Part shown: piece by piece, positions 1 to 64,000 of the stretch
Layout of the letters: each line of letters starts with the position of its first letter
Position numbering within the stretch: the stretch's first letter is position 1
Assembly (NCBI RefSeq): GCF_964355755.1
Contig: NC_092672.1
Span: 18,861,237-18,925,236 of the forward strand
Direction: 5' to 3'
Length of the DNA stretch: 64,000 bases
Source: Antedon mediterranea
Taxonomy: Eukaryota; Animalia; Echinodermata
Made by a program: the position numbers and the translations under genes
The notes under the pieces: generated by a model
The model's database searches: none
Seen by the model: the letters and a program-made list of their open reading frames with translations, nothing else
Told to the model about the DNA's origin: nothing

Positions 1-80
1 GTTTCGATCGCCGCTAACCGCGTAGTTCAATCCCTTACTTAGTCTGGGCTCCAGACGGAGTTTTGTCTTAATATTAGTAA

Positions 81-1008
81 AAATATAAATTTTTGCACAT
101 ATGGCGTTTCATACGTGTATTACTTGAGTTTGGATACTCCGTCTGGAGAAACACGCATAAGTCACGTGGTTTGACACCAAGAATTCTTGGTGCATAAATT
201 ATCCAGTTGACTAGTTTCAGCCGCATGCCATTGGCTACTCACTCGCAGGCAGTTTTAATATTCATATTTCAGAATTTCAAAGACTCAACATCTAAGGTGA
301 TACGCATGCGCTATGCTACGTTTAGACAATGTGTACTTGGGTACATTGATGAAAGTTTCTGAAGGCTATAAATGATTTTATATGCCTAGTAGTCTGGTAA
401 ACATTTGATGGAATTTTTCCCAAGAACATGAAAACTCGTCTTGATATGATAGGCATAGCTTCTCCGCCAAATCAAACATTGAATGGATCATATTATGCGG
501 AGATAATTTGATTTTATAATTCCCACCCAAACCCTGTCCTGTTCTGTGTTTGTGGTGGTGTAGCCCTGTTGTGTGCCGGTCGGTGGTGGTATGTACCTTA
601 TTTATTGGCGTTTTATCTGGCAGGTCATACGTACGAGTTGAGTAGCCCTACGAAGGAGGCCTAGGCCAGGACTGAACAATTAATAAACAAAACAACTTGG
701 CAACACGATTTTATATTTCATCAACAGTTGTTCAGTCTCGATCGTACATTCAGCACTGTACGTACTCGATCTTTTTCATTTTGAAACAAAATGATCATTG
801 GTTGATTCGAAATCCATATTTACATACCGCCCGCCCCATATAGCCAAATACGGTATGATAACCTACGTCATTCTTATCGGATGTTTACGGTCTGCAAATC
901 GATTTCTATACGTGTTTCACAAGTCTGTATTTTCAGACAAAAATCGCGGTCGAAATAAAAAAAAATAAAAAAAAAAAAGACAATAAATACAGACTTGGGG
1001 CAAGTCTA
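81..1008. repeat. Interspersed repeat (probable non-autonomous DNA element); internally deleted copy at 22488-22618
   Basis: 81-138 (acatatggcgtttcatacgtgtattacttgagtttggata) and 936-1008 (gacaaaaatcg...aagacaataaatacagacttggggcaagtcta) reappear fused together at ~22488-22618. Confidence 0.45.
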
Positions 1009-1167
1009 TCCCTTATTGAGCACCACCCACTTTTCTTTCAACAATTTTCCACTTAAATCGATTTCCGTTTGTAAACTTGTATATATTTTCTTTGCTTTGT
1101 CTCCACCATTTTAGCTTCTTTATCTGTCTGGCTTTAACACGTGCAAATTCCAATTCTTTGACATTGT

Positions 1168-1914
1168 TTAAATGCTTCCGGGTGTTGTCGCGAACGACAT
1201 GGCTACTTGAACTGACGCCAATATCGGCTTAGGCCTGTTATTATTATTATTACGCACGTCGTTGAAACTCTCGTCTAACCTTTGTTCCATTTCTTTTTCC
1301 TGCCTTTTTAATACTTTTATTGATTCTGTCGATTTTCGAATACTTTCTCTTACTAATCTCTTTTCCGCATCTTTTATTATCTTTTCTGCGTTGCTGGGAT
1401 TTATAGGGCATTTTAATTGTAGGCCCTTCGGCGTGATGTTGAGCCGCTTACAATGTAAAGCAAACACTCGGTGGTTTCGTGTTCGGGCTGCCTTCCTCAC
1501 GATCTTTTTTTGAGCACGCACTAATTTTACAGTATCTTGACCGTATTTCGATCTGATGATATTGAATAAATTCATCTGGTTCCAAATAATATTTTTGTGG
1601 ATTTTTACTTTATGTTGAACCAAAGAAACGAAAAGGAATAAATTACCTTCGTGACGTTTCGTCGACAATCAGCCAGCCGCCTGGTTGGTATTGACGGTAG
1701 AGCTCTACCGTCAATACCAACCAGACGGCTGGTGGCGCTGTTCAGCGTCACTTACAAAAAACCAGACCATTCCAACCCAGGCTTTAGTATGAAGCAGTCG
1801 ACAGATTGTCGACGAAATGTCACGAAGGTAATTTATTCCTTTTCGTTTCTTTGGTTCAACATAAAGTAAAAATCCACAAAATATCATTTGGAACCAGATG
1901 AATTTATTCAATAT
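1168..1914 (-). mobile_element. Penelope-like retroelement fragment: N-terminus of ORF (ATG 1575) plus inverted pseudo-LTR
   Basis: Minus-strand MNLFNIIRSKYGQDTVKLVR...KAARTRNHRVFALHCKRLNITPKGLQLK resembles the N-terminal region of PLE ORFs (recognised from memory, not searched). Inverted arms at 1559-1670 / 1804-1914 and a hammerhead-like motif at ~1787-1822. Confidence 0.6.
1673..1732. repeat. 60 bp near-perfect palindrome nested inside a larger inverted repeat
   Basis: ccagccgcctggttggtattgacggtagag|ctctaccgtcaataccaaccagacggctgg, one mismatch, no spacer. Confidence 0.9.
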
Positions 1915-3475
1915 TTGTATAAGTATTTACATGATGTAGAGAGATTGTTTCTTTTGTGATAACTTTTACAGTAGTGGCAGATACACAGAGAGAGGCGTAA
2001 CTTTACATATAGTTTATTCAAATTTAGATTAACAATCTTAGATAGTACAAATTTATAGCGTTCTAATTGACCAAAAGCTAATGATCTAGGGTACAATTTC
2101 AGGTCTACAGGCAAGTGTTACTAATTTAGAAACTGCTATTATGTATTCTACACTGTTTTGAAGGCCTTACTGAAGTCAGTTAAAACCAAGATTTGAATAA
2201 TCAATTTATAAGAATGTAAAAATGTTTAATATTCAAGTAAAAGCTGATAAAATATGAACAGGACATGCAGTGTTTATTAAAATTTAATTAACGTTTTTGT
2301 ATGAAATTCGATTTGGATTCTTTTTAAATTTGGCTGAATTTAAAAGAATTTTTTTTTGTGCCGTATTATGATTAAAGCCCCTGTTTCGTTCATAGTTAAA
2401 TAGTTGCGCTGTACTACTTTCGAATCTTTGGCTTTTGATGCCAACTCTCCGAGCCGAAAAAACCCTGAAACGCTGTAAGAAATAATGCTTCAAGCAACTG
2501 ACGATGGGATAGTAATGGTTCTATAAATTGCAATGCACCGAGTAGCCTAATCAAGACTCCTTTTGTGATCGGAATCTGTGAGTCCACTCTTGGCGCCCTA
2601 GAATGAATCCTGCGGATAATTTTTGAACGAGGAAAAACCCGCTAGAATACGGTAGGCCCACTAACTTGTGTACGAACGAGATTCATACATGAAAATCAAT
2701 CTTTTATTTTCGATATGAAACGTGTCTAATCGTCGGGTGACAAAATCAAAATATCCCTACACTCAACCCACCCCGCTTCCCGACAATCAGCATGAGAAAT
2801 GGACGAATAACTGTATTGTAGTTCCTAGGAATAGTTGTGGTCATCAATGTTTGGGCAGTTTTTGGGAGAGGTACATTTCATTTCTCAAATGAATAGTTTG
2901 CATTGTGTAGTTATTTCCAAAAGCGAGCATAATAATTATATGTAGATAATCTACTTAAAACTTTAACATAATTTTTCATAGGAAATTTATATGACGCAGA
3001 TGTCGTTATCGAGGAAAAATATTTATTGCAGTGACTTATTATATTTGTTTTTAACACCTAAAATATTATATTAAAACATCACTTTAGGTAAATAGTAAAA
3101 AGAAAGAATAAACAACTTTAAAAATCATATCAAATATACAATATTCTCATTATTTTGCTAGATACAGCACTTTTTCAATTTAGAACCCTGAATTCGCAAT
3201 TAATACATTGTTATTAGTATACCTACTTTCATAGTACAACTCATCTTGACTACGACCAACCTTATTGGCGTTTACTTATTATAACTAAAATATGCCATAA
3301 AAGTTACAAAAAATTTATAAATACAGGAAACACAAATTCTTAACTGTATGGCCACACAAGAAGACCAGATAATATTATAATGATTGGTATACTTAATTTC
3401 CGACCACTGCTACTACAACACTGCAACTGACATCGTTAGTAGAAGTTTGGTAGTATTTTTGTTCACAATATCGAT

Positions 3476-4840
3476 ATGAACCTTTTACGTGTCTCAATGT
3501 TTTGTACGATAATATTATTGAATATAGGCCTTACGTGCTTGGCTTCAGCAAAGGATTTTCTTGAGGAACCTGAGGATGTTAAAGTATTGTTTGCTACAGA
3601 ACATAGATTCAAGTGTACAGTTTCTACTAATAGTACTATACTAAGACATTCATTTTCATGGGTCAAAGATGGTGTGCTCATAGAAGATCAAGATGATATA
3701 TATGAAGGAAGATATTTTATTTTTACAAGCAATATTGTTAGCAATGACGTTTCTGTTCTAAATATTAAAGCCGTTAAAATAGAAGATGAAGGGTATTATC
3801 ATTGTTCTGTTGTACAGTTAAAAACAATGAAAACATTTGATTCTCGACGTGCGAGGTTGACAGTTAAATCGTTACCTAGGCCAATGTTTCCAGTATGCTT
3901 GCCTGCCGATAGCGTTGATGTTCTTGTTGGTACATCAATAAAACTCTCGTGTAAAAGTGAAAACGTTTTTCCTGAAGTAAATTTAAAATGGTACCAAAAT
4001 AGTAATGCAATAAATGATGGAGTTCATACATTTAAAGACGATGAATATGTCATATTAGAACTGATATTATCTGTGAAAAAAGAAGAAAATAATGATGTTT
4101 TTACTTGTCAGCAAACTTCTGAATTAGTACCTAGAAACATTTCTAGCTGCTCTGTCGGACCAATCACCGTTCGTTATAAACCTACTATCATTATTCAACA
4201 TACTGACCAGATATTACCAGGTAGGGATTCTATACTTTTCTGCCAAACCTTTGCAAATCCGCCGGTTACTAATTATAAATGGATATTTAGTCCTAAATTA
4301 AACAGAGACCAGTATTTTGTAGATGAAACAGGTCAGCTTTTAACTCTAACAAATCCAACATTTCAACAGAATGGAACTACTGTAACTTGCCTGGCGGAAA
4401 ATGAAGTTGGTGAAAATTCGTCAACAATTCGGTTACACATTGGAAAGTCGAATATTAATGAGAAAGCAAGTAATGCAGATTCATCTGGAATTCAAAAGTC
4501 AAGTGAAACCATAGATTTATCATTGGATGTAATCATAATCATTGCTGCTGGTGTCGTTATCATTATTGTACTTGTTGTTCTGGTTCCCATATATCATTAT
4601 TGTTTGTGTCGTAATGATAACAATATAATAGTTGATTCTTTAGGAAAAGAAGTAACTCAACCTGAAGTTTATTATGAGACAAGAGAGGGAGTTATTTTAA
4701 GACATACAGTACAAGATCGTTCGTTACCTCGTGTACCTACAACAGAAGTATATGGTCATTGGAGACATTCAACAGCTTCACAGGTTCCTAATGATCTTGA
4801 ATCACATAGTTATACTTATATTGACACAGAAAATGATTGA
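3476..4840 (+). CDS. G1: 3-Ig type-I membrane receptor (subfamily A, most divergent ectodomain)
   Basis: 454 aa uninterrupted ORF. Signal peptide; Ig1 FKC..WVKDG..DEGYYHC; Ig2 LSC..LKWY..FTC; Ig3 LFC..NPPV.YKW..VTCLAEN; TM VIIIIAAGVVIIIVLVVLVPIY; shared tail ending HSYTYIDTEND. Confidence 0.92.
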   Translation: MNLLRVSMFCTIILLNIGLTCLASAKDFLEEPEDVKVLFATEHRFKCTVSTNSTILRHSFSWVKDGVLIEDQDDIYEGRYFIFTSNIVSNDVSVLNIKAVKIEDEGYYHCSVVQLKTMKTFDSRRARLTVKSLPRPMFPVCLPADSVDVLVGTSIKLSCKSENVFPEVNLKWYQNSNAINDGVHTFKDDEYVILELILSVKKEENNDVFTCQQTSELVPRNISSCSVGPITVRYKPTIIIQHTDQILPGRDSILFCQTFANPPVTNYKWIFSPKLNRDQYFVDETGQLLTLTNPTFQQNGTTVTCLAENEVGENSSTIRLHIGKSNINEKASNADSSGIQKSSETIDLSLDVIIIIAAGVVIIIVLVVLVPIYHYCLCRNDNNIIVDSLGKEVTQPEVYYETREGVILRHTVQDRSLPRVPTTEVYGHWRHSTASQVPNDLESHSYTYIDTEND

Positions 4841-5269
4841 TAGCAACTTTCAATTTGAAGAACGTAATAATGGGAATATGATTAACGTATGTGCCTACCA
4901 TTATGAGAAACAATATAATTGTATTTATTCTAATTTATTCACACTAAAGAACTTCATCCTTAGCATTGTACATACGTTTGAGATTTGTTGAATTACGTCA
5001 TCTTTCCATCTATTATAAGTTATTCAGAAATAAGTACAGCTATGAATTATCTGGTCTTGATTATGAAGCATTCATTCACTCATTTCTTATATTTTGGTCA
5101 GTAGGCCTACATAATCCAAACCAAACTTTAATACAGTAACTTGATTTCTTATAAAAAATAAGTATTTCCTATATATTCTAAATTAAGGTCTATTTCTAAG
5201 TCATATAATAATTATATTTATGTCTTTTTTAGGGACATAAACACCATTGTATTTTAGATGGTTATTCAT

Positions 5270-6190
5270 TTTATTTTTATTTCGAAAACTCTGTTCCATA
5301 GAAAGTAAATTACATATAAATGAAATAAATATAATAAACAAAATTACTACTACTCATCTCAGGATGGCATTCCATCTGGAGAGCATCTTCGACTTAACTA
5401 AGACGTTGCTTATAATCGTTGAGATTAAAATATTTTTGCTTGCATTAAGTCTACACATCAGGCCATATATTGATATTCTTAACAATTCATAAAAAGAGGG
5501 AATTCTACATTCCGTAAACATGAGGCCGGCACTGCAATGTCGAGGCCTTTGCAACAACATTTTTAAACCATTATTGTAGCATACCTGGAGAGATCGCAAG
5601 GTACCTTGATTATAGTTGCACCATAATGTAGCACAATACATATTTACACAATATGTTCTAAATAAGAGACATTTCACATTGATAGAACACATACTAAATT
5701 TTCTGACCAAGGAGTTGGCTCGGATACACAAAGATCTGTATTGCCGCTTTATATCAAACTCATCACATACATCCAAGGATATAACATGACCAAGATATGT
5801 GGTTGAGTCAACATATTCTAAGCTTTTGCCATTAATGGTAATACTATGTTTCAATTGAATCCTCCGTGACTTAGGACAGATTATCATACAAGATGATTTC
5901 TTAGCATTGTAAACAATATCATTTTTGGCCGCAAAGCATTCAGAAATTTCAATTAGATGTTGCAACCCTGATGCAGAAGGTGATATAAGCACCATGTCAT
6001 CTGCATACGATAGGTTGTTAAATTTAATATTATTTAACTCACACCCTTCTTTGCTGTTGCTAAGCTTAATGATAAGATCATTTATATATATATTATACAG
6101 ATGGGGAGACATCACTCCTCCCAGTCTAACACCATTTGATACAACATGAAAGGGCTCCGAAAAGGATTTGCCCCATTTAACAATGAAAGT
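5270..6190 (-). mobile_element. 5'-truncated non-LTR retrotransposon (RT C-terminal part)
   Basis: ORF 5354-6115(-) with SPHLYNIYINDL, LSYADDMVL and YLGH RT motifs; upstream reads GVRLGG (degenerate GVxQG). Confidence 0.85.
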
Positions 6191-6223
6191 GTTACGTTTA
6201 TTGGTAGTCTGTTATCTTTATAA

Positions 6224-6387
6224 ATCAAGTAGTTCTCACTAGGCTCACAACCCAAGACGTAAATACAATGTAAGTGATTTGACCAATCATAAGCAATTGA
6301 TTTTTCGAACTGTCCCTTGTTTGGTCAACACACTTGCGTTGCGTCTATGCCATTGCGTTGAGTCTCTAGTGTGGAAACCATGCCTTA
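6224..6387. mobile_element. MITE (Harbinger/PIF-like), degenerate copy of the family at 63412-63579
   Basis: Ends gttctcactag...ctagtgtggaaacca and internal ttgaccaatcataagc are shared with 63412-63579. Confidence 0.55.
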
Positions 6388-7044
6388 GATTTTGAAATAC
6401 GTCTGGATTTAGGAGCAACATGTATAGTCAAGAATGATTCATTCAGAGTTGTTAATTGGAAATTGAAAACATGACTTCTTATTTAAAGGCATTTGACCTA
6501 TTATTTTTTTTACCAGAAAGATCTTTATTACGTTCACAGCCTATTAAAAATATTTTTTTACCTATATTTATACTATTATGTATGTATAGTTATTTGTTTT
6601 TAAAAAACAATTACAGTTTCAATATCAGCTTTATGCTTAATTCATTCGCAATTTGTCAAGTTTCACTACTAGATTTATATAATTATAAATATACAAGTTC
6701 CAGGCTAGTCAATTAATAGGCAATGGATTTAAGAGGTTTCTATAGTCGTGTTTATTGTCATTGTTCTCCTTTCATATGTGTTAAGTTTTTAAATGTATTT
6801 TTCTTTACTTTGAAAATTCATGTTTTAAAATTATTTAAAAAATATCTTGAAAAGAAGTAGTAATACCCTAAAATACAAATAATTATGAAGGCTGTGACAT
6901 GAGTAAACATTGCAAGCACTAAAACGCGTAACACAACACAATTACTGTAGAGCCACTATCTTAATGTTATGAAGAGTTAACAATGTGTATAATTGACATA
7001 CGGTTTTGCAGGCAATCGTCATTACTTTTCTTATAGTTTCAAGA

Positions 7045-8376
7045 ATGAGTTCTATTTTACTTCTTTTAGTTATATTATTGTCGCATTTGGAAAATTGTAA
7101 AGGAATAATTACAACACAACCTTTAGATGAAACCGTTAAAAAAGGAAAAAATCATTGGTTTCCCTGTGTTGCTGATGGAATTGAAAGTGATCAATCACTG
7201 CAATGGTTTCGAAATGGAAAGAGGTTGAACGAAGAACCAAGAATAACTATTGAGAATAATGAAAGTGGGACAAGTAGCATGCTATATATTACTGGAATTA
7301 TCCCAAGTGATGCAGGTCAGTATTATTGCGCAGTTGTAAAATCATCAACGGACGAAAAAATTGCTTCATCAAGAACTGCAACTCTCGTTGTCAAATCACT
7401 TCCCTCGTCCCAGTATCCATATTGTATTTTAGAAACAATACCGATCATTGCTGGATCAAATTTAAAATTATTATGTTTATCGGAGAAAGTGGTACCTCCA
7501 GTAACGTTAGATTGGATGTATCCAATAGATATTCGATATAAAAACACACAACTTATGGAAGATGGAAAAAATATATCGTTAGAGTTAAGCATGACAGCTA
7601 AAAAACAATATAACGGTATTGTGTTTAGTTGTAAACAAGAATCAACTTTAGTACAAAATAACTACACATTATGTTCTGTGGGTCCTTTGGATGTATTATA
7701 TAAACCAGATACTGCTGTACAGTACGCTAGTCCAGCACTACCAGGTCGTGAGACAATTGTATTTTGTCAAACCTCTTCAAATCCACCTGTAACCTCCTAC
7801 CGCTGGTTATTTGATCCGCAACTGTCAGAAGATGAATACAATATAGATGAATCTGGACAAATTTTAAAACTGTTAAATCCAAAAATCAAGCAAACTGGAA
7901 CTAATATATCATGTGTTGCCACAAACGAAGTAGGTTACGGGTCATCATCTGTAAATTTGCATGTGTCATATAACCAGGTGGATTCTGAACATGGATCGAC
8001 GACAGGTGATGAAAATCGTAACGAATTTCAAAGTAAGGAACGCGATATTGGTTTATCATTGGATGTAATTATAATCATTGCTGCTGGTGTTGTTATCATT
8101 ATTGTACTTGTTGTTCTGGTTCCCGTATATCATTATTGTTTGTGTCGTAATGATAACACTATAATAGTTGATTCTTTAGGAAAAGAAGTAACTCAACCTG
8201 AAGTATATTATGAGACAAGAGAAGGAGTTATTTTAAGACATACAGTACAAGATCGTTCATTACCTCGTGTACCTACTACAGAAGTATATGGTCATTGGAG
8301 ACACTCAACAGCTTCACAGGTTCCTAATGATCTTGAATCACATTGTTATACTTACATTGATACAGAAAATGATTGA
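7045..8376 (+). CDS. G2: 3-Ig type-I membrane receptor (subfamily B)
   Basis: The ORF track starts at a TTG; the first ATG (7045) gives signal peptide MSSILLLLVILLSHLENCKG. Three Ig domains, TM, shared tail. Confidence 0.92.
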   Translation: MSSILLLLVILLSHLENCKGIITTQPLDETVKKGKNHWFPCVADGIESDQSLQWFRNGKRLNEEPRITIENNESGTSSMLYITGIIPSDAGQYYCAVVKSSTDEKIASSRTATLVVKSLPSSQYPYCILETIPIIAGSNLKLLCLSEKVVPPVTLDWMYPIDIRYKNTQLMEDGKNISLELSMTAKKQYNGIVFSCKQESTLVQNNYTLCSVGPLDVLYKPDTAVQYASPALPGRETIVFCQTSSNPPVTSYRWLFDPQLSEDEYNIDESGQILKLLNPKIKQTGTNISCVATNEVGYGSSSVNLHVSYNQVDSEHGSTTGDENRNEFQSKERDIGLSLDVIIIIAAGVVIIIVLVVLVPVYHYCLCRNDNTIIVDSLGKEVTQPEVYYETREGVILRHTVQDRSLPRVPTTEVYGHWRHSTASQVPNDLESHCYTYIDTEND

Positions 8377-9485
8377 CATCCAATTTCTTTGACTACATAA
8401 TACATTGGAAAACAATTAATTATAAATATGTGTATGATGAAAGTTCGGGGAACATACTGTACATTCTAATAATTAATTTAGTTTAAATAAATAATTGAAA
8501 TGTGTTTTTTTATGTCAATTGAAATCTAATGCAAAATTAGGCCCTACTATAATCAGGAATGATGGTTTGTATGCATTGGTAATATACAAATACAATTAAA
8601 GAACACTTACTAGTTTGGGTGAACATGTCTGTGTTATCAACAACCGTCCTCAGTTTGAACACAGTTGTTAAACGATGATGGCCGAAATAATAATATTTCA
8701 AATAACTGGTAAATGTTGTTGACTTGTTTTATTTTTTCCCTGAAGTATAATCATTCTAATAGATTGCTTTGATTATTCAAGTTTTCTTTTTGATTGTTTG
8801 AATGCAATCGCAAAAATTTACTTTTGGAGAAAAAATCCAAATTCAAAAACAGTTTATTTTAAATATTTTGTATGTGATCAAAATTACGAGAAATGTAGTT
8901 TTGTGGAACATAATGTTCATCTAGAATATTGTACGCACACCCAAAACATTTTTTGTTGAGAAACATTTCAAAGTATCCAGTGTCAGACAAAAAATATATA
9001 ACACTCGATAAATCATCATAATTTAACCTGTGTTCCTAAATATTAACTTTCAATTTTGTAGCCAGTTTTATTTTTAAACGGTGTCACGTTTATTGTAATA
9101 TAAAACAAATAATAAGATAACTAACTATGGGATAGGAAATTAAATTTTCTATTGTTGTATAAAAACTATAGTATACATTCCTGTCAAGTTTATAAGTCTA
9201 TATTTAAAATTAATTGAATTTGTTTAGTATTCAGATTGACATTAGAATTGTAACTTTATTGTAATAAAATCTTAAATAGAATTACAAAATTACATAAATG
9301 TACAGATACAAATATTAGAGATTTTTTTCTAAAACAAAAACTAGAAGGCGTAACACAACACATTTTTTGTAGAGCCTACATCTTGGTTATAATAGGTGCA
9401 TGCAGGAAATCTTGAATACGATTATAAGGTCACCACTGATATCTTTTTATGTATAAAATACAGACATTGTAAATTAGTACCGATA

Positions 9486-10814
9486 ATGAGTGTTATTCTG
9501 TTTCTAATTTTGTCAGCGTGTTTAAAAAGAATATATTGTGAAGGATTATTTAGAACTCAACCTTCAGATGGTGAAGTACTAAATGGAGAAACCCATTGGT
9601 TTTCCTGTGATTTTAACGAAATTCAAAGTGGTCAATCATTACAATGGTTCCGAAATGGAAAGAGGTTGAATGAAGAACCAAGAATAACAATTAATAGTAA
9701 GAATAGTGGGACAAGTTTGTTATATATTGCTGGAACTATCCCAAGTGATGCAGGTCAGTATTATTGCGCAGTTGTAAAATCATCAACGGATGAAACAATT
9801 GCTTCATCAAGAACTGCAACTCTCGTTGTCAAATCACTTCCCTCGTCCCAGTATCCATATTGTATTTTAGAAACAATACCGATCATTGCTGGATCAAATT
9901 TAAAATTATTATGTTTATCGGAGAAAGTGGTACCTCCAGTAACGTTAGATTGGATCTATCCAATAGATATTCGATATAAAAACACACAACTTATGGAAGA
10001 TGGAAAAAATATATCGTTAGAGTTAAGCATGACAGCTAAAAAACAATATAACGGTATTGTGTTTACTTGTAAACAAGAATCAACTTTAGTACAAAATAAC
10101 TACACATTATGTTCTGTGGGTCCTTTGGATGTATTATATAAACCAGATACTGCTGTACAGTACGCTAGTCCAGCACTACCAGGTCGTGAGACAATTGTAT
10201 TTTGTCAAACCTCTTCAAATCCACCTGTAACCTCCTACCGCTGGTTATTTGATCCGCAACTGTCAAAGGATGAATACAATATAGATGAATCTGGACAAAT
10301 TTTAAAACTGTTAAATCCAAAAATCAAGCAAACTGGAACTAATATATCATGTGTTGCCACAAACGAAGTAGGTTACGGGTCATCATCTGTAAATCTGCAT
10401 GTGTCATATAACCAGGTGGATTCTGAACATGGATCGACGACAGGTGATGAAAATCGTAACGAATTTCAAAGTAAGGAACGCGATATTGGTTTATCATTGG
10501 ATGTAATCATAATCATTGCTGCTGGTGTTGTTATCATTATTGTACTTGTTGTTCTGGTTCCCGTATATCATTATTGTTTGTGTCGTAATGATAACACTAT
10601 TATAGTTGATTCTTTAGGAAAAGAAGTAACTCAACCTGAAGTATATTATGAGACAAGAGAAGGAGTTATTTTAAGACATACAGTCCAAGATCGTTCATTA
10701 CCCCGTGTACCTACTACAGAAGTATATGGTCATTGGAGACACTCAACAGCTTCACAGGTTCCTAATGATCTTGAATCACATAGTTATACTTACATTGACA
10801 CTGATAATGATTAA
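9486..10814 (+). CDS. G3: 3-Ig type-I membrane receptor (subfamily B)
   Basis: The ORF track starts at a GTG; ATG 9486 gives signal peptide MSVILFLILSACLKRIYCEG. Nearly identical to G2 from late Ig1 onward. Confidence 0.92.
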   Translation: MSVILFLILSACLKRIYCEGLFRTQPSDGEVLNGETHWFSCDFNEIQSGQSLQWFRNGKRLNEEPRITINSKNSGTSLLYIAGTIPSDAGQYYCAVVKSSTDETIASSRTATLVVKSLPSSQYPYCILETIPIIAGSNLKLLCLSEKVVPPVTLDWIYPIDIRYKNTQLMEDGKNISLELSMTAKKQYNGIVFTCKQESTLVQNNYTLCSVGPLDVLYKPDTAVQYASPALPGRETIVFCQTSSNPPVTSYRWLFDPQLSKDEYNIDESGQILKLLNPKIKQTGTNISCVATNEVGYGSSSVNLHVSYNQVDSEHGSTTGDENRNEFQSKERDIGLSLDVIIIIAAGVVIIIVLVVLVPVYHYCLCRNDNTIIVDSLGKEVTQPEVYYETREGVILRHTVQDRSLPRVPTTEVYGHWRHSTASQVPNDLESHSYTYIDTDND

Positions 10815-11693
10815 AATAAACAGTTTGTTTTTGTTTTTTCTAATCATAGTAATGATTAAAAAATATTATTTTAACAAATAAAACAATGTATTTGTCAGAT
10901 GTTTTTCAATACTCCGACGTAATTTCACTGAATATACATGTATTGACTATCCAATAATATTACGTAAGTACTATTAGAAGTGTTTGGCAACACCTATAGC
11001 CGTGCCGATTCATTAAAAATCCGCTTCGTAGTTTCTGTAGACTGAAGTTGAACAAATTAGGATCGGTAGGAAAAATTATACAGACGTTTAAGTTGGCATA
11101 TTAATTTGATTATTGTTTGATACATTTTCTATTAGGTAGTCTGTTATACTATGAATATAATTGTGTTACAAATAATTTATTTGTAGCATACATTATTTTT
11201 CGAATTCTACAAAGAGAATTTCAATAATTCGTTTTATTTATTAACTAAAATTATTGAAATGTATTATATATCAGACACATGACCTGATTGTGTTTCTTTA
11301 CAAATGACGTTGACTGCTAAATTTACTTGGCCAGTATCCATAATTTGTGAATTGTTGTTATACTATTAATTTTCCTACGAAGAACCAAAAGTCAATAACT
11401 TTAGTTTAGATCCGCCCTCTTAGAGGACGAACTCAATCATAATGTATGCCACGGGTCGCATAGTAACTCATCTTACGATCTGTGGTCTATGACGCTCGAC
11501 TCAATGAGGTTCTTGACAGAGGAATTTTATCAAACTATATTATTGGACTTTAGCCGTTGTGGGCTATATGCTAGCAGAAAAATTGTTACAATATTAAATT
11601 AAAAGATTTCTCATTTAAACGATTTATTACTTTTCATTAAATCTATCTTACCAAACTATAGACGGATTTGGGATTCACTCAAAACAAATGGGA

Positions 11694-12520
11694 ACTAGAA
11701 AGTCACTCCGAGAGTGCATACCCCCGTCTACTGTAAAATGGTTATGTAACCAGCCTTTCAACTAAAAATAGATTCTGTTGACTAAAAATAGAACAGCAAC
11801 GCCAAAAACAAACGGGTGAATTTAAAAAGAAATAGTTTATTTAAACTACTCGTAGCAAAAAACCCTGTAATTTAAATCAATTTATGTTTTAAAATTTCAA
11901 ATCACAAATTATAACTCTTGCCTCTTGTACAAAAAGTTTTTTGGACACAAGTAAAAAAGGTAAAGGTGAGTCCCGTATTCTCTGAACGTAGGGGAATGAG
12001 CTGTTAGGAGCTCATTGTACTAAGCCTCGGCATTATGTGGTAGGGTGGCCAGTTCCTTTCCACGCCGCCTTTTTTCTCCCTAGTATTTTTCAACCAGGTA
12101 CTCATTTACAGCTGAGTGGACTGGGAGTTGTCGGGAATTGAACCCGGGTCTATCTGTATGACAGTCAAGTGTCCTAACCACTCGGCTATCAACAACTCCT
12201 TTGGACAAGTAGTTCTCGAAAAAAGGCAATTTCAGTTTAATTGTTACTTTCAGACTGCTCGTCGGCATTTGAAAATGATGTCCTATCTTTTAACACTAGC
12301 AGGTCTGAAAATAATACTAAAAAGTGGTCCAAAATTGGGACCGTAGTCCGGATTGCCTCCAAAATTCTTGACCACATAATTATCAGTATTTTCATTTTGG
12401 TAAAGATCTTGTAATTACTTTTTGAGTAATTCTGCTAACAAACAAACAAACGCGATCGATTACCTATACCCCTCTTGGCGGAGGTAAACGATCGATTACA
12501 TACCTCTTTGGCGGAGGTAA
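11694..12520 (+). mobile_element. Helentron-associated (HINE/DINE-1-like) non-autonomous element, interrupted by a SINE
   Basis: Starts ACTAGAAA plus hairpin cactccgagagtg. Ends with a (CAAA)n microsatellite and ttggcggaggtaa, complementary to the 5' subterminal tacctccgcc seen in other copies. Related copies at 29908-30290, 37977-38460 and 62755-63240. Confidence 0.65.
11954..12199 (-). mobile_element. tRNA-derived SINE
   Basis: Minus strand: A-box tagccgagtgg, B-box ggttcaattcc, core gtccactcagctgtaaatgagtacc, (ACCTTT)n tail. Flanked by approximate TSD tttggac(ac)aagta. Confidence 0.8.
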
Positions 12521-13801
12521 CTTAATGAAAATCTAAAACGCATGTGTACAATGTATGTTGTTTCTTTCGCCCTTTCACGTTGAAGTTTCTGGGGATCTCC
12601 AAGCTACAAAAATGTGCATAAAATAAGCAGTTTCTGAGAAATTATAAAAATGAAAAAATATGAGAAAATATCGAAAATGCGCTGTATAATTTCAAAGCCA
12701 ATTTAAAAAAAAATTACGTTAACTAGAGGGTGAGGTCGCTTCGCTCGCTCCCCTCTAGGAAGTGTAGACGATGATTCTCGGAATGATAATGTTCCATTAT
12801 TGAAAATGTTTGACATTCGTAAAACTAAACTACTCTTTGGCTTAAATGGCTATGACTAATGGCCAAATTAAGCTCCAGTTCTAGTATCTGTTTTTTTTCT
12901 GCTGTCTTCCAAAGGGACACTGTATTGATTGATGGAAAGTGCCTGTTTCCAGTCACCTTTAGGGTCAAATCTATTACTTTAACTGCTCCCTTGTGTATAA
13001 AAGAGAGAAAATAGTTGAAACCAGGTTGTTGCAAGGTGAACTCATCGTAAACCCTAAAATTACTTTGACCGCGAAGAATTGAAATTGAGCTGAAAATCTA
13101 CTGTTGAAATAATAAATTTTGTTAAAAAACTCTTTATAATATTTTCCTAAGATAGAAATATGGAACAATAGCGTCGAACTGAAAACTAATGTTATCAAAT
13201 CTACGTTTCGCGGTACATCTGAGAAGTGTTTCCATTGTGCTCGCCTATGTCAGAATTAACCATAATTTATATATAGAGTACGCAAAAAATTAATGGGTCA
13301 ACCTCTCACTTTCGAAGACTCATATCGAAGAACATATTTATGTAATATTATTTGGAACTTAAATCTATTTCTTTACAATTTTTCTTTATCTTTACGATTA
13401 AAAACGCATTGTATGTTTTTTTTTTTAAATTACATGGAAATGAATAGGGAAACATATGTGTAATTATAGCCTTTTTTTGATGTTTTTCATAATAACCATG
13501 TAGCCTATAAAAAGATATAAAAGAACCTTCGAATAAGGTAAAAGTAATGTTTATTTTGAACTGAATAAAATAAACATTTGAATGTTGTTTTCCACACAGT
13601 ATTTACAATATTTCAAACTGACAAATTTAAGTATTATTTAATTTCAAAGACACTTAAGTACGTGTAACAATTTGTTATATTGATGTGTCCTTTCTGAATA
13701 CCAGTACTTTATAAAATGCAGGGCATACGCTATTTATTACCTCTTACATAGGTGAGCAATGAGGAAATCTATTATAGTTTTGAACTATTGAACATTTCAA
13801 C

Positions 13802-15157
13802 ATGGAAAGAAACGTTTTATTTTTTCTCTTAGTAAATAATTTTGCAATGTTTTGTTTACACCATTGTAAGGCTACGATTGGATTTAAAGATCAGCCTTCT
13901 GACGCTCGCGTGGATCTTGGAAAGGATCACACCTTTTCCTGTATAGTTAATGGCATGGATAATCAACAAAATTTGGCTTGGTTAAAAGATGGAGTACTAA
14001 TACGAACTCAAGAAGATGATAATAGAATAACAATTGGATATAGCAACATCATCAAGATTGGAAAATTAACAACTTTGACTTTAAATAACCTTTTAAAATC
14101 TGACAGGGGACGTTATCAATGTGTCGTTATATCAACTGAAACAAATTCAGTAGAGGAACGTTCATTGGAGGCTATACTTACAGTGTTATCTCAACCGTCA
14201 TCGATATATCCACTGTGTTCTGGACATGAAGATAACATTGCCATTGGATCAGTTATAACAATTTCTTGTATTTCAGAACGTGTTGAACCTCCTGTAAATT
14301 TAACAATTTCTCGTAACATGAATATAGTTAAAAATGGTGTCTCGTTTGTAGAAAATGAAAAGTTACAAATGCTATTAAAAACAAGAAAAGAAGATAATCG
14401 AGCTATTTTCACATGCCATCAGACTTCACCACTAGCTCCCGAATCAGAATCTACGTGTTCTATTGGCCCGTTAAATGTTCAATATAAACCAGAAATACAG
14501 CTTCAATACACCAATCCTGTTATATCAGAAAGGGAGACAATTTTATTTTGTCAGACATCGTCTAACCCACCTGTTGGGACTTATAATTGGAAAATTGAAC
14601 CAAACTTTGCAAAAAGTGACTACAGTATTGATGAAACTGGACAGGTACTAAAACTAATCAAACCTTCGATAGTGCACAACGGAACAAATATTACATGCAC
14701 CGCTGTAAATAAAATCGGTAAATCATCATCAACCGTTACGATATTAGTTGAATCTCCGAATATTTTAAAAAGTAATGAGCAAAATGGCAAACTACGAAAT
14801 CAAAATTCAGGTAATAACATGACTGGAAAAAAATTATCATTGGATGTTATCATCGTAATCGCTTCTGGTGTTGTTATCATTATTGTACTTGTTGTTCTGG
14901 TTCCCGTATATCATTATTGTTTGTGTGGTAATGATAACACTATTATAGTTGATTCTTTAGGAAAAGAAGTAACTCAACCTGAAGTGTATTATGAGACAAG
15001 AGAGGGAGTTATTTTAAGATATACAGTACAAGATCGTTCATTACCTCGTGTACCTACTACAGAAGTATATGGTCATTGGAGACACTCAACAGCTTCACAG
15101 GTTCCTAACGACCTTGAATCGCATAGTTATACTTACATTGATACAGAAAATGATTGA
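13802..15157 (+). CDS. G4: 3-Ig type-I membrane receptor (subfamily C)
   Basis: 451 aa ORF with signal peptide, three Ig domains (WLKDG..DRGRYQC), TM and shared tail. Confidence 0.92.
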   Translation: MERNVLFFLLVNNFAMFCLHHCKATIGFKDQPSDARVDLGKDHTFSCIVNGMDNQQNLAWLKDGVLIRTQEDDNRITIGYSNIIKIGKLTTLTLNNLLKSDRGRYQCVVISTETNSVEERSLEAILTVLSQPSSIYPLCSGHEDNIAIGSVITISCISERVEPPVNLTISRNMNIVKNGVSFVENEKLQMLLKTRKEDNRAIFTCHQTSPLAPESESTCSIGPLNVQYKPEIQLQYTNPVISERETILFCQTSSNPPVGTYNWKIEPNFAKSDYSIDETGQVLKLIKPSIVHNGTNITCTAVNKIGKSSSTVTILVESPNILKSNEQNGKLRNQNSGNNMTGKKLSLDVIIVIASGVVIIIVLVVLVPVYHYCLCGNDNTIIVDSLGKEVTQPEVYYETREGVILRYTVQDRSLPRVPTTEVYGHWRHSTASQVPNDLESHSYTYIDTEND

Positions 15158-15990
15158 GTAGTACTGTACCTATGAACTTTGTTTCAGCTGATAACATTTA
15201 TATTTTGCTATAATTATTATTAACCAAATGATTATTGTTGTGTTTTTTTATCTGTATTTATTAATTCAATAAACAGTGATTCCTAAGATAGATAAACACG
15301 ATATTTTACAGTGGGATTTTTACAAATAAATACACAAACACCCAATACATGTAATGTAAAATAATTGTAAGTTGGGCAGTTGTTATTCAACCAGGTTACC
15401 AACATTTGGTTGTACTCAAATCGTCAGAATGAATAAACGACTTCTAATCTTTTAGTGTTGATTTAAATTCTCCCAACTTTTAGGCAAGTGCAGATTTAAA
15501 ATTTGAGTGAATTTGTACAAAAACCTATCCATGCCACTTGAGTATAAAAAATGCCGATATGGTAGGTCTAAATATCAATATCATATTATGTCGAAACCAT
15601 GAATGACTTGTAATAGAACAATGATTCATTTGAAGAGAACGAAAAAATATGCTTTAATTTGAACGCAGCACAACTCGGATATGTGACGGGAAAATTATTA
15701 CTATAATCTTAAAGATATTTTAATAATTTCCTATGTTTTAGCTGATTAACTATTTACAAACCAACATCATAATCTAAGGTCAACAGGGAAAAAAATGTTT
15801 AACCTCATACAATGTTTGCCCATTAAAATATAGCGTTTATTTATAAGTGTCTAATATTTCAATAAATTATTATAATATTATAAAAACAGTTATTATTAAC
15901 TACCATCCGAAAGGAACAACTTTATGAACGAAATTAGATATATGTTTTATAGTTTCAAAAATTCAAAATAGTATTTTAAAGAAAATTAGA

Positions 15991-16009
15991 AAACGAGAAA
16001 CATAACTTT
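15991..16009 (+). promoter_or_regulatory. Conserved upstream element of the Ig genes (AAACGAGAAACAYAACTT)
   Basis: Same motif at 19693, 26126, 32890, 41066, 43251 and 51747; variants at 6922, 9344, 13657, 23006 and 3322. Always ~110-155 bp upstream of the ATG. Function is inferred. Confidence 0.55.
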
Positions 16010-16126
16010 TAATATATTGATACAATGTCTTAATCGGTACTGTAAAGGCACTTATATAATAGTTACATTTCTCATTTTAAACCTGATAGTGTATCTGTAT
16101 GTATGAAAAGGTAAACTACATTAGCA

Positions 16127-17476
16127 ATGGTTTTTTTATTGAGTATTAAGTTGTTTGTGATAACGTTTATTGTGGTCCGTGGTGATTTAATTAAATTTAT
16201 AGATGAACCTTTAAATGGATATGTTGATATTGGAAAGGACCACTCTTTGACTTGTGTTGTTAGCGGGTTAATTAATGAAGAACTTACATGGCATAAAAAT
16301 GGCGTACAGTTACTTTTTGAGGACGAAGACGTTAAATTACACATTTCTAAAACCAACAATGAAATATCAATCGGAAATATTACAACATTGGCTGTTTTAA
16401 ATGCTTTACGAAGTGATACCGGTTTATACCAATGTGTTGTTATATCATTGGAATCTGGAATAATTTTGAAAAAGTCGCGTAAAGCGGAATTAATTGTGCG
16501 TTCTTTTCCTTCTCCACAGTATCCCATTTGTCATCAACCTAGAGCTGACATTCCCTTGGGATCTACTATATCAATGTCATGTGTTTCTGAGAAAGTTAAC
16601 CCACCTGTAACTCTACAATTCATACGTAATTCTCAAAGTTTAAACGCTGGAACGATAAAACAAGAAATTGAAAAGTTTGTAAAATTTCGGCTTAAATTAA
16701 ACGCGACGAAAGATGACAATGGAGCTGTTTACGAATGTCACCAGTATTCATCATTTGATTCAAGTTATCGCAAATCATGTTCAATGAAACCTCTGAATAT
16801 ACAATATAAACCTGAGATTAAGATACAACACACTAATCCAGTGTTACCTGGACGAGAGACGATTCTGTTCTGCCAAACGTTTGCTAATCCACCTGTCTCA
16901 CAATACCGTTGGACATTAGTGCCTCCAATAAAAGATGAAGATATTATTGTTGACAAAACTGGACAAACATTAAAACTTGTGCGACCTTTAATTGAACAAA
17001 GTAGAACCAATATAACATGTACTGCTACTAATGAAATTGGACAGGTATCATCGTCTGTAGTATTAACAGTTTGAAATACTATCATTAACTCAGATAATTC
17101 GTACGAACCATCGAGTAATACAAACTTAAATAATTCCCAGAAAGAAATAAATTTATCATTAGATGTTGTTATCATCATCGCTGCTGGTGTTGTTATCATT
17201 ATTGTACTTGTTGTTCTGGTTCCAGTATATCATTATTGTTTGTGTCGTAATGATAACACTACAATAGTTGATTCTTTAGGAAAAGAGGTAACTCAACCGG
17301 AAGTATATTATGAGGCAAGAGAGGGAGTTATTTTAAGACATACAGTTCAAGATCGTTCATTACCTCGTGTACCTACTACAGAAGTATATGGTCATTGGAG
17401 ACACTCAACAGCTTCACAGGTTCCTAATGATCTTGAATCGCATAGTTATACTTATATTGACACAGAAAATGATTGA
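16127..17476 (+). CDS. G5: subfamily D member with an in-frame TGA at 17072-17074 (secreted 315 aa 3-Ig protein or young pseudogene)
   Basis: TCA(Ser) in paralogs is TGA here, directly after Ig3 (VVLTV*). The frame continues intact through stalk, TM and tail to 17476. Confidence 0.8.
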
Positions 17477-17577
17477 TATCGGGGTATTATTATAATTATT
17501 ATTCTTTATTGACTGGGAATAACATTGTCCAGCATAGCACACAAACAGGACAGTAAGCATAACAAAGTCATATACAT

Positions 17578-17666
17578 GGCTGCAGTCGCGTGCTCAAATT
17601 TGAGTTAGTGTTTACCGACCAACCGACCGACCGACCAACCGACCAACATAGTGAGTTGTAGAGTCT
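17578..17666 (+). repeat. Short repeat with (CCGA)n microsatellite, HINE-like; inverted relatives at ~31040-31130 and ~39210-39300
   Basis: gagttagtgtttaccgaccaaccgaccgacc...catagtgag matches the reverse complement of ctcactatgtcggtcggttggtcggtcgttcggtaaacactaact. Confidence 0.55.
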
Positions 17667-18707
17667 AAAATAGCACTTATATATAGCAATAATATTTTCA
17701 CTAATTTTACCTAGTTTCTGTTTTTTTTTCAATTTCACACTCTGATTATCACTGCCTTTACGGAAGGGAGTGGTCTGTGATCAGTGTTCGTTGAGCATCA
17801 CCAAGATCTGGATTCGAAGTATCGTCATCATTTGAATGTTGTGCAATTGTGGTGAATGTATCACAAATGCTTTAATATTTTTATGCCCATTTAAGTATTC
17901 CAGGCATTGGTATTTTATACATTTTACATTCATAGTTTATGCACAGTATTCATCTTAAACCGGATATTACTAGTGGCAAAACATACCCTTAGATAAATTT
18001 TAATGAAAGTCTTTGACCTTGGGCAATACTTTTATACTTTTAAGTGTATTGTATGTTTTAAAGAATGACTCATGTTGCAATAAATTTCTCGACAGAATAG
18101 GATCTCGTCCATCTACTAGGAAAATTGTTGATTGGATGTCTAAATTTGGAAAAAATATTAGACTCACTGGGATTTCTCACCAAATCCTCAATTTGTGAGT
18201 TTAGTTAGGTTCAGAACAAATTTCCTATGGAACTTCTTCCGATGAATTACCTGGTTGGAGTTTCTTATGGAGACACACCTAGACAATTCTCTAGTTCTGT
18301 TCTGACCACAGAGAAAAGGCATATCCAAGTTTTAGGAATACTCACTATAGGTATCCAATCAAAACAGAATGTCAACCAACATCTAAATCGTTAGTTTTAG
18401 ACTCTAGTTTCAATGTACAGGGTCACCATTGTACTAAAGGTTGTAAAACCTAAAAAACTAGATCTATGTCTAGGCTTCGCAGATTACTGACCGAGGATTG
18501 TTTCAGTAACTCTGTTAGTAGCTCTAGTCTGATGGACTACAGCTCTAGTAATAATGAGAGTAGTACAAGTGACAAAATAGTGATCAGGATAGGGCTTATA
18601 GTAATATAGTATAGTAATATAGTAATATTCTACGAGTACCATTCAATCCAAAAGACGACACTCGCATAGGCATTCCCACCGATCACAAAAACCTAAAATC
18701 ACAACAT

Positions 18708-18818
18708 TTACCTCGTGTATCTACTAAAGAAGTATATGGTCATTGAAGACACTCAACAGCTTCACAGGTTCCTAATGATCTTGAATTACATAGTTTTACT
18801 TATATTGATAAATATTGA
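18708..18818 (+). pseudogene. Orphan fragment of the constant cytoplasmic tail
   Basis: ttacctcgtgtatctactaaagaagtatatggtcattgaagacactcaacagc... reads LPRV.T.EVYGH*RHSTASQVPNDLE (TGG>TGA). Confidence 0.85.
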
Positions 18819-19059
18819 TATACCAAGGCACCTAGCAATCATTTCTATTTTCAATAAACAGCAGATATCTTATGAATAGATAGCTTAGTATCTCCTTTAT
18901 GTAGTTATGTTTTCTGTTGGTACATACTTTCAAAAACATTATGCACCATTGCAATCATTGTTAATAAACATACGTCATAGATTGTTATCTTTAAATACCT
19001 TACTTATTATATTTTAATTCAACAGCCACAATGTAAAAATAGTAATAGTTTTTCAATCT

Positions 19060-19640
19060 TCTGCATGGTTATTTACCTGTTCTTAAGAAAACGGTACAGT
19101 AAAATGACAATATTATTTGTTAACAGTAATTCTTACCTTCTTGTGTTGAAGCTATTAGTTTATATATGAAAGAGAATCATTCTTTTTCGTTGTATTGTTA
19201 GTGGATTAAAGAATAAAAATCTTACATGGTTTGAAAATGGTGGACAGATATATATCAATGAAGAAGAATGACAAATGTCTGTAATCCACAGAAATTCATT
19301 CGAAAATTTAACTACCTTTGTTACTATAGATGCATTTTTATCAATGCGCTCTTATGTCATTGGAATCTGGAAGAGTATTGTAAAGTTCACGTAAAACGGA
19401 ATTACTGGTGTGTTCACTACCTTCATTGGTCGTCAATCAAAAGGTAACATTATCTTAGGTTCTACAAAATGTTTCTGAAAACGTTACCACCTCCCCCTCC
19501 CTGTAATTTTACAATTTACTAGTAATTATCAAAATGTAAACTCTAGAATATCAACTGCAGAGACAGAAACTTAGTAGAAGTTCAATTTAAATTGAACGCA
19601 AACAAATATGAAAATTGAGCTACTGTATATACGAATGTCA
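19060..19640 (+). pseudogene. Decayed 5' copy (leader, Ig1, Ig2) of a subfamily D gene, most like G9
   Basis: Leader aagaaaacggtacagtaaaatg, then cttacatggtttgaaaatggtggacagatatat (LTWFENGGQIY), cctgtaattttacaatttac and tacgaatgtca; many indels and stops. Confidence 0.8.
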
Positions 19641-19842
19641 TAGATTCGAGATACTTTGTCAGATCTGACTATGAAAAACAGATTTGAAATGTAAACGAGA
19701 AACACAACTTTGTTATATATTGGCACAGCGTCATAACGGTAGGCTACTGACAATATTCTTGTTACTGGTACTGATATAAAAAATAGAACTATAATTGTCT
19801 ACCGTACCATTTATCTGCAAGTAAATAATAAAATAAATTGAT

Positions 19843-21183
19843 ATGGTGTTACCATTGAGTCTTACGCTTACATTTTTTTTGGTTGTTTGTGACGCGTTTT
19901 TTCAGTTTATAGATGAACCTTCGAACGGACAAGTTGATCTAGGAAAAGACCATTCTTTGTCATGTGTTGTTAGTGGCTTATTGACTGAGCAGCTTACTTG
20001 GGTTAAAGATGGTAATCGAATACTTTTCAATAACGAAGAAGAATCACGGATATCTAAAGGTAATAGTGAAATATCAACTGGAAATTTGACAACATTGGTT
20101 ATTGACAATACATTGCGAAGTGATGCAGGTTTTTATCAATGCGTTGTTATATCGATGGAATCTGGAAGGATATTGAAAACATCACGTAACGCGGAATTAA
20201 TTGTGCGTTCTTTACCTTCTTCAAAGTATCCACTTTGTTATCAATCAAAATCTGACATTCTTTTAGGATCTGTAATTTCAATGTCATGTGTTTCAGAGAA
20301 AGTTACCCCACATGTAACTTTAAAAATTACGCGTAATTCTCAAAATATAAATTCTGGAATGCCAACACCAGGAACAGGGAACATGGTGACAGTTCAACTT
20401 ACATTAAACGCAACGAAAAGAGACAATGGAGCAGTATACGAATGTCACCAGCATTCATCATTTGATTCAAATTATCAGAAATCATGTTCAATGAAACCTC
20501 TGAATATACAATATAAACCTGAGATAAAGATACAACACACTAATCCAGTGTTACCTGGACGAGAGACGATTCTATTCTGCCAAACTTTTGCTAATCCACC
20601 TGTCTCACAATACCATTGGAAATTAGTGCCTCCAATAAAAGATGAAGATATTTTTGCTGACAAAACTGGACAAACATTAAAACTGTTACGACCTTCAATA
20701 AAACATAGTGGAACAAATATAACATGTACTGCTACTAATGAAATTGGACAGATATCATCGTCTGTAGTATTAACAGTTTCTAATACTATAATTAACTCAG
20801 ATAATTCGTATGAACCATCGAGTAATACAAACTTACACAATCCTGAGAAAGGAATAAGTTTATCATTAGATGTTGTTATTATCATCGTTGCTGGTGTTGT
20901 TATTATTATTGTACTTGTTGTTCTGGTTCCCGTATATCATTATTGTTTGTGTCGTAATGATAACACTACAATAGTTGATTCTTTAGGAAAAGAAGTAACT
21001 CAACCGGAAGTATATTATGAGACAAGAGAGGGAGTTATTTTAAGACATACAGTACAAGATCGTTCATTACCTCGTGTACCTACTACAGAAGTATATGGTC
21101 ATTGGAGACATTCAACAGCTTCACAGGTTCCTAATGATCTTGAATCACATAGTTATACTTATATTGACACTGAAAATGATTGA
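19843..21183 (+). CDS. G6: 3-Ig type-I membrane receptor (subfamily D)
   Basis: 446 aa ORF, same architecture and tail. Confidence 0.92.
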   Translation: MVLPLSLTLTFFLVVCDAFFQFIDEPSNGQVDLGKDHSLSCVVSGLLTEQLTWVKDGNRILFNNEEESRISKGNSEISTGNLTTLVIDNTLRSDAGFYQCVVISMESGRILKTSRNAELIVRSLPSSKYPLCYQSKSDILLGSVISMSCVSEKVTPHVTLKITRNSQNINSGMPTPGTGNMVTVQLTLNATKRDNGAVYECHQHSSFDSNYQKSCSMKPLNIQYKPEIKIQHTNPVLPGRETILFCQTFANPPVSQYHWKLVPPIKDEDIFADKTGQTLKLLRPSIKHSGTNITCTATNEIGQISSSVVLTVSNTIINSDNSYEPSSNTNLHNPEKGISLSLDVVIIIVAGVVIIIVLVVLVPVYHYCLCRNDNTTIVDSLGKEVTQPEVYYETREGVILRHTVQDRSLPRVPTTEVYGHWRHSTASQVPNDLESHSYTYIDTEND

Positions 21184-21620
21184 TATCGGGGTTTATGGCC
21201 CGATCTAAGATCAAATTTTCTTCAATTGATACGATAGATGAAATAAATAACATTTAAGCATCATTCTAAAGAAAAATTTAGTAAGTATTAATAAATGTTC
21301 TATTAATTTGATATTGTTAATTACTTTAACGCAATAGGCCTATTCAAATTGGATTTAATTATCCTCCGTGTAGATATCTCTGATGTCGAGGACCATAGTA
21401 TGCTTTGATAATTACACGTTTTCACCTAATTGTGGTAACGAAGTAATGCTAATCCTTTTCTTTGTAATCATATTGTCAGTTTGTAGAGCCATGTCATGTC
21501 ATGTCATGAATAGTTAACAATGTGTATAATAAGGTATTATGCAGGTATGTATTATGTATCAAAGAATAATGACATACGGTTTTGCAGGCAATCGTCATTA
21601 CTTTTCAAGTAGTTTTAAGA

Positions 21621-22255
21621 ATGAGTTCCATTTTAATTCTTTTTATTATATTATTGTCGCATTTGGAAAATTGTAAAGGAATATTTACAACAGAGCCTTT
21701 AGATGAAACCGTTAAAAAGGAAAAAATCATTGGTTTCTCTGTGTTGCTGATGGAATTGAAAGTGATCAATCACTGCAATGGTTTCAAAATGGAAAAAGGT
21801 TGAACGAAAAACCAAGAATAACTATTCAGAATAATGAAAGTGGGACATATTATTATATAAACCAGATAGTACGCTAGTCCAGCACTGCCAGGTCGTGAGA
21901 CAATTGTATTTTGTCAAACCTCTTCAAATCCACCTGTAACCTTGTACCGCTGGTTATTTGATACGCAACTGTCTGAATACAAAATAGGATGTATCTGGAA
22001 AAAATTTAAAACTATTAAATCCAATCCATTAGATCCAGCAAACTGGAACTAATATAACCTATGTTGCCACAAACGAAGTAGGTTACGGGTCATCATCTAT
22101 AAATTTGCATGTGTCATATAACCAGGTGGATAATATGGATCGACGACAGGTGATGGAAATCGTAACGAATTTCAAGTAACAAACACGATATTGGTTTGTC
22201 ATTGGATGTAATCTTAATAATGATAATAATAATCCGACTTTCTGTAGAATGATTA
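21621..22255 (+). pseudogene. Pseudogene of subfamily B (G2-type 5' end, G3-type 3' flank)
   Basis: G2-like signal peptide, frameshift near 21720, deletion of late Ig1 plus Ig2 at ~21848, decayed Ig3 and stalk. TM and tail are missing after LSLDVI. The 3' flank matches 10830-11050. Confidence 0.85.
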
Positions 22256-23149
22256 AAATGCAACAATTGTTTTTTCTAATCATTAGTAATGATTAAAAAA
22301 TATCATTTTAACAAATAAAACAATGTATTTGTCAGATGTTTTTCAATACTCCGACGTACAGTAATTTCACTAAATATACTCAGTACATGTACTGACTATC
22401 CAATACTGTTACGAAAGAGTTTGGCAACACTTCTAACCGTACTAATTGATTAATAATCTGCTTCGAGTTTTTGTAGACTGAAAAAAGATAAATATTTTGG
22501 TACATTACATATGGCGTTTCACACGTATACTACTTGAGCTTGGATATTTGACAAAAATCGAAATAAAAACAAATAAATAAAAAAAAAAGACAATGAATAC
22601 AGACATGAGGCAAGTCTAACGAAGACTCTGAAAACATATTTATAGAATATTTGTTAAGCTTAAATCTAATTCTTTACGATTTTTTTAAAACGTATCGATT
22701 TTGGCAATTACATGGAAATGAATAGGGAAACATGTGTGTAATTATAGCTATCCCCCAAATGGCATTTTTTTGATGTTTTTCATAATAACCATGTAGCCTA
22801 TAAAAAATATTTAAAAACCTTGAAAATAGGTAAAAGTAATGTTTATTTTGAACTGAATAAAATAAACATTTAAATGTTGTTTTCCACTTCCACATTAAGG
22901 TAATAATCTGAAAAACATCAAAAGATGTCGTGGCCTTGAATATCACAATAGTTACAATATTACAAACTGACAAATTTAAGTATTATTTAATTTCAAAGAC
23001 ATTTAAGTACGTGTAACATTTTTATTTATTGTTGTGTCCTTTCGGAATACCAGTACTTTATAAAATACAGGGCATACGCTATTTATTACCTCTTACATAG
23101 GTAAGAAATGCGCAAATCTTTTATAGCTTGAACTTTTGAACATTTCAAA

Positions 23150-24481
23150 ATGAGAAGAAACGTTTTATTTTTGTTCTTATTATTATGTTTACACCATAGT
23201 AAGGCTACGATTGAATTCAAAGAGCAACCTTCTGACGGTCGCGTGGATCTTGGAAAGGATCATACTTTTTCCTGTATAGTTAATGGTATGGATAATCAAC
23301 AATATTTGGCTTGGTTAAAAGATGGAGTACTAATACGAACTCAGGAAGCTAGAATAACAATTGGATATAGCAATATCAAGATTGGAAAATTAACAACTTT
23401 GACTTTAAATAAACTTTTAAAATCTGACAGGGGACGTTATCAATGTGTCGTTATATCAACTGAAACAAATTCAATAGAGGAACGCTCATTGGAGGCTATA
23501 CTTACAGTGTTATCTCAACCGTCATCGATATATCCACTGTGTTCTGGACATGAAGATAACATTGCCATTGGATCAGTTATAACAATTTCTTGTATTTCAG
23601 AACGTGTTGAACCTCCTGTAAATTTAACAATTTCTCGTAACATGAATATAGTTAAAAATGGTGTCTCGTTTGTAGAAAATGAAAAGTTACAAATGCTATT
23701 AAAAACAAGAAAAGAAGATAATCGAGCTATTTTCACATGCCATCAGACTTCACCACTAGCTCCCGAATCAGAATCTACGTGTTCTATTGGCCCGTTAAAT
23801 GTTCAATATAAACCAGAAATACAGCTTCAATACACCAATCCTGTTATACCAGAAAGGGAGACAATTTTATTTTGTCAGACATCGTCTAACCCACCTGTTG
23901 GGACTTATAATTGGAAAATTGAACCAAATTTTGCAAAAAGTGACTACAGTATTGATGAAACTGGACAGGTACTAAAACTAATCAAACCTTCGATAGTGCA
24001 CAACGGAACAAATATTACATGCACCGCTGTAAATAAAATCGGTAAATCATCATCAACCGTTACGATATTAGTTGAATCTCCGAATATTTTAAAAAGTAAT
24101 GAGCAAAATGGCAAACTACGAAATCAAAATTCAGGTAATAACATGACTGGAAAAAAATTATCATTGGATGTTATCATCGTAATCGCTTCTGGTGTTGTTA
24201 TCATTATTGTACTTGTTGTTCTGGTTCCCGTATATCATTATTGTTTGTGTGGTAATGATAACACTATTATAGTTGATTCTTTAGGAAAAGAAGTAACTCA
24301 ACCTGAAGTGTATTATGAGACAAGAGAGGGAGTTATTTTAAGACATACAGTACAAGATCGTTCATTACCTCGTGTACCTACTACAGAAGTATATGGTCAT
24401 TGGAGACACTCAACAGCTTCACAGGTTCCTAATGATCTTGAATCACATAGTTATACTTACATTGACACTGAAAATGATTGA
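23150..24481 (+). CDS. G7: 3-Ig type-I membrane receptor (subfamily C, close paralog of G4)
   Basis: 443 aa ORF, almost identical to G4 from Ig2 onward. Upstream ~500 bp is homologous to the G4 upstream region. Confidence 0.92.
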   Translation: MRRNVLFLFLLLCLHHSKATIEFKEQPSDGRVDLGKDHTFSCIVNGMDNQQYLAWLKDGVLIRTQEARITIGYSNIKIGKLTTLTLNKLLKSDRGRYQCVVISTETNSIEERSLEAILTVLSQPSSIYPLCSGHEDNIAIGSVITISCISERVEPPVNLTISRNMNIVKNGVSFVENEKLQMLLKTRKEDNRAIFTCHQTSPLAPESESTCSIGPLNVQYKPEIQLQYTNPVIPERETILFCQTSSNPPVGTYNWKIEPNFAKSDYSIDETGQVLKLIKPSIVHNGTNITCTAVNKIGKSSSTVTILVESPNILKSNEQNGKLRNQNSGNNMTGKKLSLDVIIVIASGVVIIIVLVVLVPVYHYCLCGNDNTIIVDSLGKEVTQPEVYYETREGVILRHTVQDRSLPRVPTTEVYGHWRHSTASQVPNDLESHSYTYIDTEND

Positions 24482-25053
24482 TATCAAAGCATCTATAAGA
24501 GCAACAACACTGGTTCCGATTATTACACTTTTGCTAAATAAATTATTAAATTATTTACTTTATGTTGTTCTTGATATCGACATTTTATATGTATTATTTT
24601 GAAGGTATCATTCATTTTTAAGTATATGTTTCAAATGTTTTTCTTGTTGTCATGCTTGTTCTTTCAAGTATCATAATTCCTATTACATCTTCTATTGAAT
24701 GGACATTTTAATTGATAGAAATTAAACACAACTTCCAATAGGAAAACATATATTACATTTCAAATGATAAACAGGGTACATCAAGCAATTAAGGCTACGT
24801 GACTGTTAATTAGTGATCGACAGTTTTAGAATTATAATCCGATTCTTGGTATTGTGTCTAGATTTCTCCTATATCGTAGGAATATTCGGCAATACAACTT
24901 CACAAGTGTGTCACGTATATTGCCTATAGTATAGACAATAACCTAACACCTAACTACTGTAACCTTACATGATACAAGCACCAAATGTGATACACATGAT
25001 ATCTTATATTACTGAATATTCCTGATACAGGACAATTGTGAAGATACATACAA

Positions 25054-25250
25054 TGATTCTTTAAGAAAAGAAGTAACTCAACCTGAAGTGTATTATGAAA
25101 CAAGAGATGGAGTTATTTTAAGACATACAGTAAAGAGATCGTTCATTATCTTGTGTACCTACTACAGAGGTATAGGGTCATTGGAGACACTCAACAGCTT
25201 CACATCTTGAATCACATAGTTATATTTACATTGACACTGAAAATGATTGA
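25054..25250 (+). pseudogene. Orphan fragment of the constant cytoplasmic tail
   Basis: DSLRKEVTQPEVYYETRDGVILRHTV, then a frameshift and a small deletion; ends gacactgaaaatgattga. Confidence 0.85.
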
Positions 25251-26265
25251 TGTCAAGGTACTTAGAAATCTAGGATCATTTCAATTTTTTTTGTAATTAT
25301 CAACAGATATCTGCTGAAATTAGTTTAGTAATTTCTATTGTGTTATTATGTTTCAGTTGAGACATACTTTACATAAATAACCTTATACACCAACCATTGT
25401 TAATAACATTGCGTCTAATAAGAATTGATGACTTTATTTAAAGATGTATTGTCCCTTTGACAAATTCCAACAAAATAAAAATTAAAAGATTTCGAAAAAA
25501 AGTGGGTAATTTTGAACTATCATAATAGTTAATAACTTTCACAAAAAATTTGTCGAAAAAAAAATCATTTAACTGAAATACAGACGTTTTTTGGTTAAAA
25601 AAATAACTTTGACTTCCAGTCAAAGTTTTCAATCAAAACATACGCATAATCATAAAACTTCCTCGCGATCTGTGTGAAAACAACTTCTTAACCGTGACAA
25701 GTTGTAAACAATCCTAATTAGCATCATGCATAATGCATACTCATGGTTTGAAATCTTTGTTTACTTTCGCTCGCGACTATTTTCCAGACGAAATGTAATA
25801 AAATTAATTTAGCTGTTAATTACGTAAAATTGTTGTACTTGGCTTGAATTTTCGACTTAAAGTGAATAATTTTAATATTACTTTGATATGGCCAATTAAA
25901 ATTTAGTATATTTTGACCTTCATTTTTTTTGTGTTTTAAGGGACAATACATCTTTAACATTTACAATAATTGTATTCAATCGCTATAATGCAAAAATAGT
26001 AATATTCCGATTAAATTCAATAAAATATTTAAAATTATTATTAGCTTCCTATAGAAAAAAATCATTATATAAATGACTCCTTTAGATTCATTTTGAAAAT
26101 GGTGTGTTGTAAAGTTTTTTGAGGAAAACGAGAAACACAACTTTCTAATATACTGGTACAACGTCATAACCGATAGACTACAGGATTTCCATGCTGGTAC
26201 TGATATAATAGATTCGCAACCCTCTGCATGATTATTTACCTGTTCATAAGAAATGATACAGTAAA

Positions 26266-27615
26266 ATGAGCACTTTGTTAACAGTGATTCTTACATTGAT
26301 TATGACAACGGGTTTTGTAATTTGTGACGGACCTATTACGTTTATAGATGAACCCATAAACGGATATGTTGATATTGGAGAAGATCATTCTTTTTCTTGC
26401 ATTGTTAGTGGGTTAATGAATGAGAAGCTTACATGGTATAAAGATGAAAGTCTGATGATGTTAAATGAAGAAGAATCTAGAATATCTGAAGTCCAAAATG
26501 AAGTATCAATCGGAAATTTTACAACATTGATTATTGACAATACATTGCAAAGTGATACCGGTTTCTATCAATGTGTTGTTATATCATTATCGTATGGAGG
26601 AATATTGAAACGTTCTCGTAAAGCGGAATTAATTGTTCGTTCTTTACCTTCTCCAGAATATCCCCTTTGTCATCAATCAAAACCTGACACTCTGTTAGGT
26701 TCTACAATGTCAATGTCGTGTGTTTCTGAAAACGTTAACCCTCCTGTAACTTTACAATTTACACGTAATTCTAAGAATGTGAACTCTGGAATACCAATGA
26801 AAGAGAAAGGAAACTTAGTAACAGTTCAACTTACAAAAAACACGACGAAAGATGATAATGGTGCAGTATACGAATGTCACCAGCATTCATCATTTGATTC
26901 AAGTTATCACAAATTATGTTCAATGAAACCTCTGAATATACAATATAAACCTGATATAAAGATACAACACACTAATCCAGTGTTACCTGGACGAGAGACG
27001 ATTCTATTCTGCCAAACATTTGCTAATCCACCGGTCTCACAATATCGTTGGACATTAGTGCCTCCAATAAAAGATGAAGATATTTTTGTAGACAAAACTG
27101 GACAAACATTAAAACTGTTACGACCTTCAATAGACCAAAGTGGAACAACTATAACATGTACTGCTGCTAATGAAATTGGACAGGTATCATCGTCTGTAGT
27201 ATTAACAGTTTCAAATTCTATCATTAACTCAGATAATTTGTACGAACCATCGAGTAATACAAACTTAAACAATTCCCAGAAAGGAATAAGTTTATCATTA
27301 GATGTTGTTATTATCATCGCAGCTGGTGTTGTTATCATTATTGTACTTGTTGTTCTGGTTCCCGTTTATCATTATTGTTTGTGTGGTAATGATAACACTA
27401 TAATAGTTGATTCTTTAGGAAAAGAAGTAACTCAACCTGAAGTGTATTATGAGACAAGAGAGGGGGTTATTTTAAGACATACAGTACAAGATCGTTCGTT
27501 ACCTCGTGTACCTACTACAGAAGTATATGGTCATTGGAGACACTCAACAGCTTCACAGGTTCCTAATGATCTTGAATCACATAGTTATACTTACATTGAC
27601 ACAGAAAATGATTGA
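26266..27615 (+). CDS. G8: 3-Ig type-I membrane receptor (subfamily D)
   Basis: 449 aa ORF, same architecture and tail. Confidence 0.92.
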   Translation: MSTLLTVILTLIMTTGFVICDGPITFIDEPINGYVDIGEDHSFSCIVSGLMNEKLTWYKDESLMMLNEEESRISEVQNEVSIGNFTTLIIDNTLQSDTGFYQCVVISLSYGGILKRSRKAELIVRSLPSPEYPLCHQSKPDTLLGSTMSMSCVSENVNPPVTLQFTRNSKNVNSGIPMKEKGNLVTVQLTKNTTKDDNGAVYECHQHSSFDSSYHKLCSMKPLNIQYKPDIKIQHTNPVLPGRETILFCQTFANPPVSQYRWTLVPPIKDEDIFVDKTGQTLKLLRPSIDQSGTTITCTAANEIGQVSSSVVLTVSNSIINSDNLYEPSSNTNLNNSQKGISLSLDVVIIIAAGVVIIIVLVVLVPVYHYCLCGNDNTIIVDSLGKEVTQPEVYYETREGVILRHTVQDRSLPRVPTTEVYGHWRHSTASQVPNDLESHSYTYIDTEND

Positions 27616-27754
27616 TAGGAAGGTAGCTAAAAGTAAGTCTAGGATCAAATTAATTTACATAAGGGAAAAATTAGGTAAATCGTCAGTTACTTACAGAATT
27701 TTTACTCGATGGTATATACAGTTGGCTCATATTTTCGGTACTGTTTACTAATTA

Positions 27755-29907
27755 AGATTATGGCGACAATGTAAGATTAATTAATGATGTAATTCAGTAT
27801 ATGGATAACGGCAGGTTAACAGGAGCTCTTGTTAGCGTAGATTTTAGTAAAGCCTTTGACACTGTAAATAGACATTTTCTTGTAAGTACCTTGCGTTCTT
27901 TCAATTTTGGTTCTTCTTTCATTTCATGGGTGAACGTACTGTATTCAGATACAGAATGTGTAATAATGAATAACGGTTGGTGTTCAAAAAGCTTCAAAAT
28001 GCATAGAGGGATCAGACAAGGCTGTCCCCTTTCTGCCTTACTATTCATTTTAGTAGCAGAAATAATGGCTTTAAGAATTAAAAGTGATCAAAATATCGAA
28101 GGGATTGCCCTTCCAGGCAAGGATGACTATACAACTGAAGTCAAAATTGCACAATTAGCAGATGACACAGTTTTATTTCTAAAAAATGAAAACAGTATAA
28201 AGAATAGCATTGATAAAATCGTTGAATTTGGTCTAGTATCAGGTTTAAAGCTAAACAAAGAAAAAACCAATGCCAGGGCGTTGGAAAAACAGAAAGAAGA
28301 ACGAAAATGTGTTCAACATCAATTGGGTGTACAGTAGTTTTAAGATTCTAGGTATACATGTTGGCCATGACAAAGAAATATGTTTTACTAAAAACTGGTC
28401 TGAAAAAATTCAATCTTTTAAAAAAATGCTTGATACATGGCACAAAAGAAACCTCTCGATATTTGGCAAAGTTATGATTTTAAAAACACTGGGTTTAGCA
28501 AAGTTAATCTACAATGCAAGTATTATAGATACCCCGGAATGCGTTTTAAATGAAGTCGATAAAATTGTATTCGATTTTATTTGGAATAATAAAACAGAAA
28601 AGATAAAAAGATTAACATTAATCAATGATTATAATACTGGTGGAATAAATGCTCCAGACTTCAGATGTCAACTCAAGGCACTACAAATGTCATGGCTTAA
28701 AATATTGTACAATGATGACACTTCAAAATGGAAGTGTTTACCTAAAATGTATTTTAACAAAATAGGTCCAAGAGAGGTTATTGAAAATATATCATATGTA
28801 AAATATAAAGAAACACATTACAGTAGTATGCCTTTATTATATAAATAAACAAAGAAACACATTCAATCAATATTCTGTCAAAATGTCACTTTCCTATGAA
28901 CAAATGATAGAACAACCTATATGGGGCAACAACTTGATAACACACAATGGTTTCTCACTCCTTTATAGGAATTGGATCTGGTATAACAAAGATGAAACAT
29001 TATAATAATAATAATTATAATTGATAACAGATTTATTAATACAAATGAATTACTATTTTTGTTAAATATCAAATCGAATTGGATTGCTGAATTGTCATGT
29101 CTACTAAAAGCAATACCACGAGAATGGAAAGATATAATTTATTCAAAAATTGATAATGTAAAAGTTAACGAAGTTATATCAATACAGTATAGTAAAATGA
29201 GTTGTAAAAAAATTCGTCTCCTTTTTATCAAAAAAAAAATGTAAAGAACCAACCAAGAGTAAAACAAAGTGGGAAACACATTTTAATATAGCGAACGATT
29301 GGACACTGACATGGAAAAGAAAAGTAAATGATATTAAAGATAACAAACTTAAACAGCTAAATTTCAAACTATTGCATTGTAATATTCCTACCAATAGAAG
29401 GCTCTTTAAATGGAATATCAATAATACAGACACTTGCCTGCAATGTAATGTAATAGAAGATGATAAACACTTCTTTTACCAATGTACTGAAGCAAATGAT
29501 TTATGGAAATACATTAATGTTTATACCACATATAAGTTTGGAATTGAGGCAAACTTTCAAAATATTGTACTCGGTACCGGAAACAGATATGTTGACCACA
29601 TGTTCTCTCTTGGATGCTTCTGTATCTATAAAGCACACATTTTGAAAAAAGTAAAGAAATGGAATTATGGTTCACTTTCTCGCCTCTTTTTGGCAGAAAA
29701 AAAATAATAGGTTATACCTTAACCGACTATTATAATACGGTATATTCTACAGAGGTTTATATAACGCTGTACAATGCCAATAGGTGGTTAAATCTTTATA
29801 TAGAATTATTTTAAAAAAATGAAAATAAATGAAATAAATATTAAAAACAAAACGAAACGTAACATATAAGTAAGCAACAAATATAACCATGAGACACAAA
29901 CATAAAA
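27755..29907 (+). mobile_element. 5'-truncated Tx1/L1-clade LINE, copy 1 (frameshifted)
   Basis: RT motifs VDFSKAFD, GIRQGCPLS, LADDT, KILGI and LSIFGKVMILKTL; C-terminal CxxC..H zinc-knuckle-like region. Confidence 0.9.
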
Positions 29908-30290
29908 CTGTTTGTGATTTAGGCTAATTTCACTACAAGATGTGTATGCGAGTTTGGTGTAAAGGTATAACAAACTTTTCAATTAATTATAGCTTCAGTT
30001 GACTAACAATAGAACAGCAACGCGAAAATCAAAAGAGTGAATTTGAAAAGAAATAGGTTTTTTAAAACTACTCGCATCAAAAAAGTGCATGTTAAATCAA
30101 ATTATGTTTTAAAATTACAAATAACAAATTATAACTCGTTTTTTAAACAAGTAGTTCTCGAAAAAATGCAATTTCAGTTTATTTGTTACTTTAAGACTGC
30201 TCGCCGGCTTTTGAAAAATCTGTCGTATCGTTTAACCCTAGCAGGTCTGAAAATAATTATAAAAAGTGGTCCAGAATTGGGAGTTTTATA
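29908..30290 (+). repeat. HINE-like element fragment (5' part deleted)
   Basis: Homologous to 11780-12345, 38077-38460 and 62860-63100. Confidence 0.6.
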
Positions 30291-30812
30291 GAATGTGTAA
30301 TTTTATTGTCACATAATAGTTATTCACGTTAACCAAACAATTATTTATCTGAAAAAATGTAATTTAAAGCAAAAAAATATTTAAATTGTCTGTCAGACAA
30401 TGGGTTGTTGGGTTATAATTAAACGTTTCGTTACGTTAATTATACTAAATAAATATTTTTTTGTTGTTACAGAAGTGAATAACTTGTTTCTGAAGTAAAA
30501 TACAACAAGAATTCCTACTTTGATATGAAACAGACTCAATTTCGGTCACTGTCAAGTCTGGGGTCACTTCATCAAGCCTAGATACTTTAAGTGTAAAGTA
30601 TCCTATTACAAACAAAATCTTTAATGGACTGTTTTGATAATAATTCAATGATTATCTGACTGCTTTGCTTTGGGATTTGTAATTTTAGCATGACGTGTCC
30701 TAGTAAAAAATAAAGAAAAAACGTCGGCCTCTACTATAACTACTGCTTACTTTCACCTTTTGAATGAGTAGTCCTCTTGGGACGTAGCTGGCTAAAGCAG
30801 CAGCGTGAAACA
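30290..30812. repeat. Interspersed repeat; duplicate at 38460-38980 and inverted copy at ~60712-61190
   Basis: tgggacgtagctggctaaagcagcagcgtgaaa and aagtctggggtcacttcatca are found reverse-complemented at 60712-61005. Confidence 0.65.
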
Positions 30813-33027
30813 AATACTATACTATGTACTAAATAGATTTAGACCTACATACGTTTATAGAAACGTATTGCTTAGGGATAAATGGAACATTCTAATCTCT
30901 TAGTCTTTTTTACCATCATTATTTGGTATAACACAAGTAGATAAGACCTAGACCTACATTTTAATAGCAGACATAAATAGTATTGCAAAAGTTAGTTAAA
31001 ATAGTGTATAACAAATGTTGACAATAAATATAAACCATTTTTAGTCGCTTGCAACGCGACTATGCGGCTCACTATGTCGGTCGGTTGGTCGGTCGTTCGG
31101 TAAACACTAACTTGAGCATGCGAATGCAGCCATCTATATTTCCTTGTTTTTCTTACTGTGAGTGTGGGTACTGTTAGATACATGAACACATATACAAATA
31201 AACATTATTACTGACAGTTTTTTGTATTAGGCCTATTATTAATAATATATAACATATAAACGTCTTAGTAGTGTATCGTTACATAATACTTTACTATTTC
31301 AATCGACTATGGCAGTGACAGTTTCAATAAAGTATTACGTCGCAAATGTTTTACTGTGTTTAGTGGTACATTATTTATAAAACATGAAAACAAATTAATT
31401 CCGTTACTGAGTGGATAAAGAATATATCTAAAATTGTTCGTCTTTGCACTTCCCCATCCCTCAACTCTAATGTTATGTACAAAATACAAATTTGGTTTGT
31501 TTAAGTTTGACCAAATTGTTTTCTCTTTCGGAAGAAATTCCCATGATGCTAAGTTTAGTTGTTGACTAAATAAATCACCGTGTCTATTTATTCGTTCATG
31601 TAAATGACATGTATAGTCCTATGGTACCAACTTAGCATTGCGTACTTTTAAAAATCGCCAGTTTTTTACGCTAAAATTACTGTGCATTCGAGAACCATTT
31701 TTGGGCACGACCTAGATGGTACGAAGCGAGGCAAGCGTACCATTTAGTATTTTCAATTAACAGAAATCTGCTGAATATAGCTTATTAATCTCTACTGTGT
31801 TATTTTATGTTCTGTTGAGACATACTTTATACATGTTGGAATAAATATTTTCTCCATACTTTGTATAAATATAACTTGAACTTTTGTTTAAAATTTTAAT
31901 TGAAAGAGGTGTATCTCTGTAGGTAATATCTTACGACACTGGTATGGTAATCAATAATTTGTTGTTAAATGGGAAAATTGTGTTTCTTCACCATTTTTTT
32001 TTCTGTTATTAGCCGTGTGCGTCAAATGGGTGTAATGTCTCCGTTGCTTTACAGTATATGACGATCTTAATGCACAACTTAAAGAGAGTCCAAATTATTG
32101 GGGTAGGCCTACTATTTGTGATAAAAAGGTAAATTGTCTCAGCTACGCTAATAACATGGTTCCCATGGCTCCTTCTGCTATTGGTGTACATATAATAATC
32201 TCATTAATGTGTGTGTGATCTTTTTGCTATGAATTGATATATTTTGTATAATTCTATAAAACTCAAGTGTATGGTATTATTTCTTATTATTGTAAGTTAC
32301 GAACCACACTGTTCTCGAAATTGTTGATAGTATAACATATTACTTAGGTATGTGATTTGTAACTAATGCTGATATTAAGAAATAGTATTGAGCTTTGTGC
32401 ATCAGAGCTAATAATTTTATATTATGCAGGACATTTTCCAAATTAGTTATTTAAAAACGTATTTCCTTAATGTATGACTCCATGGAGTAAATTCAAGGTG
32501 AAAGGTACTGTGAACTCATTTAGAGTTTGCTTTAATAACGGGTTACCAAGAAAGCACAAGCATAATGTTTGTTGTTACGAATTACGTTCCCCCAATTTAT
32601 GAATATTGAGAACTCCATCCTTATTTTACTGAATTCATGACAATTGTAATAATAGCTTATTTAAAACAATAGTCAATGCAAAATCCAACCTGCATCAGCG
32701 TTGGTGCGAATTGATATTTTAGGGTGTTTTTGTGGTAGATGCTATCTAAAAGAGTAATATTTTGTATAATCCAATACAATATTTAAGATTTCCATTAACT
32801 TCTAATAGAAAAACATTTATAAGCGTTTCCTTAGATTCATTTTAATTAAGTATATAATGTGATAATGATGTTTTATAAAGTTTTTGAGAAAACGAGAAAC
32901 ACAACTTTGTAATATACTGGTACAACGTCATAACGTAATAACGATAAACTACTGAATAGTTCTGTAGGTACTGGCATAATAGCTTCGCATGATTATTTAC
33001 CTGTTCGTAAGAAAACGATACAGTAAA

Positions 33028-34377
33028 ATGAGCACTTTGTTAACAGTGATTCATACATTGATTATGACAACGGTTTGTGTAGTTTGTGACGGACCTATTA
33101 CGTTTATAGATGAACCCATAAACGGATATGTTGATATTGGTGAGGACCACTCTTTGTTTTGTATTGTTAGTGGATTAATTAATGAGAAGCTTACATGGTT
33201 TAAAGATGGTGGACAAATATATTTAAACGAAGAAGAATCACGAAAATCTGTTGTTCACAGTGAAAGATCATTAGGAAATTTAACAACACTGGTTATTACA
33301 GATGCTTCGCGACGTGATGCCGGTTTTTATCAATGTGTTGTTTTATCACTCAATTCTGCGAGAATAATTGAAAGTTCACGTAAAGCGGAATTAATTGTGC
33401 GTTCTAAACCTTCTCCAGAGTATCCTCTTTGTCATCAATCAAAACCTGACACTCTGTTAGGTTCTACAATGTCAATGTCGTGTGTTTCTGAAAAGGTTAA
33501 CCCTCCTGTAACTTTACAATTCACACGTAATTCTAAGAATATAAATTCTGGAATACCAATGACAAAGAAAGGAAACTTGGTAAAAGTTCAACTTACGTTA
33601 AACGCGACGAAAGGTGACAATTCAGCAGTTTACGAATGTCACCAGTATTCATCATTTGATTCAAATGATCACAAATCATGTTCAATGAAACCTCTGAATA
33701 TACAATATAAACCTGAGATAAAGATACAACACACTAATCCAGTGTTACCTGGACGAGAGACGATTATATTCTGCCAAACATTTGCTAATCCACCTGTCTC
33801 ACAATATCGTTGGACATTAGTGCCTCCAATAAAAGATGAAGATATTTTTGTAGACAAAACTGGACAAACATTAAAACTGTTACGACCTTCAATAGACCAA
33901 AGTGGAACAACTATAACATGTACTGCTGCTAATGAAATTGGACAGGTATCATCGTCTGTAGTATTAACAGTTTCAAATTCTATCATTAACTCAGATAATT
34001 TGTACGAACCATCGAGTAATACAAACTTAAACAATTCCCAGAAAGGAATAAGTTTATCATTAGATGTTGTTATTATCATCGCAGCTGGTGTTGTTATCAT
34101 TATTGTACTTGTTGTTCTGGTTCCCGTTTATCATTATTGTTTGTGTGGTAATGATAACACTATAATAGTTGATTCTTTAGGAAAAGAAGTAACTCAACCT
34201 GAAGTGTATTATGAGACAAGAGAGGGGGTTATTTTAAGACATACAGTACAAGATCGTTCATTACCTCGTGTACCTACTACAGAAGTATATGGTCATTGGA
34301 GACACTCAACAGCTTCACAGGTTCCTAATGATCTTGAATCACATAGTTATACTTACATTGACACAGAAAATGATTGA
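33028..34377 (+). CDS. G9: 3-Ig type-I membrane receptor (subfamily D, mosaic)
   Basis: ATG 33028 is homologous to the G8/G10 starts; an in-frame upstream ATG lies at 32989. Same architecture and tail. Confidence 0.92.
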   Translation: MSTLLTVIHTLIMTTVCVVCDGPITFIDEPINGYVDIGEDHSLFCIVSGLINEKLTWFKDGGQIYLNEEESRKSVVHSERSLGNLTTLVITDASRRDAGFYQCVVLSLNSARIIESSRKAELIVRSKPSPEYPLCHQSKPDTLLGSTMSMSCVSEKVNPPVTLQFTRNSKNINSGIPMTKKGNLVKVQLTLNATKGDNSAVYECHQYSSFDSNDHKSCSMKPLNIQYKPEIKIQHTNPVLPGRETIIFCQTFANPPVSQYRWTLVPPIKDEDIFVDKTGQTLKLLRPSIDQSGTTITCTAANEIGQVSSSVVLTVSNSIINSDNLYEPSSNTNLNNSQKGISLSLDVVIIIAAGVVIIIVLVVLVPVYHYCLCGNDNTIIVDSLGKEVTQPEVYYETREGVILRHTVQDRSLPRVPTTEVYGHWRHSTASQVPNDLESHSYTYIDTEND

Positions 34378-34516
34378 TAGGAAGGTAGCTAAAAGTAAGT
34401 CTAGGATCATATTAATTTACATAAGGGAAAAATTAGGTAAATCGTCAGTTACTTACAGAATTTTTACTCGATGGTATATACAGTTGGCTCATATTTTCGG
34501 TACTGTTTACTAATTA

Positions 34517-36956
34517 AGATTATGGTGTCAATGTAAGATTAATTAATGATGCAATTCAGTATATGGATAACGGCAGGTTAACAGGAGCTCTTGTTAGCGT
34601 AGATTTTAGTAAAGTCTTTGACACTGTAAATAGACATTTTCTTGTACGTACCTTGCGTTATTTCAATTTTGGTTCTTCTTTCATTTCATGGGTGAACGTA
34701 CTGTATTCAGATACAGAATGTGTAATAATGAATAACGGTTGGTGTTCAAAAAGCTTCAAAATGCATAGAGGGATCAGACAAGGCTGTCCCCTTTCTGCCT
34801 TACTATTAATTTTAGTAGCAGAAATAATGGCTATAAGAATTAAAAGTGATCAAAATATCGAAGGGATTGCCCTTCCAGGCAAGGATGACTATACAACTGA
34901 AGTCAAAATTGCACAATTAGCAGATGACACAGTTTTATTTCTAAAAAATGAAAACAGTATAAAGAATAGCATTGATAAAATCGTTGAATTTGGTCTAGTA
35001 TCAGGTTTAAAGCTAAACAAAGAAAAAACCAATGCCAGGGCGTTGGAAAAACAGAAAGAAGAACGAAAATGTGTTCAACATCAATTGGGTGTACAGTAGT
35101 TTTAAGATTCTAGGTATACATGTTGGCCATGACAAAGAAATATGTTTTACTAAAAACTGGTCTGAAAAAATTCAATCTTTTAAAAAAATGCTTGATACAT
35201 GGCACAAAAGAAACCTCTCGATATTTGGCAAAGTTATGATTTTAAAAACACTGGGTTTAGCAAAGTTAATCTACAACGCAAGTATTATAGATACCCCTGA
35301 ATGCGTTTTAAATGAAGTCGATAAAATTGTATTCGATTTTATTTGGAATAATAAAACAGAAAAGATAAAAAGATTAACATTAATCAATGATTATAATAGT
35401 GGTGGAATAAATGCTCCAGACTTCAGATGTCAAGTCAAGGCACTACAAATGTCATGGCTTAAAATATTGTACAATGATGACACTTCAAAATGGAAGTGTT
35501 TACCTAAAATGTATTTTAACAAAATAGGTCCAAGAGAGGTTATTGAAAATATATCATATGTAAAATATAAAGAAACACATTACAGTAGTATGCCTTTATT
35601 ATATAAATCAATGTTAAAGTATTTAGCTGAATTCAATCAATATTCTGTCAAAATGTCACTTTCCTATGAACAAATGATAGAACAACCTATATGGGGCAAC
35701 AACTTGATAACACACAATGGTTTCTCACTCCTTTATAGGAATTGGATTAGATCTGGTATAACAAAGATGAAACATATTATAATTGATAACAGATTTATTA
35801 ATACAAATGAATTACTATTTTTGTTAAATATCAAATCGAATTGGATTGCTGAATTGTCATGTCTACTAAAAGCAATACCACGAGAATGGAAAGATATAAT
35901 TTATTCAAAAATTGATAATGTAAAAGTTAACGAAGTTATATCAATACAGTATAGTAAAATGAGTTGTAAAAACATTCGTCTCCTTTTTATCAAAAAAAAA
36001 ATGTAAAGAACCAACCAAGAGTAAAACAAAGTGGGAAACACATTTTAATATAGCGAACGATTGGACACTGACATGGAAAAGAAAAGTAAATGATATTAAA
36101 GATAAACTTAAACAGCTAAATTTCAAACTATTGCATTGTATTATTCTTACCAATAGAAGGCTCTTTAAATGGAATATTAATAATACAGACACTTGCCTGC
36201 AATGTAATGTAATAGAAGATGATAAACACTTCTTTTACCAATGTACTGAAGCAAATGATTTATGGAAATACATTAATGTTTATACCCCATATAAGTTTGG
36301 AATTGAGGCAAACTTTCAAAATATTGCACTCGGTACCGGAAACAGATATATTGACCACATGTTCTCTCTTGGATGATTCTGTATCTATAAAGCACACATT
36401 TTGAAAAAAGTAAAGAAATGGAATTATGGTTCACTTTCTCGCCTCTTTTTGGCAGAAAAAAAATAATAGGTTATACCTTAACCGACTATTATAATACGGT
36501 ATATTCTACAGAGGTTTATATAACGCTGTACAATGCCAATAGGTGGTTAAATCTTTATATAGAATTATTTTTAAAAAATGAAAATAAATGAAATAAATAT
36601 TAAAAACAAAACGAAACGTAACATATAAGTAAGCAACAAATATAACCATGAGACATAAAACTAAAACACAAGAGTAAGGAAAGAATTTTTTTAAGCTCAC
36701 TATAATTATTTGAATTTTATATTTTTATTTATGTTCTTATTGTAAAAAAAAAAAAAAAACAGAATTAAGAATAATAATTGTATTGCATTTTATATATTGT
36801 AAATATTTATTTATTTATATACCTTTGTCGTGGGTATGTATTTTTGCATGTGTGCAATCATGTACTCGAATATATGTATGCACTTGTGTGTTTTGTACAG
36901 AGACATAGACCTATTGTAGAAAGGAATAGTTAAAATAAAAGAAAATAATTAAAAAA
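34517..36956 (+). mobile_element. 5'-truncated Tx1/L1-clade LINE, copy 2 (with A-rich 3' end)
   Basis: Same sequence, same 5' junction and same frameshift (near 35040) as copy 1, so it was duplicated with its flanks. Confidence 0.9.
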
Positions 36957-37030
36957 GTGGATAATACATATAAAAGTGCAGGCAGCACTTGCCAGCTTTA
37001 TACTATGACGTTATCCAAATTCCTTCACTT

Positions 37031-37067
37031 GCACTGATGAAGGGCTAGTGTTGCCCGAACGCTCTGC
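37031..37067 (+). ncRNA. Minimal type-I hammerhead-ribozyme-like motif in a Penelope-like pLTR remnant
   Basis: gca CTGATGA a gggc tagtgtt gccc GAAC gc TC tgc: conserved core with GAAA>GAAC, stem II gggc/gccc, stem I gca/tgc. Confidence 0.5.
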
Positions 37068-37203
37068 TAACTTTTCTGGCTGTTTACTTTATCGTTTTGA
37101 TTTAGCTTTTCGCTTTTTATTTTTGTATCTCCATTGAGATCCAGCCACTGATACCCACAGCATTGTCATTTTTTTCAATGATGTTGCGTAGCACTGTGTA
37201 AAT

Positions 37204-37581
37204 TATATATAAATCATACTGTAAATTATAGAAACAGTGCTCATATTCGGAACATGATCTCATAATCGCGTCGAGCATAGCTCATTGGCGAAAGTTCCGT
37301 ATTTTTTTAGTTGTATGAAAAAATGTCTCTGGCGGGATTCGAACCTGCAACCTCTCGCTTACAGGGCGAGTATCATACCACTAGACCACAGAGCCATGTA
37401 TGGTATTATCACAGAGGTTGCAGGTTCGAATCCCGCCAGAGACATTTTTTCATACAACTAAAAAAATACGGAACTTTCGCCAATGAGCTATGCTCGACGC
37501 GATTATGAGATCATGTTCCGAATATGAGCACTGTTTCTATAATTTACAGTATGATTTATATATATATATATATATATATAT
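37204..37581. mobile_element. Fold-back element with ~150 bp arms containing a tRNA-like sequence, inserted in (TA)n
   Basis: Arms 37204-37355 and 37413-37564 are reverse complements with a 57 bp spacer; TA repeats at the ends. Confidence 0.8.
37324..37395 (-). other. tRNA-like (tRNA-Pro-resembling) Pol III unit, probably a pseudo-tRNA or SINE head
   Basis: GGCTCTGTGGTCTAGTGGTATGATACTCGCCCTGTAAGCGAGAGGTTGCAGGTTCGAATCCCGCCAGAGACA has an A box, a B box and anticodon stem CTCGC/GCGAG. C at position 33 and imperfect T and acceptor stems argue against a functional tRNA. Confidence 0.6.
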
Positions 37582-37976
37582 TTGACCGAATTGTTTCGAT
37601 CAAATCGTACTAAAGATAAAAGAAAGTACAAGAAAATAACAGAACAGAATAACAAGGGAATGTATATTTGGATGAAGTGTAAAATCATTGTATTGATCAT
37701 TTGAGAATGAAATGAATAAAATAGTGGTTAACGCCACAAAAGAGAAAAAAAAATTAAGATTAGTTAGATAATAATATTAGTTATTGACAATTAAAAAGAA
37801 TTTAGATTCAACGATTTCCCGCCAATTATGGGTGTTTTTCGATCGTGGGATACTGTCTAATGGATGTCGATGCTAAAAAATACGTATTTACCTATCTCCT
37901 TCTAAAAATAATTGTTTTAAAATCTGAAAACAGCTCGAGTACAGAATCATGATGTTGAAGACAAACCCATATTTAA

Positions 37977-38460
37977 ACTAGAAAGCCACTCCGGGAGTGC
38001 ATACCTCCGCCAACTGTAAAATTCTCCTACATAAGATTCTCCGGGGAAAAAAAATATATTTGTGTGTGTCTTAATGCTGTTTGTGATTTAGGCTAATTTC
38101 ACTACAAGATGTGTATGCGAGTTTGGTGTAAAGGTATAACAAACTTTTCAATTAATTATAGCTTCAGTTGACTAACAATAGAGCAGCAACGCGAAAATCA
38201 AAAGAGTGAATTTGAAAAGAAATAGGTTTTTTTAAAACTACTCGCATCAAAAAGGTGCATGTTAAATCGAATTATGTTTTAAAATTACAAATAACAAATT
38301 ATAACTCGTTTTTTAAACAAGTAGTTCTCGAAAAAATGCAATTTCAGTTTACTTGTTACTTTAAGACTGCTCGCCGGCTTTTGAAAAATCTGTCGTATCG
38401 TTTAACACTAGCAGGTCTGAAAATAATTATAAAAAGTGGTCCAGAATTGGGAGTTTTATA
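37977..38460 (+). repeat. HINE-like element copy
   Basis: Start actagaaagccactccgggagtgcatacctccgcc is shared with 11694 and 62755. Confidence 0.65.
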
Positions 38461-41195
38461 GAATGTGTAATTTTATTGTCACATAATAGTTATTCACGTT
38501 AACCAAACAATTATTTATCTGAAAAAATGTAATTTAAAGCAAAAAATATTTAAATCGTCTGTCAGACAATGGTTGTTGGGTTATAATTAAACGTTTCGTT
38601 ACGTTAATTATACTAAATAAATATTTTTTGTTTGTTACAGAAGTGATTAACTTGTTTCTGAAGTAAAATACAACAAGAATTCCTACTTTGATATGAAACA
38701 GACTCAATTTCGGTCACTGTCAAGTCTGGGGTCACTTCATCAAGCCTAGATACTTTAAGTGTAAAGTATCCTATTACAAACAAAATCTTTAATGGACTGT
38801 TTTGATAATAATTCAATGATTATCTGACTGCTTTGCTTTGGGATTTGTAATTTTAGCATGACGTGTCCTAGTAAAAAATAAAGAAAAAACGTCGGCCTCT
38901 ACTATAACTACTGCTTACTTTCAGCTTTTGAATGAGTAGTCCTCTTGGGACGTAGCTGGCTAAAGCAGCAGCGTGAAACAAATACTATACTATGTACTAA
39001 ATAGATTTAGACCTACATACGTTTATAGAAACGTATTGCTTAGGGATAAATGGAACATTCTAATCTCTTAGTCTTTTTTTACCATCATTATTTGGTATAA
39101 CACAAATAGATAAGACCTAGACCTACATTTTAATAGCAGACATAAATAGTATTGCAAAAGTTAGTTAAAATAGTGTATAACAAATGTTGACAATAAATAT
39201 AAACCATTTTCAGTCGCTTGCAACGCGACTATGCGGCTCACTATGTCGGTCGGTTGGTCGGTCGTTCGGTAAACACTAACTTGAGCATGCGAATGCAGCC
39301 ATCTATATTTCCTTGTTTTTCTTACTGTGAGTGTGGGTACTGTTAGATACATGAACACATATACAAATAAACATTATTACTGACAGTTTTTTGTATTAGG
39401 CCTATTATTAATAATATATAACATATAAACGTCTTAGTAGTGTATCGTTACATAATACTTTACTATTTCAATCGACTATGGCAGTGACAGTTTCAATAAA
39501 GTATTACGTCGCAAATGTTTTACTGTGTTTAGTGGTACATTATTTATAAAACATGAAAACAAATTAATTCCGTTACTGAGTGGATAAAGAATATATCTAA
39601 AATTGTTCCTCTTTGCACTTCCCCATCCCTCAACTCTAATATTATGTACAAAATACAAATTTGGTTTGTTTAAGTTTGACCAAATTGTTTTCTCTTTCGG
39701 AAGTAATTCCCATGATGCTAAGTTTAGTTGTTGACTAAATAAATCACCGTGTCTATTTATTCGTTCATGTAAATGACATGTATAGTCCTATGGTACCAAC
39801 TTAGCATTGCGTACTTTTAAAAATCGCCAGTTTTTTACGCTAAAATTACTGTGCATTCGAGAACCATTTTTGGGCACGACCTAGATGGTACGAAGCGAGG
39901 CAAGCGTACCATTTATTATTTTCAATTAACAGAAATCTGCTGAATATAGCTTATTAATCTCCACTGTGTTATTTTATGTTCTGTTGAGACATACTTTATA
40001 CATGTTGGAATCATAAATATTTCCTCCATACTTTGTATAAATATAACTTGAACTTTTGTTTAAAGTTTTAATTGAAAGAGGTGTATCTCTGTAGGTAATA
40101 TCTTACGACACTGGTATGGTAATCAATAATTTGTTGTTAAATGGGAATTTTGTGTTTCTTCACCATTTTTTTCTGTTATTAGCGGTGTGCGTCAAATGGG
40201 TGTAATGTCTCCGCTGCTTTACAGTATATATGACGATCTTAATGCACAACTTAAAGAGAGTCCAATTATTGGGGTAGGCCTACTATTTGTGATAAAAAGG
40301 TAAATTGTCTCAGCTACGCTGATAACATGGTTCCCATTGCTCCTTCTGCTATTGGTGTACATATAATAATCTCATTAATGTGTGTGTGATCTTTTTGCTA
40401 TGGATTGATATATGTTGTATAATTCTATAAAACTCAAGTGTATGGCATTATTTCTTATTATTGTAAGTTACGAACCACACTGTCCTCGAAATTGTTGATT
40501 GTATAACATATTAGTTAGATATGTGATTTGTAACTAATGCTGATATTAAGAAAGAGTATTGAGCTTTGTGCATCAGAGCTAATATATTATGCAGGACATT
40601 TTCCAAATTAGTTATTTAAAAACGTATTTCCTTAATGTATGACTCCATTGAGTAAATTCAAGGTGAAAGGTACTGTGAACTCATTTAGAGTTTGCTTTAA
40701 TAATGGGTTACCTGTTACAATGATAGCACAAGCATAATGTTTGTTGTTAAGAATTATTACGTTCCCCCAATTTATGAATATTGAGAACTCCATCCTTATT
40801 TTACTGAATTCATGACAATTGTAATAATAGCTTATTTAAAACAATAGTCAATGCAAAATCCAACCTGCATCAGCGTTGGTGCGAATTGATATTTTCGGGT
40901 TGTTTTTGTGGTAGATTCTATCTTAAAGAGTAATATTTTGTATAATTCAATACAATATTTAAGATTTATATTAACTTCTAATAGAAAAAAATTTATAAGC
41001 GTTTCCTTAGATTCATTTTAATTAAGTATATAATGTGATAATGATGTTTTATAAAGTTTTTGAGAAAACGAGAAACACAACTTTGTAATATACTGGTACA
41101 ACGTCATGACCGATAGACTATTGAACAGTTCTGTAGGTACTGGCATAATAGCTTTGCATGATTCTGTACCTGTTCGTAAGAAATGATACAGTAAA

Positions 41196-42545
41196 ATGAG
41201 CACTTTGCTAACAGTGATTCTTACATTGATTATGACAACGGGTTGTGTAGTTTGTGACGGACCTATTACGTTTATAGATGAACCCATAAACGGATATGTT
41301 GATATTGGAGAAGATCATTCTTTTTCTTGCATTGTTAGTGGGTTAATGAATGAGAAGCTTACATGGTATAAAGATGAAAGTCTGATGATGTTAAATGAAG
41401 AAGAATCTAGAATATCTGAAGTCCAAAATGAAGTATCATTTGGAAATTTTACAACATTGGTTATTGACAATACATTGCAAAGTGATACCGGTTTCTATCA
41501 ATGTGTTGTTATATCATTAGCGTATGGAGGAATATTGAAACGTTCTCGTAAAGCGGAATTAATTGTTCGTTCTTTACCTTCTTCAGAATATCCCCTTTGT
41601 CATCAATCAAAACCTGACACTCTGTTAGGTTCTACAATGTCAATGTCATGTGTTTCTGAAAAGGTTACCCCACCTGTAACTTTACAATTTACACGTAATT
41701 CTAAAAGTACAAACTCTGGAATACCAATGCCAGAGGAAGGAAACTTGGTAACAGTTCAACTTACAAAAAACACGACGAAAGATGATAATGGTGCAGTATA
41801 CGAATGTCACCAGCATTCATCATTTGATTCAAATTATCACAAATCATGTTCAATGAAACCTCCGAATATACAATATAAACCTGAGATAAAGATACAACAC
41901 ACTAATCCAGTGTTACCTGGACGAGAGACGATTCTATTCTGCCAAACATTTGCTAATCCACCTGTCGCACAATACCGTTGGACATTAGTGCCTCCAATTA
42001 AAGATGAAGATATTTTTGTAGAAAAAACTGGACAAACATTAAAACTGTTACGACCTTTAATAAAACAAAGTGGAACCAATATAACATGTACTGCTACTAA
42101 TGAAATTGGACAGGTATCATCATCTGTTTTATTAACAGTTTCAAATACTATCATTAACTCAGATAATTCGTACAAACCATCGAGTAATACCAACTTAAAC
42201 AATTCTAAGAAAGGAATAAGTTTATCATTAGATGTTGTTATTATCATCGTTGCTGGTGTTGTTATCATTATTGTACTTGTTGTTCTGGTTCCCGTATATC
42301 ATTATTGTTTGTGTCGTAATGATAACACTATAATAGTTGATTCATTAGGAAAAGAAGTAACTCAACCTGAAGTGTATTATGAGACAAGAGAGGGAGTTAT
42401 TTTAAGACATACAGTACAAGATCGTTCATTACCTCGTGTACCTACTACAGAGGTATATGGACATTGGAGACATTCGACAGCTTCACAGGTTCCTAATGAT
42501 CTTGAATCACATAGTTATACCTATATTGACACAGAAAACGATTGA
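41196..42545 (+). CDS. G10: 3-Ig type-I membrane receptor (subfamily D)
   Basis: 449 aa ORF; Ig1 nearly identical to G8. Confidence 0.92.
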   Translation: MSTLLTVILTLIMTTGCVVCDGPITFIDEPINGYVDIGEDHSFSCIVSGLMNEKLTWYKDESLMMLNEEESRISEVQNEVSFGNFTTLVIDNTLQSDTGFYQCVVISLAYGGILKRSRKAELIVRSLPSSEYPLCHQSKPDTLLGSTMSMSCVSEKVTPPVTLQFTRNSKSTNSGIPMPEEGNLVTVQLTKNTTKDDNGAVYECHQHSSFDSNYHKSCSMKPPNIQYKPEIKIQHTNPVLPGRETILFCQTFANPPVAQYRWTLVPPIKDEDIFVEKTGQTLKLLRPLIKQSGTNITCTATNEIGQVSSSVLLTVSNTIINSDNSYKPSSNTNLNNSKKGISLSLDVVIIIVAGVVIIIVLVVLVPVYHYCLCRNDNTIIVDSLGKEVTQPEVYYETREGVILRHTVQDRSLPRVPTTEVYGHWRHSTASQVPNDLESHSYTYIDTEND

Positions 42546-43399
42546 TGTCAAGGTACATAGCGATCTAGGTTCCTGTATTTTTGTTACTGATCTTGAACAA
42601 TAATAATTGAATAAATTGTGTTATTTGCACTAATAAATTATTGTCTATATTCGTAAAGCAGCACATTGATTTACTAATTGGCAGAGACAACCGGAAGCAT
42701 TATACAGATGGTTTGATATTCTCTTTTATTTAGATTTATTAGCCCCAACCAGAATGTGTTTACGTTTTCATTCTGTGGTTCGTTGATGAATTTAAAGCAG
42801 CTATTACTAAGCAATAACTAACACATCCGACTTAGGGAAAAATGAACTGTGTTTAAATAAATAGAAATGAATGTCGTTCATCAATTTAATTTTATTCAAT
42901 ATTGTCAAAACTAACCAAATGCATGTTTTCACATGTAAATTGTTTAATCGTTTATTTTACATTAACAAAACACAACAAAAATAAATGAATGAGTGTGCCT
43001 TAGAATTAGATTATTATTGTAAGATTATGAAAGCAAATTACATTTCAGCATCCTTTTAAATATCACTTTAGTATATTTATGAATAATATATGTACAGCTT
43101 CTATTGAATTTATATTGTTAAATACCTCAACACAGTTTTCAAATTGGATTTAATTATTATATACGTTTAAGATATATCGAAGAAATTTATAAAATCTTCT
43201 TTTGGGTATAGTTTATAAATTATGAAATAATGTTTTTCACAATATCTTAAAAACGAGAAACATAACTTATAAATTAATAGGCACAAATTTGTACCATTAT
43301 CTGAACATGTCTATGTTAATCTTATTTATGAATAAATAGCTAATAATCAGTTTCTGCATTAGCTTGTACCTGTTTATATAAAAATAAAAGATTTGAAAT

Positions 43400-44740
43400 A
43401 TGTTGTTATCTTTGAGTTTTGCGTTGGTTATAACACCGTTTTATGTTATTTGTGATGCGGTTATTCAGTTTATAGATGAACCATTAAACGGACAAGCAGA
43501 TCTTGGTGAGGACCACTCTTTGTATTGTGTCGTTAGTGGGTTAATTAATGAAGAGCTTACTTGGTTTAAAAATGGTGGATTGATAGCTTTTGTTGAAGAC
43601 TCACGGATATCTAAAGGTAATAGTGAAATATCCACCGGAAATATAACAACATTGGTCATTGACAAAACATTGCGAAGTGATGCAGGCTTTTATCAATGTG
43701 TCGTTATATCATTGGAATCTGAGAGGGTATTAGAAAGTTCACGAAAAGCGGAATTAATTGTGCGTTCTGTTCCTTCTCTAGAATATCCCGTTTGTAATCA
43801 AACCAAAGGTGACATTTTATTGGGTTCTACTATATTAATTTCATGTGCTTCTGAAAAGGTTACCCCTCCTGTAACTTTACAATTTACACGTAATTCTAAA
43901 ATTATAAACTCTGGAATACTAATGCAAGAGACAGGAAACTTAGTAAGAGTTCAATTTACGTTACAGGCGACGAAAGATGACAATGGAGCTGTTTACGAAT
44001 GTCACCAGTATTCATCATTTGATTTAAATTATCACAAATCATGTTCAATGAAACCTCTGAACATACAATATAAACCTGAGGTAAAGATACAACACACTAA
44101 TCCAGTGTTACCTGGACGAGAGACGATTCTATTCTGCCAAACTTTTGCTAATCCACCTGTCTCACAATACCGTTGGACATTAGTGCCTCCAATAAAAGAT
44201 GAAGATATTTTTGTAGACAAAACTGGACAAACATTAAAACTGTTACGACCTTCAATAAAACAAAGTGGAACTACTATAACATGTACTGCTACTAATGAAA
44301 TTGGACAGGTATCATCGTCTGTAGTATTAACAGTTTCAAATAATGTCATTAACTCAGATAATTCGTACGAACCATCGAGTAATACAAACTTAAACAATTC
44401 CCAGAAAGAAATAAGTTTATCATTAGATGTTGTTATTATCATCGCTGCTGGTGTTGTTATTATTATTGTACTTGTTGTTCTGGTTCCCGTATATCATTAT
44501 TGTTTGTGTCGTAATGATAACACTACAATAGTTGATTCTTTAGGAAAAGAAGTAACTCAACCTGAAGTTTATTATGAGACAAGAGAGGGAGTTATTTTAA
44601 GACATACAGTACAAGATCGTTCATTACCTCGTGTACCTACTACAGAAGTATATGGTCATTGGAGACACTCAACAGCTTCACAGGTTCCTAATGATCTTGA
44701 ATCACATAGTTATACTTATATTGATACTGAAAATGACTGA
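43400..44740 (+). CDS. G11: 3-Ig type-I membrane receptor (subfamily D)
   Basis: 446 aa ORF; 3' flank homologous to the G6 3' flank (21184-21460). Confidence 0.92.
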   Translation: MLLSLSFALVITPFYVICDAVIQFIDEPLNGQADLGEDHSLYCVVSGLINEELTWFKNGGLIAFVEDSRISKGNSEISTGNITTLVIDKTLRSDAGFYQCVVISLESERVLESSRKAELIVRSVPSLEYPVCNQTKGDILLGSTILISCASEKVTPPVTLQFTRNSKIINSGILMQETGNLVRVQFTLQATKDDNGAVYECHQYSSFDLNYHKSCSMKPLNIQYKPEVKIQHTNPVLPGRETILFCQTFANPPVSQYRWTLVPPIKDEDIFVDKTGQTLKLLRPSIKQSGTTITCTATNEIGQVSSSVVLTVSNNVINSDNSYEPSSNTNLNNSQKEISLSLDVVIIIAAGVVIIIVLVVLVPVYHYCLCRNDNTTIVDSLGKEVTQPEVYYETREGVILRHTVQDRSLPRVPTTEVYGHWRHSTASQVPNDLESHSYTYIDTEND

Positions 44741-45956
44741 TTTCGGGGTATATGGCACAATCTAAGATCAAATTTACGGTAGATCTTGAAAAATACTAAT
44801 AATGAAAAAAATCACATTTAAGCATCATTCTAAAGAAAAACTTTAGTATGTAATAATAAATTTACTATTAATTTGATATTGTTAATTACTTAAATGCAAT
44901 ATTCAAATTGGATTTAATTATTCTCCGTGTAGGTATCTCTGATGTCAAGAACATATATTTTCTGTAGAATAAAATAAATTACCATATTATATTATGCTTC
45001 AACGTTTTCGCGTATATATTATGGTAACGAAGTAATGCTACTCATTTTCTGAAATGTTTTGCAAGACTGTCTTTTCTTAATGTCAACAATTGATTACGTG
45101 TACAATCGGGTTGAAGTTACATTATTTATTGTTGTAATCAATTTTACGACGTCACCTTTACGATAATATATGGAAAACATGAATTTGAGATACAATAGTT
45201 GGTTAAACGTGCATACATTAAAAATGGACATAAGAGAAATCACGACGAAAAAATAAATTCTTGGTAAAAAATACCGAATTCCACATATTTTCACTAACTA
45301 ACTAAAACAGTCGGACTTTGTTCGATATTTTGGTAAGCTGCTGATAAAGATAAAAAAACGAACTGTTGGTGGATAATTGTTGATAGCGCAGAAATAAAAA
45401 TCTTGAATAAAAAACTGATTCAAATCAACCATTTCTCTCTATACACTCTCTATTAACAACGTTTGTGTTTAAAACAATATGGGATTTACCTAGGTAATTT
45501 TAACTACATCTCACTGATACAACGTGCTTATTTACTCCAAATGATTAGAAAGTGCAACAAAATCTCAACTAGATTTGAAGTTTTCATTTTGTAGGAGGTT
45601 ATCCAGGCAAACTTCTTTAAATAATAGCATTTCATAACATCGCGCGTAAATTACGCTTTGAAAATTTGACTTCATAAAAAAGTAGCGAGAATTAGAAAAA
45701 AGATAAAGAAAGAAAACCCGAAAATAACGTTTACAATTAATTAGGCTTATAAGTTATTAATAAACTAATAAAGCATAATTTTTGTAGGTTTTGAACAACA
45801 TGTTGTTGATACTTACTACGAAGTAGTTTATGAAGTTCATTATTAATAAGAGATCCTGATTTAGAATGAGATACAATAAAATAATAATTATTAAATTAGT
45901 TTCCGATTCAATTATAATAATGTACGACAATTTGCATTTACTTGAAGGTACTGTTT

Positions 45957-46159
45957 AGCCTGTTTTCCTGTCGACGTTATTCGACACTATCGTCGTTGAT
46001 CGTTAACAGTTCAACGACGATCGTTTGAAAACGATCAAGTTGAAATGATAACGATAGCGAGTACCTTTTCCTGTAAATCGTTTCATTTCAATGTTTACGT
46101 AGAAGATCGCCGATTATTGTTATCTATAGCGTCGACTAACGTCGACAGGAAAACAGGCT
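45957..46159. mobile_element. MITE, ~200 bp (Harbinger/PIF-like)
   Basis: TIRs agcctgttttcctgtcgacgtta / taacgtcgacaggaaaacaggct; TTA/TTT-like flanks. Confidence 0.75.
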
Positions 46160-47294
46160 TTACATGATTCGTTTTTCTCTTTATACTTTTTAACGAAATG
46201 TTTCTGTCTTTTTAAATAAAATTGATACTGTCATAGGTTCCATTAAATGGATCTTCTCCTCCAGGTGCCAACAGTATAATGATATAAAACAATGACACAT
46301 CATTATCTTGACACAATTGCACTCACAATGGATCTTCATTCTATCATTTTTCATCAATTTTTTTTAATTCATCAAATATCTATTACAAATAGTGGCTTAA
46401 GGGCCAAATTGCTTAGAACATTACATTTAAAAAGTAGTCAGCACAATATAAACATACAAAAAATCAAATAAAACATTACAAAAATACAAAAAGGACCAAT
46501 AAGAATCACATAGCTGTTTGTTTGTGACTACAATTTGACAACAATCTTTTGCATAATTTTAAATGCCAATACATAGTTTCATTCTATTGTACAATATGTC
46601 CAGCTTTCCTGAAAACACCCTTGTGTACTGTAGTACAGTGTTGTAGTCTGATACTTGTTATTGTCAATGCATTCAGTACCTAAAACATGTCAAAGTTTCT
46701 AGTGGTATTGATAATAAATCTCGAGAAATATATATTGTTTTATTATCTACACTGGCAACAGACGTGTATATGTATAAGTTTTGTCAGTGACATTAAAAAT
46801 GATATTCAACAGTGTTACGGAATAATGACAATGAATTGGTCTATTATAGTTGTCTCTGATACCTTTTATTACATGATTGTACTTGCACCCGGATAGAATG
46901 AGGTTTAATCTAGTTATTATTATATTAATTGTGTTGTATTTTTTTTTTATATCTAGGGTGTATTTATTTGATTATACATGTGACCATTATTACACCCAAA
47001 CAAAATAAACGCCATCCCTGAATAAATAAATGCCCGGGCCTTTTATTCGGGTAACTACGGTAAGTTACTTCTAGCATTCTTAACTGTTGAGCTCGACGTT
47101 TCTATCAAAATGTTTGATCGGAGGTCAACAATACTTTCTAGCATTATTATAAGCAAAGGTACAATTACAAACAGTAAAGGATTGTTTTAATTCCAATAAT
47201 GAAACCATTAAAGCATTAATTATTGCATAACATTACTGTCTAAGGATAAGTTGTGTAGAGATATGTTTTTCGTTTAAAACATTAGTAATTAATA

Positions 47295-47830
47295 GTATTT
47301 CTGATCATCTTTTATCCAAATTTTCTGTTAGAATGAATGTAAATATGTGTATTTCTAACAATTTCATACCAAATTTAAGTTTCTATGACCAGTACTTACA
47401 GAGATATGAAGATGCCCTGATATGTGGGTCAAAGGTCAGAAATGGCATTTCTGATCATTTTTGACTAAAATGTCCCATTAGATTGAATATGAATGCATGT
47501 TTTCTGAACATTTTGAGACTAAAATTGAGTGGTTGCCGAGATACAAGTATCTATTTGTGTTTGTTCATATAACCCTTGACCCTGACCCTTTGACCTTTTG
47601 TAACATTTTAAAAATGTGCAACAAATAACAAAAAGTATATTTCAAACAATTTAAGACCAAATTCAAGTGTCTACGACCAGTAGTTACGGAGATACATACA
47701 TGCCCTGGGGTGTGGGTCAAAGGTCAGAAATGGCATTTCCGGTCATTTTTAACTAACATTTCCCCTTAGACTGAATATAAATATAATTATACCTTCTGAT
47801 CAATTTGAGACCAAAATTACCTTCCGGTTA
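47295..47830. repeat. Degenerate tandem repeat (two to three units)
   Basis: tgtgggtcaaaggtcagaaatggcattt at ~47423 and ~47712 with similar flanks. Confidence 0.6.
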
Positions 47831-48179
47831 GTTCCTCGGTACGATTCCGAAAATCAAAATGTTTGTCTTCCCACTTTTATTATAATTCTCAGATTTATAT
47901 GTATATATATTATATATAAAAATAAAGGTATATTGTAGCAATTAATTATTTGTATGAATATTTCTCTTTCTATTGTATATTACTAAGATTGTTACAAGTT
48001 AAAATTAGTTAAAATGTAGACATTTACATTAAAAGATGATTGATTTCAATATAATAACCATGCTTTCATTTACAATTTTAAAAAGATGGTAATAAAAGTC
48101 TATGAACTGTCATTAAAAACGTACTTATAAAATCTTGTTCATGTTCGGGTAGAGAGGCTGTAAATTCAAAGGAGGAATA

Positions 48180-49440
48180 TAAAATATCCTCCCTTTTCAC
48201 CAAGACAAAAAGGATGAGATGAAAAAAGAGGAATGCAAAAGTTTGAAAACTAGATAAGGATGATAGAGTGGAATGATATATTTAAATGAAAACCGTAAGG
48301 TTAGAGTCCATACACTGTGCAAGTCCAAGATGCCAATTTGGCTCTGTGTGTGTATGTGAGACGCTTCATACCCGATGTCACCTTATTATAATACCAATTC
48401 TACTTCTGTATACAATTTGTGATTGGGAAATAAACAAACAATTTTGCATTTTAGAAAATATGAAAAAAACACTTCATACAAATTATATTTATGCTATCAA
48501 CTGTAGCAGAGTTTCCTTTTTTGCACCCCATTTATGTTGTGCCTTAATTAAGTTACACATATGTTCATTTTCTAGTAGATTTTTAACTTCAGCAGTGAAA
48601 AGAATCCAGATCTTTTTTTTATCATCTTTATCGTTTCTTCCAGCATTGGATATTATGTGTACCTTGTATATACAGAATAAAAACATAGAAATCAATTTAT
48701 TTACAATATTGTTTTTTGTTCCTGTAACAATTTTAAACCAAGTTATATTATCTTCAGCTGGAAAGCAATTAGCCAGCACACCTTTAAATTTGTGCCATGT
48801 TCATTGAATGGCATTGCATTCCAACAGCATGTGCTGTTCATTTTCTATCTGATTTATACAATTGTCACATAAATTATTTTCTGCCAAATTCCATAATTTT
48901 AATCTTTTTTTACACGGTAATATTCGATGTAGGAGTTTAAAGTTGAATTGAGCAACTTTAAATATATCTTTCATCTTGTATACCTTATAATACCATACTT
49001 TATTCCAATCTATTTCTACGTTATTTAGCTCACATTCCCATTTTCTTTGTGAACCTGGTTAATTGGAACGTTTGTTTATAAAATATTTATAGTAGATAGA
49101 TCCTTTATTGTTCTTATGCAACCATGAATCATTATTACCTACATCTTGATTATTTGTATTGTCTTTTCTAATAATTTCTTTCCACCCATTTGGCATTCAT
49201 AAGCTGTAAATATTCAATTAAACCATTATGTTTTTTATACAAATTTGAGATTCACCTGCAGTACATACTCTATCATTTATAAATATGTCACAAATTATTT
49301 TATAATCAGAATATAACCATGATTTGAAGTACAATGATTTATTGTTAGATAGTATAAACTTATTTTCCCATAATTGTTGATTTTTTATTTCTATTAAAGT
49401 TGTTGGTTCTGAATACACAATATTATTAAATTTTACAACA
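48180..49440 (-). mobile_element. Tx1/L1-clade LINE 3' fragment (decayed, different subfamily)
   Basis: Minus-strand NQQLWENKFILSNNKSLYFKSW and FNFKLLHRILPC..L..W....CDNC..IENEQHMLLEC parallel the C-terminus of the LINE at 35032-36400. Confidence 0.75.
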
Positions 49441-51856
49441 GCATTAATTTTGTTTAATATTTAGTGTTATATTATTGATAGGCCTATAAAACATTTAAAA
49501 CAATATTTCGTTACTGAGTGGATAAAGAATATATTTAAAAATTGTTTTTCCCATCCTCTTCCCAATCCCTCAACTCTAATGTTATATACAAAACACAAAT
49601 TGGGTTTGTTTAAATTAGTTCAAATAAAAAATTTGGACTCATTTTTAAGACAAGTTTCTCCTTCGGAAGTAGGCCTAATTCCCAGGGTGCTAATTTTAGT
49701 TGACTACATTAATCATCGTGTCTATTTATTCGTTTCTGTAAACGACAATGTACTATAGTCCTGCGGTACGTACATTTGAAATCGCCAGTTTTTTTACGCT
49801 GAAATTACTGTGTATTCGAGAACTGAATTGCATCAACATTTACAATTTAATTAAAAAAATTACAAAACTAAAATAAAAATAAAAAACAGACATACATAAT
49901 AATTACAAGTAACAACTGTTCACCAAAATATTAAAAACATTAAACAGTTATTATAAAAAAAAACCTTGATCTGAAAAACGACATGGATGCAAAAGGCCTT
50001 ATATATTTTCTTTTTTTATAGTTATAGGTTGTTTAGGGGTCAAATGTCAACAATAATAGAATATGTCGATAAAGCTCAGGTACAGGCTTGAATTTTAAAT
50101 ATAATATTTGGTTAATTGTACATAAATCAAATATTTGCAACATAAATCAAGACGAAAAAACATGAATTTCTCTTAATATGGTCAAATACAAAATTTGGCA
50201 AAAGTCTTCCATAAAAACCAGAAAGATTTTTTTTTCAGTAGTTAGGTAATTAACCTAATGTAATAACATGTCTTGTGACTCCCTAGAAGGTGAAAAAAGA
50301 TGGTGGATATACGGTGGATAATTTTTGCTATAGCATGAAAATAAAAATCTGAAGTTGGATAAAAATATCAGAAATGTAATATTCAAGTTATATTACCTAT
50401 ATTTAGTCATCTGATAACATTTTTTACCACACCATTTATTTTTCATATCTTTTTAAAATGCCTCTTTATTTACAAAATTTGTGTACAAAAGAATAGAGAT
50501 TTTACTGTGTAATTTGAACTATCCCCCGACTGATAAGAAAGTGCTTATTTTCAACAAGCTCGTGTAACACAAATAAAATCCCAAAAAACTATGAAACATA
50601 TGGGAAACTATAGATCGATAATTCTTGGAATGTATGATCAATAGAAATTTTTTGCCCACACCTGGCCTTTAAAACCAAATAAAAACTGACATTTTACATA
50701 AAATTCGATGGTTTATTATGTTAAGACATCTAATCAATCATACGCAATGCAAAAGAGCACATTCATCATTTCATCAGTTGACATAAGATCAAAGGTCAAC
50801 ATTTAATATACATCGCACCCAGGTAGTTAGGTCTACTAAATATTATATGCAAAGGTATCCCAACTATGTGAGATCGATGAATATAAAAGTAATTATAATA
50901 GTAATAGTAATTATTATTTGATCAGTAATATTATGACATTTCGTATGATTTTTATTAATTATAATACTGTATAAATTAATCAAATTAATAATCAGACTTT
51001 TAAAATGTTAGGCTTACTTTAAATAAAATAAATGGTTCTGCAAAACTCATAAAGCTTTTAAAAATTTGCAAAGATTGGTCAGAACATAGTTACAGAGCTG
51101 CAATATTCGTTTTTGAAGCAATGAACTTGATTGATTTTATCTAATTTGTTATGTTGGCAATATTACTTTTTTTTTTATTTTCCAGGTACTCACCTAACTA
51201 AGAACGGAATGCAGTTATGTGGTTGTTGTTTAGATTTGGTACTGTAGTGGTTTTTTAGGTTTCGAATTAGTTTTCATTGGATTTTCATAGGAGCCTGGTG
51301 AATTTGCGCTTAACAAGTCACTTTTTTCATCTACAACGCAATTGGAGCATAGTAGCATATCCACGGGATATGTACATGGTTTATCAACCCAGTGAATATA
51401 TAAATCCATCCATGATTTCCTGGACTATTCAAACACTACAGTAGTTTGTGTGGCAAAAGGGCATATTCTTGCATATCCATCATTAAACACAAAGGGCATA
51501 TTCTTGCATATCCATCATTAAACTTATTTTAAAATATTTAATTTCATTAATACCTTAATAATACTTTCTAAAACTTTAATTGTTATTACTTTTTAAAACT
51601 TCACAACTTCTTAAAACATTTATAATGTCCATAATTCTTTTGAAGGACCTCCTTAGATCAATTAGGATAAATTTATTATTTTAATGATAAAAGAGAAAAC
51701 AAAAAATGAATCACTGTATACAAAAGAAATTGCATATATTTTGGAGAAACGAGAAACATAACTTTAAAAAGTATTGGTACAACGTCATAACCGGTGAGTT
51801 ATTTAAATATCTTCGTCAATTTCTGTCTGTTTGTAAGAAGATAATCAAGATTAAAA

Positions 51857-53200
51857 ATGTTGCTACCTTTTAGATTTTGGTTGTTACTGACAACGTGTAT
51901 TGTAATTTGTGATTCTGTTATCCAGTTTATAGATGAACCCGTAAACAGAAATGTGGATCTCGGGAAGGATCAGTCTTTGAATTGCGTGGTTAGTGGGTTA
52001 ATAAATGAAGAGCTTACGTGGTATAAAGATGACGCAGAAATATTCTTCGATGAAAAAAACTCGCGAATCACTAAAGTTCACGACGAATTGTCATTCGGAA
52101 ACATAACGACGTTAGTTATTTCAGATGTATTGCAAAGTGATGCCGGTTTTTATCAATGTGTTGTTATGTCATTGGACTCTAGAATTGTATTGAAACGTTC
52201 ACAAAAAGCGAAGTTAATTGTACATTCTCTGCCTTCTCTGGAATATCCTATTTGTAACCAACCTACAGCTGATATTTTCTTAGGTTCTACTATATCAATG
52301 TCGTGTGTTTCAGAGAAGGTTACTCCACCTGTAACTTTAAAACTTACTCGAAATTCACAAAACCGAAATTATGGAATATCAAAACCAAACACAGAAAACT
52401 TGGTGACAGTTCAACATACAATGAACGCTACAAAAGATGATAATGGAGCAGTTTACGAATGTCACCAGTATTCATCATTTGATTCAAGTTATCACAAATC
52501 ATGTTCAATGAAACCTCTGAATATACAATATAAACCTGAGGTAAAGATACAACACACTAATCCAGTGTTACCTGGACGAGAGACGATTCTATTCTGCCAA
52601 ACGTTTGCTAATCCACCTGTCTCACGATATCGTTGGAAATTAGTGCCTCCAATAGAAGATGAAGATATTTTTGTAGACAAAACTGGACAAACATTTAAAC
52701 TTTTACGACCTTCAATAGACCAAAGTGGAACAACTATAACATGTACTGCTGCTAATGAAATTGGACAAGTATCGTCGTCTGTAGTATTAACAGTTTCAAA
52801 TACTATCATTAACTCAGATAATTCGTATGAACCATCGAGTAAAACAAATATAAACAATTATCAAAAAGGAATTAGTTTATCTTTAGATGTTGTTATTATC
52901 ATCGTTGCTGGTGTTGTTATCATTATTGTACTTGTTGTTCTGGTTCCCGTATATCATTTTTGTTTGTGTCGTAATGATAACACTACAATAGTTGATTCTT
53001 TAGGAAAAGAAGTAACTCAACCTGAAGTTTATTATGAGACAAGAGAGGGAGTTATTTTAAGACATACAGTACAAGATCGTTCATTACCTCGTGTACCTAC
53101 TACAGAAGTATATGGTCATTGGAGACACTCAACAGCTTCACAGGTTCCTAATGATCTTGAATCGCATAGTTATACTTACATTGACACAGAAAATGATTGA
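51857..53200 (+). CDS. G12: 3-Ig type-I membrane receptor (subfamily D), last member visible
   Basis: 447 aa ORF, same architecture and tail. Confidence 0.92.
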   Translation: MLLPFRFWLLLTTCIVICDSVIQFIDEPVNRNVDLGKDQSLNCVVSGLINEELTWYKDDAEIFFDEKNSRITKVHDELSFGNITTLVISDVLQSDAGFYQCVVMSLDSRIVLKRSQKAKLIVHSLPSLEYPICNQPTADIFLGSTISMSCVSEKVTPPVTLKLTRNSQNRNYGISKPNTENLVTVQHTMNATKDDNGAVYECHQYSSFDSSYHKSCSMKPLNIQYKPEVKIQHTNPVLPGRETILFCQTFANPPVSRYRWKLVPPIEDEDIFVDKTGQTFKLLRPSIDQSGTTITCTAANEIGQVSSSVVLTVSNTIINSDNSYEPSSKTNINNYQKGISLSLDVVIIIVAGVVIIIVLVVLVPVYHFCLCRNDNTTIVDSLGKEVTQPEVYYETREGVILRHTVQDRSLPRVPTTEVYGHWRHSTASQVPNDLESHSYTYIDTEND

Positions 53201-53475
53201 TATCATGGTACATTTCAATTTTAGATACAATGGTTATGTGTATGCATTATAATAGATAAATCACGACGATAAAAAAACATAAACTTACTTACTCAGGTAT
53301 GCTACTGATGAAGAAAATATTAAATTAAATAACAACATTAAAAACATAATTCAAGTTATATAACTGTTTTCAAGTATCTCATTCTGTTCAATACTATAGG
53401 GGATTTGCTAGGTAATTTAAACTATACCTCAATAAAAGTTTTTTTTTACAAGTCTTATTTTATTATTATTATTTA

Positions 53476-54450
53476 TTAAAAAAACAAACAAACCAATTTG
53501 CAACCTGCGATCTGAGGTTGAGGGGGGTTATGCGGTTCCTTCATAAACCAAACCTGCATAACCTTGCACTTACTGTGGTTGAGCCAGAGACGGTTGTCCG
53601 TTGCCCAAGCATCCATATCCTGAAAATCCAATCCAATCTGGCTGGGTTGATTTGCGGGACGGACTTCTACAAGGCTGAGGTCATCAACATACATAAAGCT
53701 TTTAGCCAGAGACTCCTCAGAGGCAGTATTAATAACTACCATGAACATTATGGGGTCTAGCTTGGTGCCTTGAGGGACGCCACAGGAAAGCGTTTCCCAC
53801 CGTGACAAGGCAGAGTGGTATTGCACTCGTTGGCGACGAGATGTAAGGAAATTTGTTATCCATGGCAATAACTCGCTTCTGACACCAAGCTCGAAGAGTC
53901 TCTGGATAGCTAAAGTATGATCGATACAGTCAAACACTTTGGAAAAGTCCGTCACAACAAGGGTACCAACATTCTTACCCTTAATTGTCTGTACCTTTAA
54001 AAAACAAATGAAGTATTTCTATTAGACAATGGGCTGTGGATGATCCTTTTATGCCACCAAATTGGTTACGATCAATTTCTTTACCTATATCTTCCATAAC
54101 CCAGTATCCATCGCATACCTTCGCAAGACTCGATGTCAAAGATATTTGTCCTAATTTAGAGATTGAGACAGGGGTAGTCTTTGGGATTGAGGAATTGTGG
54201 CATCCTTCCACATTTTAGGAACAATTCCCTCTTTTAGAGATGAGTTAAATAACTCACAAACGGGTACGCTAAACTCGCACGCAAACTATTTAAGAAGTCT
54301 CCCAGGGAGACCGTCGGATTCAGCCGCTTTCTTACTCTTCAACTTTTTCAAGTTATTGTACATTTCCAACACTTCCATCTTAGGTGGAGCATTTGCAGGT
54401 AGAAAGTTAGGTAATCTTTCTAAGTTGATTGGGGGTCTCCTTGAGTGAGT
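53476..54450 (-). mobile_element. CR1-group-like LINE RT fragment (decayed)
   Basis: DFSKVFD, GVPQGTKL, YVDDL, QFGGIKGSST, IPKT...ISLTS motifs; frameshifted. Confidence 0.85.
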
Positions 54451-54554
54451 GAGTTAGTTACATAATTCATTTTTATAATTCAGTTTTATTATAATCGTTT
54501 AAATGTACAGAGGCCTTACAGTACAGAGTTTGTACAAGAAATATCACCACCACA

Positions 54555-54812
54555 AAGGGGTTCGAGGCTCACTCACTCCATGGTTCTGGTGGTAGAACGA
54601 GTCTTCTCGGATAAGGACTATAAACCGTAGGTCCAGTGTACACATCTGGCTCGTGTGCACTTTAAAGAACCTAGTACATCTTTCGAGACGAGTAGGGGGT
54701 TACCCCGGTGTATTAGTACATCACAGCCACTGATCACCAACTGGGCCCTCTGGGAGACCAGTCATTGACTGAAGAGGTTACCCAGTATAAATATATATTT
54801 CAATCAATCAAA
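54555..54812 (+). mobile_element. 5'-truncated SINE with Deu/Nin-domain-like core
   Basis: B-box-like ggttcgaggc; core gtcttctcggataaggactataaaccgtaggtcc...taaagaacc...gagtagggggttaccccggtgt; (TCAA)n tail. Domain assignment is from memory of DeuSINE consensus. Confidence 0.65.
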
Positions 54813-57800
54813 GAAACCTAATTTTCTAAAAAAATGTTGCATAATTTAGACTTTTCTTCGGTAGTTAGGTGATTCAATCTTCATTATTATGACTATAATG
54901 ACGTAAGATTGAGAATTGTGGGCTACATATATGAGCTAATGTTGAAATGTTTTTGTTGTGGTTTATGTAAATATTGAAACAGTTTGTTGAAGAAATCTCG
55001 AAAGAGATACCTGGGTATCGAGTTTTTGATTTCAAAAACTCTAACTATTGGACGTTATCAAGGTTGGAAAGAGTGGTAATTGGGTTCTACTTTTTGAGGT
55101 CTTCACATCTATGTTATCTTGGCGGACGGTGATAACAGCTCCTTAAATAATCAGAACCAAATATTTTAAACACTGAGTGGATGATCGATAGATCCAAAAA
55201 AGAAACGATTACTGGTAGGTTCTGCATGACATGGTCAGACTGATCACAAATCACACAGAATACACAATATTGTTTTGACATGACAGATGATGAGGAAGTG
55301 CAACAACTTATTGAAAGAAAGAAAACAGTAGAACTGACCCACTGAGAAAGCATCGCTCTAAACCTTTGAAAATTTCTATAAGGCAACTGTTTTGATAAAG
55401 TACATCAAAACAAAATTTACAACAAAAAAACAAAATCAGACAGAAATCTGCTGAGTATTATGTATGTATAATCATAGCCCAGTGTTATTAAGCCAAATCT
55501 GCGTTGAAATACTCAGAGATGGTCAAACACTAAGTATTAAATGACACCTCTAGATGGGCGGAAATGGTAATCTTGCACATAACACTAGGCCTAGTTACAT
55601 TATTTATTTTTAGAATAAATTTTAATTCGGTTTTATTTGTTTTTAATTGTTTAAATGCCCTACAGAGTTTGCATAAGAAAAATCACTACAAAGAAACCTA
55701 ATTTTTGTAAATTTGCATCATCATCATCTTCATCATCATCAACATCATTATCAACATTACCAGGTGTAAATCGGACACTTAGTATTTGAGTCACTGCCTG
55801 AGGCGAAGCGAATGACACCCCTATATGGGCGGAAATGGTAGGGCCTACTCTCGCACATAACATTTAGAATAAAAGGCACCTCTAATTCGCCGGAAAAGAC
55901 ACTCTCATGCAGCATGCTACCAATGACCAAAACGATCGAACTTTTTTCCTCCTCCTCACTCACGTATTCTGAGCGGAACCGCCGATTGTTTGATCATTCA
56001 CTCAGTATTTTGTTTTGCGTTCAAGTTACAATGCGAACGTACGCCTAGGGGAAGCCCCGAAAAAAGCACCCTTTGGGTGAGAAGGCAAATTCAATGCTTA
56101 GTTCTATCTTTATTTATTTACAGCAATTTGTTGAGGAAATTAAATATATCAATGTAAATAGGTGGTATTGATACAATTGAGTATACACATCGGCTTTGGA
56201 AATTGAAAATGCTACCTCTAACTAGACTCAGTGGCCGTATTCAACAATCACACAAGTGATATATTTCCCTTAAATATTAAGTATTTCACTTTACTCAATA
56301 AATATTTAAGTACTGTATTTCCCTTGTATTCACTAAGGGAAACACGATTAAAATGGGCCCATTACTCCCAACCCACGACCCCTCTGTGACGGTTTTTAAA
56401 TATGTAATTTAAAACATTCCAATTCCGGTTATTTAGATCTCTAGGACTCATTCTCACACTTCCAGGAGTGATTCCAATACTTTCAAGTTTAAAATATTTC
56501 CCAGTACAATTCTGATCTTTTTGACACCACACTATACCAGGTTATCCTCATGAAAATTATATTTATTTAAATTATTAATACCGATTATTTAACAGGTTTG
56601 TGCTTGAAAATGACCTTTAAACTTGTAAGTTGAAAAACTGATGAACTTGACCATCTTCCGCAATGTCAATAATGATCAAATTTTGGTTGCATTTGTTTAA
56701 TTAGCTTATAATTTATTGAAAAGAGTAAAGCCATATTTTACCATATTTGACCTAATAACCTTGAAAATTACCTTTTGACCAGAAATTTGAAAGTGGCATC
56801 CGCTATATTTTTTGTCATCCCATAAGGGATATATTCCACAATGGTTGCCAGCTATTAACAAAAAATGGACCCCCACTTTAATGCCTAGCCTACCAATACA
56901 TACATATATAATTTGGTTTGTGATTATTTAAACGTCACTGTATTTCCCGTTTCTCTGCAGTTTCCTATAGAGCAATTAACCTCCAAAGTAATCAGGATTC
57001 GCTGATGCATGTACGATGCTATTACGATCAGAATCGTCGTATGCATAATAGATGAATTTATTGCAATCAATCGCTTCCAACATACTAACATACGTTTAAG
57101 CAATCGTGTGTATTATGTATTATTATTATTACTCTAATAAAAATAACAATAGTATCAACAGTAATATTCCTACAAATAATAAGAATATTAATAGGCCTAA
57201 ATTATGATGATGCTGATGCAGTTATCAATATAAATTAAAAAATATAAATAAGAAATAATAAAAACAAAAATATAACAATAGAATTAGGCCTATATATAAA
57301 AGATAATTTTCAAATAACTATAATAATAATATAAATCAATAAATTGCGTTTTATTAGTTGCTGGTTACCAATAACGTAAACAACAAGAGTGAAATGTCAA
57401 GCTTCCCTTCGCCGGAGCTAATGTACATTATGTATATATTTATATAGTAGGCATACCATACACGTTGTCATGGTTTTTGGCAGAGAATAATATTTAAATA
57501 AGATGTCTGTATAATTCCTACACAGAATTTAATAAAAAATAAGTGCTGGTAAGAAGATGATAATATCTAATGTAGGGGAAAATACTAACAAGGATATTCT
57601 GTAGATTAACATTAGTTCTGAAAATATGAAAATAAAAATATGATGTTATGATTCAATATTTTACATATTTTCATCATCATCGTCATCACCATCATCATCA
57701 TAATAGAAATATATATTAATGTCAAATATAATGTTAAGTTTTTAATTCGCTATATTAACATCAATAAGATAAATCAGAAAATTGTATATACTTGTATGTA

Positions 57801-60711
57801 TTTAGGCTACATACTTAAACAGCATTATTATTATTACGATTATCCATCGCCTGGCAATTGTCTCGGAGCTGACAAAGGGCACGCGAACGAAGTTAATCTA
57901 GCATGGAGTATTTCACGAGTTTTATCGATCGTAGAACGCTATCGTTGTATTTAATGAATTCACATCGAACTCCCTGCATAATGATCATGACACACAAAGA
58001 GTCGTACTGCAGTTTATTTTCATTGCAAATTCTATTGAACGCTAAGCCGCCATAGAAATAAATAAAGGCGATGTTCAATTATTCATTCTAGTCCCCTAAA
58101 TTATAATCAGGGAGTGTTAATTATCTCAATAATATGTTTAAGATTATGCCTACACCAAAGATTACAATTATATAATACAGTTGTAGGTAAACTGAAAATG
58201 TAGGCCTACTGTAAAACACCTCCTTTTACCTTGGGATACAATTCAAGGTAAACCCTAAGGGCACGCAAGGAATAACACTAGTCTTATCTTAACACCAATT
58301 CCGGGGACACCCTATATTAAGAGGGCAGGGTGGGGGTGGGGGGAGGTGTGTACAATTTGTGGGATCTAATTGTTTTTTTGTTGTTACGATATCAGGATGG
58401 GTCAGTTTGTCCAATAAACCTCTTCCACCCCCACTCCCTACACACCACACCTTATTTTATTATTTATATAGGCCTATTGTTTTTATCAATAATATGCATA
58501 ATGCTTTTATGTATTAATTTACTATTTGTTGGTAAAAGAATAACTTTAGATTTAAAAATATTTTGAAATAGAAATAGAAATATATAGTTTATTCTTTTAT
58601 ATTTCATATTTTGCAGAATTCACAATCACAAGTTTCATTATTGTTTATACTTATTAGAAATGAATACATTTAGGAAATAAACATCCATGATCGTTGTATT
58701 ATGTTTTGACTTATCTAATAATATTAGTTTAAAATATTATGCATATTTGATACATGGTAACACAGTGACCTATAAAAGGTCAGGTAATTTCATATGTAAT
58801 AGGTGATTTGCTAGTAAATAAATCATGTGAACTACAAATCATTATTATCGTGTTTGTTGGGTTTATTTTATTTTCTATCTAATAAGGCCTGTTTTTGCCC
58901 TTTTAACTCACTATATATATCAATATTTCTGTTATGATATCTAGCGACCATTTTATTGACAAAATTATTTCTTTGTCATCATGATGTTAATATTGTATGA
59001 ATATTCATTAACAAATTGGTGAACTGTATCGCTATGTCATGATGACGTCACAATATAAAGAGGGCGACATAGCTATTAAGATATTGGTATCAATAAAGGC
59101 AATAATACAGGAAAAGAATGTATAAAAATGAAGGAAAATTATCAATTACAAGTAAATATGAATCACCAAAAACGTACAGATACGAAAATCTAGGTATTTC
59201 TGAAGTATAACATTTTAAAACATTGGAAATAAGAACGCTAAAGTGTGTGTTACATTTTTTATCAAAGTGGCCAAATGTATGTATTAATTAAGGCGTTTAG
59301 ACCAATCAGAATGCGTTATTAGCGTTTACGGATTTGCTACGAGATCTAAGGAGCCAATCAGCTGAGGCTTTGAATCTCACACGCCCTGTGACGCTTTGTT
59401 CCTATTGTATTGACAAGTAGCCTATTCTGTGTGTATTGGATAGTCTTTGTCTCCGATATTGTAAGGTATTCAATCAGAAGTGATAATACCACAACCTATT
59501 TAAGATTTACTTTTGAAGAACTTAATTTTATAATGCACTTAACGGGTAGGCCTATTTACAGATAAAAGAATAATATAAAAATAAAGTCGATCGTCTTTTT
59601 CTGTTTTTTTCTTCTTTTATTTTAAATACAAACACAAAACGTATTTCTCAATAAGAGATTCTAAAATATTCTATTGCTGTAATGTGATTCGATAAAGACA
59701 ATAAGGAAGTATCTTGAGGCCTAACAAAATAAAAATGGTTTTCGTGGATTTACATATACAGTATTCCATATATAATAAGCCTAGATAAGGGCACCTACAA
59801 GTGGAGAAAACATATGACCATAAATAATATCCTGAAAAAAAATGTCTTGATTTCTACCAATTTGATTGTGTTTTTTATATCAGAGAAAGGAAATAAAGTT
59901 TAGATAATCAGCACAGATTCTTTGAACTTATAATTAAACGTTAGTTCTACCTACAAAGATCTGCACTTACCCACAGTTTGGCCTACGTCCTTGTAAAGAA
60001 AAAACACTTTATTTATCTTCTCACTCCAAAGTGATTTCCGTGGTCCTGACACATGGCTCTAGTAGTAGAGGTTCAATTATTGTGAAGGAACAATGCGGAA
60101 GGTACAAACTAAAAAAATCATACTCATCAAAAATGTTGATAGAATTAATGATATAAAGTGTGTATAAAATGCACAACATCTACACCTATCATGTTCTCAC
60201 CATGTCAGTATAGTAACGAAGATATTTATTTGAGGCTTACCAGGTTTCGTTTCCCAGGAAAGAGTGTTCACTCTTCTCTGGTTTCCCACATTATTTAATA
60301 CAGTGGTGCCGGGCCATTTTATTTTTGGGTTTTCAATGAGTACTTCTGAACTATTGTAACGGTGGTATTTTAGTGTATCCGTTACTATATCATATAGTCT
60401 CAGCGGCAGGATTTCACACAGTCACAGAAATGTACAAACAGTAATTATAAAATCTTATTTGGAAAACTACTGATAATTATAGAAATGATTAATTGAAATT
60501 GTAGTTGCCTGCACCCATATAGAGATATTATAGTGAACTAAAATATCTCTGCTGCACCTGATATTTAGAGATATTACAGTGAACTATATCTCTGCTGCAC
60601 CTGATCTTTAAGCTATCACATGACACATTTGCTGTAGCTGTATTTTTTTTTTTGTGGTTTTTTTTATGGTTTTTGTCCCACTTTTTCCCCATTCATAGCA
60701 TGCACTGTATT

Positions 60712-61190
60712 TTTTCACGCTGCTGCTTTAGCCCGCTACGTCCCAGGAGGAAGACTCATTAAGAAACCGAAAGTAAAGCAGCAGTTATATATCTAAGGTT
60801 GACAGTTTTGCTAAAATGCATATTCGACTGTAATTTATAGGTACCACAAAAAAACGTCTGGGAAAGAGTCTAACGGTTGAATGACAAATCCCAAAGCATT
60901 TGTGGTATTTGTGAGTCCCATGATATTATATAATTTGCTGTCAGATGATACTTCACACTTGAATGAAGTATCTAGGCATGATGAAGTGACCCCCAGACTT
61001 GACCTTAGCAATAAAATAAACTAAAGTAACTGATATGAAACACAGACTCTGTAACAAAAAAAATAATATAAAAAAGAAAAGAAACGTTTAATTATAACTC
61101 AAAAACCATTGTCTGACAGACAATTTAAGTATTTTTTGCTTTACATTTTTTTCAGGTAAAATAACTATTATGTGACAATAAAATGACATA
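60712..61190 (-). repeat. Inverted copy of the repeat at 30290-30812 / 38460-38980
   Basis: Reverse-complement matches in several blocks (tttcacgctgctgctttagcc, tgatgaagtgacccc, attgtctgacagacaatttaa, ttatgtgacaataaaat). Confidence 0.65.
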
Positions 61191-62754
61191 TTCAAACACA
61201 AATTTGAAATAAAAAATATTTCTCAGAGGGACAATATATCTTTAAAACTGTTACGTCAATAAGCGAGCAGCGTTTTTTGTAAGAAATATTTCTTGTTTAT
61301 TATTGATTTTGATCAGATAATAGACAATGTTAACGGCACCCCAATCTACTGGACTATGTTCGATTTATAATTACAAGATGCTGCGAAATTTAGACCTTTC
61401 GATCATCCGCGATCACAAGAAATGCCTTAACAAAATATGAGATAAAGATACAATGTTTATTCTTAACATTTGAAGAACGCCCGCCTTCAATGTACAAGCA
61501 ATGTGTTCTCGATCTTAGCCGGTTAATCTATTAAACACTGTAGAAATTCAGTAAAGAATGTATTTTTTTTATTAGTTTTTAATACACACATGTTGACAGT
61601 TTACTGTAGGCCTTCCATGACATCTTTACCTTATTACAACTCAGTTCATTGTCTGGTCAGTCATAGAGATAAGCTTAATTACAATATCATACATTAATTG
61701 TTTTATATATGGAGTATTATGTATTGAATATCTGTATATTCATGATATGAGTAGTAAAACTTTTCTGGAAATCTTGTGACCATCTTCTACACCAAATACA
61801 AATAGTTATATATTTTGGCTCAAACATCTACTATCTAGTGATTGTTTGATAAAGCATCACATAATTAAATGTAGATTCTACTAGTCAACTTTCCCAATAC
61901 CAAATACCCTTTGGCTGGCCTAATATTTATGGTATCTGGTATTAGAAATGCTTTCTAATGGTAAAAATGAATTTAGGACCTTTTGAACCTCAATAAGTTT
62001 GGAATTAGGAGAGTACATCAGCACTTTCAATAATAATAAATACTAGATACTAGGTACTGTATTCACTAATTCTCGAAAAATTACTCACAACTTTGAGTGT
62101 ACCGTTTATAACACCTGTACTCAAACTTTGCATTTTTACATGGCCACATTTTTCTTCCACATATGATTTAAGTGGAAGAGTATTTAAATGTTTTCTCCAT
62201 AATATTAAGCAAATGTACTGGTTTTTGATAAAAACTATGGGCCTTGGTGCCTCTGAAATAGTAGGCCTTCTATTTCTGGCACCTTTATTCTTAGTTTTAA
62301 CCAGAAACGTTCATGGCAAAGTCTATTTATATACTGTAGTCTGATAGCACATTTGACTGGACAGTTTAGAAGTGGTTCACTTATTCAATCAGTAGTGTTC
62401 ACATTCTTTTTTCATAGGTAATTGAGGCAACATCCACCACCAGTATTATACATTGTATATTTATCATAACTGTTCTGTTGACATTGATATCTTGCATAAC
62501 CTTGCTAACATCCCAGCAAGTTGAAGTAATGAGTTCATTCCTTCTGTTATCTTCATATTAGTGAATCCAATTTCCTATGAAGCAAAAATGTAAAGGTTCT
62601 CATAATTATATGAATTTAAGTTGTATACTTTAGATAATTTCGACACATTGTGCCCATTGCTTAGTAATGAGACTACCCATATTGACGGCCTGTTTAAAGT
62701 ACAAAAACATGCTTTACATATTTGTGCAGGGCAATCTTATAGATCACATTTCAA

Positions 62755-63240
62755 ACTAGAATGGCACTCCGAGAGTGCATACTGTACCTCCGCCTACTGT
62801 AAAATTCTCCTACATGAATTTTCACCGGAAAAATGTTTTTTTTTATTTTCGTGTCTTAATAATGCTGTTTTTAAAAATCAAAAAACCTGTACATTAAATA
62901 AAATTAGGTTTTAAAATTACAAATCACAAAGTATAACTCTTGCCTCTTGTACAAAAATAAAGTGTTTTGGAGAAGTAGTTCCTCGTGAAAATGTAATTTC
63001 AGTTTACTTTAAGACTGCTTACCAGCTTTTAAAAATTGTCTCCTATTTTTTAACAAAACAGGTCTGAAAATAATACTAGAAAGTGGTCCAGAATTGGGAC
63101 CTTGGTCCAGATTGCCTCTAAAGTTTAATGGAGTGGTATCTATCTGTATTTTTATTTTGGTAAAGATCTTGCAATAACTTTTTGAGTAATCTTGCTAACA
63201 AACAAACAGACAGACAAACACATGCGATCGACTGCATACA
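62755..63240 (+). repeat. HINE-like element copy
   Basis: Start actagaatggcactccgagagtgc, body ggtctgaaaataatacta...gtggtcca, (CAAA/CAGA)n end. Confidence 0.65.
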
Positions 63241-63411
63241 CTTTGTTTAACGTTCGAAACATTTATGATTTGAATAAGCTACAGATAGCTTTGCTTATGT
63301 TTCGCTTATCTAAAAATAGTTTGCCTTCTCATGAATGTTCTCCATTTTAAATAAACTGCTGAAGGTCATAAACATAACAGTAGTATTTGGATAAATAATT
63401 TGATTTCTGAT

Positions 63412-63579
63412 AAAGTGTGGTTCCCACTAGCGACGCAACACAAGGACGTAACGCAACACAAGTGAATTGACCAATCACAAGCGATGGCTTATTCGCTTGT
63501 GATTGCTAACTGTCTATAACTTCGCTTGTCATTGGTTAAAACGTTTGCCTTGCGTTACGTTCTAGTGGGAACCAAGCTT
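63412..63579. mobile_element. MITE (Harbinger/PIF-like)
   Basis: TIR tggttcccactag / ctagtgggaacca and an internal imperfect inverted repeat. Confidence 0.7.
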
Positions 63580-64000
63580 CAGTTGTTATTTAAGCCCCGT
63601 TGTAAATTTTTATGTTCGACCTAAGAGCTGGAGTGTTATTTCACACAAGTTAAAAAGTAAATTTACAGTCTCCAATTTTAAACACAATTACAGAAAGCAT
63701 TTAGTCTCTGAATGGGGGCGTGGATAAGTTGAGGTTGGAACTGTTAGGTATTTCAAGTAAACAATTTACTTCTGCTTACAATACTAGTTTACTTGAATTG
63801 AAGTTGAATCAAATTCCTTCATACTGATAACATACAAAAATATATAAATAAAGAATGGTTTAGATTATTTTACAATATTTTAAATAAAGAAAATACAAAC
63901 CTTGATAAATTCTAGTTTTAAAAACTCAGCCATATTGTGAGTTTTGCAGACACGAAAAATATTGCCTATGATGTCCTCTGATGCATAGCCTAAATGGTAG

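Follow-up and report, generated by a model that had tools for sequence, protein, structure and literature searches.

Introduction

The echinoderm immunoglobulin (Ig) protein KirrelL, which acts in cell-cell fusion, is encoded without introns and, like Kirrel2L, Hypp1164 and IgTM, consists of a signal peptide (SP), three Ig domains, a stalk, a transmembrane segment (TM) and a tail; one kirrelL gene is listed per species, and the word 'cluster' is absent from the accessible portion of the text (PMC8903837). In the clustered protocadherins of vertebrates, above all Pcdh-beta and those of teleosts, tandem and co-oriented genes carry ectodomain and TM on one exon, and a divergent 5' part meets a homogenised 3' part at a sharp boundary as a result of regional gene conversion. 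Constant exons are a feature of the alpha and gamma clusters but not of Pcdh-beta, and third-position GC content (GC3) rises in the converted regions of fugu protocadherins (PMC1852091, as far as the available text goes). According to the available part of another study, clustered protocadherins are absent from echinoderms (PMC10734073). The sDscam-alpha and sDscam-beta genes of chelicerates comprise tandem Ig cassettes with a variable N-terminal Ig domain and a common output, the variable 5' cassettes being spliced to shared Ig, FNIII, TM and tail portions (PMC10084454, in its accessible part). Hydractinia Alr genes, in turn, are clustered and accompanied by pseudogenes, and they encode single-pass Ig-type receptors with one exon per domain and ITAM/ITIM-bearing tails that are more divergent than the ectodomains (PMC9546547, from the portion available).

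An extended three-Ig ectodomain fold is shared by nectins, Necl/CADM, Kirrel/SYG and Dpr/DIP/IgLON proteins. Nectins and Necl (CADM) proteins end in a C-terminal PDZ-binding motif, while paired immune Ig receptors of the KIR, SIRP, CEACAM and NITR type feature ITIM/ITAM tails or a charged TM and form activating/inhibitory pairs. In these paired receptors, the distal Ig domain is under positive selection, and conversion usually homogenises the ectodomains, while the tails differ. Protocadherin promoters are chosen stochastically in single neurons, the isoforms binding homophilically and specifically, and in the Alr system extreme allelic polymorphism of Ig1 decides between fusion and rejection.

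Composition of the array

The window, i.e. the whole stretch of 64,000 nucleotides analysed from the feather star Antedon mediterranea, contains twelve co-oriented genes on the + strand (G1-G12), which all follow the type-I receptor plan SP-Ig1-Ig2-Ig3-stalk-TM-tail and match each other with E-values down to 1e-191. The ectodomain tree yields exactly the four subfamilies proposed in the initial annotation. Subfamily A is represented by G1 (3476..4840, 454 aa), a 3-Ig type-I receptor whose partner in the crinoid Anneissia japonica is P0017 (support 97/96). Subfamily B comprises G2 (7045..8376, 443 aa), assigned by frame, domains and ectodomain tree, and G3 (9486..10814, 442 aa), assigned by frame and by its identity to G2, which amounts to about 98-100% from Ig2 to the tail, while SP (0.33) and Ig1 (0.75) have diverged. 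Subfamily C consists of G4 (13802..15157, 451 aa), placed by frame, domains and ectodomain tree, and G7 (23150..24481, 443 aa), an open frame that matches the RefSeq protein XP_071944284.1 of A. mediterranea. Subfamily D encompasses G5 (16127..17476), identified by frame and comparison with the other genes, G6 (19843..21183, 446 aa), G8 (26266..27615, 449 aa), G10 (41196..42545, 449 aa) and G12 (51857..53200, 447 aa), identified by frame and ectodomain tree, the mosaic G9 (33028..34377, 449 aa), recognised by segment-wise identity, and G11 (43400..44740, 446 aa), for which the frame is complemented by an AlphaFold2 model with three Ig domains, a TM helix at 342-370 and a disordered tail.

Uninterrupted coding sequences had been ascribed to all twelve genes; eleven are open, whereas G5 is interrupted after Ig3 by an in-frame TGA (17072-17074), where the other 11 genes carry TCA (seven), TCT (three) or GGA (one). 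Its frame extends over 315 aa up to the stop, and the stalk-TM-tail portion 3' of it is still intact, so that by sequence its product would be a secreted form, or G5 would be a young pseudogene. The proposed single coding exon agrees with the open frames, and judged by frames alone ectodomain and TM share one exon in 11/12 genes, as in protocadherins; on the other hand, XP_071944284.1 corresponds to G7 without a GT..AG segment of 138 nt (about 24135-24272) that contains the TM.

Four relics, all on the + strand, were confirmed between the genes: a decayed tail fragment with stops and shifts at 18657..18809 (R1; tblastn 63-65% identity, E 1e-13), a decayed SP-Ig1-Ig2 portion of subfamily D type at 19100..19640 (R2; sequence comparison), a G2-like copy with an internal deletion and frameshifts at 21566..22221 (R3; blastn 94% and 87% to the G2 region), and a further decayed tail fragment at 25019..25250 (R4; sequence comparison). 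A recent tandem duplication on the + strand (26993..41050) consists of two unit copies, each comprising the 3' part of a gene, a LINE fragment, a spacer and the next promoter plus SP, with non-coding parts that are 96-100% identical; a reverse transcriptase fragment lies at 27756-28334, and the second copy contains about 1.4 kb extra (36668-38076). G9 is G8-like from Ig3 to the tail and G10-like in its upstream DNA, while its Ig1 is only 68-69% identical to G8 and G10. R2 was considered as donor of this Ig1 and ruled out at about 67% DNA identity. Copies in the array are thus born and lost, and mosaic Ig1 tracts are present.

This birth and death, with four relics and one truncated copy, the recent duplication and Ig1 exchange, and the TM-less RefSeq model of G7 are in line with an immune or non-self receptor family, in which ectodomains on coelomocytes or epithelia would recognise ligands of microbial or other foreign origin, the common tail would signal, and G5 and TM-less forms would serve as soluble decoys. 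We regard this reading as rather unlikely, and the retention of the same subfamilies in two crinoid species speaks against it. Half read depth at 42491-43630, seen in three runs of one sample, weakly hints at haplotype presence/absence and, by including the 5' end of G11, lends equally weak support to allorecognition of the Alr1/Alr2 kind, where allelic Ig1 variants bind matching alleles only. If the duplicated unit represented two haplotypes joined by the assembler, the deviating Ig1 of G9 within its nearly identical flanks would be allelic. Allorecognition is nonetheless very unlikely, as feather stars are not colonial and as pieces from the second sample (run X1), close to the window where they overlap it, match G3, G4, G10 and G12 at 1-6 differences per 280-503 nt without hyperpolymorphism, in an allelic comparison of two samples and short contigs only. 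Although presumed to be RNA, run X1 resembles the DNA runs in extending over intergenic DNA and repeats, and it yielded no usable splice joints.

No short-read contig spans the array, similarity among the G8-G9-G10 spacers amounts to 96-100%, and the depth of G1 reaches several times the single-copy level, all of which would suit an array, or uniform tails, composed of collapsed or falsely joined repeats. Such an artefact is extremely improbable, given that no two genes have the same tail (1-15 nt of difference per pair) and ectodomains differ by up to 64%, that the independent Anneissia assembly contains the same subfamilies, and that unique gene-flank junctions are reproduced over 0.9-1.4 kb in short-read contigs, with 0-1 differences. 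The array is real, and assembly doubt is confined at most to the G8-G10 triplet. Contig depth, a hint rather than a copy number, is about twice single-copy for the part shared by G4 and G7 and about four to five times for G1, gaps in X1 being disregarded.

Relatives and taxonomic range

Anneissia japonica possesses a matching gene set, with 22/24 matches on one scaffold, and more than one distinct tail family is present on the chromosome, several occurring side by side. The crinoid relatives are named 'cell adhesion molecule 4-like' and similar in RefSeq. A profile of 21 proteins obtained three matches among 3467 candidates, all of them crinoid, and a search with the tail region of P0041 matched only itself among two candidates. 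The expectation of a lineage-specific family is hence in agreement with relatives found only in two crinoids, where the range given by these word-based searches denotes where the family was found and not its absence outside crinoids. The lone non-crinoid tail match, the duckweed repeat protein P0043 without Ig or TM, was dropped as chance. In the ESM Atlas, G1 retrieved generic Ig receptors only and the tail nothing firm. No Pfam family matches the tail, which accords with the initial view that it belongs to no named family, and the crinoid receptor family with its conserved tail is so far undescribed in the literature searched.

In the four array proteins examined, domains are restricted to the Ig clan plus a weak Mid2 match at the TM. 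The array therefore differs from protocadherins with their six cadherin repeats, and from sDscam in the absence of FNIII and in the completeness of each gene. The solved folds closest to the ectodomain include Necl-4, nectin-1, SYG-2, DIPs and IgLONs at about 20% identity, and the top Foldseek matches include Necl-4 and nectin-1 (20-21% identity).

By architecture, judged by eye, the closest relatives are the intronless echinoderm KirrelL-type Ig proteins, which had not been named in the initial annotation. All twelve array genes feature an Ig2 with 4 Cys. Judged by eye, the array shares with the KirrelL and Kirrel2L entries a [YF]PxC motif where Ig1 meets Ig2, as well as the additional Cys pair of Ig2. 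Orthology to KirrelL itself was considered and set aside: Aj-KirrelL is longer (a 623-character entry vs 442-454 aa) and by eye differs from both the window and the Anneissia proteins. KirrelL is not among the matches of the homolog searches.

Tail motifs and upstream regions

The tail contains a juxtamembrane Cys pair, QPxxY, RxxPxxP, WxxSxxxQ and a C-terminal YxxI; among the family proteins scanned, QPxxY and the W motif occur in 22/22 and RxxPxxP in 19/22. ITIM, ITAM and ITSM are missing from all six family-I tails scanned, a distal ITIM-like string being confined to two of the 22 proteins, the distant relatives P0046 and P0049, and no array protein has a charged residue inside the TM. In both respects the array is unlike paired immune Ig receptors, which argues against the immune reading. 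Neither a class I nor a class II PDZ C-terminal end is present in the six family-I tails, and the array is further set apart from the nectin/Necl group by its unrelated tail, its open single frames and its tandem layout with concerted evolution.

Among pairs of upstream regions from different subfamilies, only 1/9 aligns better than shuffles, and a promoter element common to the subfamilies is therefore not supported. Skeletogenic expression of KirrelL-type genes is controlled by Alx1/Ets1; in the array, Ets sites number 26 upstream vs 27.5 expected, Alx1-type half sites 30 vs 21.2 and palindromes 4 vs 1.7.

Ectodomain lineages and tail homogenisation

The proposed anatomy of many ectodomains on one practically invariant TM and tail is borne out, with amino acid identities between subfamilies of 0.91 in the TM and 0.97 in the tail. 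The gradient of decreasing divergence from Ig1 to Ig3 holds within subfamily D (identities 0.67, 0.75 and 0.91), but not between subfamilies (0.37, 0.36 and 0.55), where stalk identity is 0.22.

The ectodomain tree, which covers 39 proteins, places Anneissia genes as partners beside every one of the four subfamilies (support 97/96, 100/100, 100/99 and 100/99), and the subfamilies therefore predate the species split. On the contrary, the TM+tail tree of 27 proteins unites 12/12 window genes in one clade (100/95), and cross-species groupings of A, B and C are rejected for this part (p-AU 0.00055, 6.9e-8 and 0.0024). By these sequence comparisons, the ectodomain lineages are older than the species and the tails younger; a second tail family likewise has species-fixed residues.

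Synonymous divergence (dS) between subfamilies is consistent with this pattern, amounting to 1.6-2.0 in SP, Ig and stalk, 0.30 in the TM and 0.14 in the tail. Fourfold-site identity between subfamilies reaches 0.890 in TM+tail vs 0.35-0.39 in the Ig domains and 0.40 at 61 invariant ectodomain residues. Codon-box shuffles yield 0.556 in TM+tail, and none of 500 reached the observed value; since codon bias accounts for 56% only, vs 89% observed, regional gene conversion, not shared exons, is most likely what made the constant tail. The homogenised block, on the + strand in 12/12 genes, spans about 325 nt from the start of the TM to the stop codon (4516-4840 in G1, 44417..44740 in G11) and is 93-96% identical between subfamilies in blastn. 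At the stop codon identity drops from 0.92 to 0.32, and the 3' flanks are unrelated between genes. The initial annotation had missed this origin of the constant part: each gene possesses its own tail and stop codon, homogenised within each species, and constant exons as in alpha and gamma protocadherins are absent.

Minor tail variants are common to different subfamilies in a patchwork. When the entire coding sequence was searched for conversion tracts by a run test, however, only 10/66 pairs passed. Tail similarity shows no decay with gene distance (Spearman -0.06, p 0.64). GC-biased conversion is not supported, since GC3 is lower in the tail (0.12 vs 0.21-0.23), the reverse of the rise in fugu protocadherins. 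Apart from this, the analogy with clustered protocadherins drawn in the initial annotation proves good, in that both systems combine a divergent 5' part and a sharp boundary with 3' parts homogenised by regional conversion, which is established for protocadherins (PMC1852091, in the text available) and most likely here. The Alr analogy is wrong as to the tail, because Alr tails diverge more than the ectodomains and their domains lie on separate exons (PMC9546547, in the portion available), and the same difference, together with the diverse ITAM/ITIM tails, counts against allorecognition. Conversion that homogenises the tail is also the opposite of the paired-receptor pattern and speaks against an immune family.

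Selection

The dN/dS ratio is 0.06-0.08 in the tail and about 0.2-0.4 in the Ig domains, and both parts are therefore under purifying selection. Site models on the seven subfamily-D genes detected no positive selection in Ig1, Ig2 or Ig3, which disfavours the immune reading and equally the recognition code proposed below; for Ig1, p values were 0.12 (M7/M8) and 0.59 (M1a/M2a) in this comparison of seven paralogs, not alleles, with low power. Under M1a, near-neutral codons make up 0.34 of Ig1 and 0.43 of Ig2. Ig1 variation is spread over both sheets and does not cluster on the face presumed to bind (mean states 2.15 vs 2.00, p 0.33).

The near-neutral evolution of roughly one codon in three within Ig1 and Ig2, the spread of Ig1 variation and the by-eye resemblance to the skeletogenic KirrelL, Kirrel2L, Hypp1164 and IgTM would fit redundancy, where the array would supply a single KirrelL-like function, such as adhesion or fusion of skeleton-forming cells, in additional dose or in copies for particular tissues. 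Tail conversion would then arise incidentally from the tandem layout together with strong constraint, and differences between ectodomains would give little specificity. This explanation deserves consideration but seems rather unlikely, given that four ectodomain lineages with 36-40% identity to each other are each retained in two species, that several distinct tail families exist on one chromosome, and that upstream Ets sites are not enriched while the Alx1-type excess is weak.

Proposed function

By analogy with the systems above, the array may constitute a crinoid code for cell recognition or adhesion, with a single intracellular signal that would be fed by different ectodomains, a reading to which we assign an even chance. 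Old and divergent ectodomain lineages are combined with a membrane anchor and tail that hardly vary between genes, where conversion between paralogs, presumably confined to the stretch from TM to stop codon that purifying selection keeps alike, would give a 'constant region' without shared exons. As suggested by the biology of nectin, Necl, Kirrel and KirrelL, the ectodomains would bind family members on other cells, either homophilically or heterophilically within the family, probably via Ig1, while the motifs of the tail point to putative recruitment of SH3/SH2 adaptors and the cytoskeleton. Neurons and skeleton-forming mesenchyme are the leading guesses for the expressing cells. An alignment-free prediction of a G11 ectodomain homodimer scored 0.00 and gave no verdict.

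The array provides a concrete candidate for the distinction between self and neighbour by echinoderm cells, found in the class of echinoderms that branched off earliest, and a clean case of an Ig-family 'constant region' for which gene conversion, most likely, takes the place of shared exons. If its role were immune or skeletogenic instead, the array would still represent a crinoid receptor family not described before, whose conserved tail is new. Pseudogenes, the truncated copy and mosaic genes would be just as expected of immune receptors. Further points against the code are the equal divergence of Ig2 and Ig1 between subfamilies, the lack of clustering of Ig1 variation, the unsupported promoter element, the lower GC3 of the tail and the small number of pairs passing the run test.

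A more specific version, a convergent protocadherin-like code of neuronal identity made from intronless Ig genes, in which single cells pick a subset of ectodomain lineages, exchange of Ig1 tracts creates new specificities and conversion instead of splicing maintains the constant signalling region, appears unlikely. As part of this version, the sister tail family may mirror the protocadherins: non-coding leader exons held in common would be spliced to one or another complete coding exon, as suggested by the Anneissia RefSeq isoform set XP_033118812-818.

Organisation of the receptor array

The window holds a genuine crinoid Ig-receptor array, in which ancient ectodomain lineages are joined to a homogenised transmembrane segment (TM) and tail, and which is apparently undescribed so far. 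Six-frame translation recovered 12 co-oriented genes (G1-G12, 3476-53200) with the order signal peptide (SP), Ig1, Ig2, Ig3, stalk, TM and tail, and the four relics named in the initial annotation were located between G5 and G8. Eleven genes (442-454 aa) have a frame unbroken between signal peptide and stop codon, but the claim of twelve uninterrupted frames fails at G5, where a TGA at 17072-17074 directly follows Ig3 and the downstream stalk-TM-tail is intact. Pfam detected Ig-clan domains in all four scanned proteins, and in the AlphaFold2 model of G11 three Ig domains are predicted with confidence, residues 342-370 form the TM helix and the tail is disordered.

By ectodomain, the genes form subfamilies A (G1), B (G2, G3), C (G4, G7) and D (G5, G6, G8-G12). 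The proposed fall in divergence from Ig1 to Ig3 holds within D, where amino acid identity is 0.67, 0.75 and 0.91 (stalk 0.84, TM 0.98, tail 0.98; 21 pairs), but not between subfamilies, where it is 0.37, 0.36 and 0.55 (stalk 0.22; 43 pairs). The near-invariance of TM and tail is retained even between subfamilies (0.91 and 0.97).

Homogenisation of the TM and tail

Between subfamilies, dS amounts to 1.6-2.0 from SP through stalk, 0.30 in the TM and 0.14 in the tail. Fourfold sites are identical in 533/599 TM and 1268/1424 tail comparisons, and in 256/657, 262/744 and 375/1016 comparisons of Ig1, Ig2 and Ig3, the pairs not being independent. As controls, fourfold identity is 537/1343 at 61 invariant ectodomain residues, and codon-box shuffles give 0.556, with 0/500 reaching the 0.890 observed for TM+tail. 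The homogenised block extends from the TM start to the stop codon, where identity falls from 0.92 to 0.32; inside it 1-15 nt separate the two members of every gene pair, and minor variants recur in different subfamilies. A tail dN/dS of 0.06-0.08 indicates strong purifying selection. Judged from these sequence patterns, the TM+tail module undergoes concerted evolution atop that selection, and gene conversion, the simplest account, is very probably the mechanism. Against a textbook form of conversion stand a tail GC3 down to 0.12, unlike converted fugu protocadherin regions, the lack of decay of tail similarity with distance, and a run test over the whole CDS that flagged just 10/66 pairs. Tail fourfold sites contain 4% G+C (18/411, all 12 genes) versus about 20% in Ig domains, the direction opposite to GC-biased conversion.

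Per-domain trees, envisaged in the initial annotation, separate both parts of the proteins. The Ig1-Ig3 tree covered 39 proteins, including numbered relatives (P00xx), among them those from the feather star Anneissia japonica, and omitting truncated P0021, P0022 and P0028, fused P0035 and distant members except P0036. Here every subfamily has its own Anneissia partners: P0017 for G1 (support 97/96, long branches on both), P0014/P0018 for G2/G3 (100/100), P0008 for G4/G7 (100/99) and P0001-P0006 for D (100/99). In the TM+tail tree of 27 rows of family I, the tail type of the window genes, all twelve instead fall into a single clade (100/95, the bootstrap not having completely converged). Cross-species grouping of TM+tail was rejected for A, B and C, the subfamilies tested (p-AU 0.00055, 6.9e-8 and 0.0024, respectively), and species-specific residues occupy seven TM+tail columns of family I and eight of family II, a second uniform tail type. 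The ectodomain lineages are ancient and the tails young.

Gene turnover and selection

The G2/G3 and G4/G7 pairs are near-identical from Ig2 onward and differ in SP and Ig1. G8-G9-G10 represent a recent duplication with non-coding parts 96-100% alike; the Ig1 domains of G8 and G10 share 97% identity, yet that of G9 reaches 68-69% with either. An Ig1 tract has probably moved in G9, joining of two haplotypes being less likely. Ig1 variation peaks in the C-D segment and FG loop and is not significantly raised on the front face. Site models (M1a/M2a, M7/M8, M8a/M8; own script implementation) applied to 7 genes did not detect significant positive selection in Ig1, Ig2 or Ig3.

Non-LTR retrotransposon fragments occur at 5354-6211 (-), 27756-29700 (+), 34518-36400 (+) and 53476-54018 (-), one belonging to the duplicated G8-G10 unit; RVT_1 (Pfam) was found in 3/3 RT-bearing frames scanned. 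A tRNA-like match at 37324-37395 (-) (Rfam RF00005, 55.2 bits), within the extra 1.4 kb of the G9-G10 spacer, is possibly a tRNA-derived SINE. The 166-codon open frame at 1168-1668 (-), in repeat-rich surroundings and without Pfam match, looks like a retroelement fragment.

Relatives and taxonomic range

Among 5304 candidates, 34 relatives of G11 were identified: 24 from Anneissia japonica (22 on one 1,305,899-base scaffold), six named Antedon mediterranea proteins and four of the window's own, these ten lying on one 38,962,182-base contig. The match between G7 and the named record XP_071944284.1 makes Antedon mediterranea the very likely source of the window. Apart from family I, the relatives comprise family II and a group of remoter proteins; the Antedon representatives of both share the window's contig. 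An index-free search of 1.84 billion representatives with the G11 stalk-TM-tail gave 15 matches, 14 of them crinoid, which bears on the earlier question of range; further homologue searches were word-limited and do not prove absence beyond crinoids. The remaining match, a plant repeat protein, was dismissed as chance. QPxxY and W-x-x-S/H-x-x-x-Q occur in 22/22 scanned family proteins and RxxPxxP in 19. The tail matched no Pfam family, in keeping with the initial annotation, which recognised it from no named family. The crinoid proteins carry automatic RefSeq names only, and public annotation undercounts the family; P0035 (XP_033118862.1, Anneissia) is a 1463-aa model fusing four array genes.

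Comparison with known systems and predicted function

Solved relatives are about 20% identical, generic Ig adhesion proteins (Necl-4, nectin-1, SYG-2, DIPs, IgLONs). The nearest echinoderm family is KirrelL and kin, likened by eye: in the portions consulted (PMC8903837), they share [YF]PxC and a four-Cys Ig2 with the window genes (12/12), kirrelL is intronless in every echinoderm examined, and it is required for fusion of skeleton-forming cells. Judged by eye, Aj-KirrelL is a different protein. Teleost protocadherin clusters display a similar evolutionary pattern, and Pcdh-beta lacks constant exons (PMC1852091, consulted sections); clustered protocadherins are absent from echinoderms according to the parts consulted of PMC10734073. 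From excerpts, sDscams rely on spliced 5' cassettes (PMC10084454), and Alr tails diverge more than ectodomains (PMC9546547). By the membership tests applied, the array belongs to none of these systems.

Cell recognition or adhesion is the leading reading of function, held with roughly even confidence; immune receptors and redundant genes are each rather unlikely, and an allorecognition locus is very improbable. No prior description emerged from the literature searched in full text, subscription papers lying outside its coverage. Crinoids go unmentioned in the consulted part of an invertebrate IgSF review (PMC11999971), as do 'adhesion' and 'immun' in that of the Anneissia genome paper's main text (PMC7351957), whose expanded-family supplements may list the genes.

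Read support

Read contigs from two samples, one sequenced in four runs and the other in a single run, closely match unique gene-flank junctions outside the G8-G9 and G9-G10 spacers. Together with the Anneissia cluster, these matches rule out a wholesale assembly artefact, raised initially as a refutation, and leave any artefact exceedingly improbable. Contig depth patterns serve as hints only. The G10-G11 spacer with the G11 5' end (42491-43630) displays, weakly, about half single-copy depth in three runs of one sample and no second allele among read contigs; haplotype presence/absence is possible. Weakly too, the G1 5' part (3336-4002) reaches about four to five times single-copy depth with a majority variant at 3883, and extra G1-like copies may exist outside the window or be collapsed.

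Promoter and splicing leads

At about -104 to -149 of the ATG, 12/12 genes carry a candidate promoter motif, G[AT]AACA[CT]AA or CG[ACT]G[AT]AACA, the latter with 13 plus-strand versus 0 minus-strand matches, the patterns being picked after viewing and 7/12 genes being close kin. Just 1/9 upstream cross-subfamily pairs beat shuffles.

XP_033118812-818 (P0027, P0030, P0032, P0028; Anneissia) are labelled isoforms X1-X4 in RefSeq and constitute four wholly different complete family-II proteins. The consecutive numbering points to a single locus whose isoforms share an exon, probably a non-coding one, and suggests that splicing joins common non-coding exons to one or another coding exon. In G7 (24135-24272) and G4 (14811-14948), an in-frame 138-nt GT..AG segment covers the stalk end, TM and juxtamembrane part. 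The named Antedon record XP_071944284.1 is G7 minus this segment, predicting a product that lacks the TM and keeps the tail, and may be a prediction artefact.

Follow-up and report, generated by a model that had tools for sequence, protein, structure and literature searches.

A tandem cluster of genes for putative three-Ig receptors in the crinoid Antedon mediterranea with a transmembrane and tail block homogenised among divergent paralogues

Described receptor clusters and the crinoid array

The large cell-identity repertoires known so far, those of insect Dscam1, chelicerate sDscam and vertebrate protocadherins, rely on splicing to attach variable tips to a constant end. In chelicerate sDscam, variable cassettes are joined to constant exons by promoter choice together with splicing (PMC4835542). 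Clustered protocadherins combine isoform-specific homophilic binding with stochastic expression in single cells, and a conserved promoter element precedes each of their variable units. Regional gene conversion is a well-known process in these genes. The fugu genes are reported to show regional conversion with a discrete border and raised GC3 (PMC1852091), and the 3' region of the fugu and zebrafish genes is homogenised in a lineage-specific manner, with converted regions that differ between subclusters (PMC1852091, PMC4978886). The Pcdh-beta genes are single-exon genes without constant exons, each with its own tail (PMC4978886, PMC8787164). The Alr genes of Hydractinia have their domains on separate exons, and their tails, which often contain ITAM or ITIM, are more divergent than their ectodomains (PMC9546547). 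Among echinoderm Ig proteins, KirrelL is expressed in skeletogenic cells and has a part in cell fusion. It is intronless, and the related Ig/TM proteins Kirrel2L, Hypp1164 and IgTM have been reported with it (PMC8903837).

The window analysed here, 64,000 nucleotides of Antedon mediterranea DNA with a GC content of 32%, carries 12 same-strand (+) genes in tandem (3476..53200) which encode cell-surface proteins with three Ig domains (Table 1). All genes but G5 read from Met to stop in a single open frame (11 of the 12 ORFs are intact); the start codons were chosen by us. The layout is signal peptide, three Ig domains, transmembrane (TM) segment and tail in every gene, and Pfam assigned Ig families to all four of the proteins scanned. 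The ectodomains fall into four subfamilies, A to D, and those of different subfamilies are 42% identical. G3 has diverged from G2 in the signal peptide and the start of Ig1, and the remainder up to the block described below is about 99% identical. As assembled, G5 contains an in-frame TGA at 17072-17074, upstream of the stalk; contigs over position 17073 resemble G8/G9-type paralogues. The intergenic DNA contains four decayed gene fragments and several LINE fragments.

Table 1. Positions of the array genes, their homogenised blocks and related fragments in the window
Feature	Position	Strand	Description
G1, subfamily A	3476..4840	+	single ORF of 454 aa: signal peptide, 3 Ig, stalk, TM, tail
G1 block, residues 348-454	4517..4840	+	TM helix (350-378) and disordered tail, both predicted
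RSLPRVP in G1 tail	4718..4738	+	putative class I SH3 ligand by consensus
G2, subfamily B	7045..8376	+	block 8053-8376
G3, subfamily B	9486..10814	+	block 10491-10814
G4, subfamily C	13802..15157	+	block 14834-15157
G5, subfamily D	16127..17476	+	block 17153-17476
Tail fragment, decayed	18708..18808	+	93% to G1
5' fragment of a subfamily D-like gene, decayed	19043..19640	+	64-69%
G6, subfamily D	19843..21183	+	block 20860-21183; nested border late in Ig2, near 20437
G2/G3-like pseudogene	21566..22482	+	similarity ends about 27 nt into the block and restarts in G3-like 3' flank
G7, subfamily C	23150..24481	+	block 24158-24481
Tail fragment with indels, decayed	25054..25250	+	87-89%
G8, subfamily D	26266..27615	+	block 27292-27615
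G9, subfamily D, mosaic	33028..34377	+	block 34054-34377
G10, subfamily D	41196..42545	+	block 42222-42545
G11, subfamily D	43400..44740	+	block 44417-44740
G12, subfamily D	51857..53200	+	block 52877-53200

The array resembles the clustered protocadherins in its tandem paralogues, divergent N-terminal recognition domains and apparently converted 3' region with a discrete border. In gene layout it is closest to Pcdh-beta, since each crinoid gene also encodes its own tail. However, the crinoid domains are Ig, with no cadherin family in the four of four proteins scanned, and there is no spliced constant exon, each gene having its own in-frame tail and stop. The zone common to the whole cluster runs exactly from the TM segment to the stop codon and spans subfamilies that are only 42% identical, and GC3 is lowered in the crinoid block rather than raised as reported for fugu. 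No shared promoter word was found within 800 nt upstream of the ATG, where shared 9-11-mers were not in excess over shuffles; promoters may lie further upstream. Chelicerate sDscam is likewise an invertebrate tandem array with variable Ig cassettes and a common C-terminal part, but every crinoid gene bears its own copy of the constant part. Alr is a large invertebrate cluster of type I proteins with one to three Ig domains; the crinoid pattern is the reverse of the published Alr pattern, with a uniform tail, and G1 lacks ITAM and ITIM. We rejected an assignment of the cluster to protocadherins, sDscam or Alr.

In design, the nearest echinoderm relatives are the intronless KirrelL-type proteins (PMC8903837). 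By eye, KirrelL, Kirrel2L, Hypp1164 and IgTM share the layout of signal peptide, three Ig-like domains and TM segment, and KirrelL shares the P..YP.C motif at the start of Ig2 (PMC8903837 supplement). KirrelL and the crinoid genes also have in common an intronless coding sequence for an Ig type I membrane protein, with 5' UTR introns possible in the crinoid genes. Anneissia KirrelL, at 623 letters, is by eye not one of the 437-474 aa cluster proteins, and the terms 'tandem' and 'paralog' are absent from the passages of PMC8903837.

Outside the echinoderms, the predicted three-Ig ectodomain superposes on nectin-1 (TM score by target 0.65-0.71), and profile matches of the ectodomain were obtained with Necl-4 and SYG-2. 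Nectin and CADM proteins share the combination of a three-Ig ectodomain and a single TM segment. Against a specific relationship to the nectin/CADM, Kirrel-SYG or IgLON-DIP proteins, identity is 17-23%, titin and LRIG1 rank equally high, and the crinoid tail is unrelated. Nectins carry a C-terminal hydrophobic PDZ-binding motif; such a C-terminus is absent from the crinoid tails, which end in TEND or TDND. ESM Atlas returned generic Ig adhesion clusters only.

Several other elements of the window were recorded. Segmental duplications pair 25993-29908 with 32748-36667 (94%) and 29908-34387 with 38077-42555 (95%); the duplicated segments (25993-42555) bear G8, G9 and G10 and two LINE fragment copies. 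Non-LTR retrotransposon fragments lie at 5354-6211, 27756-29707, 34518-36376 and 53476-54018, and reverse transcriptase matches were found in the three RT-like frames scanned (5357, 27756 and 53479). A 361-bp near-palindrome (37204-37564), 89% self-complementary and flanked by TA runs, has a tRNA-like core on the minus strand at 37324-37395 and looks like a tRNA-bearing hairpin or a MITE. Directly 3' of G5, at 17550-17660, lies a short repeat of very high copy number that has an ACCG/ACCA microsatellite at its core. A minus-strand frame of 166 codons at 1168-1914, with no Pfam match, adjoins a 112-bp inverted repeat (1559-1670/1804-1914) and is probably a transposon remnant.

The homogenised block in Antedon and Anneissia

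The final 324 nt of G1, from the start of the TM segment to the stop codon, have 11 further full copies with 93.5-96.3% identity to G1, and two decayed block fragments were found beyond these. Fifty of the 324 positions vary among the 12 copies. The preliminary description had claimed a homogenised block in all 12 genes, and this was confirmed, the copies being near-identical rather than identical. Between subfamilies (43 of the 66 pairs), pS was 0.67 in the ectodomain and 0.16 in the block, and the ectodomain value hardly varied by part (0.68 in Ig1, 0.66 in Ig2, 0.68 in Ig3 and 0.70 in the stalk). At four-fold sites the between-subfamily divergence was 0.63 in the ectodomain (0.65 expected at saturation) and 0.11 in the block (0.54 expected); these saturation levels were predicted from base composition, with the block's own codon usage applied to the block. 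The same description had named similar synonymous divergence in block and ectodomain as evidence against its proposal; the block was found to lie far below. In all 12 genes, GC3 was lower in the block, at 0.11-0.18, than in the ectodomain, at 0.19-0.25. Within subfamily D, the Ig domains had dN/dS values of 0.37-0.42, compared with 0.07 for the block.

The borders of the block differ in sharpness. Ungapped identity between subfamilies fell from 0.92 over the final 30 nt of the block to 0.38 over the 10 nt past the stop and to 0.29 beyond, which places the 3' border at the stop codon and agrees with the earlier statement that the 3' flanks of different subfamilies diverge there. On the 5' side, identity rose from 0.43 over the 30 nt upstream of the block to 0.80 in block nt 1-30 and 0.97 in nt 31-60; the border is the first codon of the block, followed by a ramp of about 11 codons. 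Thus the sharp borders reported earlier stand at the 3' end, while the 5' end is a short ramp. Informative sites compatible with the ectodomain subfamilies number 11 of 12 in the first 45 nt vs. 5 of 14 deeper in the block, and past codon 11 the divergence between subfamilies (0.036) is about that within subfamilies (0.033). The ectodomain DNA had also been called barely alignable, which holds for G1; for Ig3 of G2, G4 and G6 a weak DNA alignment can still be made, with 75-78% identity over 730-800 nt that include the block.

A search with the G1 protein gave 43 proteins. Close relatives of full length account for 28 of them, comprising 20 Anneissia japonica proteins, 5 Antedon mediterranea records and 3 proteins encoded in the window. 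Anneissia has the same ectodomain subfamilies. We built protein trees for these two species, omitting P0004, P0007 and P0019 as duplicates of window genes and, from the tail tree, also the truncated models P0020 and P0021. In the ectodomain tree (36 proteins), starred branches unite each of subfamilies B, C and D with Anneissia proteins, and G1 pairs with P0002 at 86/88, with long branches flagged. In the tail tree (34 proteins), all 12 window genes form one clade with support of 100/94. The ectodomain tree requires 7 changes of species label and the tail tree 3. AU tests were run on a 14-protein subset (6 of the 12 window genes and 8 Anneissia proteins), with groups picked after the tree had been seen. 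They rejected a window-species clade for the ectodomains (p = 0.00026) and rejected orthologue groups for the tails in four of four cases (p = 1.6e-6 to 0.0022). Species-specific tail clades with orthologous Ig1 clades had been predicted; the protein trees show such a contrast between the tails and the ectodomains.

Identities showed the same reversal. Ectodomains are more similar to their orthologues in the other species (60%) than to paralogues in their own (42%), whereas block proteins are more similar to own-species paralogues (96%) than to cross-species orthologues (90%). Even across the two species, tails are 87-90% identical. At block residue 17, all 12 window genes have I, and 16 of 17 Anneissia rows have V; at residue 65, V is found in all 12 window genes and I in 16 of the 17 Anneissia rows (two of the Anneissia rows being truncated models in both counts); the majority residue differs between species at seven block columns. 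The orthologous ectodomain clades and the species tail clade indicate that the subfamilies are older than the species split and that later tail changes reached every paralogue. Such changes in every paralogue of a species require DNA exchange. Anneissia has the same design in a looser form, with tails 88% identical between subfamilies vs. 96% in the window. A metagenome scan with the block gave 188 pattern matches and no relative among them.

The Antedon record P0019 carries the G7 ectodomain. This RefSeq model of G7 contains an in-frame 138-nt GT..AG interval (window 24128-24272) which removes the TM segment, and its acceptor AG falls within the homogenised block of G7. The TM skip represents a soluble splice form or, alternatively, a misalignment of paralogues.

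The family is far larger than the window. P0022-P0028 represent a second class, and P0091-P0188 include at least 11 distant Antedon members. A profile search gave further full-length members with the same tail motifs and far more divergent tails; among 20 matches looked at, 17 were crinoid and 2 were hemichordate multi-Ig proteins without the tail. In the 11 distant Antedon members the mean identity was 29% for the ectodomain and 28% for the tail; as these are cluster representatives, the values show only that homogenisation is not family-wide. No non-crinoid full-length member was found by a tail-only or a distant-member profile search, both of which are insensitive and missed known members. 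Contigs from other runs differ from G1 (3700-4480) by up to 27 differences in 144 nt within Ig1, which suggests G1-like paralogues outside the window together with polymorphic alleles. Among 30 G1 ectodomain differences listed from other runs, in which alleles and unseen paralogues may be mixed, 20 were synonymous and 10 were not.

Probable recurrent exchange and its alternatives

The most probable reading, at roughly 0.87, is that recurrent gene conversion over short tracts maintains the uniformity of the TM and tail block across old and divergent paralogues. This reading is based on low synonymous divergence confined to the block and on opposite protein trees of ectodomain and tail in two species. 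The domain-restricted conversion proposed in the preliminary description is thus supported by the pS contrast, the cross-species trees and the residues fixed species-wide. A counter-sign is that GC does not rise in the block, unlike in the fugu protocadherins; the lower uniformity of the Anneissia tails and the lack of a relation between block divergence and gene spacing, reported below, also count against it.

Signs of recombination within the block were mixed. In a four-gamete test, 112 of 325 pairs of informative block sites were incompatible, and incompatibility rose with distance (r = 0.45, permutation p = 0.0002). The trend persisted without near-duplicates (p = 0.0007) or without G5 (p = 0.0003). 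Without the first 33 nt of the block, 41 of 105 pairs were incompatible and the trend was weaker (r = 0.16, p = 0.06). Between subfamilies, a Sawyer-type longest-run test on polymorphic columns was weak, since invariant columns, which make up most of the block, do not enter it. Block divergence did not correlate with the physical distance between genes (rho = -0.10, p = 0.50).

Homogenisation also extends beyond the block. Within subfamily D there is a nested border at G1 residue 209 (late Ig2), with a divergence of 0.217 before it and 0.048 after it; the zone probably reaches into Ig2 because these younger paralogues are similar over a longer stretch. Ig1 of G8 is like that of G10, but G8 from Ig3 to the tail is almost identical to G9, and Ig1 of G9 is unlike both G8 and G10. 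G2 and G3 are also mosaic, with differences mainly N-terminal. The second paralogue class (P0022-P0028) has its own tail, 56% identical to the window tail, and in its four Antedon members the tails are 96.5% and the ectodomains 54% identical. The nested Ig2 border, the mosaics, the second class and the design of Anneissia point to a recurring process.

The main alternative is a single past burst, in which one donor tail was put onto all ectodomains after the species split and no exchange followed. The block DNA gives a star-like tree on which a subfamily D clade is not rejected (AU p = 0.24), distances within and between subfamilies are equal, and the distance trend is weak once the 5' edge is removed, all as a burst would predict. 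We regard it as improbable nonetheless. A third or more of the informative site pairs are four-gamete incompatible, 9 of the 14 inner informative block sites cut across the ectodomain subfamilies, and no intron interrupts the coding sequences at the border to allow shuffling of a tail. Because the pattern recurs in Anneissia, in the second class and at the nested Ig2 border, several independent bursts would be needed. A DNA or RNA element in the block (a structure, enhancer, splice or localisation signal) that constrains synonymous sites had been raised as an alternative to conversion and is more improbable still. Residues fixed species-wide need spread among paralogues, for which constraint alone is insufficient, and the borders follow the protein from TM start to stop codon, although third positions of the block are AT-rich and the P0019 model of G7 uses an AG inside the block as its splice acceptor. 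The block gave an RNA folding z-score of +0.70 (77 of 100 shuffles fold equally well), none of 93 consensus pairs had a two-sided change, and no block had an Rfam match, so the element found no support.

The remaining two explanations are the least credible. Purifying selection on the tail protein, combined with strong codon bias and convergence and without DNA exchange, would fit the block dN/dS of 0.07 and the 87-90% tail identity across species. It conflicts with the four-fold sites, where 0.11 was observed and 0.54 is the saturation level under block codon usage, and with Ig3, the most conserved part of the ectodomain, which is saturated between subfamilies (pS 0.68). The tails of the 11 distant Antedon relatives, which are 50%-identity cluster representatives and so picked to be unlike, are only 28% identical. 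Barring near-absolute codon selection in the block, the synonymous contrast rules this explanation out, and the earlier argument that protein-level purifying selection alone is insufficient is borne out. Equally hard to credit is an origin of the block likeness in assembly or polishing collapse, for which near-identical repeats are a known hazard. The blocks differ at 50 of 324 positions, and Anneissia records have the same design. A contig of another sample (run X10) crosses the stalk/block border of G1 with a single mismatch over 156 nt, and a second X10 contig crosses a D-type stalk/block border. Loose ends at 4516-4517 bear the stalks of other subfamilies in four of four runs. Contigs of other samples, checked because collapse had been named beforehand as a possible source, thus show the same stalk/block junctions; two further contigs that reach only 29 nt into the block were excluded from the junction count, and run X1, which matches 15200-16732 with zero differences and may be the source sample, was not counted as independent.

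Under recurrent conversion, strong selection on the tail (dN/dS 0.07 in D) would preserve, over an island of 324 nt, the similarity that non-allelic repair needs. Conversion in this island would remove synonymous drift and carry new variants across the cluster. Tracts would halt where homology ends, at the stalk on one side and at the stop codon and divergent 3' flank on the other, and tracts that homogenised Ig1-Ig2 would be blocked by heterology or purged. Because conversion within the island may be neutral or useful, the loop could reinforce itself, and uniformity is perhaps a by-product rather than the target of selection.

Predicted receptors and the meaning of the cluster

The AlphaFold model of G1 (mean pLDDT 82.6) has a signal helix, three beta-sandwich domains and a helix at 350-378, with low confidence in the stalk and tail. 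The tail is predicted to be disordered and contains juxtamembrane cysteines, several tyrosines (one in YxxI) and RSLPRVP, which we take to be a candidate class I SH3 ligand as it fits the consensus. Apart from the one YxxI, no ITIM, ITSM or ITAM was found in the G1 tail, and Pfam gave no match to the tail beyond a weak TM match. No domain showed dN/dS above 1. In subfamily D, amino-acid change was highest in the Ig1 C'-C''-D region (pN 0.33) and FG loop (0.28), and pS was high there too. In nectin, Necl, SYG and IgLON-type proteins these regions are partly the dimer face.

The proteins may be adhesion or recognition receptors with specificity in Ig1-Ig2 and a common tail with tyrosine and proline motifs; many different ectodomains would then share one intracellular module. 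A role in a developmental or neural adhesion code has about an even chance of being right. An immune or allorecognition role is possible at lower odds, and some other role is rather improbable. The long-kept orthologous subfamilies and the lack of immune motifs make us lean to an adhesion code over a race with pathogens. A bolder scenario, which we put forward only tentatively and think doubtful as a whole, is that crinoids used intronless three-Ig genes to build independently an identity code like those of protocadherins and Dscam, with conversion in place of splicing. Dozens of homophilic ectodomains would share one constant signalling tail, the two tail classes would be comparable to Pcdh alpha and gamma, and the code might serve self-avoidance or wiring in the branched nervous system of the arms.

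In the crinoid, Antedon and Anneissia literature searched, which includes PMC13079724 and few subscription papers, no description of this cluster was found, and the family is apparently undescribed. Equivalence of the block to a shared constant exon, as first suggested, is an analogy and not a result. Concerted evolution within the limits of a protein module is itself real and well supported, and the cluster is a clean case of it that also offers nested borders and a comparison of two species. Its stand-alone genes, with ends that exchange of DNA has probably made alike, attain the architecture of variable tips and a constant end, and the cluster supplies concrete candidates for a putative cell-recognition code in echinoderms.
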